Source: Candidatus Ratteibacteria bacterium
GTDB taxonomy: Bacteria; CAIJMQ01
Direction: 5' to 3'
Assembly (NCBI GenBank): GCA_028715665.1
Contig: JAQURI010000001.1
Location: 1 to 63,010, forward strand
Length of the DNA stretch: 63,010 nt
Notes under the pieces: generated by a model
What the model was told of the DNA's origin: nothing
Database searches by the model: none
The model's input: the letters and a program-made list of their open reading frames with translations, nothing else
Part shown: positions 1-63,010 of the stretch, in pieces
Layout: the number at the start of each line of letters is the position of its first letter
Numbering within the stretch: position 1 is the first letter of the stretch
Program-made: the position numbers and the translations under genes

Positions 1-1
1 A

Positions 2-127
2 AACGGTATTACATTATTACAATCAGCAAATACATTATTAATAGATGTGGTTGGGCGGGGTACGCTCCTTCCCGTACTGAAGTACAGGGTATCCGCTACC
101 CCTGCACCCCACGGAGGAACACAATGA
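2..127 (+). CDS. 3' end of an upstream gene (partial, hypothetical)
   Basis: The frame is open from the window edge to TGA at 125-127, which overlaps the next ATG (ATGA). The C-terminus reads ...PAPHGGTQ. Confidence 0.3.
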   Translation, partial: NGITLLQSANTLLIDVVGRGTLLPVLKYRVSATPAPHGGTQ

Positions 128-1509
128 GTTATATAACAGATAAGTTAAAAACTAAAATCCTTGACCGAACAGCAGTAATTACTGTTATCGGTCTTGGATA
201 TGTCGGTCTGCCGACCGCAGTACAGTTTGCAGAAAAAGGGTTCACTGTTTACGGAGCAGATAAAAACAAAAAAATAGTGGATTTACTCAATAAAGGCGGA
301 TGTCATCTCAACGACCTGAACATTGGGCAAAGGGTAAAAGATTTGGTATTAACCGGAAAAATTATCCCCGTAACCGAAACGTCCCGTGCAGTTAATAAAA
401 GTGATATTATCCTGATTATTGTTCCAACCCCGGTATATGCAGATAAAACCCCGGATTTGCGCCCGGTTATTTCAGCAGGAGAAGATGTTGCGGAAACACT
501 TTCGCAGGGTAAACTGGTCGTACTTGAATCAACAGTATATCCCGGACTGACAGAGGAAATACTCATTCCAATACTGGAAAAAAGTGTCTGGAGACTGAGA
601 CTGGAAGCCGGGGCGGATTTCGGGGTCGCTCATGTACCCGAACGATACAATCCGGGAGATAGCAAACATTCAATTACTGATGTCGTTCGTGTAGTAGGAG
701 CAATTGACCCGGACTGGCTTGAAGTCACAAGCCTGCTTTACAGGCAGATTCTCAAGGATGTATGTGAAGTAAAGAACATCAAGACCGCAGAAGCATCAAA
801 GGTTATTGAAAACATCCAGAGAGACCTGAATATTGCTCTGATGAATGAACTCGCCCTGATATTCGAACGAATGGGAATTGATGTAGTGGATGTCATCAAG
901 GCAGCATCGACAAAATGGAACTTCGCTACTTATTATCCCGGTGCGGGCGTCGGAGGCCATTGTCTCACCACTGACCCCTACTACCTGACACATAAAGCCG
1001 AAGAGCTTGGTTTTCACGCTAAAGTTATCCTCGCAGGCCGGGCGGTAAATGACAGTATGCCGTATCACGTACTTGACCTGCTCATCGATGCCCTGAACGA
1101 GCACAAACTGTCAGTGAACGGCTCAAAGATAGTAATTCTGGGCATGGCATATAAAGAGAACATAGGCGATATCAGGGAAGCACCGGCAACACCCCTGATG
1201 AGGGAACTAAGATTACGTGGTGCAGAAATCGTTGTAATTGACCCGTATCTGGATGAACTGACCAGAGAAATGAATCCTACATGGTGTTTTAACCGGTCAA
1301 CAATGTACAGTGCAATGGTTGCCGCCGATGCTATAGTTCTCATGACTGCACATACAGAGTTCTACGGTCTTGACTTGGGTAGAATGGCCAGTCAGGTCAG
1401 GACACCGATTTTAATAGACGGCAGGCGGATATTCGACCCGGAAGAAGCGAAAAAGCACGGGTTCACATACAGAGGGGTTGGTGCACAAAACGGGGGGGGG
1501 GAAAAATGA
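124..1509 (+). CDS. UDP-glucose/GDP-mannose dehydrogenase family protein (UDP-N-acetyl-amino-sugar 6-dehydrogenase-like)
   Basis: N-terminal Rossmann motif VIGLGYVGLPTA and catalytic-Cys motif GGHCLTTDPYY. Length is 461 aa, with a strong SD (GGAGGA) upstream. Confidence 0.9.
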   Translation: MSYITDKLKTKILDRTAVITVIGLGYVGLPTAVQFAEKGFTVYGADKNKKIVDLLNKGGCHLNDLNIGQRVKDLVLTGKIIPVTETSRAVNKSDIILIIVPTPVYADKTPDLRPVISAGEDVAETLSQGKLVVLESTVYPGLTEEILIPILEKSVWRLRLEAGADFGVAHVPERYNPGDSKHSITDVVRVVGAIDPDWLEVTSLLYRQILKDVCEVKNIKTAEASKVIENIQRDLNIALMNELALIFERMGIDVVDVIKAASTKWNFATYYPGAGVGGHCLTTDPYYLTHKAEELGFHAKVILAGRAVNDSMPYHVLDLLIDALNEHKLSVNGSKIVILGMAYKENIGDIREAPATPLMRELRLRGAEIVVIDPYLDELTREMNPTWCFNRSTMYSAMVAADAIVLMTAHTEFYGLDLGRMASQVRTPILIDGRRIFDPEEAKKHGFTYRGVGAQNGGGEK

Positions 1510-2012
1510 TATTAAATAAAAACCAAATCGCAAAAAGAATACTCAACGACCCGCCGATGGTTGATAATATTATAGACTTAAACGTACAGTTACAGCCGAC
1601 AGGACTGGATTTAACGGTAAAAAAAATATATAAATGGGCTTCAGCAGGAGAGCTTGATTTCGATAATTCAAGAAGGATATTATCTGAAAAAGTCGAAATT
1701 GAGTTAGATAAGAACGGATGGTATCAATTGGCTCCCGGAAGTTACCAAATTGAAGTAAATGAATTGTTCAACATGCCTCTTGATGTGGCGGGAGAAACAA
1801 TATTCTGGAGTTCATTACAGAGATGCGGAGCAGCAATTGAAACCGGATTCTTTGACCCCGGATACATAGGAAAAGGTGTATGTTTGTTAATAGTTTCTAA
1901 TAAATACGGATTATACCTTTCTGAAAACGCACGAGTATGCCAGATTATTTTCCATGAAACGGAAAAAACAGAAGGCTATAACGGAGTTTATCACAAGAAC
2001 GGAGGAACATAA
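1506..2012 (+). CDS. dCTP deaminase/dUTPase superfamily protein (archaeal Dut/Dcd-like)
   Basis: Carries LQPTGLDLTV and SSLQRCG...GFFDPGYIG motifs typical of the trimeric dCTP deaminase/dUTPase fold. ATGA overlap with the upstream gene. Confidence 0.7.
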   Translation: MILNKNQIAKRILNDPPMVDNIIDLNVQLQPTGLDLTVKKIYKWASAGELDFDNSRRILSEKVEIELDKNGWYQLAPGSYQIEVNELFNMPLDVAGETIFWSSLQRCGAAIETGFFDPGYIGKGVCLLIVSNKYGLYLSENARVCQIIFHETEKTEGYNGVYHKNGGT

Positions 2013-2962
2013 TGAACATTTTATTAACCGGATGTGCAGGCTTTATTGGAAGCAGAACAACACACCTCTTGCTTGAGCGGGGGGATAACGTAGTTGGAAT
2101 AGATAATCTCAGCGATAAAGGGTATAGTGGAGAGGTAAAACAAAAAAGATTAAAAGGTCTGATTGGAAAAACCGGATTCCGTTTCAAACATGTTGATATA
2201 ACATCCAAACAGGGAATACTCGACCTGTTTGCTCTGAACAAGTTCGATGCAGTAATAAACCTCGCAGCCTTGGCGGGAGTTAGAGCCAGTCTTGAGAATC
2301 CACAGGAATTTCTTGACGTCAACATAGGCGGGACATTAAACCTGCTTGAAGCCTGTGTAAAGAAGAACGGGGTAAATAAGTTCGTTGTAGCGTCATCGTC
2401 AAGTGTATATGGAGATGGACAGCACGAAGCAGCAAGTGAAACAATGGTGACTGATTATCCACTTACCCAGTACGGAGCAACAAAGAAAGCCGTGGAAGTG
2501 ATGTGTTATGCTTATCATCATATTTACGGGTTGGATGTCAGTGCCCTCAGGTTTTTTACAACATATGGGTGCTCAGGAAGACCAGATATGAGTATTTACA
2601 GATTTATAGAAGGGATAAAGAACGGTCGGGAAATTGAAGTCTTCGGAGATGGCTTCCAAAAACGGGATTTCACATACGTTGACGATATCGCAGCAGGAAC
2701 TATCGCCGCTCTACAAGGAGTTGGATTTGAAGCAATTAATCTGGGGAACAGCAATCCAGTAACGTTGAATTACGTTATCCAGTTAATAGAAAACGAACTC
2801 GGAAAAGAAGCAAAAATCAAGTATTCTCCCCGGAACAAAGCCGATGTGCTAATTAATTACGCAGATATCAGAAAAGCGAAACGACTTCTTGACTGGGAAC
2901 CGAAAGTAAGGATAGATGAAGGAATTAAAAGAACAGTAGCATGGCATCTTGCCCAGAAATAG
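2012..2962 (+). CDS. NAD-dependent sugar-nucleotide epimerase (UDP-glucuronate 4-epimerase-like SDR)
   Basis: N-terminal GCAGFIGS glycine motif, catalytic YGATK (YxxxK), 316 aa. TAATG overlap with the upstream gene. Confidence 0.85.
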   Translation: MNILLTGCAGFIGSRTTHLLLERGDNVVGIDNLSDKGYSGEVKQKRLKGLIGKTGFRFKHVDITSKQGILDLFALNKFDAVINLAALAGVRASLENPQEFLDVNIGGTLNLLEACVKKNGVNKFVVASSSSVYGDGQHEAASETMVTDYPLTQYGATKKAVEVMCYAYHHIYGLDVSALRFFTTYGCSGRPDMSIYRFIEGIKNGREIEVFGDGFQKRDFTYVDDIAAGTIAALQGVGFEAINLGNSNPVTLNYVIQLIENELGKEAKIKYSPRNKADVLINYADIRKAKRLLDWEPKVRIDEGIKRTVAWHLAQK

Positions 2963-2968
2963 GAAAAA

Positions 2969-4216
2969 ATGAAAACAAACGGCAAAAACATCTATTTCAG
3001 GCGGCTCGGTCTTGTAGGAGCATCAGGCATAGTTTTGATGGTCAGTGGAATAATCCTGATGCCAATAATGACAAAAACATTGCCGGTAGAAGATTATGGC
3101 CGATGGGTTCAACTACTCACAGTATTACGTATCGGGTTTATTCTATCAGAGATGGGAATTTCAATAGCTATGTTGAGGTTCTTGCCATCAGAAACGGATA
3201 AAACGAAAATCAGTGACCAATTTCATACAACACTGGCAACAATCCTGACGTTGAATCTGTTAGCATCTGCCGTTCTATTAATATCCCCGCAGACAGTAGC
3301 AAATTATCTGTTTGGTGGAAAAACAGAACTTGTGTACTGCATACAGATAATTCTTCCGATAGTGGGAATAAACACAGTATGCCTGTATTATTTCAGAGCA
3401 AAAAACCAGATTAAGAAATATACATTATTCACAAATCTTCAAGCCTATCTCATTGTAGCGATAGTCGGAGCATTAGTAATAACGTATAAAAATATTATGT
3501 TTGCTGTTGCGGGATATACTCTTGCACAGTTGGTAATATTCTGGATAATGTTTGTCATTATCGTAAAAGAAATTGGAATTAATGCACCAAACACGGCATA
3601 TTTAAAATCTTATTTCAAGTTCGGATTACCGATTCTATCATCAAACATAACTGACATAATTCTCGGAAACAGTGACAGGGTACTAATAGGCATATTTCTG
3701 AGCATGGCGTCAATTGGATATTACAATGCAGCTTATACCATTGGGTTTGCTTTAATGTTTCTGGCGACCCCATTCACGACAGTATTACCACAAACACTCA
3801 TAAATTTATACGACCACGGAAAAATAATTGAAACAAAAGAAGAGACTGCAAAAGCAATAAAATACTTTTTATATCTTGCAATCCCGGCAGGAATAATAGT
3901 ATCGCTTTTTGGAGAAACGATACTTAAAATCATAACAACTAAGGAAATCGCACAAGAATCATCGTATCTTATCCCGTTTTTCGTGATAAGTGCCATTATA
4001 TCTGGAAGTCAGGGAATACTATCGAACTATTTATTAGTTATCAAAGAAACACAGCTACTCTTATTGATAAAAATCATAGCCGCAATTACAGCACTGGCTC
4101 TAAGTCTCATATTAATCCCAAAAATAGGATTAATCGGTGCGATGGTTTCAATGATTGTAGCGAACACCATACAATTTTCGATAACAGCACATAGGATATG
4201 GAGAGAAAAAACGTGA
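2969..4216 (+). CDS. Polysaccharide/oligosaccharide flippase (MOP superfamily, Wzx-like)
   Basis: 415 aa and highly hydrophobic, with about 12 predicted TM segments. Sits within a glycan gene cluster. Confidence 0.7.
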   Translation: MKTNGKNIYFRRLGLVGASGIVLMVSGIILMPIMTKTLPVEDYGRWVQLLTVLRIGFILSEMGISIAMLRFLPSETDKTKISDQFHTTLATILTLNLLASAVLLISPQTVANYLFGGKTELVYCIQIILPIVGINTVCLYYFRAKNQIKKYTLFTNLQAYLIVAIVGALVITYKNIMFAVAGYTLAQLVIFWIMFVIIVKEIGINAPNTAYLKSYFKFGLPILSSNITDIILGNSDRVLIGIFLSMASIGYYNAAYTIGFALMFLATPFTTVLPQTLINLYDHGKIIETKEETAKAIKYFLYLAIPAGIIVSLFGETILKIITTKEIAQESSYLIPFFVISAIISGSQGILSNYLLVIKETQLLLLIKIIAAITALALSLILIPKIGLIGAMVSMIVANTIQFSITAHRIWREKT

Positions 4217-5412
4217 GAGTCAAATTAACAGAAGCAGGAGAAAAAGCAGTAGCGCAAATGGAAATCCCGGAAGCAGTAAAAGAACAATGGGAATCAATAT
4301 GGCACGAAGGAAATCTTGTCCTGTTCATGACTTACGGGATGTCACTCAGGAAATGGGATGAAGCCGGAACACTGGAACGGGAACTTAAATTGTACAGGGA
4401 ACTGAAGAACAATTTAAAATCAATATCAATTGTAACATACGGAAATGCTTCAGAGCCGTACATAGAAGGGATTAACGTCCTTTACAATAATACATGGATG
4501 CCGGACTGGTTATACTCTATATTCGCTCCATGGATACACAGGCACATTCTCAGGGAAGCAGATTATTTCAAAACCAATCAGATTCCGGGTAGCTGGTGTG
4601 CCGTAATTGCTAAGATATTATTCAAAAAACGCCTGATAATCCGGCAGGGCTACCCATGGCTTCAGACCCTGAAAGAACATAAAGCCCCAATCTGGAAACG
4701 AATACTTGCAGAGATAACAGAAACAATTGCATACAGTGCAGCAGATAGCATTATCGTAACCACAGAAAGGGATAAAAAAACAATCATCGAAAAAAGCGCA
4801 GATATATACCGGAAAACCCATGTCATCTCAAATTATATTGATACAGACTTGTTCAAACCAGACCCGGAAAAGAGAGTTCCAAATAGGATTCTCTATGTAG
4901 GAAGGATAGCGTACGAAAAGAATTTAAAGTCTTTAATTTTAGCGGTAAAATCGCTGGATATTGAATTGATTATGATAGGTGACGGCGAAATAAAACAGCA
5001 AATACTGACTTTGGCAAGCAGGATAGGAGTTATAGATATCAAGTTCCTAGGAATTATGAAGAACGAAGACCTTGTTCAAGAATACCAGAAAGCAGACCAG
5101 TTTATACTTCCATCGATATATGAAGGAAATCCCAAAGCCCTCATGGAAGCCATGGCGTGTGGGTGTATGGTCATAGGAACGAATGTCCGGGGAATAAAGG
5201 AATTAATTGACGACGGAAAAACCGGATTCTTATGTGAAATAACACCGACATCAATAAATGCTGCATTATGTCGGGCGCACTTTACATCAACAAATCATCC
5301 AAAAGAAGCGGACGAGATTCGAAACAGAGCAAGGGATATGATAGTGAATAATCACTCGTTACGTTTAGCAGTTAAAAAAGAACTAAAAATTCTAAGAGGA
5401 GTACAAGAATGA
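4198..5412 (+). CDS. Glycosyltransferase, GT4 family (GT-B fold)
   Basis: C-terminal EGNPKALMEAMACGCMVIGTNVRGIKELIDDGKTGFL (E-x7-E type GT1/GT4 signature). Confidence 0.85.
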   Translation: MERKNVRVKLTEAGEKAVAQMEIPEAVKEQWESIWHEGNLVLFMTYGMSLRKWDEAGTLERELKLYRELKNNLKSISIVTYGNASEPYIEGINVLYNNTWMPDWLYSIFAPWIHRHILREADYFKTNQIPGSWCAVIAKILFKKRLIIRQGYPWLQTLKEHKAPIWKRILAEITETIAYSAADSIIVTTERDKKTIIEKSADIYRKTHVISNYIDTDLFKPDPEKRVPNRILYVGRIAYEKNLKSLILAVKSLDIELIMIGDGEIKQQILTLASRIGVIDIKFLGIMKNEDLVQEYQKADQFILPSIYEGNPKALMEAMACGCMVIGTNVRGIKELIDDGKTGFLCEITPTSINAALCRAHFTSTNHPKEADEIRNRARDMIVNNHSLRLAVKKELKILRGVQE

Positions 5413-6260
5413 GCACAAAAATATACAATGGATATTATATCGACCAGCGTGACCTGTTAGCCCTGAACAAGTTCAGCATGAAACTTAGAAAGGCGATACG
5501 GGAAAAACAGAAGGAACTATACGCAAGAAAACTGGTAGACCTCGCAACAGAGACCTATGATACCAGAACACTCATAAAAGCGGGATACTATAAGCCAGAA
5601 GAAGAAGATGAAAAGACCAGAGCCAATATAGCATGGTACGTAGCTTACTCGACGATAGAAGAGCGATATCAAAAAACACAGGGAACACTAACAAGAGACG
5701 TGGATTATGACCTGACATGCGATGTCACGGTAATCCCGACAAAAACTAAAATCTTGGCAATGGTACATGCAGAACAGCCGGAATTTCATAAAGTATTTGA
5801 AAATTTAAAAGGTGTTCATAAATATGCATACTGGGACGGGGATTCGGATATTCCAGATGGGTTAACTGAAAAAGAATTCAGTGACCGTGGAAAAGAATGG
5901 GATAAGGCAATGCCATCAGGTATCCCGTCAATGTATGGATTCAATATAGCGTGCACACAACAATTCCTGCCATGGATAGAACGGGATGTATTTTTTATGA
6001 TTGCTCCGATAGCACCACTGGAAGAGAGGGTGAAAGAGCACGCAAAAGAAATAGTATCAAGGCGATTCTTTAAACACACGATACAAGGGGACACAGCACC
6101 ATTAAACGAGATTGTTCCAAGGGTATCGGAATGGATAGATTATATGGAATCAGACGATGGCAAAAAGGAGATAGAGACCATAAAAGAAGAACTCAGAGCG
6201 TATTTAAAAAATCCACTGACACCAGAAGACCTTTTTGCAGAGCCGGAGGAAATAAAATGA
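5409..6260 (+). CDS. Hypothetical protein
   Basis: 283-aa ORF with an ATGA overlap to the upstream gene. No recognisable motif. Confidence 0.55.
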   Translation: MSTKIYNGYYIDQRDLLALNKFSMKLRKAIREKQKELYARKLVDLATETYDTRTLIKAGYYKPEEEDEKTRANIAWYVAYSTIEERYQKTQGTLTRDVDYDLTCDVTVIPTKTKILAMVHAEQPEFHKVFENLKGVHKYAYWDGDSDIPDGLTEKEFSDRGKEWDKAMPSGIPSMYGFNIACTQQFLPWIERDVFFMIAPIAPLEERVKEHAKEIVSRRFFKHTIQGDTAPLNEIVPRVSEWIDYMESDDGKKEIETIKEELRAYLKNPLTPEDLFAEPEEIK

Positions 6261-6715
6261 AATCAATAGGAGCAATACAAATAATAAAAAAAGAAGCAAG
6301 AGAAGGGAACGCGAGAGTATCGATAGAACTGGGAACGTTGTATATTCCTTTACAACAGAAAGACGCAGATTCAATAGAGCTAATCGAAGAGGTTCTTCAT
6401 GACCCTGAACTGGAATCAATGACGAATGGAGAACTAGTAGAACTACTCCAAGAAGCAATATTTCAACTTCAAATCGAACTGCGGTTAAATAAACGCATAA
6501 AACCACATGACGGAATCTATTTCAGCGACCTTATTAAAAGAAAAGCATATCAACACATCGAACGCTTAAGAAAAGGGCGAACAGATTCAGAAATAATTGA
6601 AATTTTTCAGGATGCAATGGTCTGGTTTAATATTATAGCCATTTTAAAATATACTGACGAGGTACAAATAAAAAAGAAGGCAGAGGAGAAAGATGACAAA
6701 ACAATGCCTAATTAA
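6257..6715 (+). CDS. Hypothetical protein
   Basis: The in-frame ATG at 6257 overlaps the upstream stop (ATGA). The longer track ORF from 6131 would overlap the upstream gene by 130 nt. Confidence 0.45.
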   Translation: MKSIGAIQIIKKEAREGNARVSIELGTLYIPLQQKDADSIELIEEVLHDPELESMTNGELVELLQEAIFQLQIELRLNKRIKPHDGIYFSDLIKRKAYQHIERLRKGRTDSEIIEIFQDAMVWFNIIAILKYTDEVQIKKKAEEKDDKTMPN

Positions 6716-7463
6716 CGATTGCAAGCGCGATTATTATAAACACGGTTTCTGTAAAAAGCATCATCCTTCTACCTGTGCAATAGACCTCTCATTGAGGTTT
6801 ACACTTTACGTACATATGCTATCCTATCGTATGGCAGGCGTTCTAGCTTCCATGAAAGAGGGTGGCATCCATCCAAAACACCGCATCCAGAACCATCATA
6901 AATTTTTCCTTGATAATATCGAGCCGGCAGACAGGGTGCTGGACGTAGGCTGTGGAGATGGTGTCCTGACCGCAGACATGGCGTCTAAGGCGTCTTTTGT
7001 CATAGGGATAGATATCAATGCCTCCCGTATAGAAACAGCAAAGGAACGTAATATGCGTGACAATACGAGATATTTCAGTGGGGATGCAACATCAATTAAA
7101 ATGATGGCTCTGGCATATTCACAGAAATATGAAGTAATAACAATGAGCAATGTGCTTGAACACATCGATAAAAGAATAGACTTCTTATCCTTCTGGGGAA
7201 AAAGGGCAAAGAAGTTACTGATACGAGTTCCAGCACTTGACAGGGGCTGGCTCCCGGTTTACATGAAGGAACTGGGAATGGATTACCGACTTGATAAAAC
7301 GCACCGGACTGAATATACAGTTGAAACTTTGAACAAAGAACTCAACGCAGCCGGGTTAACTCTAATCTCACACACGACAAATTTCGGAGAAATTCTTGCA
7401 GTGGTAAAAGAAGAAGAAAAAAAGGTAGAAAATGAAAACGATAATTATTTCAGACCTTCATAA
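6693..7463 (+). CDS. Class I SAM-dependent methyltransferase with N-terminal Cys-rich segment
   Basis: SAM-binding motif I VLDVGCGDGVLT. The N-terminus reads CLINDCKRDYYKHGFCKKHH. Confidence 0.8.
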   Translation: MTKQCLINDCKRDYYKHGFCKKHHPSTCAIDLSLRFTLYVHMLSYRMAGVLASMKEGGIHPKHRIQNHHKFFLDNIEPADRVLDVGCGDGVLTADMASKASFVIGIDINASRIETAKERNMRDNTRYFSGDATSIKMMALAYSQKYEVITMSNVLEHIDKRIDFLSFWGKRAKKLLIRVPALDRGWLPVYMKELGMDYRLDKTHRTEYTVETLNKELNAAGLTLISHTTNFGEILAVVKEEEKKVENENDNYFRPS

Positions 7464-8175
7464 TCGAGTTGATTGGGTAGAGCCTGCCCTTTCATCACTG
7501 CAATACGACAAAGTTATCTTTCTTGGAGATTATTTTGATGATTTTTACGATAATCTTGATGACATAAAGAAGGTTGCAAAATGGCTCAAACAATCTCTGC
7601 CAAAGCCAGACAGAATTCATCTGTGTGGAACGCATGACATGTGGTATAGGTTTCCTAATAATCCATACCTCCAAGCAAGTGGCAATACAATGCAAAAATT
7701 GAATGTAATAAACCAGATTCTTACGGATGATGATTGGAATTTATTGAGATTATACTATTATGAACAGGGTTTCCTGTTAACACATGCGGGAGTGCATTCA
7801 TTCCTTTTCGGAAATAATAATTTGAGTATACAAGAAATGCTTAATCTGATAAAATCTGAAACCGAGAAAGCATTGCAAGATGTCAAGAATGGTAAAATAA
7901 ATCCGTGTCTGGACGCTGGATTTGCCAGAAGAGGCGGGCAGGTAGTTGGAGGCATAACGTGGTTGGATTGGCATGATGAATTTGAACCAGTGCCTCATTT
8001 AAATCAGATAGTTGGACACACAGAGTTAAAGAAACCGGAAAAGAAAATCACAGAGAATAGCGAGAATTATTGCCTAGATACAAAAAATAAGCATATAGGA
8101 ATACTTAAGAATGGGATATTTACATTCGTGGGGTCAAGGGGTAAAAATCGCCCCGTGCCTTCAAGCTGGGGCTGA
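7432..8175 (+). CDS. Metallophosphoesterase (calcineurin-like); last ~15 codons lie in an IS left-end relic
   Basis: Motifs ISDLHNR, GDYFDD, GTHD, THAG and VGHTE. The 3' end (8130-8175) is encoded by the IS200/IS605 LE-like repeat. Confidence 0.8.
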   Translation: MKTIIISDLHNRVDWVEPALSSLQYDKVIFLGDYFDDFYDNLDDIKKVAKWLKQSLPKPDRIHLCGTHDMWYRFPNNPYLQASGNTMQKLNVINQILTDDDWNLLRLYYYEQGFLLTHAGVHSFLFGNNNLSIQEMLNLIKSETEKALQDVKNGKINPCLDAGFARRGGQVVGGITWLDWHDEFEPVPHLNQIVGHTELKKPEKKITENSENYCLDTKNKHIGILKNGIFTFVGSRGKNRPVPSSWG

Positions 8176-8198
8176 ATCATATCCCTTGGAATAGTAAC
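8130..8198 (+). repeat. IS200/IS605 left-end (LE) relic, copy A
   Basis: GGGGTCAAGGGGTAAAAATCGCCCCGTGCCTTCAAGCTGGGGCTGAATCATATCCCTTGGAATAG aligns nearly base for base with 14392-14462. It also aligns with the reverse complement of 20630-20697, the LE of the complete IS. The GC hairpin is retained. Confidence 0.7.
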
Positions 8199-8300
8199 GA
8201 TAGGGTTATTCTTCTTGGCTCAGAATCCTGCTTGCAACTGCCAGCAGCCCTAAAATCGGATACAGCGCATCGTATAGTTCTACCATAACTCAAATAGACA
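8199..8300 (-). pseudogene. Possible decayed 3' fragment of an IS200-type tnpA
   Basis: The minus-strand translation ..SYGRTIRCAVSDFRAAGSCKQ.. loosely parallels the TnpA C-terminus SYYVGTAGTVSAETIKMYIQNQ. It lies where tnpA sits relative to LE in the intact IS. The similarity is weak. Confidence 0.25.
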
Positions 8301-8346
8301 CTCAGTTTGGGCATATATCCTTTTCCGGTATGTACGTACAGAAGGC

Positions 8347-8379
8347 TAACCGATAGCTTTATCGTAATTATGTCACAAA
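8347..8379 (+). promoter_or_regulatory. Conserved promoter-like cassette, copy 1
   Basis: Sequence TAACCGATAGCTTTATCGTAATTATGTCACAAA. The palindrome TGTACGTACA (8331-8340) lies 6 nt upstream. Confidence 0.6.
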
Positions 8380-8390
8380 AGCATCTGATA

Positions 8391-8531
8391 ATGAAAAGCA
8401 AAGGTAGAAAAGATATAAAAAGAAAGCTAAACTTATTTCAAAAAGAAGCGTTAATTGCTATTGAAAACGCACGAGCCATTGTTACAATCCGGAAGAAAAA
8501 AGCAAGAAACGGCCACGAGGCAATAAAATGA
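8391..8531 (+). CDS. Small basic hypothetical protein
   Basis: First ATG downstream of cassette copy 1, with ATGA overlap to the following GT4 gene. An alternative start is the ATG inside the cassette (8370). Confidence 0.35.
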   Translation: MKSKGRKDIKRKLNLFQKEALIAIENARAIVTIRKKKARNGHEAIK

Positions 8532-9610
8532 TTCGCACCGGATTAAATTATCTTGTAGATTATACAGGAAACATGACCACAGACGCAAAACTCAACTATG
8601 TCGTCGAGTCCAGAGACTGGTCAATAAAAGAGGACGGAAAGGAAATTACAAGCCGGATGAATCGTGCAAAGAGCCGGTTCGATTTAAATCCGATTATGAA
8701 AAGCCGAATAACAACAACAGCAAAAGGCTTACGAAACAAAATCATTCATTTCGGCTCAGTGAACACATATTCAATTCCTCACGAATCGAATCGATGTGCA
8801 ATGTCATGGTTCCATATCACTCAGAACGACGAGAACCTGAAAAACATCAAGGAAATAGGAAAACATATCGAGATAATTCATACTACAAACCAGATAACCA
8901 GAAACATTTTCATCGGTATGGGTGCAGACGAAAGCAAAATAGTAACCATCCCCCTCGGCATAGACCTCACCCAGTTCAAACCTATATCCGAAGTAGATGG
9001 ATACTGGGAACTCAGGAACAAGCTAGGGATTCCGGCAGATGTGAAGGTAATAGGTAGCTTTCAAAAGGACTCAAATGGCTGGGATGAAAAAAAAGACAGC
9101 AGCCCAAAGTGGGTTAAGAATCCGGAGGCATTTATTCAAGTCGTAAAAAGGATACACAGGCAATATGATGGAAAAATATATGTGCTTCTTCTGGGGGCGA
9201 ACAGAAGCTATGTAAAAAATCAATTACAAACGCATGGGATACCATTCAAACATATTTATCTAAAAAATCACAAGGACGTAGCTATATACTATAAAGCAAT
9301 AGATATATATTTGGTAACATCTCGTTCTGAAGGTATGCCGAAAGCCATTTTAGAGAGCATGGCATCAGGGATTCCGATTATCAGTACCCCTGTTGGGATA
9401 GCAAAGGAAATAATAGAAGACGGTGAAAATGGTTTCCTCGTAGACATTGATGACACTACAGGAATGACAAATTACGCACTTGATATTTTGAACAGTGATT
9501 CGCTTGCACGCAGATTAAGGGTTGGGGGCATAGAAACAGCTAAAAAATATTCATGGAATATTATAGCGAAAAGATTTTATCATGAAATCTACAAGCAATT
9601 AGAGGAATAG
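8528..9610 (+). CDS. Glycosyltransferase, GT4 family
   Basis: Signature SRSEGMPKAILESMASGIPIISTPVGIAKEIIEDGENGFLV. Confidence 0.85.
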   Translation: MIRTGLNYLVDYTGNMTTDAKLNYVVESRDWSIKEDGKEITSRMNRAKSRFDLNPIMKSRITTTAKGLRNKIIHFGSVNTYSIPHESNRCAMSWFHITQNDENLKNIKEIGKHIEIIHTTNQITRNIFIGMGADESKIVTIPLGIDLTQFKPISEVDGYWELRNKLGIPADVKVIGSFQKDSNGWDEKKDSSPKWVKNPEAFIQVVKRIHRQYDGKIYVLLLGANRSYVKNQLQTHGIPFKHIYLKNHKDVAIYYKAIDIYLVTSRSEGMPKAILESMASGIPIISTPVGIAKEIIEDGENGFLVDIDDTTGMTNYALDILNSDSLARRLRVGGIETAKKYSWNIIAKRFYHEIYKQLEE

Positions 9611-9710
9611 CAAAATCCCGTCTTGTTTGCCTTCAGGACGTTTCGTTGTTCAAGTTACAGTTAGATTTATAATGCTTCATCTTCATGTGTGTTTATAAAG
9701 AGGAATATTG

Positions 9711-10262
9711 ATGAAAATTAAACCGGTATTGTATGTGATTGTGTTGATTGCAGCGATTGGGTTGAGCGGATGTGTTCAGAATCCGAAAATAGAACAAACA
9801 GTCCAAATCCCAGAATTAAAACAGGCAAGTGCTTCCATTAAAATAACTGAGATTACGGACATGTTGTTATCTTACGACCAGAGATATGTATCTTCATCGG
9901 ACGGACGGTTTAAAATGCTAAAATCTGTTGGGTGGTTTGACCCGAATTCAAACTATCAACAGGTAACAGTATATCACGACATCACATCAGCAGGTTTATC
10001 TAATCAGTTACATCTGTATTTATCAGCATTAGACAGTCCAACAGTCTTATCATTAAGCGGGAATGGGCTTCCTGCAAATTATGGTTATATGTCCACCACG
10101 TTCAACAACCAGAAAGGCTCAAATCAGATAAGAGTTTATGAAGTGTATATTGACTACAAAGTACCCGAAACTCAACCAGTCCCAACAGGGGAATTATATA
10201 TTAACGCGGGCGAAAACCGTTTAACTATTAACTTCGGGGCACCAACATCCGGTTTTATTTAG
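9711..10262 (+). CDS. Secreted lipoprotein-like hypothetical protein
   Basis: Signal peptide with lipobox-like LSGC. TTTATAAA lies about 30 nt upstream. The ATG at 9711 is preferred over the TTG at 9708. Confidence 0.55.
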   Translation: MKIKPVLYVIVLIAAIGLSGCVQNPKIEQTVQIPELKQASASIKITEITDMLLSYDQRYVSSSDGRFKMLKSVGWFDPNSNYQQVTVYHDITSAGLSNQLHLYLSALDSPTVLSLSGNGLPANYGYMSTTFNNQKGSNQIRVYEVYIDYKVPETQPVPTGELYINAGENRLTINFGAPTSGFI

Positions 10263-10269
10263 TTAATTT

Positions 10270-10300
10270 GGGGTCAAATGGTAGAGAACCATCAGCCCCC
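10270..10300 (+). repeat. Truncated IS200/IS605 LE relic, copy C
   Basis: GGGGTCAAATGGTAGAGAACCATCAGCCCCC shares GGGGT...GGTAGAGAA with the LE of the complete IS. It starts 8 nt after the stop of the upstream gene. Confidence 0.45.
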
Positions 10301-10361
10301 ACACGTTCAATTGACCTACACATTCAGGACTAACCAGAACTCTTTTGTACGTACAGCCGCC

Positions 10362-10394
10362 TGACCGATACCTTTATCGTAATTATGTTATCTC
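10362..10394 (+). promoter_or_regulatory. Conserved promoter-like cassette, copy 2
   Basis: Sequence TGACCGATACCTTTATCGTAATTATGTTATCTC. TGTACGTACA (10346-10355) lies 6 nt upstream, and the start codon at 10404 follows. Confidence 0.6.
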
Positions 10395-10403
10395 GTAAGT
10401 AAT

Positions 10404-11051
10404 ATGCATGATGCAATTATCATCGAAGTATCAGGGAAAAAGGTAGAAGTAGACCGGAAAATAGCACCTTTAGTACAGGAACTTAACCGGATTGGTCTTG
10501 AAACGACTCATTCATGTCAGGGCGGGAACAGGAAGTTTGATAAAGGCCGTGCTTACGTATCTATACAATTAGGAACAGACAGTGAATTTCATTATCATAT
10601 AGAAGAGAAAGTTCTTACAATCAGATGGAATTTACCGGAAAACAAGGGAAAATTCATGCCAGAAGAACCGATAGATGTATCATATATCGATACTGACTTC
10701 GGGAATTGGAAACTTGCAGAGGTCTTACCAATACTGGAACGGGAACAAAAAGCCCGGTTCGGGAACCTGTCTTATAAATACAAAATCAGACAGGCAGAAA
10801 TTATTCTGGCGTATGAAGACGCATATTCAAAGAGGTCTAGTGCCGGATATGTATCATTAGACGAACTGTACCTGAGATTAAGGTATAAATATAGGCTATC
10901 AATTGATGACTTCAGGGCGGCAATGATTGATTTTTATGACCGCAATCGGTTTAGTTTTTCATTCGCCCCCGGTTCGTGTAGCAGAACAGAAGTAAAGAAG
11001 TACGGATTTCCAGCAGGTGGAAAATGGATATATTACATTCAAAAAACATGA
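10404..11051 (+). CDS. Hypothetical protein
   Basis: 215-aa ORF immediately downstream of cassette copy 2. Confidence 0.55.
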   Translation: MHDAIIIEVSGKKVEVDRKIAPLVQELNRIGLETTHSCQGGNRKFDKGRAYVSIQLGTDSEFHYHIEEKVLTIRWNLPENKGKFMPEEPIDVSYIDTDFGNWKLAEVLPILEREQKARFGNLSYKYKIRQAEIILAYEDAYSKRSSAGYVSLDELYLRLRYKYRLSIDDFRAAMIDFYDRNRFSFSFAPGSCSRTEVKKYGFPAGGKWIYYIQKT

Positions 11052-11575
11052 CCGGAGAAATAAAAATAGCCGAACTCGATAGGGCTACAATATATCACAG
11101 ATGGCTTGAATTCTCATTAAATCTTGCAGACATTATGAACATAACTCCGGGAAGAAAAGCAAAGCTACAAGATGAAATTCAGAGGTTCATACAACAATAT
11201 AACTGCCCAAAAGATTTCGACGGTAGTGGAGAACGGCTATTTCCATATGCGGCAAGACCAATTCTTGGATGGGATTTTGGAGGGAATTCGACAGATACAG
11301 ACCATATTATCTGCGACCATGCAAACGAATACGTTGAGGAGTATGTCGTATATGACAAGAAGACGGGAGAGTTCAGGGGAAAATTTGCCGAACAAATATT
11401 AACATGCATCAGAGCCGGACTTGATGTAGCAAATCCAGAAATGCGAAGTGCCGGAGTCATAGGTTTCACTGTCGAAGATATCCGTAAAGCTTATAAAAGC
11501 CAGATTCCACAATGGCTAAATGAAGTTCTAGGGTTAAAAGGCGATGAGCCGGGAGATGACCCGGTATGGTTATGA
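11048..11575 (+). CDS. Hypothetical protein
   Basis: The ATG at 11048 overlaps the upstream stop (ATGA). 175 aa. Confidence 0.5.
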   Translation: MTGEIKIAELDRATIYHRWLEFSLNLADIMNITPGRKAKLQDEIQRFIQQYNCPKDFDGSGERLFPYAARPILGWDFGGNSTDTDHIICDHANEYVEEYVVYDKKTGEFRGKFAEQILTCIRAGLDVANPEMRSAGVIGFTVEDIRKAYKSQIPQWLNEVLGLKGDEPGDDPVWL

Positions 11576-12615
11576 AAAAAGTTCACATACTCTACGATAT
11601 GAAAGACACTCCATGGGGCGGAGGCAACCAGTTTTTCAAAGAATTGCGTCACGAATTACAAATGAACGAAAGGTACGCCGAAAAGATATCGGACGCAGAC
11701 GTAATTATATTTAGCAGCCATCATCAGATGGACAAGGTTATTCAGGCCAAAATAGATTATCCGGACAAACATTTTGTTCATCGTATGGGGTCAGTATTCA
11801 CATATGCCAGAGGTGATAAATATCTCGACCAGCTTGTTATCGAGATGAACCAAAACATAGCTGATGGAACGATATTTCAATCCAGATGGCAGGAAGAAAA
11901 ATTCCATGAAATCGGGCTGCCTATTGGTATAGAAACAATTATTCACAATGCACCGAATGAATATCTATTCAATTCAAAATCAAAAATCAAAGAACAGATA
12001 CATGGGCTGGAAGAGCACGAATTGATACAGGAAGGATTACAAAAAGAAAAAATACGGTTAATAACAACAGGCTGGTCAACCGGGGATATAAAAGGGTTTG
12101 ATATTTACAAATATCTGGATGAACATCTCGATTTCGATAAATATTCGTTTATCTTCCTCGGCAATTCAAAGGTAAAATTCAAAAACATCACGTCATTCCC
12201 GCCACAAATAAGCATGGTGGTGGCATCAATATTACAGGGCAGTGACATCTTCATTACTGCAACCCAAAACGACGCCTGTTCTAACTCGCTTGTGGAAGCA
12301 CTTCATTGTGGTCTCCCGGTCGTAGCAAGGAACAGCGGAGGACATCCGGAACTGGTCGGGAAAGCCGGGGTACTATTCGATGGGAAAGAAGATGTACTGG
12401 ACGCAATAGAGATGGTAAGCTCAAATTTAGAAATGTTCCGGGAACGGATACAAGTAGAGAGCATAAGTAAAATCGCTCAAAAGTATTATTCTTTCTGTAT
12501 GTACATCTTAGAAAACACTGTACCGAAACATTATGACAAATCAAGAATAACGAACATGAAAATAATGCAGGGAAAACAGAAAGCTGCGGAATTATTTAGG
12601 CGGGTAATATCATGA
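11566..12615 (+). CDS. Glycosyltransferase, GT4-like (GT-B C-terminal domain)
   Basis: Signature NSLVEALHCGLPVVARNSGGHPELVGKAGVLF. Confidence 0.7.
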   Translation: MVMKKVHILYDMKDTPWGGGNQFFKELRHELQMNERYAEKISDADVIIFSSHHQMDKVIQAKIDYPDKHFVHRMGSVFTYARGDKYLDQLVIEMNQNIADGTIFQSRWQEEKFHEIGLPIGIETIIHNAPNEYLFNSKSKIKEQIHGLEEHELIQEGLQKEKIRLITTGWSTGDIKGFDIYKYLDEHLDFDKYSFIFLGNSKVKFKNITSFPPQISMVVASILQGSDIFITATQNDACSNSLVEALHCGLPVVARNSGGHPELVGKAGVLFDGKEDVLDAIEMVSSNLEMFRERIQVESISKIAQKYYSFCMYILENTVPKHYDKSRITNMKIMQGKQKAAELFRRVIS

Positions 12616-13103
12616 AACCGGATAGAAGTTTAATAGGGAACGAATTTATTAAAGAGTGGATAAACAACAGCAAAACATACAGGAAGATACTGGAACACAG
12701 GAAGACATGCAAAAAACAACGCCGGGGCAAGTTTTGTATAGAGTGCACGGGTGGAGATTTAGAAGATGTTGTAATGGATTTTGAACACGAAATACTGAAC
12801 GAGATGAATTTTGAATGGGACTGTACACAAAGAACTGACAGATTCATGAGTTATATGCGTTTACGTGTAACTACAGTTATGCCGAAGAGCTTGCAGGACA
12901 CAGTATATAAAGAAATTATGGATTATATAAAAGACCTTAAAGGGAACAATGCACTAAGAACTGACATATTCATGATGTGTATGCGTTTACGGGCAACTTT
13001 AGCCGTGCCAAAGAGCTTGAAGGACGCAGCGGACAAGGAAATTATAGATTATATCACAGACTTAACCCATAAAGGCCAGAGCGAAGAAATTGAGGTATCA
13101 TAA
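12612..13103 (+). CDS. Hypothetical protein with internal 42-aa tandem duplication
   Basis: ATGA overlap upstream. Contains CKKQRRGKFCIEC and the repeat units FMSYMRLRVTTVMPKSLQD..EIMDYIKDL / FMMCMRLRATLAVPKSLKD..EIIDYITDL. Confidence 0.5.
   Translation: MKPDRSLIGNEFIKEWINNSKTYRKILEHRKTCKKQRRGKFCIECTGGDLEDVVMDFEHEILNEMNFEWDCTQRTDRFMSYMRLRVTTVMPKSLQDTVYKEIMDYIKDLKGNNALRTDIFMMCMRLRATLAVPKSLKDAADKEIIDYITDLTHKGQSEEIEVS
12831..13082 (+). repeat. Two diverged in-frame 126-nt tandem units
   Basis: AGAACTGACA recurs at 12831 and 12957 (period 126 nt). Roughly 70 percent identity by eye over about 105 nt. Confidence 0.7.
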
Positions 13104-14392
13104 TGGGAATAAGAAAGGAAGCACTAAAAACAATCGATAGGATAATAAGTTCAAAAGAATTCACGAGCACACTCGCCCCGGTTCTGCAATATTTACCAAT
13201 CGGGCAAATTAAAAAGAATATCATCAAGAACAAAATAGAATCGATTCAGGGATGCCGGATTGTCTCCTCATCACCGTACAGGGCAATAATCAATACCTCA
13301 AATACCTGTAATTACAGGTGCAAGATATGTGAAATTCATTTCTTGCACAAAAAATATCCGGTACACTATCCAAACGCCATAGACCTTATGGCGTTTAAAA
13401 ACATGAACCAGATTTTAGAGAATTTATATTTACTGGAGTTTTTCGGAAATGTGGGGGAGCCACTAACGAACCCGGATTTTGTGAATATTGTTAGATACAT
13501 CAAGCAAAGGTTTGGAACACGGTTGTTCCTGAACACGAACGGTTCCTTATTGAATTCATCAATGGCAAGTTCATTGATTACGGAAAAATTCGATGAAATA
13601 TTAATATCGTTACATGCAGCATCAGAAGAGACATACTCAAAGTTGATTGGAGGAGATTTTAAACGAGTAGTTGATAATATTGCAACCATATCAGCAATCA
13701 AGAAACAATACCGAGAAAAAAAACCGGAAATCGGGATTGCTTTTGCATTAAATCAAATCAATGAACGGGAAGTCGAAGATATTGTATGTCTGGCATACAA
13801 ACTAAAAGCAAATTATCTTCAAGTTTCTCATTATTATCATGGATTAAACGGAATGGAAAAAGATATATCTTTTATGAATATGAGTCCGTGTGGGAACTAC
13901 AAAGTCAATGCCATATATGATTTTGCCAAGTTCATAGGGCACTTAAAAAGAAAAGAACTAACGGTACTTCCAAAAAAGAGACCGTATTTGGATGAAGAAG
14001 AACCTGAGACCCCAAACTGCTATGCTCCATGGAATACGATAAAGATGGATGGGTGTATAGAATACCAGAACAGCCACTATATTTCCGTTTGTAACAGGAT
14101 AACTTTGTTCAGGTTAGATTATACAGAATTCGACTTCAATGGATTCCACGAGACTCTATGGAATCATCCATATCTCCAGTACATGAGAGCAACGGTAAAT
14201 TCAAAAGAACAGAATCCAATATGCCGGCTCTGCAAGAATCCAGAGAATCATAAATTAAGGAATACAGATAACGTAGAATATAGAAGACGCAGGGATGAAG
14301 CAATGCAGCAATTCTGGGAATTGGCTGAGAGTTACTTGAAAGCCCCGGAAATAAAAGGAATACACATCATTAAACAGAACCCATACACGTAG
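13103..14392 (+). CDS. Radical SAM protein with Cys-rich (SPASM-like) C-terminal region
   Basis: CNYRCKIC (CX3CX2C) near residue 70. The C-terminal part carries extra cysteines: CYAPW..DGC..CNR..CRLC. Confidence 0.85.
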   Translation: MGIRKEALKTIDRIISSKEFTSTLAPVLQYLPIGQIKKNIIKNKIESIQGCRIVSSSPYRAIINTSNTCNYRCKICEIHFLHKKYPVHYPNAIDLMAFKNMNQILENLYLLEFFGNVGEPLTNPDFVNIVRYIKQRFGTRLFLNTNGSLLNSSMASSLITEKFDEILISLHAASEETYSKLIGGDFKRVVDNIATISAIKKQYREKKPEIGIAFALNQINEREVEDIVCLAYKLKANYLQVSHYYHGLNGMEKDISFMNMSPCGNYKVNAIYDFAKFIGHLKRKELTVLPKKRPYLDEEEPETPNCYAPWNTIKMDGCIEYQNSHYISVCNRITLFRLDYTEFDFNGFHETLWNHPYLQYMRATVNSKEQNPICRLCKNPENHKLRNTDNVEYRRRRDEAMQQFWELAESYLKAPEIKGIHIIKQNPYT

Positions 14393-15701
14393 GGGTCAAG
14401 GGGTAGAAATCGCCCCGTGCCTTGAGGCCGGGGCTGAATCGTACCCCTTGGAATAGCAACACCATTGACCGATACCTTTATCGCAATTATGTTTCAAAGG
14501 ACTACAAAGAATGAAAAAAACATACCAGTTCAGGCTATACCCGACGAAAACCCAAGAAGTAACACTGACTAGGACTCTTAGTACGTGCAGGCACCTGTAC
14601 AATAATGCTCTTTCCGAGCGAAGGAAGCAGGCAACTTCAAACACAGTATTGAGACTGCTTCAGGTCTTCCCATGGGGAAAACCGGACTGGGTAACTAAGA
14701 ACGACCAGATGTTAAGCTTGACTGAAACAAAGACCGAGCATCAGTCCGAGGTTTACACACAGGTCTTACAGGATGTAATCAAACGTGTAGACAGGAGTTT
14801 CAAGAATTTCTTTAATGGCTTCGGCTATCCTCGTTTTCATGGCAGGAACCGGTACAACAGTTTCACGTATCCCCAACTGGGCTTCTCACTCAACTCCGGG
14901 AAATTAACCCTTTCAAAAATCGGCGGTATCAAGTTAATGCAGCACCGGAAAATAGAAGGAACAATCAAAACATGCACAATTAAAAAAGACATCGACCGAT
15001 GGTATGTTACTTTTTCCTGTGAAATAGAATCTCCCGTACCGGTTGAAATCAAAACCAGAACCGGGATAGATGTAGGCTTGATAGATTTAATCACATTAAG
15101 CAACGGTGAACAGGTAAAACCCCCGAAATTTCTGCGAGCATCAGAAAGCAAACTGATACAGGAACAGAGACGATTAAACCGTAAAAAGAAGGGTTCAGGA
15201 AAGAGGAACCGGCAAAAGATAATAGTAGCCAAGGTACACAGGAAAATCAGGAACCAGCGAAAAGACTTTGCTCATAAGCTATCGAGACAACTGGTCGATA
15301 GCTATGACCTGATAAAATTCGAAGATTTGCAAATAACGAATATGGTTCAGAACCATCATGTTGCAAAAAGCATAAGTGATGCTGGCTGGTATCAGTTGAT
15401 GAATTTTACGGACTACAAAGCAGGATACGCTGGTAAGTTCGTAGAATTCGTAAATCCATCCGGAACAAGTCAGACCTGTACCTGTGGTTTCGGTGTAGCA
15501 AAAGACCTGTCAGTAAGGATACACCGTTGTCCTTCCTGCGGTCTTGTAATGGGACGAGACCAAGTATCAGCGATATTGATAGAAAACAGGAATTCAGTAT
15601 ATACCGTAGGAACTACGGAAATCAAAGCCCGTCGAGGACTCTCACGAACAAGAGAGCCGATGCAGCGGGACGCCCAAGCCATTCAGGGTCGGGCAGTTCA
15701 C
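14392..15701 (+). mobile_element. tnpA-less IS200/IS605-family unit (LE + internal promoter cassette + tnpB + RE)
   Basis: The LE at 14392-14462 is homologous to the LE of the complete IS, with hairpin GCCCCGTGCC-TTGA-GGCCGGGGC at 14412-14434. An imperfect RE hairpin lies at 15672-15694, and the terminus AGTTCAC (15695-15701) is identical to the RE terminus of the complete IS. Joining the flanks gives a tidy stop-SD-start junction. Confidence 0.75.
14466..14498 (+). promoter_or_regulatory. Conserved promoter-like cassette, copy 3 (inside the tnpB unit)
   Basis: Sequence TGACCGATACCTTTATCGCAATTATGTTTCAAA. The tnpB ATG at 14511 lies 22 nt after the cassette's internal ATG. Confidence 0.6.
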
Positions 15702-15716
15702 GGAGGAGGAACATAA
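14511..15716 (+). CDS. tnpB: TnpB (IS200/IS605 OrfB, RNA-guided RuvC nuclease)
   Basis: KTYQFRLYPT N-terminus; RuvC residues in GIDVGLIDL, KFEDLQI and GRDQVSA; zinc finger CTCG...CPSCG. About 60 percent identical by eye to the second copy. Confidence 0.9.
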   Translation: MKKTYQFRLYPTKTQEVTLTRTLSTCRHLYNNALSERRKQATSNTVLRLLQVFPWGKPDWVTKNDQMLSLTETKTEHQSEVYTQVLQDVIKRVDRSFKNFFNGFGYPRFHGRNRYNSFTYPQLGFSLNSGKLTLSKIGGIKLMQHRKIEGTIKTCTIKKDIDRWYVTFSCEIESPVPVEIKTRTGIDVGLIDLITLSNGEQVKPPKFLRASESKLIQEQRRLNRKKKGSGKRNRQKIIVAKVHRKIRNQRKDFAHKLSRQLVDSYDLIKFEDLQITNMVQNHHVAKSISDAGWYQLMNFTDYKAGYAGKFVEFVNPSGTSQTCTCGFGVAKDLSVRIHRCPSCGLVMGRDQVSAILIENRNSVYTVGTTEIKARRGLSRTREPMQRDAQAIQGRAVHGGGT

Positions 15717-16153
15717 TGATACTCTTAGGAGTAAGAATTATAAAAACGGCTGCTGAGGTGTTTATGCACCGGGACGACATGAAGAAATACAGGCAACTAA
15801 ATATCAGCTATGAATTTTCTATGGATGAATTAGCGATAGATAGGCTGAAATTAAACGGGGCGGATAAAGTGGTAGGAATTCCATACAGTTTCTCAATAAT
15901 ATACACTAACCCTTCAATGGGGCGTTTAAATTATCAAGGAGAAGTTGACTGCCAAAACAATAACCAAACCGATGAGAGAACTGAAGAAGATTTACGGAAT
16001 GAAATAGCTTATAATATAACACTCAATATTTTACCGGTGGCGTTAATTGCGAGTACGTCTCTGGGTCTTCCACCCCCATTCCCTCTCCCAGCCCCACCAA
16101 GAAGAGAAACAACGAAAAAAGACGACTATGAAGAAATCAGGGGATACGGATGA
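15716..16153 (+). CDS. Hypothetical protein (Pro-rich C-terminus)
   Basis: The ATG at 15716 overlaps the tnpB stop (TAATG), preceded by GGAGGAGGA. 145 aa. Confidence 0.5.
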   Translation: MILLGVRIIKTAAEVFMHRDDMKKYRQLNISYEFSMDELAIDRLKLNGADKVVGIPYSFSIIYTNPSMGRLNYQGEVDCQNNNQTDERTEEDLRNEIAYNITLNILPVALIASTSLGLPPPFPLPAPPRRETTKKDDYEEIRGYG

Positions 16154-16821
16154 ATATACAATTCAGTTTTGATGATAATCACGTATTGAATATGAGAGTA
16201 GCTGACCTGTTGGAACAATATGGGTTCAGAGCGACTTTTTTCATTAATATAGTGCCGCTAACAACCCATTCAGGTATGACAACAAAACAGATTAAACTCT
16301 TATGTTTGCGAGGGCATGAAATAGGTGCACATACAGTTAACCATGTGCAACTTCCACTGCATCAGAGAGGCCGCAGGCACCATGAGCTTAGACGTGGAAA
16401 AAGCAGACTGGAAAAAATAATCGGGTCAGAAGTAACCGGTTTCAGTTATCCGAAAGGCCAATACACTGACGAAATTAAAATCGAAACGGAGGCGGCAGGA
16501 TACAAGTATGCCCGCGCAACTGGAGAAGGGAACATTAACCCGGCTGTAGATGTATTCGCAGTAATACCGACAGTCCAGATTTATAACAGCCCACTGAGAA
16601 GATATCTACGGATAAAAAGAAATCTTCTGGAAGGAACTAAATTCTCATTGACGGGAGACTGGAAAAAATCATGCATGAAATACATTGGAAAAAATGAAGG
16701 CATCGTTCACATATGGGGTCATTCATGGGAAATAGAAAAACAAGGATTGTGGACTGAATTCGAAGACTTGCTGAAGTGGATTCGCAATTTCAACATCGAA
16801 AAAATCGAATCGGAGGATTAA
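16150..16821 (+). CDS. Polysaccharide deacetylase (NodB homology domain)
   Basis: SFDDNH...ATFFIN and HEIGAHTVNH metal-binding motifs. Confidence 0.85.
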   Translation: MNIQFSFDDNHVLNMRVADLLEQYGFRATFFINIVPLTTHSGMTTKQIKLLCLRGHEIGAHTVNHVQLPLHQRGRRHHELRRGKSRLEKIIGSEVTGFSYPKGQYTDEIKIETEAAGYKYARATGEGNINPAVDVFAVIPTVQIYNSPLRRYLRIKRNLLEGTKFSLTGDWKKSCMKYIGKNEGIVHIWGHSWEIEKQGLWTEFEDLLKWIRNFNIEKIESED

Positions 16822-16822
16822 A

Positions 16823-17470
16823 TTGATAAATTCATATCGCCGGGATATGCTGGATAAAGAAATAAATATGCATCAAGCAAACCTATTCGGAATAATGCTC
16901 GATATCGGAGGAGGAACCAAGCGTGGAAACAGTAAGGATTTCATTCACGTCACAGACCACATTATACTGGACAAATCCAAGCGGACAAGACCGACTGTAA
17001 TAGGAGATGCGGAACATCTTCCGTTTAAAGACGGAGCTTTTCATTCAATAAAATGTACGGAACTGCTTGAATATTTAAACATCCCGGAGCAAGCGGTTTC
17101 CGAAATGCGACGAGTTCTTAAGGACTGCGGTGAGGCGATGGTCTCAACACCATTCAATCTCGGAATACATTATGATGAAGATTTAGTACGATTTACTAAA
17201 TATAAGCTGGTAGAGATGTTTAAAGATGCTGGTTTTAGAATAGTCTATTTATCTGAGCAGGGCAGATACTTTACGGTTTTAGGGTACATGCTCAAGCAGG
17301 CAATCCTGAACACCAACTCAAAAGCACGCTGGTTACTGTTCTGGACGTTTCCAATGCTGGATTTAATGACCGGACTCGATAACTGGTCTTTTGTTAAAAA
17401 CTCACAATTTCTAAGCTCATTTACAACAGGATATTTCATTTCAGCAATAATCAAACAGGAGAAACAATGA
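16823..17470 (+). CDS. Class I SAM-dependent methyltransferase
   Basis: Motif LDIGGGTKRG plus acidic-loop motifs. The start codon is uncertain (TTG at 16823). Confidence 0.7.
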   Translation: MINSYRRDMLDKEINMHQANLFGIMLDIGGGTKRGNSKDFIHVTDHIILDKSKRTRPTVIGDAEHLPFKDGAFHSIKCTELLEYLNIPEQAVSEMRRVLKDCGEAMVSTPFNLGIHYDEDLVRFTKYKLVEMFKDAGFRIVYLSEQGRYFTVLGYMLKQAILNTNSKARWLLFWTFPMLDLMTGLDNWSFVKNSQFLSSFTTGYFISAIIKQEKQ

Positions 17471-18960
17471 AAAGCAAAATCGTTATGATATACCCGCCGA
17501 CAGGCAATATCGTAGACTATAACACCCCAACAGGAACTCTTTATGTGGCAACTTATTTACAGGAAAAGGGCTATGATGTGAGATTCATAGACTGTTCCGT
17601 TGAGGAAAACTGGCACGAAAGAGTATTGGAGGAAGTAAAAGATGCCCTATGTTTTGGCTCTTACTGCATGTCAATTCACATAAAGCATTTAATTCCGTTA
17701 CTAAAAGACGTAAAAAGAATCAATCCAGCGATAAAGACTGTATTGGGGGGAGCACATCCAACCCTGTTCCCGGAGCAGACGGCAGCAGACCCGCTAGTAG
17801 ACTTTGCTGTAATAGGGGAAGGAGAAGAGACAATGCTGGAACTGGTACAAATGATAGAAGCGGGAAAGACTGATTTCTCCGAGGTAAAAGGGATTTCATA
17901 TAAACACAAAGGGAAAGCCCTAACAACCCCTGCCCGTGAATTCATAGACATGGACACATTACCATTCGTGGACTGGAGTTTAATGAGCCAGAAAGCACTC
18001 GACAGCATGAAAACAAAAATAGCAAGAATACAAACAAGCAGAGGCTGTCCTTTTCATTGTAGTTTCTGCATCAACGTCGTCTCAAAAAACGGTAAGATGA
18101 GATACAGGTCTCCGCAGAAAGTCGTTGACGAAATAGAACATATGATAAAGACCTATGGAGTAAAGAGGTTTGGGATAAGAGATGAAGTTTTCCTGTTGAA
18201 CCGCCAGAAAGCAAAAGAAATAGCTCAGGGCATAATTGACAGAGGACTCGAAATAACATGGCTCGCTAATCCGCACGTTAAATTCCTGCGGGAAAGCTGG
18301 ATTGATGATGAATATCTTGATTTACTCAAACGGTCAGGATGCACAAAACTCCAATGTGGAGGAGAATCGGGAAACCAGAGGATATTGGACATGCTTCACA
18401 AGACAGTTACACCAGAAGACACCCTGAATTTTGTGAAACGAACAAAAAAGCACGGAATAATTTCACTCGTAGCATTCATGACAGGACTCCCGACAGAGAC
18501 CAGAGCAGAACAATTGCAAACATTAAAGCTGATATGGGGAATAATGGAGATAGCTCCGGAAACGTTCATTAACGGGGCAGCAATGTTCAGACCATACCCC
18601 GGAGGCGAATTATACGAACAGTGCGTGCGGGATTATAATTTAAAAATGCCAATAACATTCCGGGGCTGGATGGACGTAGAAACAATCGGGGGAACAAAAC
18701 CACCATGGATAAAAGACCTGTATTTCAGTCAGAACCTGTGGATGCATACTACGTTTGCCAGATACGAAAATCTTGGCCAGTTAACAGGTATCTGCAAGAA
18801 AATATATAAAAAATACGGGTTACTTCCAGCAATCGGTGCATATTTATGGGGAAAAGTCTCACATTATCGATTGAAGCATAACTATTATGGATTTCTGATA
18901 GACTTTTGGCTGCTTCAAGCATACTGGCATCAGCGCGGAGAAATTCCGGAATTAAGTTGA
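17467..18960 (+). CDS. B12-binding-domain radical SAM enzyme
   Basis: N-terminal cobalamin-binding-like domain (IVMIYPP...DVRFIDC) followed by SRGCPFHCSFC (CX3CX2C). Confidence 0.88.
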   Translation: MKSKIVMIYPPTGNIVDYNTPTGTLYVATYLQEKGYDVRFIDCSVEENWHERVLEEVKDALCFGSYCMSIHIKHLIPLLKDVKRINPAIKTVLGGAHPTLFPEQTAADPLVDFAVIGEGEETMLELVQMIEAGKTDFSEVKGISYKHKGKALTTPAREFIDMDTLPFVDWSLMSQKALDSMKTKIARIQTSRGCPFHCSFCINVVSKNGKMRYRSPQKVVDEIEHMIKTYGVKRFGIRDEVFLLNRQKAKEIAQGIIDRGLEITWLANPHVKFLRESWIDDEYLDLLKRSGCTKLQCGGESGNQRILDMLHKTVTPEDTLNFVKRTKKHGIISLVAFMTGLPTETRAEQLQTLKLIWGIMEIAPETFINGAAMFRPYPGGELYEQCVRDYNLKMPITFRGWMDVETIGGTKPPWIKDLYFSQNLWMHTTFARYENLGQLTGICKKIYKKYGLLPAIGAYLWGKVSHYRLKHNYYGFLIDFWLLQAYWHQRGEIPELS

Positions 18961-18988
18961 CCGATATATTTATAGTAATTATGTTTCA
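18958..18988 (+). promoter_or_regulatory. Conserved promoter-like cassette, copy 4, cut off by IS insertion
   Basis: TGACCGATATATTTATAGTAATTATGTTTCA is followed directly by the IS right end (GTGAACT on the + strand). Its TGA is the stop codon of the upstream gene. Confidence 0.55.
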
Positions 18989-18993
18989 GTGAA

Positions 18994-20172
18994 CTACCAC
19001 CCTACAAGTAGGGTGGCTTCCTGCTTCATCATGTCTATGCTTAGACCACTCTTGCAGGCTTCAATTCCCGCAGTTCCTGCGGTACATCTATCCAGAACTA
19101 CATTAGCTGCATTGGTATCTCTGTTCTCAACATTCCCACACTGGTTGCATCGAAATACTCTATCCCTCAATGTCATTTTCTGTTTGTTCCCACACACATG
19201 ACAGGTCTGTGATGTTCCCGCAGCTATACAGAGCTTAACCTGCTTCCCAGCTTCTTCCGCTTTGGATGCTGTTAAGGTCTGTAGTTGATACCATCCTGCG
19301 TCCATGATGGATTTCGCAAGATGATGATTCTGAACCATGTTTTTGATTTGTAAGTTCTCGAATGCGATTAAATCGAATCTGGTAACGAGTGTACGTGCAG
19401 TCTTATGAGCGAAATCCTTTCTCTGGTTTCGGATTTTCTGATGTATTTTTGCTACTGTGAGTTTCTGTTTCTTCCTGTTATTCGACCTGAGTTTCTTCTT
19501 TGCCAATCGTCTCTGTTCCTTTGCAAGTTTGTTTTCTGATTGTCTCAGGAACTTCGGGGGCTTGACCATTTCCCCGGTATTTAATGTAAGAAGGTCGGTT
19601 AATCCGACATCTATTCCGACCATTGTAACCACAGGTACTTTCTCAACTGCCTTATTCATCTCAACCGTGAATATCGCATACCATCGGTCAACGTCTCTCT
19701 TGATAGTACATGTTTTGATATTCCCCTTAATGTTCCGATGAAGGATTATCCGTATTGTTCCTATCTTTGAGAGATTGAGTTTTCCAGATTCAATTGTTGC
19801 TCCGCTCTGGGGATACGTGAATGAATCATACCTGTTCATTCCCTTGAATCGGGGAAAACCTGAACCACGAAAGAAGTTATCAATGCTCTTATTGACTCTC
19901 TTTAACACGTTCTGGAGAATCTGTGAATGTACTTCTTTCTGGAAGGAGTCTTTGCACGCTGCAAGCGTATTAGCTTGGTCTTCGTAATATATCCATTCTG
20001 GTTTGCCCCACGGGAATACCTGAAGAGTTTGTCTCAGTCTATTAAGCTCTATGCGTCGTTTCCGTTCTGCAAGAGCGTCGTTATAGAGATGCCTGCACGT
20101 GTTCAGAGTCTTGACCATAGTTACTTCTTGGTTCTTGGTTGGATATATACTGAACACGTAGGCTTTTTTCAT
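18994..20172 (-). CDS. tnpB: TnpB (IS200/IS605 OrfB, RNA-guided RuvC nuclease)
   Basis: RuvC residues in GIDVGLTDL, AFENLQI and NRDTNAANV; zinc finger CHVCG...CNQCG. Confidence 0.9.
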   Translation of the reverse strand: MKKAYVFSIYPTKNQEVTMVKTLNTCRHLYNDALAERKRRIELNRLRQTLQVFPWGKPEWIYYEDQANTLAACKDSFQKEVHSQILQNVLKRVNKSIDNFFRGSGFPRFKGMNRYDSFTYPQSGATIESGKLNLSKIGTIRIILHRNIKGNIKTCTIKRDVDRWYAIFTVEMNKAVEKVPVVTMVGIDVGLTDLLTLNTGEMVKPPKFLRQSENKLAKEQRRLAKKKLRSNNRKKQKLTVAKIHQKIRNQRKDFAHKTARTLVTRFDLIAFENLQIKNMVQNHHLAKSIMDAGWYQLQTLTASKAEEAGKQVKLCIAAGTSQTCHVCGNKQKMTLRDRVFRCNQCGNVENRDTNAANVVLDRCTAGTAGIEACKSGLSIDMMKQEATLLVGW

Positions 20173-20226
20173 TGGGTATTGTATATACCTATAGGTTTAT
20201 ATGTTTTGTGGTATATATAGAGCGAT

Positions 20227-20619
20227 ATGGGAAAAACAAGCTCATGCATCTACAACATCAATTATCACCTTATCTGGTGCCCAAAATATAGAAAACCAAT
20301 ACTTGAAGAACCGAAAGTCAAAACGTTTCTTGAAGACCAGTTACAGACAATAGCTGATGCGAAAGAATATGAAATTCTCGAACTTCAAGTCATGCCAGAC
20401 CATATTCACTTATTCATTTCTGCTAAACCGTTTGAAGCTCCAACTGATATTGTTAAGGTCTTTAAAGGGGTAACAGCATTACGGTTGTTCAAGAAGTTCC
20501 CTGAATTGAAAGAACAATATTGGAGAGGGAAACTATGGTCTCCAAGCTATTATGTCGGAACTGCCGGAACAGTATCAGCGGAAACTATTAAGATGTATAT
20601 TCAAAATCAGAAAGGATGA
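20227..20619 (+). CDS. tnpA: TnpA (IS200-type Y1/HUH transposase)
   Basis: HUH motif in PDHIHLFISAKP and catalytic-Tyr region SPSYYVGTAG. 130 aa. Confidence 0.9.
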   Translation: MGKTSSCIYNINYHLIWCPKYRKPILEEPKVKTFLEDQLQTIADAKEYEILELQVMPDHIHLFISAKPFEAPTDIVKVFKGVTALRLFKKFPELKEQYWRGKLWSPSYYVGTAGTVSAETIKMYIQNQKG

Positions 20620-20713
20620 GGGGCAGTATGTCGCTATGCAGGGGGGTACGATTCATCCACCGGACGAGTCCGGTGGTATTCTCTACCCCTCTACCCCACA
20701 TTATAAATACAAC

Positions 20714-20899
20714 ATGGACGAAGAAATCACAGTAAAAATAGACAAGATTCATAGTCAATCACCCCGTAATAGAAAGTCAAGAGCATGTCTCTTGAAGGAT
20801 ATGGGCAACCAGTTGACAAGGAGACTTAGGAACAAACTATGCAGAAGAATAACACCGGTCGAAAAAACATCGCGGGAAGAACCTACAAGTATAAACTAA
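20714..20899 (+). CDS. Small basic hypothetical protein (candidate first gene of the IS-interrupted operon)
   Basis: This is the first ATG after the IS left end. Removing the IS would place it 24 nt after the internal ATG of cassette copy 4, within the 19-29 nt range of the other copies. Confidence 0.3.
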   Translation: MDEEITVKIDKIHSQSPRNRKSRACLLKDMGNQLTRRLRNKLCRRITPVEKTSREEPTSIN

Positions 20900-21741
20900 C
20901 ACTGCAAAAAGAATCAACCGACACGGAGACAGTTAATATCGTCATGCCAGTAAGGAACTCAATTGGCATAACGGACGTAGCCATTCAATGCATAAAGAAA
21001 TACACAAAGGAGCCTTACGTTCTCTGGATAGTCGATAATGACTCGAATCAGGATATGCTGGAGTATTTATCGAACCTGAGAGATGTAAATATAATTTATA
21101 ATCAATCCGGGATAGGAACGTGGTATTATCCACACTGGTTAATAAAACACGAAGGAAGTTTTGCAAATGCAATAGCTCTTGAACTGGCAGCGCAAATCGT
21201 CAAAGGAAAATACATGTTCGTAATGCATAACGACGCATTGCCAGTATCAGCAGACTGGCTAACGCACCTAAAATCAAAGCTCGATAATAATACGAAAATT
21301 GCCGGGGTAAGTCAGGACAAGACAAGAGTTAAAGCCGTCCATACTTCCGGATTTTTATTTGACTTTGAACTTTACGAAAAATTAGATTTATCATTCATGC
21401 ACAATTTACCCGCATACGATGTAGGAGACTACATTACAACAGGGCTACTGGGAGAAGGATATAAAAAGTATGTTTGCATGAACACATTCAATAATCCGGC
21501 AACGATTAACCTGATAACTTACGGTTCATACCCGGATTTCATTAAAAACTATTCATTCGACCGTAGCTTCAACGACGACGGAGAACTGATATTCATGCAT
21601 CTTGGGCGCGGCACGACCCGGACAAAGGACGAGCATCCAAAAGAAGGGTATATGAAAAGAAGTGAATGGGTCAATGGAATAAAGAAACATTTTTTGCGAG
21701 GGCAATATGCCAAAAGTCAGTGTGGTAATGTCACTCTATAA
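20839..21741 (+). CDS. Glycosyltransferase, GT2-like
   Basis: VNIVMPVRNS...LWIVDNDSN (beta1/DxD-like) at the N-terminus. The start is uncertain (alternative ATG at 20944). Confidence 0.6.
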   Translation: MQKNNTGRKNIAGRTYKYKLTLQKESTDTETVNIVMPVRNSIGITDVAIQCIKKYTKEPYVLWIVDNDSNQDMLEYLSNLRDVNIIYNQSGIGTWYYPHWLIKHEGSFANAIALELAAQIVKGKYMFVMHNDALPVSADWLTHLKSKLDNNTKIAGVSQDKTRVKAVHTSGFLFDFELYEKLDLSFMHNLPAYDVGDYITTGLLGEGYKKYVCMNTFNNPATINLITYGSYPDFIKNYSFDRSFNDDGELIFMHLGRGTTRTKDEHPKEGYMKRSEWVNGIKKHFLRGQYAKSQCGNVTL

Positions 21742-22630
21742 CGGTAAAAAATATCTAATGGAAGCCATCAATAGCATCCTGAATCAAACATTCAGGGATT
21801 TTGAATTTATTATCATTGACGACGGCTCGGATGAATCCGTACATAACATGCTTTCAACTTTAGCCGACGAACGCATTAAACTTATTACAAACGAAAAAAA
21901 CATTGGACTTACTGCAAGCCTCAACAAGGGCTTATTCAAAGCTTCAGGCGAGTTTATAGCCCGTCAGGATGCAGACGATATGTCAGAACCGTCAAGGTTC
22001 TATGAACAGGTATCTTATCTCGACAAGCACCCGGAAATAGGGGTTGTAGGGACGAGCACGACTATAATCAACGAGAACGGGGAGAAGGTAGATTACTGGG
22101 ACGCAGTTCAAAATCCAATGGGATTACTAAAGACCGGCAATAGATTAACCCACGGGTCGGTAATGCTAAGACGAACTGTAATGGACGATATCGGAAAATA
22201 CGATTATCATTTTAAATATGCCCAAGACTATGAATATTGGTTACGGGTATCGAAAAAACATCAAATTCGAAACATACCAGTACGGTTATACCAATCACGA
22301 TTTCATAATAGAATGTTAAGCACAACAAAGATAAAAGAGCAGGCACAATATGTTATTTGTGCACAAAGGATGCATAAAACCGGAGAAGAATTCTCATATG
22401 AACTGGATATGACAAAGCCTGAAAAAATCAGATATCATACTATGCTTGCATATAGCTATATCCAAGCAGATAAAATGAGTGAAGCCGTACAAGAATTTAA
22501 AGAAATATTTAAATTAAACCCATTCAATTCAATGAACTTAATACGGATAATATCATATCTTTTTAGAGGACGTGATGGAATAATAAAAATTCAAAATAAT
22601 TATAGAAAATTACGATGCGCTTTCTATTGA
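21707..22630 (+). CDS. Glycosyltransferase, GT2 family
   Basis: VSVVMSLYNGKKYLMEAINSILNQTFRDFEFIIIDDGSDE and RQDADD motifs. Confidence 0.85.
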   Translation: MPKVSVVMSLYNGKKYLMEAINSILNQTFRDFEFIIIDDGSDESVHNMLSTLADERIKLITNEKNIGLTASLNKGLFKASGEFIARQDADDMSEPSRFYEQVSYLDKHPEIGVVGTSTTIINENGEKVDYWDAVQNPMGLLKTGNRLTHGSVMLRRTVMDDIGKYDYHFKYAQDYEYWLRVSKKHQIRNIPVRLYQSRFHNRMLSTTKIKEQAQYVICAQRMHKTGEEFSYELDMTKPEKIRYHTMLAYSYIQADKMSEAVQEFKEIFKLNPFNSMNLIRIISYLFRGRDGIIKIQNNYRKLRCAFY

Positions 22631-22661
22631 ATTAGAGCATGGGGCAGGGGGTAATTGACAA

Positions 22662-22748
22662 CGCCATGGGTGAGATTCGAACTCACGTAAGCCTTTCGAC
22701 CGTAATGGGGTAGCAACCCATCGCAATAAACCGCTATGCGACCACGGC
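22662..22748 (-). tRNA. tRNA-Ser (anticodon GCU)
   Basis: The reverse complement folds as a cloverleaf: acceptor GCCGTGG/CCATGGC, anticodon stem ATGGG/CCCAT with loop TTGCTAC, a long variable arm, and T-arm GTGAG-TTCGAAT-CTCAC. No CCA is encoded. Confidence 0.8.
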
Positions 22749-22751
22749 AAA

Positions 22752-22838
22752 CGCCAACGACAGGATTCGAACCTGTGATGCCCTTACGAACACAGCGGTT
22801 TTCAAGACCGCCGCCATACCAGACTTGACGACGTTGGC
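22752..22838 (-). tRNA. tRNA-Ser (anticodon UGA)
   Basis: Acceptor GCCAACG/CGTTGGC, anticodon stem GCGGT/ACCGC with loop CTTGAAA, a long variable arm, and T-arm ACAGG-TTCGAAT-CCTGT. Confidence 0.8.
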
Positions 22839-22848
22839 AATTTTGAAA

Positions 22849-22932
22849 TGGGTATAGACGGATTCGAACCGTCGGTAGGACTAACCAACTGGTTCCTAAG
22901 ACCAGTGCCTTTGACCGCTTGGCTATATACCC
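22849..22932 (-). tRNA. tRNA-Leu (anticodon UAG)
   Basis: Acceptor GGGTATA/TATACCC, anticodon stem CTGGT/ACCAG with loop CTTAGGA, a long variable arm, and T-arm GACGG-TTCGAAT-CCGTC. Confidence 0.8.
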
Positions 22933-22934
22933 AA

Positions 22935-23017
22935 TGCGTATATTCGGATTCGAACCGAAGATTGTCCTACGACCCAGAGCTTAAATCCGGTGCTTTTGAC
23001 CTCTCAGCCATATACGC
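22935..23017 (-). tRNA. tRNA-Leu (anticodon UAA)
   Basis: Acceptor GCGTATA/TATACGC, anticodon stem CCGGA/TCTGG (one G-U pair) with loop TTTAAGC, a long variable arm, and T-arm TTCGG-TTCGAAT-CCGAA. Confidence 0.78.
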
Positions 23018-23019
23018 TA

Positions 23020-23102
23020 TGCGAGTAATGTGATTTGAACACATGATTCCACTAAGGAACAGATTTTGAATCTGTTGTATTTGACCGCTCTACCATACTC
23101 GC
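23020..23102 (-). tRNA. tRNA-Leu (anticodon CAA)
   Basis: Acceptor GCGAGTA/TACTCGC, anticodon stem ACAGA/TCTGT with loop TTCAAAA, a long variable arm, and T-arm ATGTG-TTCAAAT-CACAT. Confidence 0.75.
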
Positions 23103-23386
23103 TTTATTATATTTGTTTTGATTAATGGTTAACTTATTTATTGAAACTATCAAATAAAATTATTTAAAGGCCAGTATAAATATTAAAAAAACAACGGTGA
23201 AATTTTAACAAAAACACTGACCTGAAATTATAGTGATAAACTCAGAGTGAGTGAACTCGATGATGACAAACTAAGACTGGATATAGAAATAGGCATGACG
23301 ATAATTATTTTGGTCATACGCTGAATTTGATTCATCCATTTCAAGATGAAAGATATGGTATATAATACTATGTACGATGGGTTCTG

Positions 23387-23647
23387 TCAGGTCTTCGGGG
23401 GATAGAAAGCCCGTGATAAAATCTTATTACGTTCTTTATAATTTCTTAACCATTCATCATCCACATCATCTAATTTCAATGGGACAGGATTTGAAGCCAG
23501 CATAAAAGCTTTATCATCGTTTGGATTATGTGTTTCTATCCTCCAATCTATTGTATCGTGCGGCTGCCGGCAACATTTTTTGTGACTTCTGGTATGATGT
23601 TTATTTTTTAATTTATTTACCAACTTTTTAGCTGAATCAGGTTTCAT
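23387..23647 (-). CDS. Hypothetical basic protein
   Basis: 86-aa ORF with ATGA-type overlap to the upstream (- strand) gene. Confidence 0.45.
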   Translation of the reverse strand: MKPDSAKKLVNKLKNKHHTRSHKKCCRQPHDTIDWRIETHNPNDDKAFMLASNPVPLKLDDVDDEWLRNYKERNKILSRAFYPPKT

Positions 23648-23931
23648 TTTCTACCTTTTTTTCTTAAATCTGTACACAACTGGCATAATTGAACGTGTTC
23701 TCGTTTACACCCCTTAATTACAGTAAATCCTTTTTTACATTGCCTGCAAGTTCTATGAATTTTCCAACCCCGTCGACCTCTCCAATCTACATAATCAGGG
23801 TTCATTAAAAGTTCTTCGGGCAAAAGAACTCGCTGACCCTCCATTCTACAAACTTTCAAAGCATCTTTTAAACCAATCTTTTTAACGATTTTACCAGGAG
23901 GAATCGGCTCATTGTTAATTCGCATTTCCAT
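23644..23931 (-). CDS. Hypothetical Cys-rich (zinc-ribbon-like) protein
   Basis: Contains CRQCKKGF...GCKREHVQLCQLC. 95 aa. Confidence 0.45.
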   Translation of the reverse strand: MEMRINNEPIPPGKIVKKIGLKDALKVCRMEGQRVLLPEELLMNPDYVDWRGRRGWKIHRTCRQCKKGFTVIKGCKREHVQLCQLCTDLRKKGRK

Positions 23932-23936
23932 AAGGT

Positions 23937-25295
23937 CTATCTATCCTTCATTAAATCATAAAAATCAATGTCGCCATAGATTTTTTTCCCATCATTCATC
24001 CAGCAAATGAGCCCTTTGAGCAACAGCCCATTATATTTCGGAGAAACACGGTTTTCGTAAGTTCCATCTTTATAAATCGAAGTAACATATCCATCTTCAG
24101 TTCGATGATTTACAAGAGCAGAAGCGAACAACTCCTTTCCAGCATTTAAATACAACTGGTTCCCGGTAAGTTCAGCCAATCGTCGCAATGAAATTGAAAA
24201 ATCAGTCTGGTTATCAAGATGGTTCTTTATATTATCCGGTGTAGCAGGTATAAGGCCATTATCCCATTTCAAGTTAAGCCACCTATCGGCGATTTCAGAA
24301 GCAATCTTGAGATACAAAGGATTGGAATCCACAAAAAAATAAGTATCACAGAGAATATCAATCATGACAAAACTTTCTGTCAGGGCAGGATTCTTTATAT
24401 TGCCGTCTGGATACCACAACCCATAAACAAGACCGTCCCGGTACAATTTCTTCAATACCGAATCAATCCAGCGGATTATAGCTCCTTTATATTTTTCATC
24501 TTTTGTAATCCGATAGGCAGTAATAAGTGCAAAAATAAAATTACTATTTGCCTTCATGAATTGAAACATTGCCCCGGTCGGTAATTGAAAAAGTGTATAA
24601 GCCAGAGATTCCAGTAATTTGTTTTTCAATCCTTTTTTATTCAAATAGTAAAATTGTGCATTAGCAATCTGGTTTATAGAATCAGGGAGTATATTGATAT
24701 TACAATTCAGATAATTAAAAAGTTCACTACTGATATGGGATTTAAAATTAAATAACCCATATTTCTTAAAACAGTAATCATCTAAGAATGCATCCAAGGC
24801 TCTCACTCCCCATCCTTTCCAGTCTGGGAACAGGTCGGAGTTTTCAAGAAATACTTCAATCAATCCTCCAGACCATGCCGACTGCAAATCAGGAGCACCA
24901 TTCCTTGAAAGGTCATAACACATACGGATATGTCCGTTCTTAATAAGATAAACCACAATCCCCGAAAAGCCTTCAATAATCATATTTTCAATAAGCTCAT
25001 CACGGGATTGTCTATAAAAACAGCACACGGCTCCAAGATACTCGTCGTTTCTCCATGAAATTATTTTATCATTATAGGTCGTCATTCCATTGTACGTGAT
25101 TTGGCGTGACAACTCTATCTGGTTACGAGTAAAATCATTTTCACCAAAATAAAGCAGGAAGGGCAGGATATCATCGAAATCAGCATAAATAGTTTCAGTT
25201 CCGACCGGGTAAGTCTTAGAAACCATACCATTAGAATCAAGATACTTTGTCTTGATGTTTTGGATTATCTCCTTAGCAGCACGATTTAGTTCCAT
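23937..25295 (-). CDS. Hypothetical protein, 452 aa
   Basis: Long ORF in the - strand sugar-modification operon. No motif recognised by eye. Confidence 0.6.
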   Translation of the reverse strand: MELNRAAKEIIQNIKTKYLDSNGMVSKTYPVGTETIYADFDDILPFLLYFGENDFTRNQIELSRQITYNGMTTYNDKIISWRNDEYLGAVCCFYRQSRDELIENMIIEGFSGIVVYLIKNGHIRMCYDLSRNGAPDLQSAWSGGLIEVFLENSDLFPDWKGWGVRALDAFLDDYCFKKYGLFNFKSHISSELFNYLNCNINILPDSINQIANAQFYYLNKKGLKNKLLESLAYTLFQLPTGAMFQFMKANSNFIFALITAYRITKDEKYKGAIIRWIDSVLKKLYRDGLVYGLWYPDGNIKNPALTESFVMIDILCDTYFFVDSNPLYLKIASEIADRWLNLKWDNGLIPATPDNIKNHLDNQTDFSISLRRLAELTGNQLYLNAGKELFASALVNHRTEDGYVTSIYKDGTYENRVSPKYNGLLLKGLICWMNDGKKIYGDIDFYDLMKDR

Positions 25296-25298
25296 ATT

Positions 25299-26213
25299 CT
25301 AATAGGACTCCGGGAATGAATTGTGAAAACAGTCTGACTTCCCACGTGTAACCACACATACAGACTGTGAAGGATATCCAATTGCTATGGCTCCACAGAT
25401 AAGCAAATAATCAGGGATTTTTAATAGTTTCCTGATATCGGATTCTTTTAACACGCTGCTGTATGAGGTGTACGTACACCAACAAGCCCCAAGACCAAGA
25501 TATTCAGCCGTTAATAAGATATTTTGAATTGCAGCCGCAGAATCCTGATACGGTGTAAATCTTTCTTCGGTGAGCCTATACCCACGCTTATCAGCTAATA
25601 CTATAAGGATAACAGGTGCTGTATGAGCAAATAGTTTACCGCCGGGTATTGATTCGGAAACCAGTTTCTTTTTGGTCGGGTCATTTATGATAAGATATTT
25701 AAGACCCTGCTGGTTGCAGGCAGTAGGTGCCCATTCAGCCGAAGAGATTAATTGCTCTATTATATCAGGCTCAAGTTTTTTATCGATAAACTTACGAACG
25801 CTCCGTCTCTGTTTTATAATTTCTAAAAGCTCCCGATTTTCTGGTTTTTGATGAAATTTACCAGTCATCGGGCAATTTTTTACATCATGATAATAATTTA
25901 TAAATTCCCATCGTATATTCTGTGCCCATTTTAATTGAGGCAGTGATTCATAACCTCGTAGATATAACTCCTCAAGACACCGGGATAGTTCATTATAGAC
26001 CTGTTTTTGTTCCAGAACATTCTTTGGTTTCAACATAATATATTTCTCGACGAGATGTGCTAATTTAGTCGTTCTCATTATTAGGAACTCATCGTCATTC
26101 TGTTCTGAAACCTTGAATCGAAGTGCTGAAATAGTTTCTTTCGTAAAATCAACATAGGTAACGCTTGCAAGTTTAAGTAACTGCATTATCCGATAGACTG
26201 TTTTAATGTTCAT
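25299..26213 (-). CDS. Nitroreductase-family flavoprotein with N-terminal extension
   Basis: RRSVRKFIDKKLEPDIIEQLISSAEWAPTACNQQ is the typical nitroreductase N-terminal signature. It starts about 135 aa into the ORF. Confidence 0.7.
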   Translation of the reverse strand: MNIKTVYRIMQLLKLASVTYVDFTKETISALRFKVSEQNDDEFLIMRTTKLAHLVEKYIMLKPKNVLEQKQVYNELSRCLEELYLRGYESLPQLKWAQNIRWEFINYYHDVKNCPMTGKFHQKPENRELLEIIKQRRSVRKFIDKKLEPDIIEQLISSAEWAPTACNQQGLKYLIINDPTKKKLVSESIPGGKLFAHTAPVILIVLADKRGYRLTEERFTPYQDSAAAIQNILLTAEYLGLGACWCTYTSYSSVLKESDIRKLLKIPDYLLICGAIAIGYPSQSVCVVTRGKSDCFHNSFPESY

Positions 26214-26674
26214 CCCTGTTTTAGCTCCCAGTTGTATGGAATTTTAGAAGTAAACGGGTCATTACGAAATATTTCATTCGGGTCATGAGGAATCGTAGCG
26301 CAATTGGCGACAATAGCCGTCTCAGTTCCAATCCCTTTAAATCCATTCCATACTTCAGGAGGAACTGTCACAAGAGCATAATTTTCATCTCCTATAAACA
26401 GTTCCATGATATTTCCACGTGTAGAAGACCCTTCTCTATTATCATAAAGAACAAGTTTTATTTTGCCATGAATACAGGCATAGTTCAATTTCATACTTTT
26501 ATGATAATGCCACGCCTTAATTACACCGGGATGGATAAGTGAAAAATAAATCTCGCCAAATTTCTCAAACACCGGGCTATCATTTCTTAACATATGAAAG
26601 ATACAACCTCTTTCATCAGGGATTTTACGTAATGGAGTTACAACAACCCCTTCAATTTGTGCCATATTTTTCAA
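26210..26674 (-). CDS. RmlC-like cupin (NDP-sugar epimerase/isomerase-like)
   Basis: IPDERGCIFHM...AWHYHKSM...GKIKLVLYDNREGSSTRG resembles dTDP-4-dehydrorhamnose 3,5-epimerase-type cupins. Confidence 0.65.
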   Translation of the reverse strand: MKNMAQIEGVVVTPLRKIPDERGCIFHMLRNDSPVFEKFGEIYFSLIHPGVIKAWHYHKSMKLNYACIHGKIKLVLYDNREGSSTRGNIMELFIGDENYALVTVPPEVWNGFKGIGTETAIVANCATIPHDPNEIFRNDPFTSKIPYNWELKQG

Positions 26675-27600
26675 TCTCTCCTATTATGTTCTTTATACCA
26701 ATCAATTGTTTTTTTCATTCCATCATATAATGTAGTTTTAGCTTTCCAGTGAAGTAGTTTCCTAGCATTATATGTATCAGCACAGGCATAACACATTTCA
26801 TTATTACGATATGGTACCGCACCCCAGACAGGATTGATTTTACTATTAAGTAGATTCAAAATGAGATTGATAGTAGTCCGAAGGGTCGGTGCATGTCCAG
26901 TTCCAATATCAAATATTTCATGTGCTTTCGTATAAGGGGGACTTGAAATCAACGACATATAAGCATCCACTATATCATCAACATAAATATAGTCCCATTT
27001 TTGATATCCCGGCGACGTTTTCAGTTCAGTCGTCTCACCTTTAAGAGCGGACTGGATTATAAATGGAATAAATTTACGTGCATTATCAAATTCTCCGTAA
27101 GCAGGAAATTGGCGAAACGTCACACACTGCATTCCCCGTTCGCCATAATAATCACAAAGAAGTTCGCCCTGTAATTTAGTAGCAGCATACAAGCTAATCG
27201 GATTAATTTTATGTACCTTGGATTTTCCATCATATACGAATGCAGTGCTTGCATTCACAAACAGTTTGATATCATTTTTAAGTGATTCATCAAGAAGAAG
27301 GGTTAAACCACGAACATTCGTATCATAGAGAGGCATTATATCAGAAAAGCAATGCTCAACAACATAATACGCAGCAAGATGGTAAACAATCTCCGGCTTA
27401 AATTTTCGGACGGCATCAGCAACTTTTACATTATCAGCTAAATCAGCAATAAAAACATTAAGCCGGCCATAAATATCTTCAATTCGTTCAATATTAGACC
27501 CAGCACGCTGAATAATCCCAACATCATGGTCATCAGAGACAAGTCTTCGGGTTAAATGAGACCCGATAAACCCCGTCGCTCCGGTAACAAGTATTCTCGT
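26671..27600 (-). CDS. NAD-dependent epimerase/dehydratase (SDR) lacking a canonical start codon
   Basis: The Rossmann motif (T)RILVTGATGFIGSHL is encoded in frame upstream of the first ATG (27336), and YAATK is the catalytic motif. The frame opens right after an in-frame TAG (27604-27606). ACG at 27598-27600 sits 7 nt after GGAGGA, where ATG is expected. Confidence 0.65.
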   Translation of the reverse strand, partial: TRILVTGATGFIGSHLTRRLVSDDHDVGIIQRAGSNIERIEDIYGRLNVFIADLADNVKVADAVRKFKPEIVYHLAAYYVVEHCFSDIMPLYDTNVRGLTLLLDESLKNDIKLFVNASTAFVYDGKSKVHKINPISLYAATKLQGELLCDYYGERGMQCVTFRQFPAYGEFDNARKFIPFIIQSALKGETTELKTSPGYQKWDYIYVDDIVDAYMSLISSPPYTKAHEIFDIGTGHAPTLRTTINLILNLLNSKINPVWGAVPYRNNEMCYACADTYNARKLLHWKAKTTLYDGMKKTIDWYKEHNRRD

Positions 27601-27603
27601 AAA

Positions 27604-28008
27604 CTACTCCTCCTGAAGGGTTGGAGCATCCGATTTCATAGCTTCAACTTCTGCAAGAAAATCCATTTGAATATCATAAATACCATCACTATGAGCCGAT
27701 ATATCTCTAACTGAATCAAGTCCAAGTTTTTTATGATTGTTTAAAAAAGACCACGTAACCATTTCATTCTTTCTGGATATTACTACTGCTTTTCTAATAT
27801 TTCCTTTAACTGCGAAAGTTCTTCCTCGAACTAAAGCATCATAATAACATTCTTTGCATACAGGCATACCAGCCCATACACCAGTTTTTGTGATGTCAAC
27901 TTTTTTACCTTTATACATTGGAATTGACCATTTCAATGGGGTACATTCGTTGCATATTGCACAGTTGGTGTATGCTTCGGTCAAATCGATGACAATCTCT
28001 TCATTCAT
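27604..28008 (-). CDS. Hypothetical zinc-ribbon protein
   Basis: The MNEEIV start overlaps the upstream GT2 stop by 8 nt. Contains CAICNEC...CKECYY. Confidence 0.45.
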   Translation of the reverse strand: MNEEIVIDLTEAYTNCAICNECTPLKWSIPMYKGKKVDITKTGVWAGMPVCKECYYDALVRGRTFAVKGNIRKAVVISRKNEMVTWSFLNNHKKLGLDSVRDISAHSDGIYDIQMDFLAEVEAMKSDAPTLQEE

Positions 28009-28903
28009 TTTCAATCCTCCAATCAATAATTCGATATATATATCCCAGCCCAACAGTGGCCGTAAAAGCAACAAGGAAAAATAACTGTATTATACGCTCA
28101 GGGATGCCGGTAAATAGAACATATTTAAGGAACCCCGATTCCTGACTTAATTTATCGGAAGATTTTTCCCCCATCACATGTTTTGAATACCCCTGCCAGA
28201 ACGCACGACGAAACAATGCTTTTAATGCAACCCGCGACTTGAACACTTTATGATGAACAATGGCATCAGGATTATACCAGACACCTGCCCCGGTAAGTTC
28301 TTGAATTCTGTTACAGATATCAGCTTCTTCCCCCTGCAAAACAGTATTTTTTCCAGCATTGAATCCGAATCCAGTATCGAACCCACCGACCCGAAGAAAA
28401 ACATCACGAGCAAAACTTATATTAGACCCATAAGTATTCCTGACAATTTTAATATGTTCAGGGCTGCCTTTGGGATTGGCACCGATGAGCCACCAGAACT
28501 CTTCCGGAATAAAAGCCGACACACCATCTATCCATAAGGGAACAAGTCTTCCTCCGGCGGCGACGGCATCATTTTGACGGTACAAAATAGCCAAATGCGA
28601 TATCCAGTATGGGTCAGCTACAGCATCATCATCAAGAAATGCGACTACATCCCCGGTAGCAATTTCAGCCCCAACATTCCGGCTCTTTGAAAGACCAAGA
28701 TTGATGTCATTGAGATGCATTTTTACGCCAATATCTTGACTTAAAATAGTATCATATAATTCCTTATTCCCATCAACAACGACAATTATTTCAATAAACG
28801 GATATGTTTGATTTTTAACACTATCGATTGCCTCAATTAAATCTGAATATCTTTGTACACTGTACGTACATATGATAACTGAGAACATTAACGAATCGCT
28901 CAT
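28001..28903 (-). CDS. Glycosyltransferase, GT2 family
   Basis: FSVIICTYSVQRYSDLIEAIDSVKNQTYPFIEIIVVVDGN and FLDDDAV motifs. Confidence 0.85.
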   Translation of the reverse strand: MSDSLMFSVIICTYSVQRYSDLIEAIDSVKNQTYPFIEIIVVVDGNKELYDTILSQDIGVKMHLNDINLGLSKSRNVGAEIATGDVVAFLDDDAVADPYWISHLAILYRQNDAVAAGGRLVPLWIDGVSAFIPEEFWWLIGANPKGSPEHIKIVRNTYGSNISFARDVFLRVGGFDTGFGFNAGKNTVLQGEEADICNRIQELTGAGVWYNPDAIVHHKVFKSRVALKALFRRAFWQGYSKHVMGEKSSDKLSQESGFLKYVLFTGIPERIIQLFFLVAFTATVGLGYIYRIIDWRIENE

Positions 28904-28953
28904 GAATCAAAGAAATAAAACATAAAGTAGATAAAGATATCGGGAAACTCCAA

Positions 28954-28986
28954 CGACCGATACCTTTATCGTAATTATGTTTCAAA
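28954..28986 (+). promoter_or_regulatory. Conserved promoter-like cassette, copy 5
   Basis: Sequence CGACCGATACCTTTATCGTAATTATGTTTCAAA. The start codon at 28999 lies 22 nt after the internal ATG. The cassette sits in a divergent intergenic region. Confidence 0.6.
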
Positions 28987-28998
28987 AGGCCAACAAAC

Positions 28999-29823
28999 AT
29001 GAAAACTATAGGTATAATTGGAACCGGCATTATGGGAACCCAACTTACGTGCTTCTTCCTTAGCAGGGGATTCAAAGTCATTGTGAAAACCCACACAGAG
29101 AATAATACTGAGGAACAAATTAAAAAAATAGGAGCGAGAATAAACAAATATTATCCAGGTGGTATTCCGTTAAATAATATTGTTATAACATCAGATTTCA
29201 AAAAATTAAGAGATGTAGACCTTGTAATCGATTGCATAATCGAGAATTTGACCGCAAAACAGGAACTATTCCAAATACTCGAAAAAACATGTTCAAGAAA
29301 AACGATTTTTGCATCGAATACATCCTCAATATCAATAAACAAGATAGCATTACCAACAGACAGGTTAAAACAGACAGTGGTAATCCATTTCTTCAATCCG
29401 GTCGAAAAAATGCATCTGGTAGAAATAAATGCCGGGGCAATAACAACAGTCGAAACTATCGACAAAGCAGTGGAATTAGTAAAATCGCTCGGTAAAACCC
29501 CGATAGTAATGAGGAATATACCGGGTGGAATCGTTAATCGGTTATTGTTTGCATCAATAAACGAAGCTGGTTACATGCTCGAAGAGACAGGATTAACAAT
29601 AAAGAACATTGACGCAGCAATGAAGCTGGGATTAAATCATCCGATGGGTCTGCTGGAATTAGCAGACTTTATTGGATTGGATACTGTTTATAACATATTA
29701 ACAACGTTCAATTCAACAATCGCAGGGTTCAAACCTCCCGCACGAATATTCGAACAAATGATAGAACAGGGAAAATTAGGAAGGAAAACAGGAAGTGGAT
29801 TTTATGAATATAAAAAAGAATAA
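28999..29823 (+). CDS. 3-hydroxyacyl-CoA dehydrogenase (NAD-binding, HBD-like)
   Basis: IGIIGTGIMGTQ Rossmann motif, plus the conserved HFFNPV and NRLL regions of 3-hydroxybutyryl-CoA dehydrogenases. Confidence 0.85.
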   Translation: MKTIGIIGTGIMGTQLTCFFLSRGFKVIVKTHTENNTEEQIKKIGARINKYYPGGIPLNNIVITSDFKKLRDVDLVIDCIIENLTAKQELFQILEKTCSRKTIFASNTSSISINKIALPTDRLKQTVVIHFFNPVEKMHLVEINAGAITTVETIDKAVELVKSLGKTPIVMRNIPGGIVNRLLFASINEAGYMLEETGLTIKNIDAAMKLGLNHPMGLLELADFIGLDTVYNILTTFNSTIAGFKPPARIFEQMIEQGKLGRKTGSGFYEYKKE

Positions 29824-30481
29824 AGTGTATATTCTTGGCGCAGGTGGATTTGCACGAGAAGTTCTGAACATATTTACAGACCTCGGAGCGGAAAGCTCTG
29901 TACGGGGATTTATTGAAGAAAGCATTTCCCGTGTTGGAAAACGATTGAATGGAAAAGATATTCATAGCTCCATAATTCTTAACCCCTCAACCGGACTCGA
30001 CCCAAAGGAAACCAATTTAATTTGTGCAATTGGAACCCCATTACGAAAACGGTGGATTGAGGAAACAAAAGCACAAGGATATGATTACATCGCAGTAGTT
30101 CATCCAAGCACAATAAACTCAAGATGGATAACTCTGGGAGAAGGTGTAATCATCTGCGCCGGGAACATCCTGACAAGCCAGATATCAATTGGAAATCACT
30201 CCATAATAAATCTCGGTTGCACAATAGGGCATGATGTATCAATAGGAAAGTATACAACAGTCTCTCCCGGAGTGCACATATCAGGAAAAGTAACAATAGG
30301 AGATGAATGCTTCATTGGCACCGGGTCTGTAATTGTCGAAAAAGTATCAATTGGAAACAGGTCATTCATAGGCGCAGGAGCCGTGGTAACGAAAGACATC
30401 CCAGAAGACACGCTGGCAATGGGTGTCCCGGCAAAGTTGATACGAACATTAACGGAAGAGGAATGGAGGAGATTAATCTAA
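29804..30481 (+). CDS. Sugar N-acyltransferase, NeuD/PglD family (left-handed beta-helix)
   Basis: VYILGAGGFAREV N-terminal domain followed by hexapeptide repeats (IGNHSIINLGCTIGHDVSIGKYTTV...). Confidence 0.85.
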   Translation: MNIKKNKVYILGAGGFAREVLNIFTDLGAESSVRGFIEESISRVGKRLNGKDIHSSIILNPSTGLDPKETNLICAIGTPLRKRWIEETKAQGYDYIAVVHPSTINSRWITLGEGVIICAGNILTSQISIGNHSIINLGCTIGHDVSIGKYTTVSPGVHISGKVTIGDECFIGTGSVIVEKVSIGNRSFIGAGAVVTKDIPEDTLAMGVPAKLIRTLTEEEWRRLI

Positions 30482-31131
30482 TGCAAGTAATAGAATTGAT
30501 GAAAAGGCAAATTCAACGAACAAGATGCCGGATTTTATCAAAAAACCGAATTAATAAAATTATAACTGATATGGGGGGCTACCCAATAAAATTACATTTG
30601 GGCTGTGGTGGTCATGTTAGAGCCGGCTGGGTCAATTGCGACCTGAATCCAAAAGACAAAATCGTTTTACCTGTGGATTTACTTAATGCATTTCCCTTTC
30701 CTGAAGAGAGTGTTAGATTATGCTATGCAGAGCACGTACTCGAACATTTTTCCATAGAAGAATTACGACTCGTATTAAAAAACATATTCAAAGTAATGCA
30801 GGCAGGCGGGACGTTCCGGATAGCACAACCTGATTTACAGGCAATGATAAAAGATAGCCTGTACTCATACGGTTGGAAGATTGAGAAGATGAAATATTCC
30901 AAAACAAAGGATAAAAACATCTACACTGGCACACATTATTTGAATTTCATTTGGAATGAATGGGGGCATAAATTCAATCATTCCTACGATTCTTTGAAAT
31001 ACGAACTGAATCTTGCCGGTTTCAGAGAAGTAACACCGTGCACATATCATAAATCAGGGACGCCAGCACTGTGTTTCTTGGAAAAACACACTCCTTCCGA
31101 AGACGCCCTTATTTGTGAGGCGATAAAGTGA
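30481..31131 (+). CDS. SAM-dependent methyltransferase
   Basis: The ATG at 30481 overlaps the upstream stop. LHLGCGGHVRAGWVNCD motif I. Confidence 0.7.
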   Translation: MQVIELMKRQIQRTRCRILSKNRINKIITDMGGYPIKLHLGCGGHVRAGWVNCDLNPKDKIVLPVDLLNAFPFPEESVRLCYAEHVLEHFSIEELRLVLKNIFKVMQAGGTFRIAQPDLQAMIKDSLYSYGWKIEKMKYSKTKDKNIYTGTHYLNFIWNEWGHKFNHSYDSLKYELNLAGFREVTPCTYHKSGTPALCFLEKHTPSEDALICEAIK

Positions 31132-32288
31132 ACAAGCTGGCATTCACCAACCCGATATACGTTACCCGTCCATTATTACCAGACCTAAAAGACCTGATGG
31201 CCAGACTACAGGAAGTATGGGATTCTCAATGGTTAACGAATTTCGGAGCACAGCACAAGCTCTTAGAACAGAGATTAACAAAGCTTTTGAAAGTACAGAA
31301 CGTTTCACTATTCAATAACGGGACGATAGCACTCATCACAGCCTGCCAGAGTCTGAGATTATCGGGCGAAGTAATAACGACCCCCTTCACATTCGCAGCC
31401 ACCCCACATGTTTTAACGTGGAACGGCATCAAACCCATTTTCTGTGATATCAATCCAGAGACGATGAACATAGACGAAACAAAGATTGAATCCATGATTA
31501 CCCCTGAGACCACAGGTATCCTTGGAGTTCATGTATTCGGCGTTCCATGCAACGTTAAGGTGATTCAGGACATTGCAGACAGGTACGGCCTTAAAGTCAT
31601 ATACGATGCTGCACATGCATTCCAGTGTGAAATAAACGATATCGGAATTGGAAATTTCGGGGACATTACGATGTTCAGTTTCCATGCAACCAAATTATTT
31701 CATACAGGGGAAGGTGGAGCACTTACATTCAAAGACCACAATCTAAAACAGAGACTTGATTTACTCAAGAATTTCGGGATAAAGAATGAAGAAGAAGTTG
31801 TCATGCCGGGCATAAACGGAAAGATGAATGAAATTCAGGCTGCACTGGGTCTAGCGGTCTTGGACATCCTGAATGAGGAACATATTAAAAGAGAGCGACT
31901 GCTTGAAGTGTACCGTGAACAACTCAGCGATGTGGATGGAATCACATTTCAGAAGGAGTTAAAATCAGTAACGCAGTCTAGTAATCAGTATTTCGTTATA
32001 AGAATCAATGAAAACCGCTTCGGAACATCAAGAAATACAGTCCATGACCGGCTAAAAAAGTATAATGTAATTGCCCGGAAATATTTTTATCCACTATGTA
32101 GCGATTATACCTGTTATCGTCATTTACCATCATCGAAAAAAGAGAATTTACCGGTTGCCAATATGGTAGTAAATGAAACACTGGCACTTCCATTATACGG
32201 AAGATTGACTGAAGATGACGTGATAAAGATTTGTGACATCATAAAACAGGAGTCGCCGTCAATCCCTGCACCCCACGGAGGACTATAA
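31128..32288 (+). CDS. DegT/DnrJ/EryC1-family PLP-dependent sugar aminotransferase
   Basis: YDAAHAF and SFHATKLFHTGEGGAL (PLP-lysine) motifs. 386 aa. Confidence 0.9.
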   Translation: MNKLAFTNPIYVTRPLLPDLKDLMARLQEVWDSQWLTNFGAQHKLLEQRLTKLLKVQNVSLFNNGTIALITACQSLRLSGEVITTPFTFAATPHVLTWNGIKPIFCDINPETMNIDETKIESMITPETTGILGVHVFGVPCNVKVIQDIADRYGLKVIYDAAHAFQCEINDIGIGNFGDITMFSFHATKLFHTGEGGALTFKDHNLKQRLDLLKNFGIKNEEEVVMPGINGKMNEIQAALGLAVLDILNEEHIKRERLLEVYREQLSDVDGITFQKELKSVTQSSNQYFVIRINENRFGTSRNTVHDRLKKYNVIARKYFYPLCSDYTCYRHLPSSKKENLPVANMVVNETLALPLYGRLTEDDVIKICDIIKQESPSIPAPHGGL

Positions 32289-33133
32289 TGAAACTGGGAA
32301 TCGTTTGCCCAATCGGAAATCTCAAAGAGCATGGTTATCATCATATCAGCGATACGGTACTTCAATCATTCTGTGATTTTGCAGATAAAGTATTATTGAT
32401 TTCAACAACGGAAACCCCCGGAACAATAAACAATAAAAATCCAAAAATACAATTAATATCCACGAATGAGACATGGTTTAAAGATAATCGATATTCCATG
32501 GAGGGGCTGGTAAATAATTGCAATATTGGAATGAAAATACTGATTGATGACGGGTTCGATGTTGTAATGTTCTTATCGATTAATCAGTATATACCGAGTA
32601 CGAATTTCGAGAATATCAAGAATTATATTCAAGACTTTTTAGAGCAAGACAAGCCCCATACATATCTTTATAAAATGTATCAGTATATTTCGGATTTATA
32701 TGATGCTGATACTAGATTACCATGGATTTTGAATTTACATCATAATACATCTGTATTTGCTGCGGATTCATTAATAATATCAAAAAAACTGTGGTTCCTA
32801 ACATACAAAAGAACAGAAAAAATCAGGAACGCGGATTATAAAAAATATAATAATATTGCGATTGTAGATGTGGTTGGAGAACTCACAAAAGAAGAAGCTG
32901 CGAGATTATGGACGTTCGTAGGCGACGGACAGGGTTATTATCATAAAAAGTTATACGCTGATAACAATGGGAATTACGAACATTCTCAAATGTTAAAGCA
33001 ATTCAAAACCAAACTCCAGCGCAGGAACATAAGTTCAAAACCGCTTGATATTTATGGGAAGATTATCAGTGACGGTAGCAGTTTAAACTATATCAGTCAC
33101 GAACTTTTTACCGGAACGAGGATAAAACCATGA
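32288..33133 (+). CDS. Hypothetical protein
   Basis: 281-aa ORF, translationally coupled between the aminotransferase and aglB. Confidence 0.55.
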   Translation: MKLGIVCPIGNLKEHGYHHISDTVLQSFCDFADKVLLISTTETPGTINNKNPKIQLISTNETWFKDNRYSMEGLVNNCNIGMKILIDDGFDVVMFLSINQYIPSTNFENIKNYIQDFLEQDKPHTYLYKMYQYISDLYDADTRLPWILNLHHNTSVFAADSLIISKKLWFLTYKRTEKIRNADYKKYNNIAIVDVVGELTKEEAARLWTFVGDGQGYYHKKLYADNNGNYEHSQMLKQFKTKLQRRNISSKPLDIYGKIISDGSSLNYISHELFTGTRIKP

Positions 33134-35724
33134 AAAAAATAAAAAATAATAAGAAACAGGAACCGCTGACGAAGATATCTGAAACGGACAGTGGAGCACG
33201 CAGGGCAAACATAATCACGGGACTGATAGTAGCGTTTTTTGTAGGGGTCTCATTTTATGTTAGGGCAATAATCCCATATGAACGCATGTCACAAGTAATG
33301 GCAGAAGGACTTACTTTTGCAATGGACGATGCAGTATTTCATATGCGTCTTGTGGAAAACACAATTGCTAATTTTCCAAACAGGATTTTCTATGATGCGT
33401 TCACTCAATTTCCATATGGGAACAGGCTGCACTGGGGAGCATTATTTGACCAGACAATAGCAGCAATATCAATCATAGCAGGACGGATATTTGATGGCGG
33501 GGCACCATCCCAGTTAACAATTAATACTGTCGGTTCCTTTTATCCGGCTGTACTAGGTGCTTTATGCGTAATACCAGCATTCTACATCGCAAAAGAACTG
33601 GCCGGAAGAAAAGCCGGTATAATTGCAGCGGCTCTTACCGCACTTCTGCCGGGTCAGTTCCTGTCGAGGTCTGTACTGGGATTCACAGACAATCACATTG
33701 CAGAAGTTCTATTCCTTACAATAGCAGTAATGTATTTTGTAATGGCTCTCAAGAAATCAGAATCATTGACGTTCGATAACTTCCGGGAAAGCAAAGTTCA
33801 TTTAGTGATACCGGGATTCATAAATGCAATAATGGCTGGTTTTTTCCTCGGTATTTATCTCCTGAACTGGACTGCGGGAGTGTTTTTCATTGTAGTGTTT
33901 GGAATTTTTATAGGACTTCAGTTCGTAATAGATAACCTCAAATCCAAACCAACGGATTATCTGATAATAATCAGCATTCCACTATTCATAATCCCGGCAT
34001 TACTGGTTTCTCCTTATGTGGAAATCGGAAATGGATTCGATTCAGCATATTATTCACTTCTTCATATCGTTGTACCTTTAATCGGGTTAGCGATGACCGC
34101 ACTTCTCTATACTATCTTAAAAAAGATGAAACCAAGCCCCATTGCGTTTATAATAATTCTGGCTGTTATTATGGGTGTTGGAGGGCTAGTTATAAAACTC
34201 ATATTACCAGACCTGTTCGCAACAACACTGGGTAATATGGCGATTATGTTTTCTGCACGTACAGGCGGGCAAGCGACGGTAGCTGAAGCCCAAACAATGA
34301 ATACAGCAACAGCGGTCGGATATTTCGGGATAAATTATTATTTGTCATTCATCGGTCTGGCAATAATTGGATATATAAGCATAAGACGGCAGAAACCAGA
34401 ATACACACTGGTAGCAGTATGGAGCATCTTCATTTTACTGATATCGCTGGCAGAACTCAGATTCAGTTATTACTATGCCATTAACGTAGCTGTTATGACA
34501 TCAGTATGGGCAGCATTTATACTGGACTGGGTTGGATGGAAAGAATTCAATTTAAATTCAATAAAAAATACAATCTCAAGTCTGAAAGCATATCCGATAA
34601 TTATTCTATTAATTCTTATAGTTGGAATGATATTTTATCCGCAGGACTCATCAATATTCAAAATATCAACCACAGCGACAAAAAGCGGTGCCCTAACCGC
34701 AGGGTACTTTGAATGGTATGATGCTATGAAATGGATGAGGAACAATACCCCGGACACGGGCGTAGACTATTACGGAACATATACACGTCCGGCACAGGGC
34801 GAAAAATACCCATATCCATCCACAGCATATGGTGTAATGTCATGGTGGGATTATGGTCATGATATAACGTATTGGGGTCACAGGATACCTAATGCAAACC
34901 CATTTCAGGCAGGAATTGGCGGTGGAGACACACACAGCCCCGGAGCATCGACGTTCCTGACGGCACAGACAGAACAAGAAGCAAATAAAATTCTGGATGA
35001 ATTAGGAACACGATATATAGTAACAGATGGGTTCATGGCATATGGTATTCAGAATATAATCGCAACATGGAATAAACAGACTGATATCATGGACGCGGGA
35101 TTTAGCGGAACTACCGAGTTTCAGCCAAACAAGTTCTATATAACTGGAATACGAACAAACAATGGATACCAGCAGGCTCCCGGCCTGAAATCTTTTACCA
35201 GCATGACCGGAAAACTACATATTCTCGATACAGACGGATTGCAAAGATATCGATTGGTTCATGAAACATTCCCAAGTCCGGCAACACTAAACGCTAAAGT
35301 TGGAGGAGGAAACCCTCAGCTTGAGGAACAATCAAAAGCATTATACAATTTGATGTTCGGTCATAACACAGCTTCACAGGCCATAGCTCCACAGGCGACC
35401 GGATACGTCAAAATATTTGAATACGTAAAAGGCGGGAACATATTCGGGACGGCTCCAGCGAATACCACCGTATCTATATCCCTGCCGATAAAAACCAACC
35501 AAGGCCGTGAATTTAAATATACTCAAACAACTATGAGCGACAGGCATGGCCTGTTCTCATTAGTTGTCCCGTATTCAACGACTGGCTGGGAAACAAGAAC
35601 TACAAATTTCGATACAAAACCGACAGGAAAATATGTAATTTCAGTTAATGGCAAGTCAAAGGAATTCGATATGACGGAATCCCAAATAGTATTGGGAAGG
35701 TCAATTTCAATTGGCATGACATAA
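33130..35724 (+). CDS. aglB: Archaeal oligosaccharyltransferase AglB (STT3 family)
   Basis: Multi-TM N-terminal half and the catalytic WWDYGH motif (MSWWDYGHDITYWG). 864 aa. Confidence 0.92.
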   Translation: MKKIKNNKKQEPLTKISETDSGARRANIITGLIVAFFVGVSFYVRAIIPYERMSQVMAEGLTFAMDDAVFHMRLVENTIANFPNRIFYDAFTQFPYGNRLHWGALFDQTIAAISIIAGRIFDGGAPSQLTINTVGSFYPAVLGALCVIPAFYIAKELAGRKAGIIAAALTALLPGQFLSRSVLGFTDNHIAEVLFLTIAVMYFVMALKKSESLTFDNFRESKVHLVIPGFINAIMAGFFLGIYLLNWTAGVFFIVVFGIFIGLQFVIDNLKSKPTDYLIIISIPLFIIPALLVSPYVEIGNGFDSAYYSLLHIVVPLIGLAMTALLYTILKKMKPSPIAFIIILAVIMGVGGLVIKLILPDLFATTLGNMAIMFSARTGGQATVAEAQTMNTATAVGYFGINYYLSFIGLAIIGYISIRRQKPEYTLVAVWSIFILLISLAELRFSYYYAINVAVMTSVWAAFILDWVGWKEFNLNSIKNTISSLKAYPIIILLILIVGMIFYPQDSSIFKISTTATKSGALTAGYFEWYDAMKWMRNNTPDTGVDYYGTYTRPAQGEKYPYPSTAYGVMSWWDYGHDITYWGHRIPNANPFQAGIGGGDTHSPGASTFLTAQTEQEANKILDELGTRYIVTDGFMAYGIQNIIATWNKQTDIMDAGFSGTTEFQPNKFYITGIRTNNGYQQAPGLKSFTSMTGKLHILDTDGLQRYRLVHETFPSPATLNAKVGGGNPQLEEQSKALYNLMFGHNTASQAIAPQATGYVKIFEYVKGGNIFGTAPANTTVSISLPIKTNQGREFKYTQTTMSDRHGLFSLVVPYSTTGWETRTTNFDTKPTGKYVISVNGKSKEFDMTESQIVLGRSISIGMT

Positions 35725-35732
35725 TTTTTTTT
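35725..35732 (+). terminator. Oligo-T tract (archaeal-type terminator)
   Basis: T8 immediately after the aglB stop codon, followed by two TTTATAAA-like TATA boxes. Confidence 0.5.
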
Positions 35733-35851
35733 GTTGGTTGCCGGGGAACCAAGCCATGGAAACCTTTATAAACGAAATGTTATATACCATCATATAATAG
35801 TTTATAAAAGGAGGATTCCCTACGAGAACAACTAACCTGTTAAAACTACTC

Positions 35852-36736
35852 ATGTTGGTAGTTATAGTATCGATAATGAACATAGGAATGGTAACAGCAA
35901 GCACAGAACACTGCAATGCTGGAGCCAACCAGACAAACATCTCCGGTAATGTACTGTCCTTCAACGGCACGGCAATTGCAGGCGCAACTGTATTTAACGT
36001 ATCGAACAGTTCAGTTACAACCACAACCGATGCAAACGGATTATTTAACCTGACCTGTGTCGGGGAAAGTATGGCGGGAGATAATGGCGGAAATGGTATA
36101 ACTTATGGAACAATGAAAGTAAAAGCCGCAGGATATACTGAAGTATCAGTGTTATTTGCACTATATCCGGGCAACCTGTCGGGAAAATATTTTTATAACG
36201 ACAGTTTCCTGACAGCAAACGGGCACAACATCTCCATGGATGCAATTGACCCATCATTGTCCGGGGCGGCGGCCAGCAGCATAACCAGAACTACGGCAAC
36301 ATTCGGATGGACAGTAGCGACATCAACAGATAATCTGACAAACGCATATGTCGGGAACAGAATCATCTGGTATTCAGGCGGTATTGTTAACCAGACAAGT
36401 TCATGGACGAACAGCACCCTGACACCATCGGTATCCCTGTCAAGCCTGCATGATGGTCAATTATATTCTGTAATCTACGAGACCTACAACAGGGCGGATT
36501 CCGCAGGGCACAGAACAATATCGTCAACCACATTTACGACAAAGAAATCCCAAATGGGCGCAATCCTTGCTTCTGAGGAAAGGAGCACGGTTAAGCCAAC
36601 AACAACAGCCCCATCCGGGGCACTCGCAATCCTGACCTCGCCGAATAAGACCCCGCAACAGCGCAACATAATTGTAGTTGGGATTGTAGCAATACTTGGT
36701 ATAATAGTCTACTTCGGCTATTACGCTAAGAAGTAA
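35852..36736 (+). CDS. Secreted, sequon-rich glycoprotein with C-terminal TM anchor
   Basis: Signal peptide, many N-x-S/T sites, and C-terminal IVVGIVAILGIIVYFGYYAKK. Confidence 0.6.
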   Translation: MLVVIVSIMNIGMVTASTEHCNAGANQTNISGNVLSFNGTAIAGATVFNVSNSSVTTTTDANGLFNLTCVGESMAGDNGGNGITYGTMKVKAAGYTEVSVLFALYPGNLSGKYFYNDSFLTANGHNISMDAIDPSLSGAAASSITRTTATFGWTVATSTDNLTNAYVGNRIIWYSGGIVNQTSSWTNSTLTPSVSLSSLHDGQLYSVIYETYNRADSAGHRTISSTTFTTKKSQMGAILASEERSTVKPTTTAPSGALAILTSPNKTPQQRNIIVVGIVAILGIIVYFGYYAKK

Positions 36737-36778
36737 GGGTTAAGGAGGACGAGGGGGATTTTCACCCCCTCATAAACT

Positions 36779-37573
36779 ATGGTTTCTCGTCAGGAGTCAG
36801 ATAGCGGCAGTGCGACCACCGGTTACTTAATACTGAGTGGTCTATCTGTTATTATATTAGCATTATTTTATAAAGACCCTTTATATTTAGTTTTTGCAAT
36901 TCCGTTAGTTTTAGTATTCACACTTGCGGCATCAGCAGACAAGACTGGAAGAGGGTCAGTAGACGAAGACCTTGAAGCTGTTGGTTGGTCAGACAAAGGG
37001 ATGGAAATTGCGGTACCGCTTGGCATCATTGGAGGAATGGCTGCTTTGTTCATAGGAAGTATTATCACCAAATACACAGCGGACACCGCAAGTATATTAG
37101 TTCCGGATTTCACGGGGGCGTCATCATTATCTACAGCATCAGTAATTCCACCATATTTAAGTTTATCAGTAAATATATTAAGCCAGTGGTTAGTAGTCAG
37201 CAGTTCAGAGGAATCAATGGCGAGGGTCTTGGCTCCATTTGCGTTTTTGAAGATATTCAAAAATATATTCATTGCGTATATACTTGCATCTGCTTTTTGG
37301 ATTCTAATGCACATACCAACATATTTGGCGCAGGGCGCAAACCAAGGGATGTATTTGGTGTTATTGCTTCTTGCATTCGTGACAACATTACTTTATATTT
37401 TTACGAAAAATCTTATGTCATCTATTATCGCTCACAGTACATTCAATACAGGGGTTCTGCTATCATCAAATAATTTCGATGCCGGAACGATGTATGTGGT
37501 TACACTTATCATTGCAATACTGCTTTATGCATGGATATCAGGGGCATTAAAAAGCGGGCAGGTGAAAATATGA
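36779..37573 (+). CDS. CPBP-family intramembrane glutamic protease (CAAX protease-like)
   Basis: EESMAR (EExxxR), ILMH (FxxxH-like) and AHSTFN (HxxxN) motifs within a polytopic membrane protein. Confidence 0.72.
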   Translation: MVSRQESDSGSATTGYLILSGLSVIILALFYKDPLYLVFAIPLVLVFTLAASADKTGRGSVDEDLEAVGWSDKGMEIAVPLGIIGGMAALFIGSIITKYTADTASILVPDFTGASSLSTASVIPPYLSLSVNILSQWLVVSSSEESMARVLAPFAFLKIFKNIFIAYILASAFWILMHIPTYLAQGANQGMYLVLLLLAFVTTLLYIFTKNLMSSIIAHSTFNTGVLLSSNNFDAGTMYVVTLIIAILLYAWISGALKSGQVKI

Positions 37574-38193
37574 GGAGAAGTAGGAAATTCGAAGACGAAT
37601 CCACAACGGCAAAATCGCTTATTATATTCGGATTAATTTTTATCTTATTTTTTGCGACATCGATAGCCCTTACATCGTATCCACAGCATCTTGCAATTAA
37701 TGAAAAAACCGTAATACAGACGATAAAATTTATCGGCAACAACACAGCTATTATAAGGGGAAATCAGGTGCAGTATGGGACTGGAGATGTTATTTCAATT
37801 CAGGGAAGAGATTATATTCGTATTACAGGGAATCAGGTACAAATAGGAAAATCAAATTATCCAGAAGCCGTTAGGACGATAGTATCTGAGTGGTATCAGA
37901 ATATTCTATTTACTCAAAAGGTGGGCAGTTTCAAATCAAACCAAACAGCACAGATAATAATTGATAGCACATCTTTTGTCTTGACACCGTTATCACAAGA
38001 TACGATTAGTGTCACAGCGACAAATATATTAAACACAAAAAATCAAAACCACTATAATATTGTCTTTAAAGCCGGAACAGTTTATATTAATGAGAACGGT
38101 ATTATGTTAAAATTTACAAAAACAGAAGATGTTGTTATAGTCAATACGGTTGGATTTGATAGACATAATAAGATAGCTATACGGGCGATATAA
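37570..38193 (+). CDS. Membrane-anchored hypothetical protein
   Basis: The ATG at 37570 overlaps the upstream stop. Single N-terminal TM segment. Confidence 0.5.
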   Translation: MRRSRKFEDESTTAKSLIIFGLIFILFFATSIALTSYPQHLAINEKTVIQTIKFIGNNTAIIRGNQVQYGTGDVISIQGRDYIRITGNQVQIGKSNYPEAVRTIVSEWYQNILFTQKVGSFKSNQTAQIIIDSTSFVLTPLSQDTISVTATNILNTKNQNHYNIVFKAGTVYINENGIMLKFTKTEDVVIVNTVGFDRHNKIAIRAI

Positions 38194-39756
38194 ATGGCAA
38201 AGAAACCACCAAACAGGGGAGGGTGGTTCGAATGCCCTGATGAATCTGGTAAAGCACCAGAGCACAAAGCAGCAGCAAATAAAAATAATATGATGGGAAT
38301 ACTAAGGGTACCTATGAAAAGGTTAAAACCCGAAGGATATAAGGCACACAAAATAATTATAAACGAACTGCAAGAAGTGACGATTCAGATAGGCCATTTC
38401 CCCACCTCACAAGAACTCAGGCGTATAAATAAAGAAGGTCTTATTGCCAGAATATTTAGGCACGGTGGAATTAACCATTTCAGAACCGAATTGGGTCAGA
38501 AACTCATCAAGAAATCAAAAGACTATTGGTCAGACGAAATAATCGTTTCTGAATTAAAACCAATAATTATTAAAATCGCACATTTTCCCACAAGGGATGA
38601 GTTAATAAACCTAAACAGGGGTGATTTAGCTGGGGCAATAGCCACTAAAGGCGGATACAATAAATTCCAGAATTTATTGGGGTATGAAGCACAACGCAAA
38701 CCAAAGGACTACTGGGCAGATGAAACAGTAATAGCTGAATTAGAACCAATAATAGAACTTTTCGGATATTTTCCAACAATGGAAGAACTTAGAGCGAAGG
38801 AAAGGAGAGATTTAGCTTCTCAAATAGCTATACATGGTGGTGTTAATAAATTCAAAAAATTAATGGGATACCATATAACGAAAAAAGATAATGGTAGTTG
38901 GACTGACGAAATAATAGTTTATGAATTAGAACAAATAACAAAAACGCTGGGACATTTTCCAACAAGGAAAGAATTAATTAGTATAGGGAGGATAGATTTA
39001 ACTGGCGCAATAACACGACACGGCGGAGCAAACAAATTTAGAGGATTATGTGAGAAACCAATTATCCAAAGGACTAAGGGGTATTGGACGGATGCCACGA
39101 TAATTTCAGGAATAAGACTGATTGCAATGAAACTAAATCATTTTCCAATGGTTGCTGAATTGAAAAACGAGGGGAGGGGTGACCTGCAAGCGCAGATAAC
39201 AAATCATGGAGGTGCAAATAAATTTAGAATGTTAATGGGATATCCAATATCCCAATACGATGAATATATATCTGAATTAATGACTTATGTTGGAAGGAGA
39301 GGTAAAAGGTCGGAAGGCATCATCAAACAGATATTAACCGGTTGGGCGCATCTACATAACCTTCCAGACCCAACATACAACAATAGGCTGGCACAAGGAA
39401 ATGTTATCGAATTTATATGTAATGTTGGGAGAAATATAGGAATAGACGTTACAAACACAGAAAGCAAAAAGGCAGTATCTGATAAATGGAGAAAAAAAAA
39501 GTATTACAAATATTTGGATGAACTCTGGATAGTTGTATTCAGTGACTCTTTTTCAGATACAGATTATGACCGATGGAACAAAGAAAGTCCAGAAAACGTT
39601 AAGGTCATGACTATACAAGATTTTTTAGAAGAATTAGATTATCCAATAGACGAAGCAACAAAATGTAAGATAGATAGATATTGCAAATGCACATTCCGCA
39701 CCAAGGACGAATTCATAAAACGACATTTAAATAGGAGTATAGATGATTATGTATAG
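38194..39756 (+). CDS. Protein with five homing-endonuclease-associated (HNH_repeat-like) repeats and a C-terminal PD-(D/E)xK-like nuclease domain
   Basis: Five ~60-aa repeats of the form YW(S/T)DE.I..EL..I...(G/A)HFPT..EL.....DL...I...GG.NKF..L.GY. The C-terminus has IEF...IGIDVTNTESKK (D...ExK). Confidence 0.7.
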   Translation: MAKKPPNRGGWFECPDESGKAPEHKAAANKNNMMGILRVPMKRLKPEGYKAHKIIINELQEVTIQIGHFPTSQELRRINKEGLIARIFRHGGINHFRTELGQKLIKKSKDYWSDEIIVSELKPIIIKIAHFPTRDELINLNRGDLAGAIATKGGYNKFQNLLGYEAQRKPKDYWADETVIAELEPIIELFGYFPTMEELRAKERRDLASQIAIHGGVNKFKKLMGYHITKKDNGSWTDEIIVYELEQITKTLGHFPTRKELISIGRIDLTGAITRHGGANKFRGLCEKPIIQRTKGYWTDATIISGIRLIAMKLNHFPMVAELKNEGRGDLQAQITNHGGANKFRMLMGYPISQYDEYISELMTYVGRRGKRSEGIIKQILTGWAHLHNLPDPTYNNRLAQGNVIEFICNVGRNIGIDVTNTESKKAVSDKWRKKKYYKYLDELWIVVFSDSFSDTDYDRWNKESPENVKVMTIQDFLEELDYPIDEATKCKIDRYCKCTFRTKDEFIKRHLNRSIDDYV

Positions 39757-39774
39757 GCAGAACCAGAGGATAAA

Positions 39775-40329
39775 ATGAATCGCAAATCGAATGGTAAAAT
39801 GGAATCCAACGACCCCATATACTGGTCAATAGTTATTGTCATGTTCGGGCTTTCCCTATCAACGTTCCTTCATGACCCGATTCTGCATGGGATTGCAGCA
39901 AAGATAAACGGTTGGTCAATCGACAGCTATGATATGGGAGGTATATTTGGCATGACCGGTTCAACCTCAGTGATTGCACCAGTATCAGCAAGCTGGCCGT
40001 CACTATGGTTCTACTTCATGTTCCCATCACTGGCAATATTCATCCTCACAGTAATTATTACATTTCTTAAACCTGAAAAGTCGATAATGGTTGGTGGGAC
40101 AATCCTTATGTCCCTTAATTTACCATCTTTGCACCCAACAATAACCGGTTCAGACGCATATAATGCGGTGAACATGCTTTTAAAACACGGATTCTCAGAA
40201 TGGCTTGTGTATGTAGCGCATTTTTTACTATTCATTTTGGTTTTAATTTTATGGGCTTTGTATCTTTACGTCATAATAGAGAACAACCAGAACGATGCGA
40301 AAAAACGTGTAGAGAACATTTATCACTAA
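39775..40329 (+). CDS. Polytopic membrane protein, hypothetical
   Basis: 184 aa with about 5 hydrophobic segments. Confidence 0.55.
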   Translation: MNRKSNGKMESNDPIYWSIVIVMFGLSLSTFLHDPILHGIAAKINGWSIDSYDMGGIFGMTGSTSVIAPVSASWPSLWFYFMFPSLAIFILTVIITFLKPEKSIMVGGTILMSLNLPSLHPTITGSDAYNAVNMLLKHGFSEWLVYVAHFLLFILVLILWALYLYVIIENNQNDAKKRVENIYH

Positions 40330-40359
40330 GGAACACAATCCATATTTATAGAGGCTAAT

Positions 40360-43300
40360 ATGGCACGTGCACATTCATTACAAATATGCGTAGGATTAAT
40401 TTTACTTGCAATATTAATCGGATATTCGGATATAGTGGCTTCAGTTGAACCCCCGGTAATAACATATTCTTTTGATGATGTTACAAAGACTGCCCATATC
40501 AAAGAAGACTTGGTAGAGGCAGTAACCGTGGAGCAAATATCAACATCTCAAGACCTTGTTACGATGGAAGAAGTATTCAAAATCACATCCCATAAAAATA
40601 ATCTGAAAACAAGTGATTTAGGTATAACAACCCACCACAACAAGGTAAAAGGTAAAAAAGAAATTGACCAGACAAAGACAGAATGGTTCATCCAGACTAC
40701 AGTACCATATGGTGTCACAAACAACATTTATGGAACCGTTGAGAACAGCACGTTAATTAACAATATAGTAGCAGCAGACAACATAACAACCACATGGAAT
40801 ATAAACCGCACTCCAGTTCAGTATGGCTCAAACAATGGATTATACAAATGGAATTTCTCAAACGGGATAACCAATTTCACGCCGGACTGGTCGGTTATAG
40901 GATTTGACAGGCATCAAAACCTGACAGGGGACACACTCCCGGTAAATACGATATTTTATTACAACGAGGCAGCAATTGTCGGAACGAATACAACAACAGA
41001 ATACCGGACTGAATGGCAACCACTGGGCAAGAACGATATAAAAATAGATGATGGACAATCGGTTATTCTTAAAGTGATATACCACAAAGAAGCCGAAGCC
41101 GGAATAGTCAGTATCCAAACCATCCCGTCTTTTTATAATACCCCAATACCTGAACTGACGTGGTGGAACAACTCGTGGCAATATGTAGTGAACAACGCAA
41201 TGGTTAACGGTATACGGCCATATCAGATTCCTTTAAATATTACAAATGGTACTGGAACTAATAACGCCACAGATGTTTTCATATCCTGCAAAGCAGTAAA
41301 CTGTTCTGACCTTCGGTTTACATTGGAAAACACAACGGAATTACCATACTGGTTCGAACAGAATACCTCAGATAGTGCAACAACACTGGGCAAAGTATGG
41401 GTAAACGTAACCGGAAACGGTACCGTAAATATGTATTACGGTAATGGAGCAGCAACGTGGGCAAGCAACGGAACAAAAACATTTCCATTTTTTGAAGATT
41501 TCGAAAGTTACGCTGTCGGCTCATCAATAAACAACCAAAACGGCTGGACTGTTACGAGTCAGTATGGAGGAACATTCAGCGGAACGATTGTAAATACAAC
41601 AAGTGTTCCTCCGGGAACAAAATCATTACAAGCATATTCATCTGGTGGCGGGGATGGTGCAGTCAATGTAGCAAAAACATATTCGGCCATATCGGGAGAC
41701 CAGAGATTCGAGGGAAATTTCAGAACAGATAAACCCCAAAGCGGCGGAACATGCACATATTCTTTAGGTGCCTTCGGGGTAGTGATAGCAGTTCCCGGAG
41801 TGACAAATATGTATATGAGTCTAGGAAGATGTATAGATAATACCGGAAATCTGTTCAGTTTTATTGGTTCTACTAATCACACACCATATATATTAAATAC
41901 TTGGTATAATACAAGTGGGATACTAAACTATACTATAGGCAAAGCCACAACTTCTGTAAACGGTACACAATATGCAAATGTTACTCTAAATGGAACCAAC
42001 ACGACTCAAGTTAGCATATCCACATATACCGCTAACGGCGCATGGAGTGAGTGGGCTGACAATCTTCGTATAAGAAGTTATGCATCTCCGGAGCTAACAT
42101 GGTCAACGTGGGGTACGCAGATACAATCCGACTTTAATCCCCCAACATTAACATCATCATCCTTCAACCCGACATCGGGCACCGGTGGAGTATTAACGAC
42201 ACTGACCGCAAATTTTTCTGATAACACCGCTGTTAGTTCAGCTATAGTTTCAATCCAGACCCCGAACCAAACTGCAAGTAATTACACGATGTCCTGTACT
42301 CCATCAGGCACTAATGCTACATGTACCTTGGATTATACGGATACAGATGCAGCAGGGACTTATACCGTATTAAAATTCTATCCAAAGGATAATGCAGGCA
42401 ATGAAGGGTCAATTACACCATCCTTAACTTATCTGGTACTGGCAGTAGTGCAGCCAGTCGATGTCGTAAATGGAGTAACAGCTATCCTGAACACATCAAC
42501 GCCATCGAATGCAACAATGGACGAATTTAAATCAAACGGGATAACCACATCGGTCATAACTCTGGATTGGGATAATATTTCGGCATCAACGTGGAATAAC
42601 ATGCTTCCAGCGATTAATTATTCGTACAATATAGGTATGAGAATAGCCCTGAGATTAAATGTCGGGGGAGACTATAATAATACACCGAACGTAAACAGGG
42701 CAAACATAAATATCACAGCACACTTCCCGGATTTAAAGGTAGACCCGTATGAATCCGATATCCAGTGGATAGAGTTCAATTTCACGAACAGTTCCGCCAC
42801 AGCAGCACAAAGGGGTAATTTCTCAAATAAAATATCCCAGAACATAACTGAACAGACGAATAATAAATTCCCGGTATACACCGTCCAGACGGCTAGTGGT
42901 CTTGACTCGGTGTACGTAAAGAGTAATCCGTTAATTTACTTGAACATCGTAAACGATTCGGATTTTATTTCTCAGGAATCAATCACGACAAGGGGAAACA
43001 CTACAAGGAGCAGGGTATATTCAGGAGCAACAAATTTCACATTAATATCTCTATATAAGACAAATATAATTAACCGGTTAAGGGGTACAATAGCAGGGAC
43101 TCAGCCGGCAGAGACGTATGCCACGAATGTTAATAACGGCAGTGGTGGTTACGATATTATCCTGTATAATAACCAATCCTCGACCCAGAACAGGTCGATA
43201 TCAGGTTTAACCGGAACATACTTAGATACGACAGGAGACGTTCTGAAACAACTTCCAACATCTGGCACACTGTACTTCAATGTATCGGCAAATAGTTTCA

Positions 43301-46300
43301 GCTACATCACAAAAGAAGCAATAGACCGGGTTGTATTGGGAACGACAAGTCATATAGCTTACAGTGTTCCGGAAACGACTAACAAAACCTTCGTCTACGG
43401 GACAAACCAGTATGATAATACAGGCTTGTTAACTGCAAACTTGGATATTAAGACAGAATTATTCGACCCGTCATTCATAAAAACCCCGTTAAGTATCGTA
43501 AATTATGCATGGCTGAATTCATCTCTAATTACAAACTACACGGATTATAAATATGTGATTATCGCAGATAAAAACGCGGCAAGCATCAACGCAACTATAA
43601 ACCAATCAGCAGCAAACACTTACATTTATATTTCAGTCGCTGACTATGCAAATACCGACGCATGGGTAGCTGGAAAGAAAACAGAAGCGGATTGGGCAAT
43701 TGCCCGTGGCTACAACACATTCGTAGATGGTATGGATTCAGGAGTAGGCGGAACGAATTTCAGTGCGCGAATAAAAGAGCTTGTCCAGTACATCAGGGTA
43801 ACAAATAATAAAAAAGTAATCCTGAACACATACACCGCATTTCAAGATTTCGCCACTTTCGGTGATGTAATAATGAAAGAATCGGCGTTCTCAAGATGGG
43901 ACGGAACAGTGAATGCACCGGTATATTCATGGGAAGATATGGACTTAGAAAAACAGAGAGCCAGTTATTTCAATTCACATAATATTCCGGTCGTCTTGAT
44001 GTCATTCGGTGCTGTGGACGATTATGATAAGTTCTACTTCGACTATATGGCAGGTGCTGTACTATACGGGTATAACGGCAACAACACGTTCAGGTATGGC
44101 CAACCCAATTTCCAGAACCAGACGGAAATACGAGTTCCAAACATCGGCACGATGCTTGAATCGGGATTTACTGTCACTTCAACAGCAGACTGGAACAGGT
44201 TATATGCAAAGGGCAGGGTTCATATCGACCCGGTAAATCACACAGCATCAATAGATAATAATAAAACAGTAAACAATATTTCGGTTGACCTATATTTATA
44301 TTCGAACTCCGCTGGTTCAGGGGATAGAAATTTAACCTTAACAGTGAACGAACCGAACGGTACATTCCACAATTTAACATATGGTGCAGAAACAACAGGA
44401 GTCTGGTCTTGGAAGAATATTCCATTATCAGTCAGTGATTATAAGGAACATGGTCACTACAGGATTTATTTCGCTACTAGAGCCGGGGGAGCAGGCGGGT
44501 GGAGTAACTTGGGTAAAGATAATACATCAAAGACAGGCACACATAGCTGGTATGACACAACAGCAGTAAATCTCAATGCCTCAAACGATTCGAATTATAC
44601 ATGGAGTTCACTTGGCAATGATATCCAGTTCATGGCAAGATTGAATGTAAACTACACTACCGCGACTCAGATTGATTCTCTGGCCGTTTCAAGAATCATC
44701 CAGACGACAACAAAATCGGGCGCGAATTACACAATTAACGTAACAGGAACTGCCGAGGTTAATGCCTCCATATATGCGATTACCCAGACACTCCTAACAT
44801 CAAGCATTACAAATATCTGGTTCAAGGCAATAAACGGGTCGTGGATATCAGCCTCATTGCCAGCAGGAAACACTTCGGACATCAATGCAACGAAGATAAC
44901 AAGTTGGACATATACAGTGATAGATGGATACTTGTATGGCGTTGTAACGAGCGTAATTGATTCAGCCCATACTCTGGTACGATTCCTGTTCCCCCATTTA
45001 TCATCTCAGGAAGCGATTGTAGGAATAAGCACACCAATAATAAATAGCTGGAGCAATAACGCAACGAATAATGACTCTCTGGCACCGAGAATAAACCTCT
45101 CAACAGCGATATACTTCTTTGTTACGTCAGACCAGACCATAACGACATGGGAATGGTTCAGGGATGGCGTGAATCAAAACAATAACCAGAGCGATTTCAC
45201 AACTTCATGGAATACCTTGGGTATAAAAACAATAAACATGACAGCAACGAACGACAACGGAACATCCCCGACAAAAACATGGACAGTAACGGTCAGCGAC
45301 ATTACAGACCCGTGGCTGACAAATGAAACTGTACGTGCAACCGCTATAGCTGTGAATGAAAGCAACAACATTTCAGCGAATTTCACAGATGATACTAACA
45401 TTAGCAGTGCAATAATTCGTCTTCAGACCCCAGACCTGACATATTCAGACTATGCAATGACATGCGGAGCGACAGGGAATACATCAAACTGTTATTATGT
45501 AACAACAAACACTTCGGCTTTTGGGACATATAATGTACTTTACTATTCTGTAGTTGATGGTTCTGCGCATAGAAAGAACATAACGACTTCAAATTCATTT
45601 TTGGTTTCAGATAAACCCCATATCATAGATTGGAGCAATACAATAACTTCGAACAACAGTTTATCCGGAATCAGGTTGAACATTTCAACCCCAATATCAT
45701 TCAGTATTACTACCGACGCTATAATCCAGTATTATACATGGAGCATAGACGGGGTTCCACAGGCCGGGGAGAACGCCCGGACATTTTCTACTTCATGGGA
45801 TACTCTGGGTGCAAAGAATGTAAGTGTAACAGCAACCAACCAGTTCGGCACCTCTCTGGCGACAATCTGGAATCTGACTGTCAGTGATATAACAGCCCCA
45901 TGGCTGACGTCAAGCAGCACAGATTCAACAAATAGTTACGTTCAGGGATATGCAGTAACAGTATATGCTAATTTAATGGATGATACCAATATCACTTCAG
46001 TAAAAGCACGAATCGTCAATCCGGACGCATCAGAAGCGAACTGGACAATGGCCTGCGGGATAAGCGGAACAACGGCAAATTGTAATCTTGCATATGCGAC
46101 TACAATGATTTTAGGGAACTATCACATAACATCATTCTATACAGTGGATGGGACAGGGAACCAGAGAAACATTTCATCAAGTTTATCGTTTACAATCCAG
46201 CCCCCACTGGCTGGAGGCAGCACAGGAAGCAGCGGAGACACAATACCAATCAGCGGTGGTGGCGGAGGCGGCGGTGGTGGCAGAGCGGGCGGAACACCAA

Positions 46301-46809
46301 CGCCAGTACCAACACCAGCACCAGCAACCTCGTCAACCACAAACAAAATAAATTTCACGGATATAAGGGAAGGCGCAACAGAACCGACGGCAATAGACGT
46401 TGCAAAATGCCTGACAGATTCTCTCACAATGAATAACCAGTGTTCCTCATTAAACTATGGTGTAGTCGTAGAACCGTTTAACTGGTGGGTCGCAGTTGGA
46501 GCCTATCTGTTCTCACTGGTAGTGATTTTTATCCAAACGATTCGAAGCGATAAAAAACGGGAATGGTTAAAAGAAACATTATTATATGGAACGTTAACTG
46601 TAATCCTATCGGCGATTCTGGTATCGGTAGGATTTAATGTCTATATAATTAACTATCTAATAGATTCCCCGAAATATTTTTATACCTTTTTAAATTTCGG
46701 GGCGTTCGGCACATTTGTTGCTCTAATCGGAGATAGTTATTTTTATAGGAATGATACAAAGCATTATACGTTAAAAAAGAAAATATCTATATTGGAAGAC
46801 TTAAAATGA
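40360..46809 (+). CDS. Giant (2149 aa) sequon-rich cell-surface protein (DUF2341/LamG-like N-terminal region, PKD-like repeats, Gly/Pro-Thr linker, C-terminal TM segments)
   Basis: Signal peptide, then LRFT..ELPYWFE...VWVNV...NMYYGNG (DUF2341-like). Two repeated modules contain W.W..DG....F.TSW.TLG.K...VTATN..GTS (PKD-like). GGGGGGGGRAGGTPTPVPTPAP linker at about 46255-46330, followed by three hydrophobic helices. Confidence 0.85.
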   Translation: MARAHSLQICVGLILLAILIGYSDIVASVEPPVITYSFDDVTKTAHIKEDLVEAVTVEQISTSQDLVTMEEVFKITSHKNNLKTSDLGITTHHNKVKGKKEIDQTKTEWFIQTTVPYGVTNNIYGTVENSTLINNIVAADNITTTWNINRTPVQYGSNNGLYKWNFSNGITNFTPDWSVIGFDRHQNLTGDTLPVNTIFYYNEAAIVGTNTTTEYRTEWQPLGKNDIKIDDGQSVILKVIYHKEAEAGIVSIQTIPSFYNTPIPELTWWNNSWQYVVNNAMVNGIRPYQIPLNITNGTGTNNATDVFISCKAVNCSDLRFTLENTTELPYWFEQNTSDSATTLGKVWVNVTGNGTVNMYYGNGAATWASNGTKTFPFFEDFESYAVGSSINNQNGWTVTSQYGGTFSGTIVNTTSVPPGTKSLQAYSSGGGDGAVNVAKTYSAISGDQRFEGNFRTDKPQSGGTCTYSLGAFGVVIAVPGVTNMYMSLGRCIDNTGNLFSFIGSTNHTPYILNTWYNTSGILNYTIGKATTSVNGTQYANVTLNGTNTTQVSISTYTANGAWSEWADNLRIRSYASPELTWSTWGTQIQSDFNPPTLTSSSFNPTSGTGGVLTTLTANFSDNTAVSSAIVSIQTPNQTASNYTMSCTPSGTNATCTLDYTDTDAAGTYTVLKFYPKDNAGNEGSITPSLTYLVLAVVQPVDVVNGVTAILNTSTPSNATMDEFKSNGITTSVITLDWDNISASTWNNMLPAINYSYNIGMRIALRLNVGGDYNNTPNVNRANINITAHFPDLKVDPYESDIQWIEFNFTNSSATAAQRGNFSNKISQNITEQTNNKFPVYTVQTASGLDSVYVKSNPLIYLNIVNDSDFISQESITTRGNTTRSRVYSGATNFTLISLYKTNIINRLRGTIAGTQPAETYATNVNNGSGGYDIILYNNQSSTQNRSISGLTGTYLDTTGDVLKQLPTSGTLYFNVSANSFSYITKEAIDRVVLGTTSHIAYSVPETTNKTFVYGTNQYDNTGLLTANLDIKTELFDPSFIKTPLSIVNYAWLNSSLITNYTDYKYVIIADKNAASINATINQSAANTYIYISVADYANTDAWVAGKKTEADWAIARGYNTFVDGMDSGVGGTNFSARIKELVQYIRVTNNKKVILNTYTAFQDFATFGDVIMKESAFSRWDGTVNAPVYSWEDMDLEKQRASYFNSHNIPVVLMSFGAVDDYDKFYFDYMAGAVLYGYNGNNTFRYGQPNFQNQTEIRVPNIGTMLESGFTVTSTADWNRLYAKGRVHIDPVNHTASIDNNKTVNNISVDLYLYSNSAGSGDRNLTLTVNEPNGTFHNLTYGAETTGVWSWKNIPLSVSDYKEHGHYRIYFATRAGGAGGWSNLGKDNTSKTGTHSWYDTTAVNLNASNDSNYTWSSLGNDIQFMARLNVNYTTATQIDSLAVSRIIQTTTKSGANYTINVTGTAEVNASIYAITQTLLTSSITNIWFKAINGSWISASLPAGNTSDINATKITSWTYTVIDGYLYGVVTSVIDSAHTLVRFLFPHLSSQEAIVGISTPIINSWSNNATNNDSLAPRINLSTAIYFFVTSDQTITTWEWFRDGVNQNNNQSDFTTSWNTLGIKTINMTATNDNGTSPTKTWTVTVSDITDPWLTNETVRATAIAVNESNNISANFTDDTNISSAIIRLQTPDLTYSDYAMTCGATGNTSNCYYVTTNTSAFGTYNVLYYSVVDGSAHRKNITTSNSFLVSDKPHIIDWSNTITSNNSLSGIRLNISTPISFSITTDAIIQYYTWSIDGVPQAGENARTFSTSWDTLGAKNVSVTATNQFGTSLATIWNLTVSDITAPWLTSSSTDSTNSYVQGYAVTVYANLMDDTNITSVKARIVNPDASEANWTMACGISGTTANCNLAYATTMILGNYHITSFYTVDGTGNQRNISSSLSFTIQPPLAGGSTGSSGDTIPISGGGGGGGGGRAGGTPTPVPTPAPATSSTTNKINFTDIREGATEPTAIDVAKCLTDSLTMNNQCSSLNYGVVVEPFNWWVAVGAYLFSLVVIFIQTIRSDKKREWLKETLLYGTLTVILSAILVSVGFNVYIINYLIDSPKYFYTFLNFGAFGTFVALIGDSYFYRNDTKHYTLKKKISILEDLK

Positions 46810-47474
46810 CAGGCTATAGGAGAACATTAAAAACAATATTTTTTGTGACAATAGCCTTAACGCTCATAATCGCCACAGTATCAGCATCAACAGATATCGA
46901 ATATAAAAAAGGGACTCATATTAAACAGAAATTGGAACTATCAGCGGTAAAAGAAGTCCAGTTTATCGCTGAATGCAATGGTATACTGACAATATCAAAT
47001 TCAGAGAACCGGGTAGACGTACTTTCATCCTGCAAGCCAAGGAATCTGTATATACAGTTTATGGTCTCGAACGATAAAGCAGTATATCAAACCAAGGAAG
47101 TGAACGGAAAAAAAACCGCTATAAGAATATTACAGAAACGAATAGCAGTATCTGAAGATGGAAGGTACAATATACTTTTAACAAAACCAGAATCAACAGG
47201 AAGATTTGAATTCTTGGGTGATTCTATCAATAAGGACGATAATTTTATTGTTGAAGATGCAGCCGACCAAACCATAAAAGCGAACATGCAAACAATAGAT
47301 ATAGAAACAATAATGCAAAAAGATACGGAATTATATAACTCTTTACGGGCAAATAATCTATCTTCAACGGACAAGATGTTCTACAATCATATTAAAAACG
47401 CCATAAAGTCATTTGGATTAGATACTGTATTCAGAAATATAACCACTGCATTAAAACACATCGTTGGAGGATAA
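46806..47474 (+). CDS. Secreted/anchored hypothetical protein
   Basis: ATGA overlap with the giant gene. N-terminal signal anchor. Confidence 0.55.
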   Translation: MTGYRRTLKTIFFVTIALTLIIATVSASTDIEYKKGTHIKQKLELSAVKEVQFIAECNGILTISNSENRVDVLSSCKPRNLYIQFMVSNDKAVYQTKEVNGKKTAIRILQKRIAVSEDGRYNILLTKPESTGRFEFLGDSINKDDNFIVEDAADQTIKANMQTIDIETIMQKDTELYNSLRANNLSSTDKMFYNHIKNAIKSFGLDTVFRNITTALKHIVGG

Positions 47475-47479
47475 AAAAA

Positions 47480-47734
47480 GTGATACTGATTGACCTGATT
47501 ATTGGAACTATACTCATAATCATAATAACGTTAATTCTATGTGAAATATTCGGTGCCTCATATATAGAAGCGTCTCTAATCGGGTTAGTTTTTCTAATCA
47601 TTGCAGTATCGAAACTCGATACAATCAGGCTGGTTAACACATCACCGATATTATCAATAGCTATATCAGCATTTGTGATATCAGTTATATCGATTTGTGC
47701 ATCAATATTTTTGCACAATTTAATATATCGTTAA
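47480..47734 (+). CDS. Small membrane protein
   Basis: 84 aa, three hydrophobic segments, GTG start. Confidence 0.45.
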   Translation: MILIDLIIGTILIIIITLILCEIFGASYIEASLIGLVFLIIAVSKLDTIRLVNTSPILSIAISAFVISVISICASIFLHNLIYR

Positions 47735-47954
47735 TTTTCTGCACATACAGTTAACTAGCGATAAAAGCGCAAGTTATATATTCTTTATGTTTTAATTCAA
47801 TCTCTTAATCTTAATCCATTAAAAAACAATGGAAAAAAAAACAGGATACGGATGTGGTATTACCATGGGAAAAACAGGAACAGATACAACAGGACTATCG
47901 GACTCGGATTTTTTAGGAGAACACTGTCAAGCATTAGAAAAACGGGTGGTATAA

Positions 47955-48866
47955 ATGCCCGGTCAATGTGCAAAACTGGAAATGTGGACGCAGGATGGGC
48001 AAATTATCCTAAAAACAGCAGAATCTGAAAAACCAGTGACACCAAAAACATTATTATTCGAAATCCAAAAAAACTTTTTTATTGATTTCGGGCTTCACCA
48101 GTTCAAACAAATACGGAGCCGGGAAGTTAAAGGTGATATTTGTCCGTATTGCGGTTCAAAAGAAACAATCGGTCACGGCAGCAGAACAACCCAGACCGAA
48201 CTTCAAATAAGAAGATGGTGCAATAACTGTAATCGTACATTCATCGCGGGTCACGAACCGGTAAAAGACCATAGTGGTAATAAGAACAAAGAATCCAAAA
48301 CACCAATAATAAAATTCCTGCACCTTCTGGGGTTCAATAGAACTGAAATTTCATCCAGACTTGATATTACGTGGGGGGCGGCAAATGCAGTAGTCAAGAA
48401 ACTTGAGACTGAACAGGAACTTGAATTCCTTGAGGGCTATTATCTAAAACACGAAACAAACGAGAAGGAAATTATTAACCGGCTGGATATTAAGACCGCA
48501 GAAAAATTTCCAATAATTGAAGAACGAAAAGAAATGCTGGGGCAGACCAGCGTCTGGGATTATGACGGAAGACTGGCATTAAAGAACAAAAAAATAAGTT
48601 CTAAGATAGTGTTCGTGTCAAAAGAAGACATCAACTTACTGTTAAGTCTGACTAAAACAAAAAATATCGAATGCATGAAAAATCTCACACCTAAAGACAG
48701 GGACGTAATTCTAAATTATATCGAAGACCGAAAAGACGACAGGTTGGGAATTTTACCTAAGACTCACATATTCACAAGGGTTTTAGAAGATTCGGGCGAA
48801 ATAAACGCCGAATTAATCGAATCATCAGAACAAAGAGACGACGAACAGTCAAACAACGAGGATTAA
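47955..48866 (+). CDS. Zinc-ribbon plus HTH-like DNA-binding protein (IS1/IS1595 InsA-like N-terminal finger)
   Basis: CPYCGS...(21 aa)...CNNCNRTF followed by KFLHLLGFNRTEISSRLDITWGAANAVVKKL (HTH-like). Acidic tail. Confidence 0.5.
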   Translation: MPGQCAKLEMWTQDGQIILKTAESEKPVTPKTLLFEIQKNFFIDFGLHQFKQIRSREVKGDICPYCGSKETIGHGSRTTQTELQIRRWCNNCNRTFIAGHEPVKDHSGNKNKESKTPIIKFLHLLGFNRTEISSRLDITWGAANAVVKKLETEQELEFLEGYYLKHETNEKEIINRLDIKTAEKFPIIEERKEMLGQTSVWDYDGRLALKNKKISSKIVFVSKEDINLLLSLTKTKNIECMKNLTPKDRDVILNYIEDRKDDRLGILPKTHIFTRVLEDSGEINAELIESSEQRDDEQSNNED

Positions 48867-48883
48867 ACAGAAGGAGATGCCTT

Positions 48884-50314
48884 TTGGAACGAAAGGTACA
48901 GAAAAAAACAGCTTTAGTCCTCTGTGGTTCCTGTAAAAATCCGGGGCAGCAAGGATGTACAAAAAAGGAAATAGAGTTATCAAAAGAAGGAAAAATAACT
49001 CTTCCGACATGCATGACCAACAGGATTACGGAAATCCATATAGGTCAAAAGAATATTCTTGAATATTGTCAGATACCTGAGAAAGCATCTCTGATACCAG
49101 AACCAATACAAGAACAAAAATGGAAAGGATTTTTTGAAATTGTTACGAAAGAACCCCGGAATAAAAATCAAGAGAAACCAATTCAGCCCGGTGTTCAGAC
49201 AGCGGAATATATTGACGTTCCATTCAAGAATTGGGATGAAACCTATACAAAAATTCTCTATTGCATCAAAGACCATCATACAATCGGGTCGATGGCAAAA
49301 GTATTGCAACTTCCAAGAAGCACCATCAGGGACAGACTAACAAAACTGGAAAAAAAAGAAATTATCACTAAATCCGAAACAACCCTTCTTGGAAACCGGT
49401 GCGCGAATTTTATTATCACGAGTGGATGGGCATTAAAGCTCGTAAATCAAAATGAGCAACAGGCAATAATAACTAAACCGGGTCGATTAAAACCTGAACC
49501 AGTAAAGTTTACACGTCATTGTGTATCATTGCAGGCGGAAATAATCCGTGGAACAATACCAAAAGGAGATAGAAGTTACTCCCCGAATGGCTGGACGGGT
49601 GAAATTTTCGAGGGGAATGGAACTTATAAAATTCGTGTTATTCCAAATAGGAACGGAAAGAGTCGTGCGGTTATAGACATTAATATCTGTCTCGGTGCAT
49701 CGTCTTCAGCAGACCTGACAATGAAATATCATACTTTTGCAGAACGGTATCTTGGTGCGTGGGCAGAAAAACATTCCCTGAAACTCGGCCAGATAACGGA
49801 ATACAGGACTCCACATACATCAATTGAAGGCAGTAGCGGGTTAGCGCAGACGATTCTTAATACAGTCGGAGGCGAAACGAAAATCACAAATCTCGGTGTT
49901 CAGGTTGACAGGAGCGATAAAGAAGAACATAAAGGAGAAGTAGAGTTCGTTGGAAAAAAAGGAGAAGAAACACTCAGGAACTTTGAATTCGCCCTGAACC
50001 AATCCCCGGAAAAAATGGAGGAGTTAGTCTCGAAATTCGAGGTATTACGAGAATCCCTTCAAGTAGAATCGACAAAAATCGGCGGTGGAATTTCAGAAAT
50101 ACAAAGCTGGCTGATTCTTCAACGGGAAAACGATTTATTACGCGAACAAATTCAATTATTCCGGGAGCAAATGCGAGAACAAACCAGGGTTTATAAGGAG
50201 CAGATGGCAGAACTTACAAAACAAGTCGATGAGATGAAATCAATGCTGGGTCTGACTCCAAAATCCCCGGAATCAAAGAAGAGCAAATATGACGATATTG
50301 GTATCTATGGATAA
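48884..50314 (+). CDS. Winged-helix DNA-binding protein with C-terminal coiled coil
   Basis: IGSMAKVLQLPRSTIRDRLTKLEKKEIITK (wHTH-like). C-terminal heptad-rich region LLREQIQLFREQMREQTRVYKEQMAELTKQVDEM. TTG start 8 nt after AAGGAG. Confidence 0.5.
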   Translation: MERKVQKKTALVLCGSCKNPGQQGCTKKEIELSKEGKITLPTCMTNRITEIHIGQKNILEYCQIPEKASLIPEPIQEQKWKGFFEIVTKEPRNKNQEKPIQPGVQTAEYIDVPFKNWDETYTKILYCIKDHHTIGSMAKVLQLPRSTIRDRLTKLEKKEIITKSETTLLGNRCANFIITSGWALKLVNQNEQQAIITKPGRLKPEPVKFTRHCVSLQAEIIRGTIPKGDRSYSPNGWTGEIFEGNGTYKIRVIPNRNGKSRAVIDINICLGASSSADLTMKYHTFAERYLGAWAEKHSLKLGQITEYRTPHTSIEGSSGLAQTILNTVGGETKITNLGVQVDRSDKEEHKGEVEFVGKKGEETLRNFEFALNQSPEKMEELVSKFEVLRESLQVESTKIGGGISEIQSWLILQRENDLLREQIQLFREQMREQTRVYKEQMAELTKQVDEMKSMLGLTPKSPESKKSKYDDIGIYG

Positions 50315-50483
50315 CAACCTCGAAGCCTATAACGAAAAAAAGCATGCTAACGGTGATGGAGAGCGAAAGATAACATCGGCTGTATGGAGGCAGTAGCCGA
50401 TAGCGTTACAGCTCATAACACGTAAGCTCGATACAGCAACGGTAAACACATTATCTTAATAAAATATTAAATGAGGTAAATTA

Positions 50484-50633
50484 ATGGCTAACAAAAAAGG
50501 TATATGGAAACTTCATGTAAGTAACTCAGAGGATAACGATGAGATAGAACTTACAAAAGATGACATAAAAAGTGTCATTTACGAATTGCAGAATGGCAAC
50601 ATGGAAGGGAAAATAGAAAAAGACGAGGAATAA
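50484..50633 (+). CDS. Small acidic hypothetical protein (49 aa, not in ORF track)
   Basis: GAGGT lies 6 nt upstream of the ATG. The stop overlaps the next start (TAATG). Confidence 0.4.
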   Translation: MANKKGIWKLHVSNSEDNDEIELTKDDIKSVIYELQNGNMEGKIEKDEE

Positions 50634-50773
50634 TGGCAGAAATTAAACTAAAGGTGGATGGATACAGATGCGAACGCTGTAACCATGAATGGATAGCAAG
50701 GGGCGAAGGCAAACCCACTGTGTGCCCGAAATGCAAAAGTCCTTACTGGAATGTTCCTAAGAAGGTGAAATAA
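50633..50773 (+). CDS. Zinc-ribbon protein (46 aa, not in ORF track)
   Basis: CERCNHEW...(13 aa)...CPKCKSPYW. TAATG overlaps on both sides. Confidence 0.5.
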   Translation: MAEIKLKVDGYRCERCNHEWIARGEGKPTVCPKCKSPYWNVPKKVK

Positions 50774-50958
50774 TGAAGGGTTGGTACAGGATAACCGCAT
50801 ATGCTCAGTGTACTCAATGTGATTGGGATTTTGCCGACAAATTTGGAGATAATCACACCCACAACATGGGAAAAATGGCGCAAGCACATGCGGATAAAAC
50901 AGGGCATACGGTAAATTGTGAAATAGGATTTACAACCACAAAAACAAAAAGGAACTGA
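50773..50958 (+). CDS. Small Cys/His-rich hypothetical protein
   Basis: 61 aa containing CTQCDW...H.H...H...H. Confidence 0.45.
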   Translation: MKGWYRITAYAQCTQCDWDFADKFGDNHTHNMGKMAQAHADKTGHTVNCEIGFTTTKTKRN

Positions 50959-50961
50959 GTT

Positions 50962-51192
50962 ATGCGAGTGCGTAAGAAAACCGTATTAGAACAGGAACTT
51001 ACAACTGAGCAAGTAAACTGGTTGAAAGCACATCCCGACCACGACAGAACAAAAAGTTTAGTGGTAGAGGCAAGAGTTGCGGATTGGGACGGTATTAAAG
51101 AAAAACGTATTCGGCTATTCAAAGTTGCGTGTTCGGCTTTTCGTAAGTGGTGGGAAAGTGAAATGAATGTGCCGAAAAGCCCCGAAGGTTAA
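50962..51192 (+). CDS. Hypothetical protein
   Basis: 76-aa ORF. Confidence 0.45.
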   Translation: MRVRKKTVLEQELTTEQVNWLKAHPDHDRTKSLVVEARVADWDGIKEKRIRLFKVACSAFRKWWESEMNVPKSPEG

Positions 51193-51230
51193 CAGCTTAT
51201 GACAAGACCCGCAGACTTAACAGAACCTAA

Positions 51231-51263
51231 CAACCAATACCTTTATCGTAATTATGTTTCAAA
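51231..51263 (+). promoter_or_regulatory. Conserved promoter-like cassette, copy 6
   Basis: Sequence CAACCAATACCTTTATCGTAATTATGTTTCAAA. Start codon at 51283. Confidence 0.55.
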
Positions 51264-51282
51264 CACCAAAGATAGAGAATAA

Positions 51283-51618
51283 ATGTTCAATCCACTAAAA
51301 AAACTACAAGAACAATTCGAAAAAAGCACATCGATTAGTCTTCCCAAAGGGTCATGTCGAAACTGTAATAGACCTATATTCAATATAGACACAAGATTCG
51401 GAAAATTGGGACTGTGTGTGAATTGCTACGAGGCATACAAAGAAGGCATAGACTCGGTAAAGGATAAATTTCCCAAACAAATAATTATAGTATGTGAAAC
51501 CTGTGGAACTGTAATGGCCTGCCGGAATAGTCCTTTAAAAGTATGGGAAACAAACAAGATTGCTCTTTGTTGCAACAAACCAAATTATACATATTATTTT
51601 CATAGGGCAGGGAGATGA
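51283..51618 (+). CDS. Double zinc-ribbon protein
   Basis: CRNCNRP...CVNCY and CETCG...CCNKP. Confidence 0.55.
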   Translation: MFNPLKKLQEQFEKSTSISLPKGSCRNCNRPIFNIDTRFGKLGLCVNCYEAYKEGIDSVKDKFPKQIIIVCETCGTVMACRNSPLKVWETNKIALCCNKPNYTYYFHRAGR

Positions 51619-51627
51619 ACTAACTTA

Positions 51628-52059
51628 ATGGCTCGCGAACCAAATTGGTATAGAATGGGATTCGAAACCGCAGGAGGAAACAGGAAGAGTTTAATGAATT
51701 TACCCGGTGAATTCTTCTTATACCAATCGGAAAAAATATTCAAAGACGATTTCAACGTCGTAAAATATGCATATGATTATGCAAAACAATGGCTTGAGAC
51801 CGAGCAATGGAAACAGGAAGTTGGTCAAAAGATTATGGTGTACATAAAGAAATATCAGGGCGATAATAAGAAGGTAGATGAATTCATGCAGCGAGCATGT
51901 CTATGGTCAGATGGATATGCCGAGTTAATAATCCAGCAATTCAGAGACCTGTACACAAGCCCGGTATCACCGGAAACGGCAGAGAAGCTAGTAAATCAGG
52001 CATTACAAACAACAGGAGACTGGAAGTATGTCACAGGAAAAAGCTCAAAAGATAAGTAA
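51628..52059 (+). CDS. Hypothetical protein
   Basis: 143-aa ORF. Confidence 0.55.
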   Translation: MAREPNWYRMGFETAGGNRKSLMNLPGEFFLYQSEKIFKDDFNVVKYAYDYAKQWLETEQWKQEVGQKIMVYIKKYQGDNKKVDEFMQRACLWSDGYAELIIQQFRDLYTSPVSPETAEKLVNQALQTTGDWKYVTGKSSKDK

Positions 52060-52267
52060 GGACGTCGTAGAAGACAAATTCATTCAGGGAACGGTTGCTG
52101 CTCTGGATGTAGTAGCTCTATACGACCAGCCGGTAATATTTAAGGAAATAGTAGAATCGGCAGGAATAAAAAAAGTATTAGCTGAAATCAAGAAAAACGG
52201 TTCGGAACGGTCAAAGAAAATAGCGAAACAAGAGTTCAGGGAGAAGCAGAGGTATATTTGTCTCTGA
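52028..52267 (+). CDS. Hypothetical protein
   Basis: 79-aa ORF overlapping the upstream gene by 32 nt. Confidence 0.4.
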   Translation: MSQEKAQKISKDVVEDKFIQGTVAALDVVALYDQPVIFKEIVESAGIKKVLAEIKKNGSERSKKIAKQEFREKQRYICL

Positions 52268-52350
52268 AAAAAAGAACGGTATTGGAAAGAAAAGGAACGG
52301 AAAAAATATGTTAGGAAAATTGTTAATGCAGATAAGGGAGGAACTAAAGT

Positions 52351-52617
52351 TTGAGAACAGTAAAACACTCTAAATGCCAGTTTCCGGATTGCCAGTCTGA
52401 AATTCGTACCGGTGGAACAATGTGTACGAAACACTGGAGACTATATTATGCCGTTAAAGCATTAAAACGAAATAAAGGTAAAACACACACAGACCTTATA
52501 AAAATAGCCATTGAACGAGGAAAGGAACACGAGATACAGAACATTCTACTAAAACAAGAACGGCTCATAAAGAATGCTGCGTTGGAGAGGGGGTCTTTGT
52601 ATGTATTTTCCGGGTAG
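52351..52617 (+). CDS. Cys-rich (C-x4-C-x10-C-x2-H) small DNA-binding-like protein
   Basis: TTG start 8 nt after GGGAGGA. Contains CQFPDCQSEIRTGGTMCTKHW. Confidence 0.45.
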   Translation: MRTVKHSKCQFPDCQSEIRTGGTMCTKHWRLYYAVKALKRNKGKTHTDLIKIAIERGKEHEIQNILLKQERLIKNAALERGSLYVFSG

Positions 52618-52696
52618 AATGAGAACGCTTGAAACTAAAAAACTCAATAAATCATCAGAAATACCACCAGAACCACAAAAAAATGAAGGACAAAAT

Positions 52697-52915
52697 ATGA
52701 AAAAAAAACAAATATACGACCCACAAAAAAAAGTGGATGAATGGAATAATAAACATCCAGTAGGCACAAAAGTAATTGTGACCAAAGATGATGGTAAGAA
52801 AATTCACACAACCACGACGGCACCATGTTCGGTAATGTGCGGAACGATTGTAATTTGGCTGAAAGATATATCGGGTTGCTATGAATTAGAGCGGGTAGTC
52901 CCGGATGTTCAATAG
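52697..52915 (+). CDS. Small hypothetical protein
   Basis: The MKKKQIYDPQKK start is preferred over the longer overlapping ORF from 52574. Confidence 0.45.
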   Translation: MKKKQIYDPQKKVDEWNNKHPVGTKVIVTKDDGKKIHTTTTAPCSVMCGTIVIWLKDISGCYELERVVPDVQ

Positions 52916-52918
52916 GCT

Positions 52919-53575
52919 ATGAACAGCCAAGCACTCCACCCGGAACATTGTTCACACGGAGCATTATTACAGCGTGGCTGGACTGAAGCCGGGATAAAAC
53001 GATTCTTAAAAGCCCCGGACAAGACAGCTCCAAACCCTCATTACAGGCGGGGTGCGGATATGAAACTATATTTACTTACACGGGTAGAATCAATGGAAAA
53101 AAGTGAAGAATACCTGATTTTCTGTAAAAAAAATAAGACACGAAAGCAAGGGGCAATAAGTGCGGTCAGGACAAAGAAAGAAAAGCTTCTCAGGGATGTA
53201 GCAGGATGGGAGATTCACATTACCCGCCAGAACCTCACAGATGTCCTACAGGACGCAATCTCCTCATATAACGAGCGAAGGGCTGACCGGAGCGAAGATG
53301 GGTTCATATACGAACCTGCATCGTTAAATTCAGATAAAGAGTTCCTTTACAGGATAACGGTCAACTTCTTACGTCATCGATGCAGCCCGTATGAACGAAA
53401 GCTCACTGAAACGGCAGGTAAAGTAGGAACAAAAGAAGCATATATCCTGCTGAACCAGAACATATTCAAGAGGATATCCCATATCTTTCCTGAGCTTCAG
53501 GCAGAATGCGATAGGCAGTTAGAAGAAAAAATAAGACAATATCTCGAAGAATCCAACAATCTGCACGTACATTAG
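52919..53575 (+). CDS. Hypothetical protein
   Basis: 218-aa ORF. The segment ITVNFLRHRCSPYERKL faintly recalls DUF2293-type proteins (weak). Confidence 0.55.
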   Translation: MNSQALHPEHCSHGALLQRGWTEAGIKRFLKAPDKTAPNPHYRRGADMKLYLLTRVESMEKSEEYLIFCKKNKTRKQGAISAVRTKKEKLLRDVAGWEIHITRQNLTDVLQDAISSYNERRADRSEDGFIYEPASLNSDKEFLYRITVNFLRHRCSPYERKLTETAGKVGTKEAYILLNQNIFKRISHIFPELQAECDRQLEEKIRQYLEESNNLHVH

Positions 53576-53577
53576 AT

Positions 53578-53610
53578 TGACCGATATCTTTATCGTATTT
53601 ATGTTTTAAC
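53578..53610 (+). promoter_or_regulatory. Conserved promoter-like cassette, copy 7
   Basis: Sequence TGACCGATATCTTTATCGTATTTATGTTTTAAC. TGCACGTACA (53562-53571) lies 6 nt upstream. Start codon at 53621. Confidence 0.55.
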
Positions 53611-53620
53611 TTATGTGTAA

Positions 53621-54529
53621 ATGGATTCGCCAATAAACAAAGATAAAATGTTAAATGAGATGATAGAATCGCTCTTCGGCGGATATTTAACCGGGGATAC
53701 TTCAAAAGGTTTTGGAGTAAAAGTAGATATCCGGCTGAAACCATACGATTATTTTAGGAATTATGTAAAACAAATCTATGATAAGGGCTTATTGAGTAAA
53801 GGGCAGGTCTCAGAAGGGTTCGTAAATGTATTGACCCGTGCTCTGGATAATAGTGAAGTAATCGAAGTGGATAAACGGTTAGTTCCAATGATAGAGCAAA
53901 CGGAAAATGAATTATTCTACCGTCCACTATTCTTTGAAACGATTTTCGTGAATGCAGAATTCCACGTTGGCGATTATTTCATTAAAGGTATTATCCTGCT
54001 TGACGGGATGGAATATGCTGCACATATAGAAGACTGGTTCATAATAACCTGTGCCGTCCATAAAGACGGGCAGGGAATATTCCTGTTTACACAATTACTC
54101 AAAGAACCATTAGCAGAAGAAGATTTCAAGAACGACATAATTGCAAAACAGGCCATGGAAATCCATACGCAACTCAGGCACATGGCATGTACTTTCGTAG
54201 ATTTAGTCATGATGAACGATGAAGACCTTGATATCATTACCATAAAACCCACAAAGAAACAGCAGGAAAAACGTGAACGGTACAAGAGGCCGAGGATTCC
54301 AACACGGGTATACATAAGACCGAAAACCCACTTCATCAAATACATCGAAGAATACCTTACAGAAGAAGCAAAACCGTTCTCACACAGGTTCAGGGTACGC
54401 GGATATATCAGGCACTACAGGAATGACAGGTACACAGAAAAAAGGAAGAGCAAACCCCAATTCATAAAACCATTCTATAAAGGACAGGGAATTTTAATAC
54501 AGAAAAAAAGATATAAGGTGATGCAGTAA
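53621..54529 (+). CDS. Hypothetical protein with basic C-terminal region
   Basis: 302-aa ORF. The C-terminus is rich in K/R (RFRVRGYIRHYRNDRY...). Confidence 0.6.
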   Translation: MDSPINKDKMLNEMIESLFGGYLTGDTSKGFGVKVDIRLKPYDYFRNYVKQIYDKGLLSKGQVSEGFVNVLTRALDNSEVIEVDKRLVPMIEQTENELFYRPLFFETIFVNAEFHVGDYFIKGIILLDGMEYAAHIEDWFIITCAVHKDGQGIFLFTQLLKEPLAEEDFKNDIIAKQAMEIHTQLRHMACTFVDLVMMNDEDLDIITIKPTKKQQEKRERYKRPRIPTRVYIRPKTHFIKYIEEYLTEEAKPFSHRFRVRGYIRHYRNDRYTEKRKSKPQFIKPFYKGQGILIQKKRYKVMQ

Positions 54530-54747
54530 TGGAAGAAAAAGAAAGCATGATAATTATATTGCTAGTTGTAGCATTATTATTAATATCACTAGACGCACCG
54601 GTTGAACCAAAAAACATCAACGAAACACATCCGGCATCACAAACAAGACCGCCCGTCGAATATTTTAACTCAAGGCTTATCGTCAACAACACATCATTGG
54701 AATATAATGGAACCGCATTAGAAACTCCGGAGATGCAAAGACCATGA
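54529..54747 (+). CDS. Small membrane-anchored protein
   Basis: N-terminal TM segment (MIIILLVVALLLISL). TAATG overlap. Confidence 0.45.
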   Translation: MEEKESMIIILLVVALLLISLDAPVEPKNINETHPASQTRPPVEYFNSRLIVNNTSLEYNGTALETPEMQRP

Positions 54748-55070
54748 CATGCCCCGGCTGCAAAGAAGAATTCGACGATTTTAACCACAGAATGCGATAT
54801 AATAAAGCATTAGATATAGCTGTATGTGAAAAATGTGATGAAAAGATAGATAATCATCATCTGGTTGACGGCAAATATATAATTCATAAATGCAAATGCT
54901 GTGGAAACATTGACAAACTGGAATGGGTGTCGTACAAGAAAAGAGGTCATCCAGTCGGCGTGAAGAATAAAAAAACATTAGAGAAGATTGATAAAGAAAG
55001 AGAAGCTCAGAAACGATTAACAAAATGGACGGAAGAACCAAAAACACTGGAGGAATTCGCGATATGGTAA
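54744..55070 (+). CDS. Zinc-ribbon protein
   Basis: CPGCKEEF...CEKC...CKCCGN. Confidence 0.5.
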   Translation: MTCPGCKEEFDDFNHRMRYNKALDIAVCEKCDEKIDNHHLVDGKYIIHKCKCCGNIDKLEWVSYKKRGHPVGVKNKKTLEKIDKEREAQKRLTKWTEEPKTLEEFAIW

Positions 55071-55810
55071 AAAAAGGAAAACGAATGTACAGCGACCGGC
55101 GTGAAAATAACGGTATCACTGAGGGATGTAACTTCAAATGTAAATACTGTGCCTTTGAAGCTTTACAGAAGCGATTCGGCGTAACTGAAGAGGATAGAGC
55201 CTATACTCCTCATACTCACATAGAACGGGTTAATAAGAAGCCCAAATTTACGTCAGGAGACCAGTTCATTACCATAGGGCTTAATGGTGACATCAGTTTT
55301 GCATCGGATGAAGTGATTAGACTCATAATTGGTTATTGTGTTCAATGGAGCGACAGGACATTCTTACTCCAGAGCAAGAACCCGGCACGATTCATAGAAA
55401 CAGATGAGATAGGAACACCGAAGTTCTATTTTCCAAGCAACGTGATACTTGCTTGTACCCTCGAAACGAATTATTCTCTCATCCCATCGGCTTCTGTCAA
55501 GGGCGAATACATTCCGTATAACACGATATCTAAAGCCCCAGACCCGGCATTACGAGCAGAAGCAATGGTCAAGATACGGGATAACAGGAAAATAGTAACG
55601 ATAGAACCAATACTTTTATTTAATTTAGATGTAATGCTTAGATGGATAAAAGAAATAAGTCCGGAGTTTATTTATATTGGTTACAATTCCAATATTAAAT
55701 TGAAGTTACCAGAACCCTCCTTATCGGAAACCACTGAGTTAATTAAGAGCTTAAAAGGCAACGGATTTGAAGTCAGAGAGAAATTGATAAGAAAGGCATT
55801 CTATGAATAA
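55064..55810 (+). CDS. Radical SAM protein (small, unassigned subfamily)
   Basis: GCNFKCKYC (CX3CX2C) near the N-terminus. The ATG at 55064 overlaps the upstream stop. Confidence 0.65.
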   Translation: MVKKGKRMYSDRRENNGITEGCNFKCKYCAFEALQKRFGVTEEDRAYTPHTHIERVNKKPKFTSGDQFITIGLNGDISFASDEVIRLIIGYCVQWSDRTFLLQSKNPARFIETDEIGTPKFYFPSNVILACTLETNYSLIPSASVKGEYIPYNTISKAPDPALRAEAMVKIRDNRKIVTIEPILLFNLDVMLRWIKEISPEFIYIGYNSNIKLKLPEPSLSETTELIKSLKGNGFEVREKLIRKAFYE

Positions 55811-55934
55811 TTTGGCAACTGGGCAAAACGTCATCATAAGTGGCAAGGTATTCCGAAATATATAAAAGGACATTATAGACGAAGAAAAAAAGACAGCGCC
55901 AGCACAGTCCGAGGAAACTGTATGTACAGTAACC

Positions 55935-55967
55935 TGACCGATACCTTTATCGTAATTATGTTTGAAA
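55935..55967 (+). promoter_or_regulatory. Conserved promoter-like cassette, copy 8
   Basis: Sequence TGACCGATACCTTTATCGTAATTATGTTTGAAA. TGTACA (55923-55928) lies 6 nt upstream. Start codon at 55977. Confidence 0.6.
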
Positions 55968-55976
55968 GGTAGAGTT

Positions 55977-63010: not shown

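What the first reader, a model, noticed from the sequence alone, without database searches (positions are those of the whole stretch)
8130..10300. IS left-end relics sit just upstream of two more cassettes; 4 of 8 cassettes are linked to IS200/IS605 ends
LE-like sequences begin at or within a few nt of the stop codons of the upstream genes, at 8130-8198 and 10270-10300. Cassettes follow 149 nt and 62 nt downstream respectively.

Copy A supplies the last ~15 codons (..GSRGKNRPVPSSWG) of the metallophosphoesterase ORF. It is followed by a possible decayed tnpA 3' fragment on the - strand.

Together with the tnpB unit (LE 4 nt from the cassette) and the IS inserted into cassette 4, this association is unlikely to be chance. 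Either this IS family targets sequences next to the cassette, or IS-derived DNA has spread the promoter cassette to new operons.
Basis: partly seen in the sequence, partly recalled or inferred. Interest (0 to 1): 0.6.

Follow-up and report, generated by a model that had tools for sequence, protein, structure and literature searches.

The report
Decayed transposon ends beside promoter cassettes
Two leftover left ends of IS200/IS605 transposons sit just upstream of two copies of a repeated promoter on an archaeal mobile element; they are ordinary decay products, and their link to the promoter is real but modest and has several different causes.

Summary
8130-8198 is a true solo left end (LE) of an IS200/IS605 element. 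It is 90% identical to the LE of the tnpB-only IS at 14392-15701 and shares the LE of related TnpB elements from other metagenomes. It inserted after TTCGT in the 3' end of a metallophosphoesterase gene and now encodes that gene's last 14 codons and its stop. 10270-10288 is only a 19-nt LE tip, but it is statistically real. The proposed tnpA fragment is not supported.

The cassette occurs 19 times, only on contigs C1, C2 and C7 of the genome bin, so it belongs to one mobile element.
- Thirteen of the 19 cassettes have no IS trace nearby.
- Six of ten LE-derived sequences lie within 220 nt of a cassette. Only about 15% of intergenic DNA does (nominal P about 0.002-0.014, post hoc).

The four linkages in the window arose in different ways: one solo LE, one LE stub, one IS that carries the cassette in place of its native promoter, and one IS inserted at a cassette's 3' edge. 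Insertion sites follow a short CGT motif, and the CGT motifs inside the cassette are never used, so targeting is unsupported. An LE-cassette fusion recurs in three further contexts, so IS-linked spread of a minority of cassettes remains possible.

Verdict: ordinary IS relics, with a modest side story of promoter capture.

The parts
8130..8198 (+). Relic A: solo, nearly full-length left end (LE) of an IS200/IS605 element, inserted after ..TTCGT. It provides the last 14 codons and the stop (8173-8175) of the metallophosphoesterase gene 7432-8175.
   Evidence: 90% identical to the IS1 LE. LE profile E=3e-13 to 2e-17. Folds as outer stem plus hairpin, but weaker than IS1 (-11.1 vs -19.9 kcal/mol). 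Orthologue C-termini diverge here.
8199..8330 (.). 132-nt spacer between relic A and cassette 1; origin unknown.
   Evidence: No match to TnpA, to RE or LE profiles, to other spacers, or elsewhere in the genome bin.
8331..8374 (+). Cassette 1: palindrome TGTACGTACA plus promoter-like core AACCGATAGCTTTATCGTAATTATGT.
   Evidence: Repeat family D1. 19 core copies, only on C1, C2 and C7. Absent from the syntenic contig L033.
9708..10262 (+). 184-aa ORF with a lipoprotein-like signal peptide, just upstream of relic B; absent from the syntenic contig L033.
10270..10288 (+). Relic B: 19-nt tip of an LE (GGGGTCAAATGGTAGAGAA), 7 nt after the stop of ORF 9708-10262. The rest of the LE is lost.
   Evidence: Consensus-tip scan: 4 hits in the window, 0.00 expected. 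No alignment beyond nt 19. No LE fold.
10346..10389 (+). Cassette 2 (palindrome plus core). In L033 the core follows the glycosyltransferase stop codon directly.
14392..15701 (+). IS1: tnpB-only IS. LE 14392-14461, cassette 3 core 14467-14493 inside the IS, tnpB 14511-15716, RE ending AGTTCAC at 15701. The empty site reads CACGTA|GGAGGAGGAACATAATG (stop, ribosome-binding site, start).
   Evidence: Pfam OrfB_IS605, Cas12f1-like_TNB and HTH. LE and RE conserved in relatives, which have a native promoter instead of the cassette. TnpB catalytic D/E/D intact.
18959..18988 (+). Cassette 4, interrupted after TTTCA by IS2.
   Evidence: Joining the flanks restores a normal cassette, 19 nt, then ATG.
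18989..20697 (-). IS2: complete IS605-type element. RE end at 18989, tnpB 18994-20172 (-), tnpA 20227-20619 (+), LE 20628-20697 (-), inserted after ..AATGT.
   Evidence: Pfam Y1_Tnp 4e-41 and TnpB domains. LE and RE profile hits.
45..110 (-). Solo LE of a second type (GGGGTGCAGGGG..). Its tip abuts ACGGAGGAACACAATG, the ribosome-binding site and start of ORF 124-1509.
   Evidence: LE profile E=2e-14. Identical module on C7:10109-10174 and related copies in L024 and L030.
32263..32274 (-). 12-nt LE-tip stub (GGGGTGCAGGGA), again directly before ACGGAGG and the ATG of ORF 32288-33133.

Best explanation
8130-8198 and 10270-10288 are decay products of two past insertions of IS200/IS605-family elements (the TnpB-carrying kind) into operon boundaries of an archaeal extrachromosomal element.

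Shown:
- Relic A is a nearly complete left end. The IS entered after TTCGT inside the last codons of the metallophosphoesterase gene, and everything beyond the LE has since been lost. The LE now encodes the protein's tail and stop.
- Relic B is only the first 19 nt of such an end.
- The same IS family is present on this element as two intact copies and at least eight LE-derived sequences.

Inferred:
- The relics have no present function beyond the borrowed coding tail.
- Their closeness to the promoter cassette has mixed causes. (a) In a tightly packed, mostly one-stranded gene map, insertions survive mainly in the short gaps at operon ends and gene starts, and that is where cassettes sit. (b) At least once an IS (IS1) replaced its own tnpB promoter with the element's cassette. 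(c) Recombination between the repeated cassettes can then delete tnpB and the RE, leaving LE-cassette fusions. That would explain why LE relics are seen but no RE relics.
For: - LE identity and family membership.
- Tip significance for relic B.
- Coding tail of the metallophosphoesterase.
- No RE relic in the genome bin besides the two intact IS.
- The related contig L033 is syntenic with 4022-12793 but lacks both [metallophosphoesterase + relic A + cassette 1] and [ORF 9708 + relic B]. These boundaries are therefore variable module junctions.
- All LE tips lie at gene ends or just before a ribosome-binding site and ATG.
- CGT precedes 11 of 18 tips, and CGT occurs about 1,290 times on C1, so target sites are not limiting.
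- The relic A hairpin is weakened (-11.1 vs -19.9 kcal/mol) and the relic B hairpin is gone, as expected for neutral decay.
- IS1's relatives carry a native promoter.
- The cassettes next to A, B, IS1 and IS2 have non-LE cassettes as nearest neighbours.
Against: - Enrichment near cassettes (6 of 10 against about 15% expected) exceeds what 'intergenic only' survival predicts. That null ignores that operon-internal gaps are less tolerant of insertion.
- About eight solo LEs against no solo RE is a strong asymmetry. Cassette-cassette deletion explains it only for the fused copies, not for relics A and B, whose spacers are unexplained.
- No empty-site allele was found for any of the four insertions, so the order of events is inferred.
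Confidence: 0.6

Rival explanations
1. IS-borne promoter spread. A cassette-carrying IS (LE-cassette-tnpB-RE, like IS1) transposes with TnpA supplied in trans, plants the promoter at new operon heads, and then loses tnpB and the RE. Relics A and B would be older, more decayed products of this process.
For: - IS1 has the cassette inside its ends and an intact TnpB.
- LE-cassette fusions with one shared junction (..AGC|GACCGATA) occur at C2:41197, L030:9145 and L027:540. Each has a different upstream flank and a different downstream gene, and the context changes exactly at the LE tip in L030 and L027.
- L030:5500 also has an LE 173 nt upstream of a cassette.
Against: - Only 4 of 39 cassettes are fused to an LE, and 30 of 39 show no IS trace.
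- No RE or tnpB remnant lies downstream of any fused copy.
- The closest IS1 relatives have native promoters.
- IS1 was found in only one context in three other runs.
- Relics A and B have unrelated 132- and 45-nt spacers and the long form of the cassette.
- There is no cognate tnpA for IS1 in the bin, and the IS2 hairpins differ.
Confidence: 0.2
2. Target-site preference. This IS family (through TnpA target choice or TnpB-guided homing) preferentially lands next to the cassette.
For: - IS2 sits exactly at the 3' edge of cassette 4, so its RE-flanking guide would be complementary to the cassette.
- Enrichment of LE traces near cassettes.
Against: - The motif 5' of LE tips is just CGT (11 of 18), which is common everywhere.
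- Junctions lie 218 and 93 nt upstream of the cassette core, inside an IS, and 3 nt downstream of the core, in both orientations.
- The CGT motifs within the cassette (TATCGT, TACGT) are never used.
- Four of ten LE traces are 2-8 kb from any cassette.
- Other cassettes lack the ..ATGT that flanks the IS2 LE.
Confidence: 0.07
3. Exaptation. The LE hairpin has been kept because it does something for the host element, for example as a 3'-end or stability structure for the upstream transcript, an insulator in front of the promoter, or a structured leader.
For: - About eight LE-derived sequences against no solo RE.
- The type-2 LE in reverse orientation forms a repeated module (promoter-like AT box, LE, ACGGAGGAACACAATG) in front of at least five different genes in C1, C7, L024 and L030.
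- LE tips sit at stop codons.
- Relic A keeps its outer stem through a G-T pair.
Against: - The relic A inner hairpin has lost about 9 kcal/mol, and relic B and two other stubs have lost the hairpin altogether.
- Archaeal termination is not known to need hairpins (general knowledge).
Confidence: 0.15

Closest known systems
IS200/IS605 family insertion sequences (IS605/IS608/ISDra2 type with tnpA + tnpB; IS1341-type tnpB-only derivatives)
   Same: Subterminal hairpins at an LE and an RE that differ from each other. No terminal inverted repeats and no target duplication. Insertion 3' of a short motif. Y1 TnpA and RuvC-type TnpB. RE overlapping the tnpB 3' end.
   Different: Relics A and B are LE-only remnants with no transposase, no tnpB and no RE. 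IS1 has swapped its native tnpB promoter for the host element's repeated promoter cassette.
PATEs / MITE-like non-autonomous derivatives of IS200/IS605 (LE + RE without genes)
   Same: Gene-less IS200/IS605-derived sequence in intergenic DNA.
   Different: PATEs keep both ends and stay mobilisable. Here only the LE survives, and no RE was found within or near the relics. The candidate mini-element at C2:41100-41248 turned out to be an LE fragment, a cassette and a 2-codon stub.
IS elements that create or carry promoters for neighbouring genes (outward or hybrid promoters of bacterial IS; general knowledge)
   Same: Physical coupling of a transposon end with a promoter at an operon head.
   Different: The promoter here is the host element's own 27-nt cassette (19 copies). 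It was taken up by one IS and is not an ancestral IS promoter.
PeSL-type repeated promoter/stem-loop boundary modules of T4-like phages
   Same: Short repeated regulatory modules at gene-block boundaries that coincide with gain and loss of genes between related elements.
   Different: No evidence here that the cassette or the LE mediates the exchange; the LE is transposon-derived.

Membership tests
IS200/IS605 family (for relic A, 8130-8198) | Sequence homology to the left end of elements that encode TnpB and/or TnpA | tested here: met
   90% identical to the IS1 LE. Aligns with the LEs of IS2, L013, L014, L016, L017, L032 and L036, each next to tnpB or tnpA.
IS200/IS605 family (for relic A, 8130-8198) | Subterminal imperfect hairpin, conserved in shape while its sequence covaries | tested here: met
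   Inner stems GCCCCG/CGGGGC, CCACCGG/CCGGTGG, CCCCGTAC/GTACGGGG, CTCCG/CGGAG and CGCAT/ATGCG fall at the same place. DNA folds have z-scores of -2.2 to -5.2 for most copies. RNAalifold on an unrefined alignment did not recover the hairpin.
IS200/IS605 family (for relic A, 8130-8198) | Insertion 3' of a short conserved target, with no target-site duplication and no terminal inverted repeats | tested here: met
   CGT lies at or 1 nt from the tip in 11 of 18 LEs (relic A: TTCGT). The joined flanks of IS1 and IS2 give seamless sites without duplication, and LE and RE termini are unrelated.
IS200/IS605 family (for relic A, 8130-8198) | Presence of tnpA and/or tnpB and a right end (a complete element) | tested here: not met
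   No TnpA or TnpB similarity and no RE in 8199-8530. It is a remnant, not an element.
IS200/IS605 family (for relic B, 10270-10288) | Recognisable LE with hairpin | tested here: inconclusive
   Only the 19-nt tip matches (2 mismatches; 0.00 expected). The profile score is not significant on its own (1.3 bits), and there is no LE fold.
TnpB (OMEGA) RNA-guided nuclease, for the IS1 and IS2 genes | HTH + OrfB_IS605 (RuvC) + Zn-ribbon TNB domains with the catalytic D/E/D | tested here: met
   Pfam PF12323, PF01385 and PF07282 in both. D187, E271 and D350 are invariant in the alignment. Guide RNA and nuclease activity were not testable here.
PATE/MITE derivative of IS200/IS605 | Both an LE and an RE retained around a short gene-less core | tested here: not met
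   No RE-like sequence besides those of IS1 and IS2 in the genome bin.

The most novel reading that the evidence does not exclude
In this lineage of archaeal extrachromosomal elements, IS200/IS605 units have captured the element's own promoter cassette. LE-cassette units then act as portable promoters that re-head operons, while LE hairpins are retained as parts of promoter or leader modules. This would be transposon-driven rewiring of transcription units on an archaeal mobile element.
Probability: 0.15. Interest if true: 0.6.

Novelty: new member of a known kind. Interest (0 to 1): 0.35.

Why it matters
On their own the two relics are routine: they show that IS200/IS605 elements have been active in the sugar-modification gene cluster of an uncultured archaeal mobile element, and that one insertion rewrote the tail of a phosphoesterase.

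Three patterns around them are of some wider interest.
- An intact TnpB element runs from the host element's own repeated promoter.
- An LE-promoter fusion is found in several contexts.
- LE relics are present but RE relics are absent.

If these patterns hold in complete genomes, they would give a concrete case of a transposon and its carrier exchanging regulatory parts. TnpB elements are reported to be shared among Methanoperedens and all of its extrachromosomal elements (bioRxiv 10.1101/2023.08.02.551345).

Tried and rejected
- A tnpA remnant in 8199-8330: blastx against the window's TnpA and Pfam on all minus-strand frames found nothing.
- RE relics: a profile built from six REs found only the two intact REs in the bin, plus contig-edge REs in L027 and L031.
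- Homology between the spacers of relic A and L030:5500, or between the relic A spacer and anything else in the bin: only the cassette part matches.
- A mini-element (LE-cassette-RE) at C2:41100-41248. Rejected because 'ATTCAC' is a 6-nt coincidence, and the cassette is followed by ATG AAC TGA and T-runs.
- A cassette derived from the native IS promoter. The resemblance is limited to a generic CGATA..TATC box with similar spacing, which is not convincing.
- Exact-pattern scans found nothing for the LE in viral contigs, or for the cassette in viral contigs and genome contigs.
- A viral-contig search with ORF 10404-11051 found no relatives.
- Contexts of the closest metallophosphoesterase orthologues are not syntenic downstream, so they say nothing about the pre-insertion site.
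- Other contexts for IS1 and IS2: the identical proteins occur only in the same context in other runs.
- Rfam: only the five tRNAs.
- RNAalifold on the raw LE alignment gave an uninformative consensus.
Full report
**Setting**

The window is the whole of contig C1 of a 1.43-Mb, 149-contig archaeal genome bin.
- The 27-nt cassette core GACCGATAnCTTTATCGTAATTATGTT occurs 19 times (up to 6 mismatches allowed): 8 on C1, 7 on C2 and 4 on C7. It occurs nowhere else in the bin. These three contigs therefore form one separate element; earlier notes of this scan call it a mobile element of methane-cycling archaea.
- Each cassette lies 14-30 nt upstream of a start codon.
- Many copies carry an upstream palindrome, TGTACGTACA.
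- The closest relatives of the IS proteins and of the phosphoesterase are annotated as Methanoperedens or Methanosarcinales.

**The two intact IS elements**

Pfam assigns the proteins as follows:
- ORF 14511-15716 (+) and ORF 18994-20172 (-) are TnpB (HTH_OrfB_IS605, OrfB_IS605, Cas12f1-like_TNB).
- ORF 20227-20619 (+) is an IS200-type Y1 transposase (4e-41).

The two TnpBs are 55% identical, and they are the only copies in the bin.

Five IMG/VR loci and one ENA contig encode TnpBs 61-78% identical to TnpB1. They carry the same left end, GGGGTCAAGGGGTAGAGAAAACCCCG..CGGGGATGAATCGTACCCCTTGGAATAG, and the same right end..GCAGCGGGACGCCCCC..GGGGGTAATTCAC. This fixes the boundaries:
- IS1 = 14392-15701 (+).
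- IS2 = 18989-20697 (-).

Joining the flanks gives seamless sites:
- IS1: CACGTA|GGAGGAGGAACATAATG, which reads as stop codon, ribosome-binding site and start.
- IS2: ..GTAATTATGTTTCA|ACATTATAAATACAACATG, a normal cassette followed by 19 nt and an ATG.

There is no target duplication and there are no terminal inverted repeats.

The LE folds as an outer stem (CAAGGGGTA/TACCCCTTG) around an inner hairpin. The sequence of the hairpin covaries between copies. Within each IS the LE and RE hairpins resemble each other. TnpB1 has the invariant D/E/D residues.

**Relic A (8130-8198)**

- It is 90% identical to the IS1 LE over 69 nt.
- It scores E=3e-13 to 2e-17 against LE profiles.
- It lies after TTCGT, the same flank as in L014.
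- It provides the last base of V233, codons 234-247 and the stop of the metallophosphoesterase (PF00149).
- In 18 orthologues the conserved ..GILENGxF.. is followed by short variable tails beginning IE... The window's protein switches to GSRGKNRPVPSSWG exactly at the LE tip.
- Its fold is weaker than that of IS1 (-11.1 vs -19.9 kcal/mol).
- Nothing in 8199-8330 resembles TnpA, TnpB, an RE, or any other sequence in the bin. The proposed tnpA fragment is therefore not supported.

**Relic B**

- Only 10270-10288 is LE-like.
- The consensus tip was taken from outside relatives. It hits four sites in the window (A, B, IS1 and IS2), with 0.00 expected.
- The profile alignment stops at nt 19, and no LE fold remains.
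- I read it as a real but almost completely eroded LE (about 85% confidence).

**Comparison with a related element**

Metagenome contig L033 is syntenic with 4022-12793. It differs in two places:
- It has a 148-nt segment with a small ORF in place of window 7418-8514, which holds the phosphoesterase, relic A, cassette 1 and a small ORF.
- Its cassette 2 core follows the glycosyltransferase stop codon directly. It lacks ORF 9708-10262, relic B and the palindrome.

Both relics therefore sit at the 3' edge of gene modules that vary between relatives. The direction of change (gain here or loss there) cannot be told without an outgroup.

**Catalogue on the whole element**

LE-derived sequences on C1, C2 and C7:

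| Position | Nature |
|---|---|
| C1:45-110 (-) | solo LE, type 2 |
| C1:8130 (+) | relic A |
| C1:10270 (+) | relic B |
| C1:14392 (+) | LE of IS1 |
| C1:20697 (-) | LE of IS2 |
| C1:32263-32274 (-) | 12-nt stub |
| C2:41203-41248 (-) | 3' two-thirds of an LE, fused to a cassette |
| C2:55245 (+) | partial LE |
| C7:7687-7700 (-) | stub, 77 nt from a cassette, opposite orientation |
| C7:10109-10174 (-) | solo LE, type 2 |

- RE-like sequences are found only in the two intact IS.
- LE tips are about six times more frequent on these contigs than on the rest of the bin.
- Six of the ten LE-derived sequences lie within 220 nt of a cassette, counting IS2 through its RE.
- Thirteen of the 19 cassettes have no IS trace.
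- In ten related metagenome contigs, 3 of 20 cassettes have an LE within 175 nt upstream.
- With a rough ORF map, 15.5% of intergenic nucleotides lie within -220..+15 of a cassette. This gives nominal binomial P values of 0.0003 (6 of 8), 0.007 (4 of 6) and 0.014 (4 of 7). My own figure for 6 of 10 is about 0.002.
- These values are post hoc. The events are few and partly related. The null also ignores that gaps inside operons tolerate insertions less well than operon ends do.
- The four linked cassettes in the window are consecutive and lie within 11 kb of a variable gene cluster.

**Targeting**

- The bases 5' of the LE tips are CGT in 8 distinct copies, and CGT plus one further base in 3 more, of 18.
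- CGT occurs about 1,290 times on C1.
- The cassette itself contains TATCGT and, in the palindrome, TACGT. No LE junction is at either position.
- Junction positions and orientations relative to the cassette differ in every case.

I find no support for targeting.

**IS-borne spread**

- IS1 has the cassette 4-6 nt after its LE and 17 nt before the tnpB ATG.
- All seven relatives examined have a 65-125-nt native promoter region there instead. The cassette in IS1 is therefore an acquisition.
- A fusion in which the LE ends ..AGC and the core GACCGATA follows directly occurs at C2:41197, L030:9145 and L027:540. The upstream flanks and downstream genes are unrelated in the three cases.
- These three are each other's nearest neighbours among 38 cassettes. 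The cassettes next to A, B, IS1 and IS2 have non-LE cassettes as nearest neighbours.
- No tnpB or RE follows any of the fused copies.
- The identical IS1 and IS2 proteins occur only in the same context in three other runs.

So an LE-cassette unit has reached several contexts, possibly by transposition followed by cassette-to-cassette deletion. This concerns at most about 10% of cassettes and does not explain relics A and B.

**Conclusion**

The finding is real. It describes ordinary IS200/IS605 decay products at variable operon junctions. The association with the promoter cassette is modest and has mixed causes. The most interesting residue is the promoter capture by IS1, the recurring LE-cassette fusion, and the presence of LE relics without RE relics.

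A preprint on Methanoperedens elements reports TnpB genes in all of their extrachromosomal elements but does not use the word 'promoter' in its main text (bioRxiv 10.1101/2023.08.02.551345).

Noticed in passing
window 45-110 (-) with 111-126; C7:10109-10190; L024:30-95 and 8199-8267; L030:11766-11834: A second LE type (GGGGTGCAGGGGTAGCGGATACCCYGTACTTCAGTACGGG..CCCCGCCC) occurs in reverse orientation. Its tip is fused to ACGGAGGAACACAATG, the ribosome-binding site and start codon of at least five different genes. An AT-rich promoter-like box lies on its inner side. C1:1-126 and C7:10050-10190 are identical over more than 120 nt. It looks like a repeated promoter-hairpin-RBS module built on an IS end.
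   Followed up: partly
window 32263-32274 (-): A 12-nt LE tip (GGGGTGCAGGGA) lies inside the last codons of ORF 31128-32288. It sits directly before ACGGAGGACTATAATG, the start of ORF 32288-33133.
   Followed up: partly
window 18989-19010 (-): Because IS2 sits at the 3' edge of cassette 4, the sequence 3' of its RE (its presumed guide) is TGAAACATAATTAC.., complementary to the conserved end of most cassettes. The other cassettes lack the ..ATGT that flanks the IS2 LE, so cross-targeting is untested.
   Followed up: no
window 8331-8341, 10346-10356, 53562-53571, 55919-55928, about 28850; C2, C7 and many metagenome cassettes: The palindrome TGTACGTACA (variants TGCACGTACA, TGTATGTACA) lies 6-8 nt upstream of about half of the cassette cores. 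It could be an operator for a regulator encoded by the element.
   Followed up: no
window 15702-15716: The TnpB1 reading frame runs 15 nt past the RE end into the flank. This makes the protein 8-12 residues longer than its relatives, and its stop overlaps the ATG of the next gene (15716).
   Followed up: partly
C2:55245 (+): A partial LE of a third type (GGGGTTAAGGGATGAGCGCAAACTCCCGGCTTCAGCCGTGGGAG..), similar to L030:5500 and to the LE of a tnpA-carrying IS in L032 and L024. It is 4 kb from any cassette.
   Followed up: no
L030 (Ga0180732_1001389) 7243-9797: A block of small genes in a related element, each headed by a cassette variant ending AATTAAGTT rather than AATTATGTT. This may be a second promoter class.
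   Followed up: no

What the first reader, a model, noticed from the sequence alone, without database searches (positions are those of the whole stretch)
8347..55967. Eight near-identical copies of a ~33-nt promoter-like cassette marking the head of gene strings
TGACCGATACCTTTATCGTAATTATGTTTCAAA, with 0-5 mismatches, occurs at eight sites:
- 8347-8379
- 10362-10394
- 14466-14498
- 18958-18988 (truncated)
- 28954-28986
- 51231-51263
- 53578-53610
- 55935-55967

All copies are on the + strand and all are intergenic. In each, the first start codon of a co-directional gene string lies 19-29 nt after the invariant internal ATG. The core has a TATA-like TTTATCG and an inverted repeat, CGATA-N4-TATCG, that straddles it.

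Archaeal BRE/TATA elements normally share only about 8-14 nt. More than 25 nt of near-identity at eight loci therefore points to an extra sequence-specific factor (a dimeric regulator on the inverted repeat) or to a conserved 5' leader. The cassette ties the glycosylation island and the orphan-gene block into one regulatory scheme, which argues that both belong to the same genetic element.
Basis: partly seen in the sequence, partly recalled or inferred. Interest (0 to 1): 0.8.

Follow-up and report, generated by a model that had tools for sequence, protein, structure and literature searches.

The report
Clade-specific extended archaeal promoter cassette
A nearly invariant 26-33 bp DNA block that sits a fixed 31 bases in front of start codons is most likely a lineage-private, unusually long archaeal promoter that launches leaderless messages for about half of the gene strings on this misbinned Methanoperedens-related contig.

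Summary
- a diverged ninth copy on the - strand (28914-28946), forming a back-to-back promoter pair;
- a degenerate tenth copy (about 47740-47796);
- a palindrome, TGYAYRTRCA, exactly 6 nt upstream of four copies.

The conserved block is 26 nt (ACCGATACCTTTATCGTAATTATGTT) with random flanks. It shows three signs of being a promoter:
- In 28 of 42 copies from the window and related metagenome contigs, a start codon lies at cassette position 42-47, against 8% at random. That puts TTTAT about 30 nt before the likely transcription start, which is archaeal BRE/TATA geometry with leaderless mRNAs.
- At orthologous sites in relatives whose AglB is 65-82% identical, the core stays 97% identical while the spacers fall to 23%.
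- It is absent from relatives at 59% AglB identity or less, from the two Methanoperedens loci sampled (a 2-Mb chromosome-sized contig and a MAG contig), from GTDB genomes and from IMG/VR.

The 'truncated' 18958 copy was split from its gene by an IS605 insertion. Removing the IS restores the normal spacing.

The inverted repeat is not the conserved unit, and a structured 5' leader is not supported. The 'single genetic element' inference is also unsupported. No transcription start was mapped and no binding factor was identified.

The parts
8331..8379 (+). Palindrome TGTACGTACA (8331-8340), 6 nt, then class A cassette (8347-8379). ATG of a 46-aa ORF at 8391 (cassette position 45), followed by GT1 gene 8528-9610.
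   Evidence: Pfam
10346..10394 (+). Palindrome (10346-10355), 6 nt, then class A cassette (10362-10394). ATG at 10404 (position 43) heads the string 10404-14392.
   Evidence: The L020 ortholog of the 10404 protein has the same cassette.
14466..14498 (+). Class A cassette lying inside a TnpB-only IS, between the IS left-end hairpin (14392-14460) and tnpB (ATG 14511, position 46).
   Evidence: right end of the IS at 15701
18958..18988 (+). Class A cassette truncated after position 31 by an IS605 insertion. TGA at 18958-18960 is the stop codon of gene 17467-18960.
18989..20699 (-). IS605-family element: tnpB 18994-20172 (-), tnpA 20227-20619 (+), right-end terminus GTGAAC at 18989, left-end hairpin about 20640-20697. 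It separates the 18958 promoter from its original gene (61-aa ORF, ATG 20714, then GT2 genes 20839-22630).
   Evidence: Pfam. Excision puts ATG 20714 at cassette position 43-46.
28914..28946 (-). Class B cassette (TTCCCGATATCTTTATCTACTTTATGTTTTATT). ATG of GT2 gene at 28903 (position 44). It heads the - strand string 28903..23387.
   Evidence: Conserved in L016, L021, L023 and L024.
28954..28986 (+). Class A cassette, back-to-back with the class B copy (7-nt spacer). ATG at 28999 (position 46) heads the 3HCDH...AglB string.
47740..47796 (+). Possible degenerate copy: palindrome TGCACATACA, then CGATA, about 10 extra nt, then a class-B-like TTATATATTCTTTATGTTTTAAT. It lies upstream of a 41-aa ORF and the zinc-ribbon gene 47955.
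   Evidence: (5.3 bits, within noise). Identified by eye, so weak.
51231..51263 (+). Class A cassette. ATG at 51283 (position 53, a leader of about 10 nt).
53562..53610 (+). Palindrome TGCACGTACA (53562-53571, overlapping the last codons of gene 52919-53575), 6 nt, then cassette (53578-53610). ATG at 53621 (position 44).
55919..55967 (+). Palindrome TGTATGTACA (55919-55928), 6 nt, then cassette (55935-55967). ATG at 55977 (position 43) heads the archaeal pilin string.

Best explanation
The cassette is a lineage-specific, unusually extended archaeal core promoter.

**Proposed reading of the sequence.** Position 1 is the T of TGACC.

| Element | Cassette positions | Position relative to inferred start | Proposed role |
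|---|---|---|---|
| CCGATA | 4-9 | about -39 to -34 | BRE-like element; sets direction for TFB |
| TTTAT(CG) | 12-18 | about -31 to -25 | TATA box for TBP |
| TTATGTTTCA | 22-31 | about -21 to -12 | Invariant proximal element |

RNA polymerase would then start at or 1-3 nt before the start codon, giving leaderless or nearly leaderless mRNAs for the gene strings. About 40% of copies carry a palindrome, TGYAYRTRCA, centred near -53. It is most simply a site for a dimeric regulator upstream of the BRE.

Two sequence subclasses share this frame. Class A has CGTAA between TTTAT and TTATG. Class B has (A/C)T(T/A)CT there.

**Shown.**
- The sequence class, its sharp boundaries and its strand and position rules.
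- Conservation under divergence.
- Restriction to one clade.

**Inferred.**
- The transcription start site.
- Binding of TBP and TFB.
- That the roughly 26 bp of near-identity, about the size I recall for a TBP-TFB footprint, reflects a specialised TFB/TBP pair or an extra factor rather than recent copying.
For: 1. **A discrete class.** Eight copies score 39-52 bits and one scores 24 bits, against noise of 6 bits or less. None is expected in shuffles.
2. **Sharp boundaries.** Information content is high only at positions 3-28 and flanks are random. This comes from 40 copies that were ascertained by similarity to the motif.
3. **Phasing with start codons.** An ORF of at least 40 aa starts at position 42-47 in 28 of 42 copies, with the mode at 43, against 7.9% at random positions. 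26 of the 28 start with ATG. The AglB N-termini align from that ATG.
4. **Location.** Every copy in the window is intergenic and points at the next gene. The one exception, 18958, is explained by an IS605 insertion; removing it restores an ATG at position 43-46.
5. **Purifying selection.** In the five-way orthologous alignment, the class A core is 97% identical and class B is 85%, while the spacers are 23-24%. The AglB proteins are only 65-82% identical.
6. **Archaeal context.** The contig carries AglB, archaeal pilin and TnpB genes, and the best named relatives are Ca. Methanoperedens.
7. **Fit to a published archaeal consensus.** CGATA-N2-TTTAT matches the haloarchaeal BRE CGAAA and TATA TTWT layout. 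In that organism, leaderless means a 0-5 nt leader (PMC4983044).
8. **No RNA signal.** Rfam finds only tRNAs and folds are not better than shuffles.
Against: - No transcription start site was mapped and no protein binding was shown, so the geometry argument is indirect.
- 14 of 42 copies have start codons further away (positions 53-122) or no ORF. Some copies therefore give leadered or non-coding transcripts, or are decayed.
- CCGATA is less purine-rich than textbook BREs.
- Leaderless mRNAs are a minority in the Methanosarcinales studied so far: 11% in M. mazei and 16% in Methanolobus psychrophilus (PMC4983044).
- Most related copies were found by searching for the motif itself, so the conservation profile is ascertainment-biased.
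- No candidate dedicated factor (TFB, TBP) is encoded in the window.
Confidence: 0.8

Rival explanations
1. The cassette is an ordinary BRE/TATA promoter overlaid by the operator of a dimeric regulator that binds the inverted repeat CGATA-N4-TATCG. The regulator, not the basal factors, would explain the extra conservation.
For: - The 5+5 inverted repeat is present in 29 of 46 copies.
- Archaeal repressors commonly bind over or just downstream of the TATA box (general knowledge).
- The total conserved information, about 47 bits in the biased set, exceeds what a basal promoter needs.
Against: - 17 of 46 copies break the repeat, always on the right arm only. Among them are the class B copies, which are themselves conserved across five relatives.
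- The best-conserved positions outside TTTAT are CCGATA and TTATGTTT, and these do not form a palindrome with each other.
- The repeat can be read as a by-product of GATA in the BRE next to TATC in the TATA box.
Confidence: 0.15
2. The copies are alike because they were spread recently by a mobile element or by recombination, not because each base is selected. Candidate vehicles are a promoter carried on an IS200/IS605 element or MITE, or an integron-like attachment site at the head of gene cassettes.
For: - One copy (14466) lies inside a TnpB IS, between its left-end hairpin and tnpB.
- Solo left-end hairpins lie 75-150 nt upstream of two other copies (8130-8198 and about 10270).
- Gene content downstream of the cassette differs between relatives. 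In the window and L016, a 3HCDH-led module sits between the cassette and AglB.
Against: - Homologous IS copies in a contig of the MAG that also holds L023 (L029) and in Methanoperedens (L030) have the same left-end hairpin but no cassette.
- Seven of nine copies have no IS genes nearby.
- Similarity stops abruptly at the cassette edges.
- Orthologous copies have stayed 97% identical while neighbouring intergenic bases have randomised. That is long-term selection, not recent copying.
- I did not see the usual integron signatures, an integrase or attC-like imperfect repeats, but I did not search for them specifically.
Confidence: 0.06
3. The cassette is transcribed and acts as a conserved 5' leader or small RNA element, with the true promoter further upstream.
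For: - An invariant ATG and a short hairpin are present.
- A few copies, those with TTAAG instead of TTATG, have no ORF within about 100 nt.
Against: - Apart from the optional palindrome, nothing is conserved upstream and there is no TATA-like box there.
- Folding is not better than shuffles.
- There is no Rfam match.
- The internal ATG is in frame with the gene in some copies and out of frame in others (read from the sequences).
- There are no compensatory changes in the hairpin.
Confidence: 0.04
4. The cassette is a bacterial sigma-70-type promoter, (T)TGACC-N17-TATGTT, consistent with the contig's deposit as a Ratteibacteria MAG.
For: The consensus scan scores two copies at 9 of 12 with a 17-nt spacer.
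Against: - That score is no better than background: 30 sites found against 32 expected.
- The best-conserved bases (TTTAT, CCGATA) would fall in the 'spacer', while T1 and G2 of the would-be -35 hexamer are among the least conserved.
- The genes are archaeal.
Confidence: 0.02

Closest known systems
Archaeal core promoter (BRE + TATA box + promoter-proximal element + initiator), especially the haloarchaeal layout of CGAAA, TTWT and a -10 WW with leaderless mRNAs
   Same: - The order and spacing match: a CGATA-like BRE, two bases, a T-rich TATA, then an A/T-rich proximal region.
- The start codon lies about 30 nt after the TATA.
- It is co-oriented with the gene.
- Divergent pairs sit back-to-back.
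   Different: - About 26 contiguous positions are nearly invariant, not about 10-14.
- Conservation extends 4 nt upstream of the BRE and about 12 nt downstream of the TATA.
- It is a discrete class that covers only about half of the transcription units here.
- There are two fixed subclasses.
- Leaderless geometry is unusual for relatives of the Methanosarcinales (PMC4983044).
Phage T7-type class promoters, and poxvirus or giant-virus early promoter motifs
   Same: One long, near-identical promoter sequence is repeated at the head of many gene strings of one replicon or lineage, which suggests a dedicated recognition protein.
   Different: - No single-subunit RNA polymerase or element-encoded transcription factor was found in the window.
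- The sequence has plain archaeal BRE/TATA anatomy.
- Viral or extrachromosomal status of the contig is not established.
Archaeal regulon operators next to core promoters (for example the Thermococcales glycolytic motif for TrmB-family regulators, or upstream activator sites such as those of Ptr2). These are recalled from general knowledge.
   Same: The palindrome TGYAYRTRCA sits at a fixed distance upstream of the BRE in a subset of promoters, as expected for a dimeric factor that modulates recruitment of TBP and TFB.
   Different: - The sequence matches no operator I can name.
- No cognate regulator was identified.
- No common function is evident among the genes that carry it.
IS200/IS605 (TnpB) element ends
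   Same: Two of the eight copies touch such elements, and one lies inside one.
   Different: - The cassette is not part of the conserved IS ends.
- Homologous ISs lack it.
- In one case the IS is a disruptor of the promoter, not its carrier.

Membership tests
Archaeal BRE/TATA core promoter | T/A-rich TATA box with an adjacent upstream BRE that sets direction | tested here: met
   TTTAT is invariant in 40 of 40 copies and CGATA is nearly invariant two bases upstream. The layout parallels the CGAAA/TTWT consensus (PMC4983044).
Archaeal BRE/TATA core promoter | Intergenic, upstream of and co-oriented with the transcription unit it serves | tested here: met
   All nine window copies meet this; 18958 does so after removing the IS. 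28 of 42 copies have an ORF start at position 42-47, against 8% at random.
Archaeal BRE/TATA core promoter | Transcription starts about 23-27 nt downstream of the centre of the TATA box | not testable with these tools
   No RNA data are available. The start-codon phasing is compatible with it.
Archaeal BRE/TATA core promoter | Bound by TBP and TFB, which recruit RNA polymerase | not testable with these tools
   This needs in vitro transcription or footprinting.
IS200/IS605 end or MITE | Repeat is part of the conserved element ends or hairpins and travels with tnpA/tnpB | tested here: not met
   The left-end hairpin is conserved in L029 and L030 but the cassette is absent there. Seven of nine copies have no IS genes.
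Structured RNA leader or riboswitch | Stable conserved secondary structure with covariation, or a match to a known family | tested here: not met
   Rfam finds only tRNAs. Fold z-scores are -0.3 to -0.9. Hairpin breaks are never compensated.
Bacterial sigma-70 promoter | Conservation concentrated in the -35 and -10 hexamers with a variable 17-nt spacer | tested here: not met
   Conservation peaks in the would-be spacer. The scan score is at background level.
Phage-type promoter for a dedicated (single-subunit) RNA polymerase | A cognate polymerase or specificity factor encoded on the same replicon | tested here: inconclusive
   Pfam scans of most of the window's ORFs (the 2149-aa surface protein and a few small ORFs were not scanned) found no polymerase, TFB or TBP. 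The replicon is incomplete.

The most novel reading that the evidence does not exclude
The cassette, with its upstream palindrome, is a private promoter code. It would be read by a dedicated TFB/TBP paralogue or an element-encoded factor in a young clade of Methanoperedens-associated DNA, possibly an extrachromosomal element rather than a chromosome. Such a code would give this replicon its own leaderless expression programme for surface-glycosylation and accessory genes. That would be an archaeal counterpart of T7-type or poxvirus-type promoter classes.
Probability: 0.2. Interest if true: 0.75.

Novelty: new variant of a known kind. Interest (0 to 1): 0.55.

Why it matters
**For archaeal transcription.** Archaeal promoters are usually short and degenerate. 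A 26-bp block held almost invariant across diverged relatives implies a reader with much higher specificity than generic TBP/TFB. This clade would be a natural system in which to find it.

**Practical uses.**
- The motif is a cheap sequence tag for recruiting contigs of this uncultivated lineage. This contig was deposited under a bacterial name.
- It can be used to predict transcription units and true start codons.
- It is a compact candidate promoter for genetic tools in Methanosarcinales and Methanoperedens.

**A rare example.** The window also shows an IS605 insertion cutting a promoter from its gene, and a TnpB element that uses the host-lineage promoter.

Tried and rejected
**Searches for the motif elsewhere.**
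- An exact 25-mer scan of GTDB species genomes and of IMG/VR found nothing.
- A relaxed-architecture scan of IMG/VR found one chance hit, in a 22% GC giant-virus contig.
- Six of the 19 metagenome hits were unrelated matches with no similarity outside the searched pattern, apparently coding sequence.
- No paper in the library contains the motif.
- The four Methanoperedens extrachromosomal-element papers I keyword-searched have no occurrence of 'promoter'.

**Attempts to place the contig.**
- An AglB-based scan of GTDB genomes found no relatives.
- I took PF21916 'mtd_2nd' in L023 for a methanogenesis gene and spent a homology search on it. It is the Mtd-like (DGR target) family and says nothing about chromosomal context.
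- Borg-like identity is made less likely by the near absence of tandem repeats and a GC content of 40%.
- PHROG and phage searches of the orphan block gave nothing usable. The plasmid search gave only distant haloarchaeal AglB hits.
- Whether the contig is chromosomal or extrachromosomal stays open. About 190 kb of cassette-bearing DNA shows no housekeeping genes, but the sampling is biased.

**Candidate binding proteins.**
- The window's wHTH protein shows no homology to a wHTH gene behind a class B cassette in L009.
- I considered an EarA-type TACATA site for the palindrome. I dropped it because the window's own copies (TGTACGTACA) lack TACATA.

**Palindrome copies inside genes.** The exact copy at 28861 encodes the Cys-Thr-Tyr motif of a GT2 enzyme; this was read from the sequence and translations. 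I assume the same for 25469 but did not check it.


Full report

Yes. The 33-mer TGACCGATACCTTTATCGTAATTATGTTTCAAA occurs on the + strand at 8347, 10362, 14466, 18958, 28954, 51231, 53578 and 55935, with 1-5 mismatches. Dinucleotide shuffles give no matches. It splits the window cleanly: eight sites score 39-52 bits, one - strand site (28946..28914) scores 23.8 bits, and nothing else exceeds 5.9 bits. Mononucleotide shuffles reach up to 7.8 bits. The cassette is therefore a discrete class, not the top of a continuum of promoter-like sequences.

The other gene-string heads in the window carry ordinary TTTATA-type boxes. Examples are the gaps at 9611, 20173, 35725 and 61297.

**2.

- *A ninth copy.* It lies on the - strand, back-to-back with the 28954 copy (7-nt spacer), and heads the GT2 gene at 28903.
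- *An upstream palindrome.* In four copies, TGTACGTACA (0-1 mismatch) lies exactly 6 nt upstream: 8331, 10346, 53562 and 55919. At 53562 it overlaps the last codons of the preceding gene, so it belongs to the promoter side rather than to a terminator.
- *The 18958 copy is not followed by a co-directional gene.*
  - It is cut after position 31 by a complete IS605-family element.
  - That element carries tnpB at 18994-20172 on the - strand and tnpA at 20227-20619 (Y1_Tnp, E 4e-41).
  - Its right-end terminus, GTGAAC, is at 18989, and its left-end hairpin is at about 20640-20697.
  - Deleting 18989 to about 20699 in silico joins the cassette to ATTATAAATACAACATG. This places the ATG of a 61-aa ORF (20714), which precedes two GT2 genes, at cassette position 43-46.
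  - That is the same spacing as in the intact copies. All eight copies therefore obey one rule.
- *A possible tenth copy.* A degenerate, insertion-bearing copy with the palindrome TGCACATACA lies at about 47740-47796.

**3. Where the contig comes from**

The window is an entire 63,010-bp NCBI contig deposited as a 'Candidatus Ratteibacteria' MAG (locus tags PHW62_). Its informative genes are archaeal:
- an archaeosortase-A-associated AglB;
- an archaeal type IV pilin;
- IS605 TnpB genes.

The best named relatives are Ca. Methanoperedens: 45% identity for AglB and 74-78% for TnpB. I conclude the contig is misbinned.

Whether it is chromosomal or part of a large extrachromosomal element is unresolved. 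Points bearing on this:
- It has five tRNA genes, almost no tandem repeats and about 40% GC.
- The roughly 190 kb of cassette-bearing DNA I collected shows glycosylation genes, radical SAM enzymes, multihaem cytochromes, IS elements, a T4-type RNA ligase and many orphans, but no housekeeping genes.
- That sample is biased by how it was collected.

**4. The cassette in relatives**

- *No matches in reference collections.* An exact 25-mer is absent from 185,579 GTDB species genomes and from IMG/VR.
- *Metagenome hits.* A 21-mer pattern found 19 JGI metagenome stretches. Thirteen are true relatives, mostly from one metagenome (Ga0180732). Six are unrelated matches with no similarity outside the pattern.
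- *Density.* One 13.8-kb stretch (L017) has eight to nine copies.
- *Boundaries.* Across 40 copies, conservation is confined to positions 3-28, ACCGATACCTTTATCGTAATTATGTT. TTTAT, T22, T23 and G26 are invariant, and both flanks are random. The palindrome TGYAYRTRCA sits at exactly -16 to -7 in 13 of the 40.
- *Two subclasses share one frame,* CCGATA-N2-TTTAT-N5-TTATGTTTCA. Class A has N5 = CGTAA (28 of 46 copies). Class B has N5 = ATTCT, CTTCT or CTACT.

**5. Evidence for selection rather than recent copying**

The divergent class B/class A pair is found at the same place in five relatives. In L021, L023 and L024 it lies between a GT2 gene and AglB. In the window and L016 it lies between that GT2 gene and a 3HCDH-led module; in the window that module is followed by AglB. 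Across the window and the three AglB-anchored loci, the AglB proteins are only 65-82% identical.

In the alignment of these intergenic regions:

| Segment | Mean pairwise identity |
|---|---|
| Class A core | 97% |
| Class B | 85% |
| Spacer between them | 24% |
| Stretch from the cassette to the ATG | 23% |

Going further out, the cassette disappears. It is absent upstream of AglB at 59% identity (L031), 47% (L026) and 45% (L025, a 2-Mb Methanoperedens contig). The relaxed architecture has no match at up to 3 mismatches in L025, L026, L029 or L030, and L031 has only two poor sites at 5 mismatches. The cassette is therefore a young innovation restricted to one clade.

**6. How it most likely works**

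The start codon of the first downstream ORF lies at cassette position 42-47 in 28 of 42 copies. The mode is 43, and the rate at random positions is 7.9%. 26 of the 28 are ATG. The first T of TTTAT is therefore 31 nt before the A of the ATG.

From general knowledge, an archaeal TATA box spans about -31/-30 to -24/-23. On that basis transcription should start at, or a base or two before, the start codon, which gives leaderless mRNAs. Positions 42/43 are most often T/A, a pyrimidine-purine initiator.

The elements then fall as follows:
- CCGATA at about -39 to -34. I read CGATA as a BRE. The haloarchaeal consensus is CGAAA, followed by TTWT and a -10 WW element (PMC4983044).
- TTATGTTTCA at about -21 to -12, an unusually long and fixed proximal element.

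From memory, the conserved 26 bp is about the size of a TBP-TFB footprint. I did not check this against the literature. The palindrome, centred near -53, is placed where archaeal activators usually act; this too is from general knowledge.

None of this was shown biochemically. The transcription start and the proteins involved are inferences.

**7. Rival explanations**

- *Operator on the inverted repeat.* CGATA-N4-TATCG is complete in only 29 of 46 copies. All breaks are on the right arm alone, and the conserved class B copies lack it. It looks like a by-product of a BRE next to a TATA box. I cannot exclude an additional binder.
- *Conserved 5' leader.* No promoter-like conservation exists upstream, RNA folds are no better than shuffles, and Rfam finds only the tRNAs.
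- *Mobile spread.*
  - The 69-nt repeat at 8130-8198 and 14392-14460 is the left-end hairpin of a TnpB IS family. The same hairpin precedes tnpB in L029 and in a Methanoperedens MAG contig, L030.
  - The 14466 cassette therefore lies inside an IS. The homologous ISs lack it, and most cassettes have no IS nearby.
  - The IS appears to have captured the lineage's promoter, not spread it.
- *Bacterial sigma-70 promoter.* TTGACC-N17-TATGTT scores at background level, and the conservation pattern is wrong for it.

**8. Comparison with known systems, and novelty**

By anatomy this is an archaeal BRE/TATA promoter. It meets the sequence-level membership features; start site and factor binding could not be tested. 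It differs from known examples in four ways:
- the length and near-invariance of the conserved block;
- its two fixed subclasses;
- the fixed-distance upstream palindrome;
- leaderless geometry in a relative of the Methanosarcinales, where leaderless mRNAs are 11-16% of transcripts (PMC4983044).

In behaviour it recalls phage T7-type or poxvirus early promoter classes. No dedicated polymerase or factor was found in the window. No paper in the library contains the motif. I rate it a new variant of a known kind.

**9. Verdict**

- The promoter interpretation is well supported (0.8).
- The dimeric-regulator-on-the-inverted-repeat and 5'-leader ideas are not supported.
- The 'one genetic element' inference does not follow.
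- Interest is moderate (0.55). The finding gives a concrete, testable case of a high-specificity promoter class in an uncultivated archaeal lineage, but the mechanism is still inferred.

Noticed in passing
window 1-63010 (whole contig): The contig is deposited as a 'Candidatus Ratteibacteria' (bacterial) MAG. It carries archaeal AglB, archaeal pilin and Methanoperedens-type TnpB genes, so it is almost certainly misbinned.
   Followed up: yes
window 18989-20699: A complete IS605-family element (tnpA on +, tnpB on -) inserted between a promoter cassette and its gene. In-silico excision restores the normal promoter-to-ATG spacing.
   Followed up: yes
window 14392-15701; 8130-8198; about 10270-10300: A TnpB-only IS whose 69-nt left-end hairpin (fold z -3.0) recurs as a solo copy at 8130-8198 (90% identical) and as a partial copy near 10270. 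Each lies a short distance upstream of a cassette. The same hairpin precedes tnpB in L029 and in a Methanoperedens contig (L030).
   Followed up: partly
window 22661-23102 (-): A tight cluster of five tRNA genes, all with long variable arms: Ser-GCT, Ser-TGA, Leu-TAG, Leu-TAA and Leu-CAA. It has an ordinary A/T-rich upstream region and no cassette.
   Followed up: no
window 25469-25478 and 28861-28870: Exact copies of the palindrome TGTACGTACA inside - strand genes. The 28861 copy encodes the Cys-Thr-Tyr motif of a GT2 glycosyltransferase and is a coding coincidence. I assume the same for 25469 but did not check its reading frame or family.
   Followed up: partly
window 40360-46809: A 2149-aa predicted surface protein (DUF2341 in the precomputed annotation of the identical gene in L027). 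It is packed with N-x-S/T sequons, ends in a glycine/proline-rich linker and transmembrane segments, and lies downstream of AglB. It is probably a heavily N-glycosylated envelope protein.
   Followed up: no
window 57542-57994 and 59005-59462; 57002-57109: Paralogous segments, 67-85% identical and about 1.45 kb apart, lie within the orphan-gene block. There is also a perfect 36-nt direct repeat spaced 72 nt apart.
   Followed up: no
L023 15813-17072; L002 (contig Ga0180732_1002830): Cassette-bearing relatives encode PF21916 'mtd_2nd' proteins. This is the Mtd-like family, the target-protein family of diversity-generating retroelements. It has thousands of metagenomic homologues, one of them named a viral tail protein.
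   Followed up: partly
L012 (cassette at 189, - strand), L019 (cassettes at 1623 and 5277), L019 1447, window 51264-51282: Copies with longer leaders (ATG at position 53-66) share a second short motif, GGATAGATAAT(T), directly before the ATG. In some it also occurs right after the cassette. Its function is unknown.
   Followed up: no
L002 4510, L017 7242, L017 8935, L023 2624 (-): A cassette variant with TTAAG instead of TTATG. It often has no ORF within about 80-120 nt and may drive non-coding transcripts.
   Followed up: no

What the first reader, a model, noticed from the sequence alone, without database searches (positions are those of the whole stretch)
14392..15716. tnpA-less TnpB unit with intact ends that carries the conserved cassette as its own promoter
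The left end (14392-14462) aligns with the LE of the complete IS and shows compensatory changes in the hairpin (GCCCCG..CGGGGC versus CCACCGGA..TCCGGTGG). The right end finishes with the identical AGTTCAC (15695-15701). Joining the flanks gives ..CACGTAG + GGAGGAGGAACATAATG, a normal stop-SD-start operon junction, so the 1.3-kb unit is an insertion between the radical SAM gene and the next gene.

Instead of tnpA, the space between LE and tnpB holds cassette copy 3. The RuvC D/E/D residues and the zinc finger look intact. The predicted guide (GGAGGAGGAACATAATGAT..) covers the SD and start of the downstream gene, and 15 nt of it (GGAGGAACATAATGA) recur at 1998-2012. Whether that has any regulatory meaning is speculative.
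Basis: partly seen in the sequence, partly recalled or inferred. Interest (0 to 1): 0.6.

Follow-up and report, generated by a model that had tools for sequence, protein, structure and literature searches.

The report
TnpB-only transposon with borrowed promoter
This is a small transposase-less jumping gene that encodes the RNA-guided nuclease TnpB and sits inside an archaeal sugar-coat operon; its own promoter has been swapped for the promoter that its host DNA uses about 19 times, an unusual detail on an otherwise ordinary element.

Summary
Window 14387-15701 (1,315 bp) is a tnpB-only IS200/IS605 element of the IS1341 type.

- **TnpB:** it looks intact. The RuvC residues D187/E271/D350 and the CxC...CxxC zinc motif are present, and that zinc motif is shared by the whole clade.
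- **Ends:** about 35 relatives, mostly in Methanoperedens, end at the same AGTTCAC.
- **No tnpA is normal:** only 4 of 79 related loci carry tnpA.
- **Left boundary:** It follows the target motif CATAC, whose last base pairs with a left-end guide base (26 of 30 copies).
- **Original junction:** it was therefore ...NPY|GGGT* with a TAATG overlap, not CACGTAG+GGAGG.
- **Right-end hairpin:** it has one A:C mismatch.
- **15-nt recurrence:** it lies at 2001-2015, is a ribosome-site/start junction, and has no target motif.

The one unusual feature is also real. All 48 related heads examined carry other sequence between the left end and tnpB (28 share one conserved promoter/leader); here the cassette replaces it.

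The cassette core occurs in only 1 of 284 Methanosarcinales genomes, again directly behind a transposon left end, in front of a different TnpB lineage.

No empty site, second copy or expression data could be found. This scan noted a similar borrowed-promoter tnpB element on other DNA (e1-3018753).

The parts
13103..14392 (+). Radical SAM gene. Its last two codons (ACG TAG, 14387-14392) are supplied by the transposon left end.
   Evidence: ORF list and Pfam Radical_SAM. The codon phase was read directly.
14382..14386 (+). Target-adjacent motif (TAM, the left cleavage site), CATAC.
   Evidence: A TTAN/ATAC motif lies 3-8 nt upstream of the GGGG anchor in 28 of 31 relatives' left flanks under the rule, against 8 of 31 control positions. 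Its last base is Watson-Crick complementary to the left-end base just 5' of the hairpin in 26 of 30 copies, with three pair types. Here the pair is C with G.
14387..14462 (+). Left end (LE): ACGTA, then GGGGTCAAGGGGTAGAAATC, a hairpin (GCCCCG-T-GCC TTGA GGC CGGGGC), then TGAATCGTACCCCTTGGAATAGCAAC.
   Evidence: Alignments. Single-stranded DNA fold of -20.3 kcal/mol, z = -4.05. 83-89% identical to Methanoperedens left ends. 90% identical to the solo left end at 8130-8198.
14467..14493 (+). Cassette copy GACCGATACCTTTATCGCAATTATGTT, an archaeal core-promoter-like motif that includes the CGATA-N4-TATCG palindrome around TTTAT.
   Evidence: 26 of 27 matches to the consensus. There are 19 copies in the assembly, all on C1, C2 and C7. 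In 10 of 19 a start codon lies 14-17 nt downstream. It is not similar to the native tnpB promoter beyond shuffled controls.
14494..14510 (+). 17-nt leader between the cassette and the tnpB ATG. It resembles the leader of the cassette-driven gene at 28999.
   Evidence: 14458-14517 versus 28946-29005: 82-85% identity over 60 nt, including ATGAAAA.
14511..15716 (+). tnpB (401 aa). The last four codons (GGA GGA GGA ACA) and the stop lie outside the right end, in host sequence. The stop overlaps the next gene's ATG (TAATG).
   Evidence: Pfam. Matches PDB 8bf8/8exa, the ISDra2 TnpB, at E = 7e-52 with D187/E271/D350 aligned. 72-77% identical to Methanoperedens TnpBs, with all invariant columns kept.
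15520..15701 (+). Predicted omega-RNA scaffold overlapping the 3' end of tnpB. The 5' limit is approximate.
   Evidence: Consensus fold of 29 copies: 16 of 28 pairs show compensatory changes. The window copy fits apart from one A:C pair in the terminal stem. No Rfam family matches.
15673..15701 (+). Right-end (RE) hairpin GCCCAAGCC ATTCA GGGTCGGGC followed by AGTTCAC, the right cleavage site.
   Evidence: AGTTCAC ends 35 of the 46 copies examined (33 of 44 relatives plus both window elements), and their flanks diverge immediately after it. The hairpin is weaker here.
15702..15721 (+). Predicted guide GGAGGAGGAACATAATGATA, which is the ribosome-binding site and start of the downstream gene.
   Evidence: The boundary rule comes from relatives and from S. 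islandicus TnpB7, where the guide starts right after UUCAC (PMC11043419). No other site with a TAM plus a guide match exists in the assembly.
15716..16153 (+). Downstream gene (145 aa, no Pfam hit), followed by a polysaccharide deacetylase gene at 16150.
8130..8198 (+). Solo left end of the same subfamily (90% identical), preceded by TTTAC.
10270..10300 (+). Truncated left-end relic (GGGGTCAAATGGTAGAGAACCATCAGCCC).
18989..20702 (-). Complete IS605-type element: tnpA at 20227-20619 on the plus strand, and a tnpB 55-57% identical to the unit's. Its TAM is TTTAT and its right end abuts a cassette.
   Evidence: Y1_Tnp, E = 4e-41.

Best explanation
Window 14387-15701 is a non-autonomous, tnpB-only IS200/IS605 element of the IS1341 type.

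**Insertion.** It inserted 3' of a CATAC motif, exactly after the TAC codon near the end of a radical SAM gene, inside a same-direction glycosylation operon. Before insertion the radical SAM gene probably ended ...NPYGGGT*, with its stop overlapping the next gene's ATG.

**Consequences for neighbours.** The element now supplies a new Thr-stop to the radical SAM gene. Its own tnpB frame runs out through the right end into those four old codons and the old stop. The stop/start overlap with the downstream gene is therefore kept.

**How it works.** It encodes an apparently active RNA-guided nuclease and an omega-RNA scaffold. The guide is the 16-20 nt after AGTTCAC. As in other TnpB elements, that guide would direct cleavage of an emptied site (CATAC + GGAGGAGG...) and so favour retention of the element. 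Movement needs a TnpA supplied in trans.

**What is unusual.** The roughly 55-nt promoter/leader that relatives carry between the left end and tnpB has been replaced. In its place is a copy of the 27-nt promoter cassette plus leader that heads about 19 genes on this replicon. tnpB is therefore most likely transcribed from that promoter together with that gene set. The same promoter also reads on into the downstream operon genes.

**Shown:** the anatomy, the boundaries, the replacement, and the intact catalytic residues.

**Inferred:** promoter activity, the direction of capture (from replicon to transposon), nuclease activity and mobility.
For: **Identity**
- Pfam domains.
- The catalytic triad aligns with that of ISDra2 TnpB.
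- 72-78% identity to a large Methanoperedens TnpB clade.

**Boundaries**
- AGTTCAC ends 33 of 44 relatives examined, with unrelated flanks after it.
- A TAM-like TTAN/ATAC lies upstream of the left end in 28 of 31 relatives against 8 of 31 control positions.
- The last TAM base pairs with a left-end guide base in 26 of 30 copies, with T-A, C-G and G-C pairs (permutation p < 5e-5).
- The left end folds strongly as single-stranded DNA (z = -4.05).
- The left-end hairpin and the omega-RNA both covary.

**tnpA-less state is ancestral**
- tnpA is present at only 4 of 79 related loci.
- The distance from the left-end anchor to the ATG is -119 here and about -100 to -125 in the commonest head type.

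**Promoter replacement**
- Of 48 related heads, 28 have the ACTTTCAC...GATATATAA... head, most of the rest share a second head type, and none has the cassette.
- The cassette and the native head show no similarity beyond shuffles.
- The copy in the element is 26/27 to the cassette consensus and 82-85% identical over 60 nt to the copy at 28946-29005.

**The cassette behaves as a promoter**
- There are 19 copies, all pointing at a downstream gene. In 10 a start codon lies 14-17 nt away. This puts the ATG about 32-35 nt from TTTAT, the same geometry as the native tnpB head.

**The flank is not a cassette-type gene start**
- GGAGGAGG-N-TAATG is the same operon-internal junction as at 2001-2015, where the upstream gene ends NGGT*.

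**Second instance**
- The 19-mer CCTTTATCGTAATTATGTT occurs in 1 of 284 Methanosarcinales genomes.
- There it directly follows a left end of another subfamily and lies 18 nt before a truncated TnpB of a 505-aa type.
Against: - No empty site, circle junction or second copy of this exact unit was found, so insertion and mobility rest on boundary comparison only.
- The right-end hairpin has an A:C mismatch, which could impair excision or the omega-RNA.
- The only tnpA on these contigs belongs to an element with different hairpin sequences.
- The mechanism of the promoter swap is unknown. The only hint is micro-homology at ATGAAA.
- The contig appears to belong to a different replicon from most of the bin. 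Copy numbers in the true host are therefore unknown.
Confidence: 0.78

Rival explanations
1. The cassette is transposon-borne in origin. On this view, heads made of a left end plus cassette seeded the promoters of the island's genes, and tnpB and the right end were later lost, leaving left-end relics upstream of cassettes. The tnpB copy would then carry its native promoter.
For: - Left-end relics lie 62-149 nt upstream of two other cassettes, at 8130 and 10270.
- A complete IS abuts a fourth cassette.
- The only cassette core found outside this assembly sits in a transposon head.
- Head modules are clearly exchanged between TnpB lineages: L126 and L115 share a head.
Against: - 15 of 19 cassettes have no left-end-like sequence nearby.
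- Several cassettes carry an extra TGTACGTACA palindrome that the transposon copy lacks.
- At the relics the left end and cassette are 62-149 nt apart, not adjacent.
- None of 48 related transposon heads has the cassette.
- 283 of 284 Methanosarcinales genomes, which are full of these transposons, lack it.
Confidence: 0.1
2. The left end at 14387-14462 is a relic of an older insertion, and the cassette was the native promoter of a host gene at this site. tnpB plus the right end arrived separately and became fused to the cassette by deletion. On this view the 1.3-kb stretch is not one mobile unit.
For: - Solo left ends upstream of cassettes exist at 8130 and 10270.
- No second copy of the unit is known.
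Against: - The left end is complete and its guide base matches its own flank.
- The spacing from left end to ATG equals that of intact relatives.
- The sequence after the right end is a ribosome-site-coupled junction that continues the radical SAM frame (NPY|GGGT*). That leaves no room for a former cassette-driven gene.
- The same arrangement of left end directly followed by cassette occurs on another transposon in another genome.
Confidence: 0.07
3. TnpB has been domesticated as an RNA-guided regulator, like the TldR proteins, of the downstream gene whose ribosome site and start codon it 'targets'.
For: - The guide covers the ribosome-binding site and ATG of the next gene.
- tnpB is wired to the replicon's promoter set.
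Against: - Every TnpB guide equals its right flank by construction.
- The catalytic D/E/D residues are intact, unlike in TldR.
- The local target is preceded by TTCAC, which abolishes cleavage in the related TnpB7 system (PMC11043419).
- The 2001-2015 look-alike mismatches guide positions 1-3 and has no TAM.
Confidence: 0.03

Closest known systems
IS1341-group (tnpB-only) elements of the IS200/IS605 family, as summarised in PMC10691335 (most OMEGA-carrying transposons are non-autonomous)
   Same: A single tnpB gene. Subterminal hairpin ends without inverted repeats. Insertion 3' of a short motif. An omega-RNA overlapping the 3' end of tnpB. Dependence on a TnpA supplied in trans.
   Different: The internal promoter/leader is not the one conserved in its clade. 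It is a copy of the resident replicon's repeated promoter. Only one copy is known.
Sulfolobus islandicus REY15A IS605-type TnpB7 (PMC11043419)
   Same: An archaeal element whose right end finishes in (T)TCAC, with the guide starting immediately after. The TAM is TTTAA-like with important T at -3. Here it is TTAY/ATAC, also with T at -3 and A at -2. In TnpB7 a native TTCAC-flanked target is not cut.
   Different: Sequence similarity was not measured here. The TAM for this clade was inferred from flanks, not tested. TnpB7 was studied with engineered promoters.
ISDra2 TnpB (PDB 8bf8/8exa/8h1j; PMC8612924, PMC10097598)
   Same: Full-length alignment (E = 7e-52) with the catalytic D191/E278/D361 equivalents and a zinc finger.
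   Different: ISDra2 is autonomous (it has tnpA). Its TAM is TTGAT. Its first zinc knuckle is CxxC, whereas this clade has CxC.
Methanoperedens TnpB elements shared with Borgs, viruses and other extrachromosomal elements (bioRxiv 10.1101/2023.08.02.551345)
   Same: Nearest relatives (72-78% amino-acid identity) with the same left and right ends. That study reports TnpB exchange between hosts and their extrachromosomal elements.
   Different: Those elements carry their own head types. None of 48 heads examined has the cassette.

Membership tests
IS200/IS605 family, IS1341 (tnpB-only) group | TnpB protein with the RuvC D-E-D triad and a zinc finger | tested here: met
   Pfam OrfB_IS605, Cas12f1-like TNB and HTH. 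D187/E271/D350 align with ISDra2 D191/E278/D361. These residues are invariant in the clade alignment.
IS200/IS605 family, IS1341 (tnpB-only) group | No transposase gene between the ends | tested here: met
   Only 124 nt separate the left boundary from the tnpB ATG. tnpA is present at only 4 of 79 related loci.
IS200/IS605 family, IS1341 (tnpB-only) group | Subterminal hairpins at both ends, with no terminal inverted repeats | tested here: met
   Left-end hairpin z = -4.05, with compensatory changes across 31 copies. The right-end hairpin is present but has one A:C mismatch and a weak fold.
IS200/IS605 family, IS1341 (tnpB-only) group | Insertion 3' of a conserved 4-5 nt cleavage site that pairs with a guide sequence next to the hairpin | tested here: met
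   TTAN/ATAC lies upstream of 28 of 31 relatives' left ends. Its last base is complementary to the left-end guide base in 26 of 30 copies. Here the motif is CATAC, paired with G.
IS200/IS605 family, IS1341 (tnpB-only) group | Omega-RNA scaffold at the 3' end of tnpB that stops at the right-end boundary | tested here: met
   16 of 28 consensus pairs show compensatory changes in 29 copies, and the window copy fits.
IS200/IS605 family, IS1341 (tnpB-only) group | Evidence of transposition (several copies, an empty site or a circle junction) | tested here: inconclusive
   One copy in the assembly. No orthologous empty site was found. Relatives sit at many unrelated sites.
IS200/IS605 family, IS1341 (tnpB-only) group | RNA-guided, TAM-dependent DNA cleavage | not testable with these tools
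   Needs biochemistry.
TldR-type nuclease-dead TnpB regulators | Loss of RuvC catalytic residues, with the guide directed at a host promoter or gene | tested here: not met
   The triad is intact. The guide equals the right flank, as in any TnpB element. No TAM lies at the local or the 2001-2015 site.
Archaeal BRE/TATA core promoter (the cassette) | An AT-rich TATA-like box about 25-35 nt upstream of the transcription start or start codon, oriented toward a gene | tested here: inconclusive
   All 19 copies point at a downstream gene, and 10 of 19 have a start codon 14-17 nt after the cassette. Transcription starts could not be mapped.

The most novel reading that the evidence does not exclude
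The stretch between the left end and tnpB is an exchangeable 'head' module. TnpB-only transposons of Methanoperedens-type archaea and their extrachromosomal elements swap promoter/leader heads between TnpB lineages. This one captured the resident replicon's own regulon promoter, so the nuclease is expressed with that replicon's gene programme. The captured head then travelled on a second TnpB lineage into a Methanoperedens genome. Decayed heads of this kind (left end plus promoter) could also hand ready-made promoters to host genes.
Probability: 0.3. Interest if true: 0.55.

Novelty: new variant of a known kind. Interest (0 to 1): 0.4.

Why it matters
How TnpB elements set their own expression level is poorly understood, yet expression level decides whether the nuclease helps the transposon persist or harms the host. 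This locus shows a clean natural case in which the element's conserved promoter was exchanged for the promoter family of the DNA it lives on. There is also a second, independent-looking occurrence on another TnpB lineage.

If the swap is functional, it shows that TnpB-only elements adapt to a new replicon by rewiring transcription and not by changing the nuclease. It would also give a simple marker (head type) for tracing exchange between archaeal hosts and their extrachromosomal elements.

The corrected target motif (TTAY/ATAC) and its covariation with the left-end guide base give usable design rules for testing this TnpB clade.

Tried and rejected
**Searches that found nothing**
- Empty site:
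  - The radical SAM protein has no close orthologue in 40 relatives.
  - The JGI metagenome scan gave only a 24%-identical hit.
  - Exact-protein look-ups for TnpB and the radical SAM protein were empty.
- Rfam: no relevant family in 14300-15800.
- Plasmid and phage collections: no match to the left end plus cassette head.
- IMG/VR: no exact cassette 19-mer.
- Same family and class as the bin: neither the element nor the cassette is present.

**Ideas tested and rejected**
- Homology between the cassette and the native tnpB promoter. The local alignment score is below the shuffle mean.
- Off-target sites for the guide. Nothing with fewer than 3 mismatches exists, and none has a TAM.
- Degeneration of the zinc finger. 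The CxC knuckle is shared by the whole clade.
- A cassette head in the closest TnpB relatives (77-78% identical). All have native heads.
- A right-end remnant after the solo left end at 8130, which would make it a MITE (a miniature element with ends but no gene). No similarity was found.

The sigma-70 promoter scan was not used, because the organism is an archaeon.
Full report
**What is there**

Window 14511-15716 encodes a 401-aa protein with the three Pfam domains of TnpB: HTH_OrfB_IS605, OrfB_IS605 and Cas12f1-like TNB. It aligns over its full length with the solved ISDra2 TnpB (8bf8/8exa, E = 7e-52). Counting along that alignment, D187, E271 and D350 fall on ISDra2 D191, E278 and D361.

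The first zinc knuckle is CxC rather than CxxC. This holds in all ten close relatives aligned, so it is a clade trait and not damage.

A second TnpB, 55-57% identical, lies at 18997-20172 on the minus strand. It sits next to a Y1 transposase gene at 20227-20619 (Y1_Tnp, E = 4e-41). Together these make up the complete IS.

**Relatives set the context**

A scan of species-representative genomes returned 79 loci. Most are in Methanoperedens, and the closest are 71-76% identical in protein. The large protein database holds nothing closer than 78%.

In these relatives the conserved left-end sequence GGGGTCAAGGGGTAGAG...hairpin...ATGAATCGTACCCCTTG lies about 100-165 nt upstream of the tnpB ATG. Only 4 of 79 loci have a tnpA next to tnpB. 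A tnpA-less unit is therefore the normal form of this clade, the IS1341 group. This agrees with the published view that most such transposons are non-autonomous (PMC10691335).

**Right boundary**

In 33 of 44 relatives examined, as in both window elements, the element ends with (T/C)AGTTCAC, and the flanks are unrelated from the next base on. The window unit ends with the same heptamer at 15695-15701.

This matches the experimentally studied S. islandicus TnpB7. There the RNA ends in UUCAC, the guide starts immediately after it, the TAM is TTTAA, and a TTCAC-flanked native target is not cut (PMC11043419).

A consensus fold of the last 190 nt of 29 copies gives 28 pairs, 16 of them with compensatory changes. 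The window copy fits apart from one A:C pair in the terminal stem. As single-stranded DNA that right-end hairpin folds weakly (z = -0.55), whereas that of the complete IS gives -3.49. 'Intact ends' is therefore slightly too generous for the right end.

**Left boundary**

The relatives show a conserved TTAY, TTAG or ATAC motif 3-8 nt upstream of the GGGG anchor in 28 of 31 flanks, against 8 of 31 at a control offset. Pairs of copies at different sites lose similarity just upstream of that motif.

The last base of the motif is Watson-Crick complementary to the left-end base immediately 5' of the hairpin in 26 of 30 copies. The pairs are T-A (14 copies), C-G (10) and G-C (2); no permutation out of 20,000 reached this count, though related copies are not independent. 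From established knowledge of IS608, this is the pairing between cleavage site and guide sequence that IS200/IS605 transposases use.

For the window unit the motif is CATAC (14382-14386), paired with G. The element therefore spans 14387-15701, which is 1,315 bp. Both boundaries fall on codon boundaries.

The reconstructed pre-insertion junction is AAC CCA TAC|GGA GGA GGA ACA TAA TG. This gives a radical SAM C-terminus of NPYGGGT*, with its stop overlapping the next gene's ATG. The same design is seen at 2001-2015, where a gene ends NGGT* with TAATG.

After insertion, the left end supplies ACG TAG to the radical SAM gene. The tnpB frame runs through the right end into the old GGGT* tail and keeps the TAATG overlap.

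**The cassette**

GACCGATACCTTTATCGTAATTATGTT occurs 19 times in the assembly, with up to 6 mismatches. All copies are on contigs C1, C2 and C7, and every copy points at a downstream gene. Ten copies have a start codon 14-17 nt downstream. This puts the ATG 32-35 nt after TTTAT. The native tnpB heads of the relatives show the same geometry: ATATATAA, then the ATG at +32. That suggests short-leader or leaderless transcripts.

The copy inside the unit (14467-14493) matches the consensus at 26 of 27 positions and keeps the CGATA-N4-TATCG palindrome. It is 82-85% identical over 60 nt to the copy at 28946-29005, including the leader and ATGAAAA.

**The cassette replaced the native head**

Similarity of the left end to relatives runs to about 14460 (GGAATAGCAAC). 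In 28 of 48 related heads the next roughly 55 nt are ACTTTCACNCCACT..TATCATAAGCGATATATAATCTAAAAATAATGTCGATGCTGC. Most of the others carry a second, longer head type. None carries the cassette.

The cassette region and the native head are no more alike than shuffled sequence: score 11 against a shuffle mean of 13. The three closest TnpBs in the big protein collection (77-78% identical) also have native heads.

**A second head with the cassette**

A BLAST of the head against the fetched loci hit L066, from Methanoperedens sp. MnB_21. There a left end of a different subfamily is followed directly by CCTTTATCGTAATTATGTTGCAAAGAGCAAAGAAACA-GTG.

The downstream gene is an internally deleted member of a TnpB lineage of about 505 aa (Cas12f1-like TNB domain).

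The 19-mer, allowing one mismatch, occurs in only that one genome out of 284 genomes of the order. It is absent from the bin's own family and class.

Head modules are evidently exchanged between lineages. L126 (401-aa type) and L115 (505-aa type) share the second head type.

Because the cassette is common as a gene promoter on this replicon, but is a singleton among hundreds of transposon-rich genomes, capture from the replicon into a transposon is the more economical direction. The reverse direction is kept as a rival.

**What the guide does not imply**

The predicted guide (15702-15721) covers the ribosome site and ATG of the next gene only because every TnpB guide copies its right flank. 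The local target is preceded by TTCAC, not by a TAM. The look-alike at 2001-2015 (not 1998-2012) mismatches guide positions 1-3 and has no TAM. No other candidate site exists in the assembly.

**Limits**

- No empty site or second copy was found.
- C1, C2 and C7 are tetranucleotide outliers within the bin.
- The window's AglB has no match in two same-genus genomes but is 47% identical to Methanoperedens proteins.
- C2 and C7 encode an RNA ligase, a salactin-type actin, a HerA-like ATPase and an IscB.
- These contigs therefore probably belong to a separate, possibly extrachromosomal, replicon of a methane-cycling archaeon. Earlier notes of this scan suggested the same for another piece of this genome. 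Counts for the 'own genome' should be read with that in mind.

**Verdict**

This is an ordinary IS1341-type TnpB element with corrected boundaries. Its one distinctive feature is well supported: a borrowed promoter head. This scan recorded a comparable borrowed-promoter tnpB element on other DNA (e1-3018753; I did not check it).

Noticed in passing
window 1-124; G000 contig C7 8689-10188 and 23025-23102: An IscB gene (RRXRR + HNH, 500 aa) is complete on C7. A second copy is split across contig ends: its first 26 residues lie at the end of C7 and its last 41 residues (100% identical) at the start of the window. C7 and C1 are therefore probably adjacent, with the assembly broken at this repeat.
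   Followed up: partly
window 100-127 and 32264-32291; C7 10174: The 28-nt sequence CCCTGCACCCCACGGAGGA..AATGA forms the 3' end of the IscB ORF (..PAPHGGTQ*). It recurs at the end of an unrelated 386-aa ORF (..PAPHGGL*) at 32264-32291. This may be a relic of an IscB element end that now supplies a gene's C-terminus and the next gene's ribosome-binding site.
   Followed up: no
contigs C1 (the whole window), C2 and C7 of the assembly: The three contigs that carry the cassette are the main tetranucleotide outliers in the bin. The window's AglB has no match in two same-genus genomes but is 47% identical to Methanoperedens proteins. C2 and C7 encode a T4-type RNA ligase, a salactin, a HerA-like ATPase and an IscB. 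Together this suggests a mis-binned or extrachromosomal replicon.
   Followed up: partly
window 8331-8340, 10346-10355, 53562-53571, 55919-55928 (also on C2 and C7): About seven cassette copies carry a perfect or near-perfect palindrome, TGTACGTACA, 8-9 nt upstream of the cassette. This is likely an operator for a regulator. The transposon-borne copy lacks it.
   Followed up: no
loci L025, L029-L031, L034-L036, L042, L054, L055, L126, and L115 (505-aa TnpB type): A second conserved head type in Methanoperedens elements has a hairpin (CCTATCCC...GGGATAGG) and a duplicated TTGTCGAG..TGC box between the left end and tnpB. It is shared by two different TnpB lineages. It may be a structured leader or an operator.
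   Followed up: no
L066 1690-1760 and about 60 nt upstream (Methanoperedens sp. MnB_21): The left end with the cassette is itself preceded by a hairpin, CCACCGGACAAGTCCGGTGG, of the type found in the window's complete IS. An HNH-domain ORF and a truncated tnpB lie just upstream. The site is a nest of IS200/IS605 debris.
   Followed up: no
window 28916-28943 versus 28955-28981: Two cassette-like boxes in opposite orientation form a divergent promoter region. It lies between the minus-strand sugar-modification genes and the 3-hydroxyacyl-CoA dehydrogenase gene.
   Followed up: no

What the first reader, a model, noticed from the sequence alone, without database searches (positions are those of the whole stretch)
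18958..20899. Complete IS200/IS605 inserted exactly inside one cassette, so its predicted TnpB guide is complementary to the cassette
The IS (18989-20697, - orientation) abuts cassette copy 4 right after ...AATTATGTTTCA. Removing the IS restores the cassette plus ACATTATAAATACAAC plus the ATG at 20714, a spacing of 24 nt that falls within the 19-29 nt range of intact copies. The insertion therefore appears to have uncoupled a small ORF and the two GT2 genes (20839, 21707) from their promoter.

In TnpB systems the omega-RNA guide is transcribed from the DNA flanking the right end. Here that flank (- strand) is TGAAACATAATTACTATAAA, the reverse complement of the cassette core. It differs by only 1-2 nt from the other cassette copies. 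This raises two possibilities: cassette-directed homing, or interference by this TnpB at the other cassettes.
Basis: partly seen in the sequence, partly recalled or inferred. Interest (0 to 1): 0.75.

Follow-up and report, generated by a model that had tools for sequence, protein, structure and literature searches.

The report
IS605-type transposon splitting an archaeal promoter
An ordinary, intact IS200/IS605 transposon (tnpA + tnpB) sits between a repeated archaeal promoter motif and the gene it drove; its guide RNA matches that promoter only because TnpB guides always copy the DNA next to the transposon, and the other promoter copies lack the motif TnpB needs to cut them.

Summary
A complete IS200/IS605 element lies on the minus strand directly after the 30-nt motif GACCGATACCTTTATCGTAATTATGTTTCA (copy at 18959-18988). 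It carries a Y1 tnpA, a tnpB with an intact RuvC triad, hairpins at both ends, and a conserved structured 3' RNA.

They place the left end at 20702, not 20697. The target and TAM is TTTAT (20707-20703, minus strand).

An IS-free orthologous locus in a related genome has radical-SAM gene, cassette, 13 nt, small ORF, GT2, GT2. It aligns across the junction once 18989-20702 is removed. The restored cassette-to-ATG spacing is 11 nt, the modal value across 32 cassette copies.

The cassette is a lineage-wide promoter of a Methanoperedens-like archaeon, with leaderless-type geometry.

The guide-cassette match is a passive result of where the IS landed. None of the other seven copies in the window has TTTAT, or a one-mismatch variant, at the TAM position. 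None of 31 other cassettes carries an IS, and none of six other family insertion sites is next to a cassette. Cassette-directed homing or interference is therefore not supported.

This is a new member of a known kind, of low interest. Side observation: a second tnpB (14511-15716) sits directly behind another cassette copy.

The parts
18959..18988 (+). Promoter cassette copy 4 (GACCGATATATTTATAGTAATTATGTTTCA). It is the RE-flanking DNA of the IS.
   Evidence: 8 copies in the window, all on the plus strand. 32 copies counting related contigs, with the ORF start 10-15 nt downstream in 22 of 29. The orthologous copy in L038 is already divergent in the same positions.
18989..20702 (-). IS200/IS605-family element, IS605-type with divergent tnpA and tnpB, 1714 bp. 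The top strand is the window minus strand.
   Evidence: Boundaries come from 8 independent related insertions and from the IS-free ortholog. Identical in three sequencing runs.
18969..18988 (-). Predicted omega-RNA guide template (TGAAACATAATTACTATAAA; the first 16 nt are 18988..18973).
   Evidence: This is the RE flank read directly from the sequence. That the guide equals the RE flank is the family rule (PMC8612924; bioRxiv 10.1101/2023.03.14.532601). It was not measured here.
18989..18993 (-). Transposon-encoded motif (TEM) TTCAC, the last 5 nt of the RE. It occupies the TAM position at the filled site.
   Evidence: Invariant AGTTCAC at the end of all 9 aligned elements. The same TEM, TTCAC, is reported for S. 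islandicus IS605-type TnpB7, where it abolishes cleavage (PMC11043419).
18989..19092 (-). 3' part of the omega-RNA scaffold, including the RE hairpin (18997-19016). It overlaps the tnpB 3' end.
   Evidence: RNAalifold on 9 elements gives 25 pairs, 13 with compensatory changes. The covariance model scores it at 127 bits. The DNA hairpin folds. No Rfam family matches.
18994..20172 (-). tnpB, 392 aa. RuvC D188/E272/D352 and the CxxC...CxxC zinc ribbon are present.
   Evidence: Pfam. ISDra2 TnpB structures 8bf8/8h1j at 7e-40. Motif positions.
20227..20619 (+). tnpA, a Y1 HUH transposase of 130 aa (HUH at H59/H61, Tyr124). It is co-directional with the downstream host genes.
   Evidence: Pfam Y1_Tnp 4e-41. 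PDB 2ec2, 2xm3 and 2a6m. Motif positions.
20620..20702 (-). Left end. It starts AATGTGGGGTAGAGGGGTAGAGAATA. The hairpin is at 20657-20676, 26 nt from the cleavage site. The guide tetranucleotide AATA is at 20680-20677.
   Evidence: Alignment to two other LE copies in the window. Fold. Related elements.
20703..20707 (-). TAM and TnpA target TTTAT. This is host DNA.
   Evidence: TTTAT in 7 of 8 independent insertions. The eighth (L034) has TTTAG together with a matching change in the base 5' of the LE hairpin, AATC versus AATA/AAGA. It aligns to host leader bases in the IS-free ortholog.
20714..20899 (+). Small ORF (61 aa) that the cassette drove before insertion. Only its first ~16 codons resemble the 66-aa ortholog; the similarity then continues in another frame.
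   Evidence: No Pfam hit. Not on record as a called gene.
20839..22630 (+). Two GT2 glycosyltransferase genes downstream. The first is probably shorter than its ORF, since NCBI aa and homologs cover only ~92% of the ORF.
   Evidence: Pfam. Homolog coverage.
14392..15716 (+). Second, tnpA-less tnpB unit: an LE-like repeat (14392-14460), cassette copy 3 (14467-14496), tnpB2 (14511-15716, 55% identical to TnpB1), and an RE-like end ...GGGCAGTTCAC| at 15701.
   Evidence: Covariance model 71.5 bits.

Best explanation
A single, apparently intact IS200/IS605 element inserted by the usual TnpA single-strand 'peel-and-paste' route. It landed 3' of a TTTAT target that happened to lie, on the minus strand, in the 11-nt leader between a leaderless-type archaeal promoter cassette and its start codon. 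This family inserts without duplication and reads its omega-RNA guide from the DNA beyond the right end. The guide is therefore automatically the reverse complement of the cassette core.

Its expected job is the standard one. After TnpA excises the element, the rejoined donor site reads TTTAT + TGAAACATAATTAC.... TnpB/omega-RNA cuts that site, so recombination restores the IS. At the filled site the TEM TTCAC sits where the TAM should be, which prevents self-cleavage. The other cassette copies are protected because they lack the TAM.

For the host, the TATA box is now 1.7 kb from the small ORF and the two GT2 genes. The cassette should now initiate about 11 nt inside the RE, antisense to the omega-RNA and tnpB. 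Any residual expression of the downstream genes would come from read-through out of tnpA.

Shown here: element anatomy, boundaries, TAM, the empty-site ortholog, and the lack of a TAM at other copies. Inferred: omega-RNA expression and guide length, TnpB activity, and the transcriptional consequences.
For: - Domains and catalytic residues of TnpA and TnpB are present.
- End hairpins follow IS608-like geometry: 26 nt at the LE and 8 nt at the RE, against 19 and 10 in IS608 (PMC3201880).
- RE and LE boundaries and the TTTAT flank come from 8 independent insertions.
- The last TAM base covaries with the base 5' of the LE hairpin in L034.
- An IS-free ortholog has cassette, 13 nt, then ATG, and aligns colinearly across the junction.
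- The restored spacing is 11 nt, the mode of 32 copies.
- The tnpB 3' end carries a conserved RNA structure with covariation.
- No TAM, or TAM within one mismatch, lies beside any other cassette. No TTTAT plus a guide-like site (<=4 mismatches in 16 nt) occurs anywhere else in the window.
- Family mechanism: PMC8612924; 10.1101/2023.03.14.532601.
- An archaeal IS605-type TnpB uses TAM TTTAA and TEM TTCAC (PMC11043419).
Against: - There are no RNA data, so the omega-RNA 5' end, guide length and expression are unverified.
- No empty allele or excision junction was found in the same population. Current mobility is therefore unproven.
- The TAM is inferred from flanks, not measured.
- Archaeal TnpB can tolerate changes at TAM positions -5 and -4. 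Copy 28955 (CCTTT) keeps -3T and -1T with a perfect 14-nt match, so weak activity there is not strictly excluded.
Confidence: 0.85

Rival explanations
1. The TnpB1/omega-RNA complex acts in trans on the other cassette copies. It might cleave them at low level, leading to gene conversion or 'homing' of the IS between cassettes. Alternatively it might bind without cutting and so dampen the cassette regulon, in the manner of TldR repressors.
For: - Three other copies (14467, 28955, 51232) match the first 12 guide positions perfectly, and two of them differ only at position 15.
- An archaeal TnpB tolerates substitutions at TAM -5 and -4 and partly at -2. Copy 28955 has CCTTT, which keeps -3T and -1T.
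- TnpB-derived RNA-guided repressors exist (bioRxiv 10.64898/2026.09.22.753285, listed).
Against: - No copy has TTTAT or a one-mismatch variant at the TAM position.
- Weak TAMs make TnpB less tolerant of guide mismatches (abstract of PMC11043419).
- TnpB1 keeps an intact RuvC triad, so it is not a TldR.
- Homology for repair exists only on the cassette side (30 nt).
- 0 of 31 other cassettes carries an IS or an RE remnant.
- 0 of 6 other family insertion sites is cassette-adjacent.
Confidence: 0.05
2. The insertion is kept because it serves the host as a reversible off-switch for the small ORF and two GT2 genes, giving surface-glycan variation. The scarless excision of IS200/IS605 elements would make this possible.
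For: - The IS separates a leaderless-type promoter from its genes inside an N-glycosylation and pilin island containing AglB, UDPG-DH, GT1/GT2 genes and archaeal pilins.
- Excision would restore the promoter-ATG unit exactly.
- The small ORF looks degraded relative to its ortholog.
Against: - All three runs show only the filled allele, and no empty site was found.
- TnpB is expected to counteract excision.
- This is one locus and one lineage, so selection cannot be separated from a neutral or mildly deleterious insertion.
Confidence: 0.08
3. The arrangement is an assembly artefact or an ancestral gene order rather than an insertion.
For: Two of the three public assemblies break inside the IS, at 19017/19246 and 20671/20678.
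Against: A contig from another run spans both junctions at 100% identity. The related genome has the same gene order without the IS. The breaks fall in the hairpins and the conserved omega-RNA region, as expected for repeats.
Confidence: 0.02

Closest known systems
Sulfolobus islandicus IS605-type TnpB7 elements (PMC11043419)
   Same: Archaeal. T-rich 5-nt TAM (TTTAA there, TTTAT here). Identical transposon-ending motif TTCAC in front of the native guide. The guide is the RE flank.
   Different: The last TAM base differs. The host is Methanoperedens-like. Nothing has been measured here.
IS608 (H. pylori) and ISDra2 (D. radiodurans), the reference IS200/IS605 elements
   Same: Y1 HUH TnpA plus TnpB. 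Subterminal hairpins. Cleavage sites lie 5' of the LE hairpin and 3' of the RE hairpin. Insertion occurs 3' of a short target with no duplication. There is a 4-nt guide 5' of each hairpin (PMC3201880). TnpB1 aligns to ISDra2 TnpB structures at 7e-40.
   Different: tnpA is divergent from tnpB (IS605-like order). The target is TTTAT rather than TTAC or TTGAT. The LE cleavage site is 26 nt from the hairpin rather than 19.
Geobacillus ISGst TnpB/IscB 'donor-joint' retention system (bioRxiv 10.1101/2023.03.14.532601)
   Same: The predicted function is the same. TAM plus RE flank is re-created on excision and is the natural target. TnpA and TnpB share the TAM.
   Different: Here the RE flank is a multi-copy promoter motif, so near-cognate sites exist elsewhere in the genome. 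They lack the TAM.
TldR, TnpB-like nuclease-dead repressors
   Same: A TnpB-family guide complementary to promoter DNA.
   Different: TnpB1 has an intact RuvC D-E-D. It sits in a complete mobile IS with tnpA. Its guide is the unmodified insertion flank. It is not a member.

Membership tests
IS200/IS605 insertion sequence | Y1 (HUH) transposase TnpA with HUH motif and catalytic Tyr | tested here: met
   Pfam Y1_Tnp 4e-41. Aligns to 2ec2, 2xm3 and 2a6m. HIH at residues 59-61 and Tyr124.
IS200/IS605 insertion sequence | Subterminal hairpins at both ends, and no terminal inverted repeats | tested here: met
   LE hairpin 20657-20676 and RE hairpin 18997-19016. The foot sequence CCACC...GGTGG is shared by both ends.
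IS200/IS605 insertion sequence | Insertion 3' of a fixed 4-5 nt target, without target-site duplication | tested here: met
   TTTAT flanks the LE in 7 of 8 independent insertions and TTTAG in the eighth. The IS-free ortholog aligns across the junction with no duplicated bases.
IS200/IS605 insertion sequence | Cleavage sites recognised by a tetranucleotide 5' of each hairpin foot | tested here: inconclusive
   AATA (LE) against TTAT, and GAAG (RE) against TCAC, follow the IS608 pattern. The IS608 pairs TTAC/AAAG are confirmed, but the RE guide GAAT is from memory. L034 shows a covarying change, TTTAG with AATC. That is one covariation event only.
IS200/IS605 insertion sequence | Transposition or excision activity | not testable with these tools
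   No empty allele or circle junction was found.
TnpB/omega-RNA (OMEGA) RNA-guided nuclease | TnpB with RuvC D-E-D and a zinc ribbon | tested here: met
   D188, E272, D352, CHVC and CNQC. Pfam OrfB_IS605 and Cas12f1-like_TNB.
TnpB/omega-RNA (OMEGA) RNA-guided nuclease | Structured omega-RNA overlapping the tnpB 3' end and ending at the RE boundary | tested here: met
   25 conserved pairs, 13 with compensatory changes, and an invariant AGTTCAC terminus. Covariance model at 127 bits. Expression was not tested, and no Rfam family matches.
TnpB/omega-RNA (OMEGA) RNA-guided nuclease | Guide is the RE-flanking 16-20 nt, and the target needs the TAM on its 5' side | not testable with these tools
   Family rule (PMC8612924). 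Confirming it needs small-RNA-seq and a TAM-depletion assay.
TldR (nuclease-dead TnpB repressor) | Inactivated RuvC site; not in a mobile IS | tested here: not met
   The catalytic triad is intact, and tnpA and both ends are present.
   0 of 31 other cassettes carries an IS or RE. 0 of 6 other insertion sites is beside a cassette. No TAM at the 7 other window copies.

The most novel reading that the evidence does not exclude
The insertion flank is a 30-nt promoter motif present in many copies, so this TnpB/omega-RNA naturally carries a guide with perfect 12-14-nt seed matches to several other promoters of the same surface-glycosylation and pilin regulon. If the enzyme accepts weak TAMs such as CCTTT, it could nick, cut or merely occupy those promoters. 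That would be an RNA-guided regulator, or a driver of gene conversion between cassettes, caught at the moment of origin. It would be a mobile-element precursor of TldR-type repressors.
Probability: 0.04. Interest if true: 0.7.

Novelty: new member of a known kind. Interest (0 to 1): 0.2.

Why it matters
Mostly as a caution and a clean example. Complementarity between a TnpB guide and nearby DNA is built into every IS200/IS605 insertion and is not by itself evidence of targeting.

The locus is a natural case where a guide has many near-cognate genomic sites and only the TAM tells them apart. That could make it a convenient test of TAM stringency in an archaeal TnpB.

It also documents an IS knocking a leaderless-type promoter away from glycosyltransferase genes in a Methanoperedens-like surface-glycan island. 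This is a plausible source of strain-level surface variation.

Tried and rejected
- Rfam at gathering threshold on the whole window, and at E<=1 on 18800-20900: no omega-RNA family.
- Phage database blastn with the IS: no match.
- Cassette pattern in viral contigs: none. The 26-mer in GTDB genomes: none. The 20-mer gave one Methanoperedens MAG and one chance Fructilactobacillus hit.
- Empty-site search with the downstream 26-mer in JGI metagenomes: none.
- Exact look-up of the 61-aa ORF: not on record.
- Exact look-ups of the flanking radical-SAM and GT2 proteins returned only filled or broken contigs.
- Contig breaks near the IS ends were considered as evidence of an empty allele. I rejected this because they fall in the hairpins and the conserved omega-RNA region, not at the boundaries.
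- A Borg or virus origin was considered because the genes are co-directional. I rejected it: GC is ~39-41%, there are no perfect tandem repeats, and the content is cellular N-glycosylation and pilin genes.
- The idea that the cassette is a mobile unit bounded by IS ends: no RE-like sequence follows any cassette.
- A possible fourth LE at 10270 matches only over its first ~20 nt and may be chance.
- tblastn of TnpB2 against plasmids gave only relatives below 50% identity, so the LE-cassette-tnpB2 arrangement could not be checked elsewhere.
- The TnpB2 guide (GGAGGAGGAACATAATGATA) has no second match in the window.
Full report
**What is there.** The region holds two divergent genes. The ORF at 18994-20172 (minus strand, 392 aa) is a TnpB, with Pfam OrfB_IS605 2e-28, Cas12f1-like_TNB 4e-18 and HTH_OrfB_IS605 2e-13. 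The ORF at 20227-20619 (plus strand, 130 aa) is a Y1 transposase, Y1_Tnp 4e-41. TnpB aligns over its whole length to the solved ISDra2 TnpB structures (7e-40). It keeps the RuvC residues D188, E272 and D352 and both CxxC pairs. TnpA aligns to IS200/IS605 transposase structures and keeps the HUH motif and Tyr124. Perfect hairpins lie near both ends: CCACCCTAC-AAGT-AGGGTGG at 18997-19016 and CCACCGGA-CGAG-TCCGGTGG at 20657-20676. The short distance from the RE hairpin to the end (8 nt) and the long one at the LE (26 nt) make the window minus strand the active 'top' strand. This matches the IS608 layout of 10 and 19 nt (PMC3201880).

**The cassette.** The 30-nt motif GACCGATACCTTTATCGTAATTATGTTTCA occurs eight times in the window, always on the plus strand, at 8348, 10363, 14467, 18959, 28955, 51232, 53579 and 55936. 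Its 20-nt core gives 7 matches at three or fewer mismatches against 0.02 expected. A 20-mer scan found it in ten contigs of two JGI metagenomes, nine of them from sample 3300020171. Several of those contigs are syntenic with the window at 70-80% identity. It also occurs in a Candidatus Methanoperedens MAG. Across 32 copies, an ORF of at least 40 codons starts 10-15 nt after the motif in 22 of the 29 copies that have such an ORF within 60 nt, and the mode is 11 nt. This puts TTTAT about 28-31 nt before the ATG, the geometry expected of an archaeal TATA box driving a leaderless or near-leaderless mRNA (established knowledge, not measured here). The window encodes AglB, UDP-glucose dehydrogenase, GT1 and GT2 enzymes, radical-SAM proteins and archaeal type IV pilins. 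The closest TnpB relatives that carry a name are from Methanoperedens. The NCBI label 'Ratteibacteria' on this contig is therefore probably a binning error.

**Boundaries.** I fetched seven contigs (six different insertion sites) that carry TnpB relatives at 72-89% identity in unrelated contexts. On the RE side all share ...GGTAGTTCAC and diverge immediately after it: TGAAAC here, and TCATAC, AAGATG, TTTCAT, AACCCA, GAATTC and AAGCTA elsewhere. On the LE side the conserved block does not stop at GGGGTAGAGGGG. It is preceded by AAYGT (CACGT in L034, AACATAG in L027) and then by TTTAT in seven of eight insertions, with no conservation further out. The eighth (L034) has TTTAG, and the base just 5' of its LE hairpin is C instead of A (AATC versus AATA/AAGA). 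That is the change expected if this tetranucleotide reads the last target base, as G_L does in IS608. It is a single covariation event, so it is supportive only. I place the cleavage site after TTTAT. The element is then 18989-20702 (1714 bp), and the target and TAM is TTTAT at 20707-20703 on the minus strand.

**The empty site.** No empty allele turned up in the same population. A 78%-identical ortholog of the downstream GT2 led to contig k141_476712 (L038). It has the same gene order with no IS: B12-radical-SAM gene, cassette variant AACCGATACTTTTATATTCTTTATGTTTCA, 13 nt, ATG of a 66-aa ORF, GT2, GT2. The window with 18989-20702 removed aligns colinearly through the junction, TTTCAATAAATACAA against TTTCAA-AAACACAA. 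The TTTAT bases align to host leader bases, so they are target DNA and not part of the IS. The restored spacing is 11 nt, the modal value. A contig from a different run (SRR22315508) spans both junctions at 100% identity. This rules out a chimera.

**The guide.** The last ~104 nt before the RE end are much more conserved than the protein requires. They fold into three helices, with 13 of 25 pairs showing compensatory changes across nine elements, and end in an invariant AGTTCAC. A covariance model built from that alignment finds two strong matches in the window, this element (127 bits) and the second tnpB (71.5 bits), plus one weak, probably chance match at 27599-27667 (18.8 bits). This is what an omega-RNA scaffold looks like, although no Rfam family matches and expression is untested. 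By the family rule (PMC8612924; 10.1101/2023.03.14.532601) the guide is the next 16-20 nt, TGAAACATAATTACTATAAA, the reverse complement of cassette positions 30 to 11. This is true of any IS200/IS605 insertion. The guide copies the RE flank so that the donor joint re-formed on excision (TAM plus RE flank) is cut and the IS is restored by recombination.

**Do the other cassettes become targets?** Three copies (14467, 28955, 51232) match guide positions 1-12 perfectly. Over the full 20 nt the seven other copies have 3, 4, 2, 1, 1, 3 and 2 mismatches, in window order. At the five TAM positions they carry GCTTT, TACGA, TCCTT, CCTTT, GTGTT, TAAGT and ACCTT. None is TTTAT or within one mismatch of it. 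No TTTAT followed by a guide-like site (<=4 mismatches in 16 nt) exists anywhere else in the window.

The best experimental comparison is the S. islandicus IS605-type TnpB7. It has TAM TTTAA and the same TEM, TTCAC. Position -3 is the most critical and -1 the second most, -5 and -4 are relaxed, and the TEM abolishes cleavage (PMC11043419). On that scale only copy 28955 (CCTTT) keeps -3T and -1T, and it still differs at three TAM positions and one guide position. The same paper reports that weak TAMs make TnpB more specific.

The ecological test is also negative. None of the other 31 cassettes has an IS, an RE or an omega-RNA-like sequence next to it. None of the six other insertion sites of this IS family lies beside a cassette. 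TTTAT occurs 262 times on the minus strand of the window. One hit next to a cassette needs no special explanation, particularly since intergenic space in this tightly packed cluster is largely where the cassettes are.

**Consequences for the host (inferred).** The TATA box is now 1.7 kb from the small ORF and the GT2 genes. It should instead start transcription about 11 nt inside the RE, antisense to the omega-RNA and tnpB. tnpA points the same way as the downstream genes, and I see no oligo-T run between its stop codon and 20714. Read-through expression is therefore possible, and 'uncoupled' may be only partly right. The 61-aa ORF resembles its 66-aa ortholog only over the first ~16 codons, after which similarity continues briefly in another frame. 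This could be decay or fast evolution. The three substitutions that distinguish cassette copy 4 from the consensus pre-date the insertion, because the ortholog is divergent at the same positions.

**Verdict.** It is a new, unnamed member of the IS605 group in a Methanoperedens-like archaeon, inserted between a promoter and its gene. The proposed special relationship between guide and cassette is not supported.

**Side observations.**
- A second tnpB (14511-15716, 55% identical, catalytic residues present, no tnpA) starts 14 nt after cassette copy 3. An LE-like repeat (14392-14460) precedes it, and it ends in a degenerate RE (...GGGCAGTTCAC at 15701) that abuts the RBS of the next gene.
- Similar LE-like ~62-70-nt repeats occur alone at 8130-8198 and 51-112. 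In related contigs some lie directly before an SD-ATG or before a cassette.
- I could not decide whether that cassette travels inside the second element or whether these repeats are independent REP-like units.

Noticed in passing
window 14392-15716 (+): A second TnpB gene (401 aa, 55% identical to TnpB1, RuvC residues present, CxC instead of the first CxxC) has no tnpA. It starts 14 nt after cassette copy 3, as an ordinary regulon gene would. An LE-like repeat lies just upstream of that cassette. The RE hairpin is degenerate, and the ORF reads through the RE end (15701) into the RBS of the next gene (ATG at 15716). It may be an immobilised or host-wired TnpB.
   Followed up: partly
window 51-112 (-), 8130-8198 (+), 14392-14460 (+); L014 36-120 and 8208-8278; L020 11775-11853 and ~9080-9144; L017 ~470-539: A family of ~62-70-nt structured repeats is homologous to the IS left end (nhmmer E 1e-17 to 1e-20 within the window) but is not attached to any tnpB. 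One subfamily is 92% conserved across genomes and is always followed directly by GGAGGAACACA-ATG of a different gene. Others sit directly upstream of cassettes. They could be REP- or PATE-like derivatives of IS200/IS605 ends.
   Followed up: partly
window 8348, 10363, 14467, 18959, 28955, 51232, 53579, 55936 (+); 24 more copies in L014-L025 and L038: A hyper-conserved 30-nt promoter motif; 24 of its 30 columns are at least 87% conserved over 32 copies. The start codon lies a modal 11 nt downstream. Four window copies also have a TGTACGTACA-type palindrome 6-7 nt upstream (8331-8341, 10347-10357, 53562-53572, 55919-55929). This looks like a dedicated regulon signal in a Methanoperedens-like lineage. 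Cassette 8348 and its neighbouring gene are absent from the syntenic contig L023.
   Followed up: partly
whole window: NCBI labels the 63,010-bp contig 'Candidatus Ratteibacteria bacterium'. Its content is archaeal (AglB, archaeal type IV pilins), and its relatives and the cassette are in Methanoperedens-like contigs. This is probably a mis-binned contig.
   Followed up: partly
window 20714-20899 (+): The small ORF downstream of the IS resembles its 66-aa ortholog (L038 1865-2065) only in the first ~16 codons. Similarity then continues (VIES) in the +1 frame before a stop. This could be a frameshifted remnant.
   Followed up: partly
window 19017-19246 and 20671-20678: Public Logan assemblies of two runs break at these points, inside the IS. 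The missing stretch is the conserved omega-RNA and tnpB 3' region. This suggests several related IS copies in the same metagenome.
   Followed up: no
window 22661-23102 (-): A cluster of five tRNA genes (Ser-GCT, Ser-TGA, Leu-TAG, Leu-TAA, Leu-CAA) lies on the strand opposite to most genes, right after the GT2 pair.
   Followed up: no
L025 3900-6380 (Methanoperedens MnB_21 scaffold90): A nest of mobile-element parts. It holds a tnpB 3' half with an omega-RNA match (100 bits), an HNH-endonuclease ORF, an IS1-type LE in reverse orientation, and another LE-like repeat. These are followed by a cassette-like TATA region and a 219-aa ORF whose N-terminus looks TnpB-like, though it has no Pfam hit.
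   Followed up: no
window 38527-38973 and 57300-59500 (+): Three 75-nt repeats spaced 186 nt apart lie inside ORF 38194-39756, which has a weak Pfam HNH_repeat hit. A run of paralogous small genes shows 79-85% identical segments at 57542-57848 and 59005-59295.
   Followed up: no
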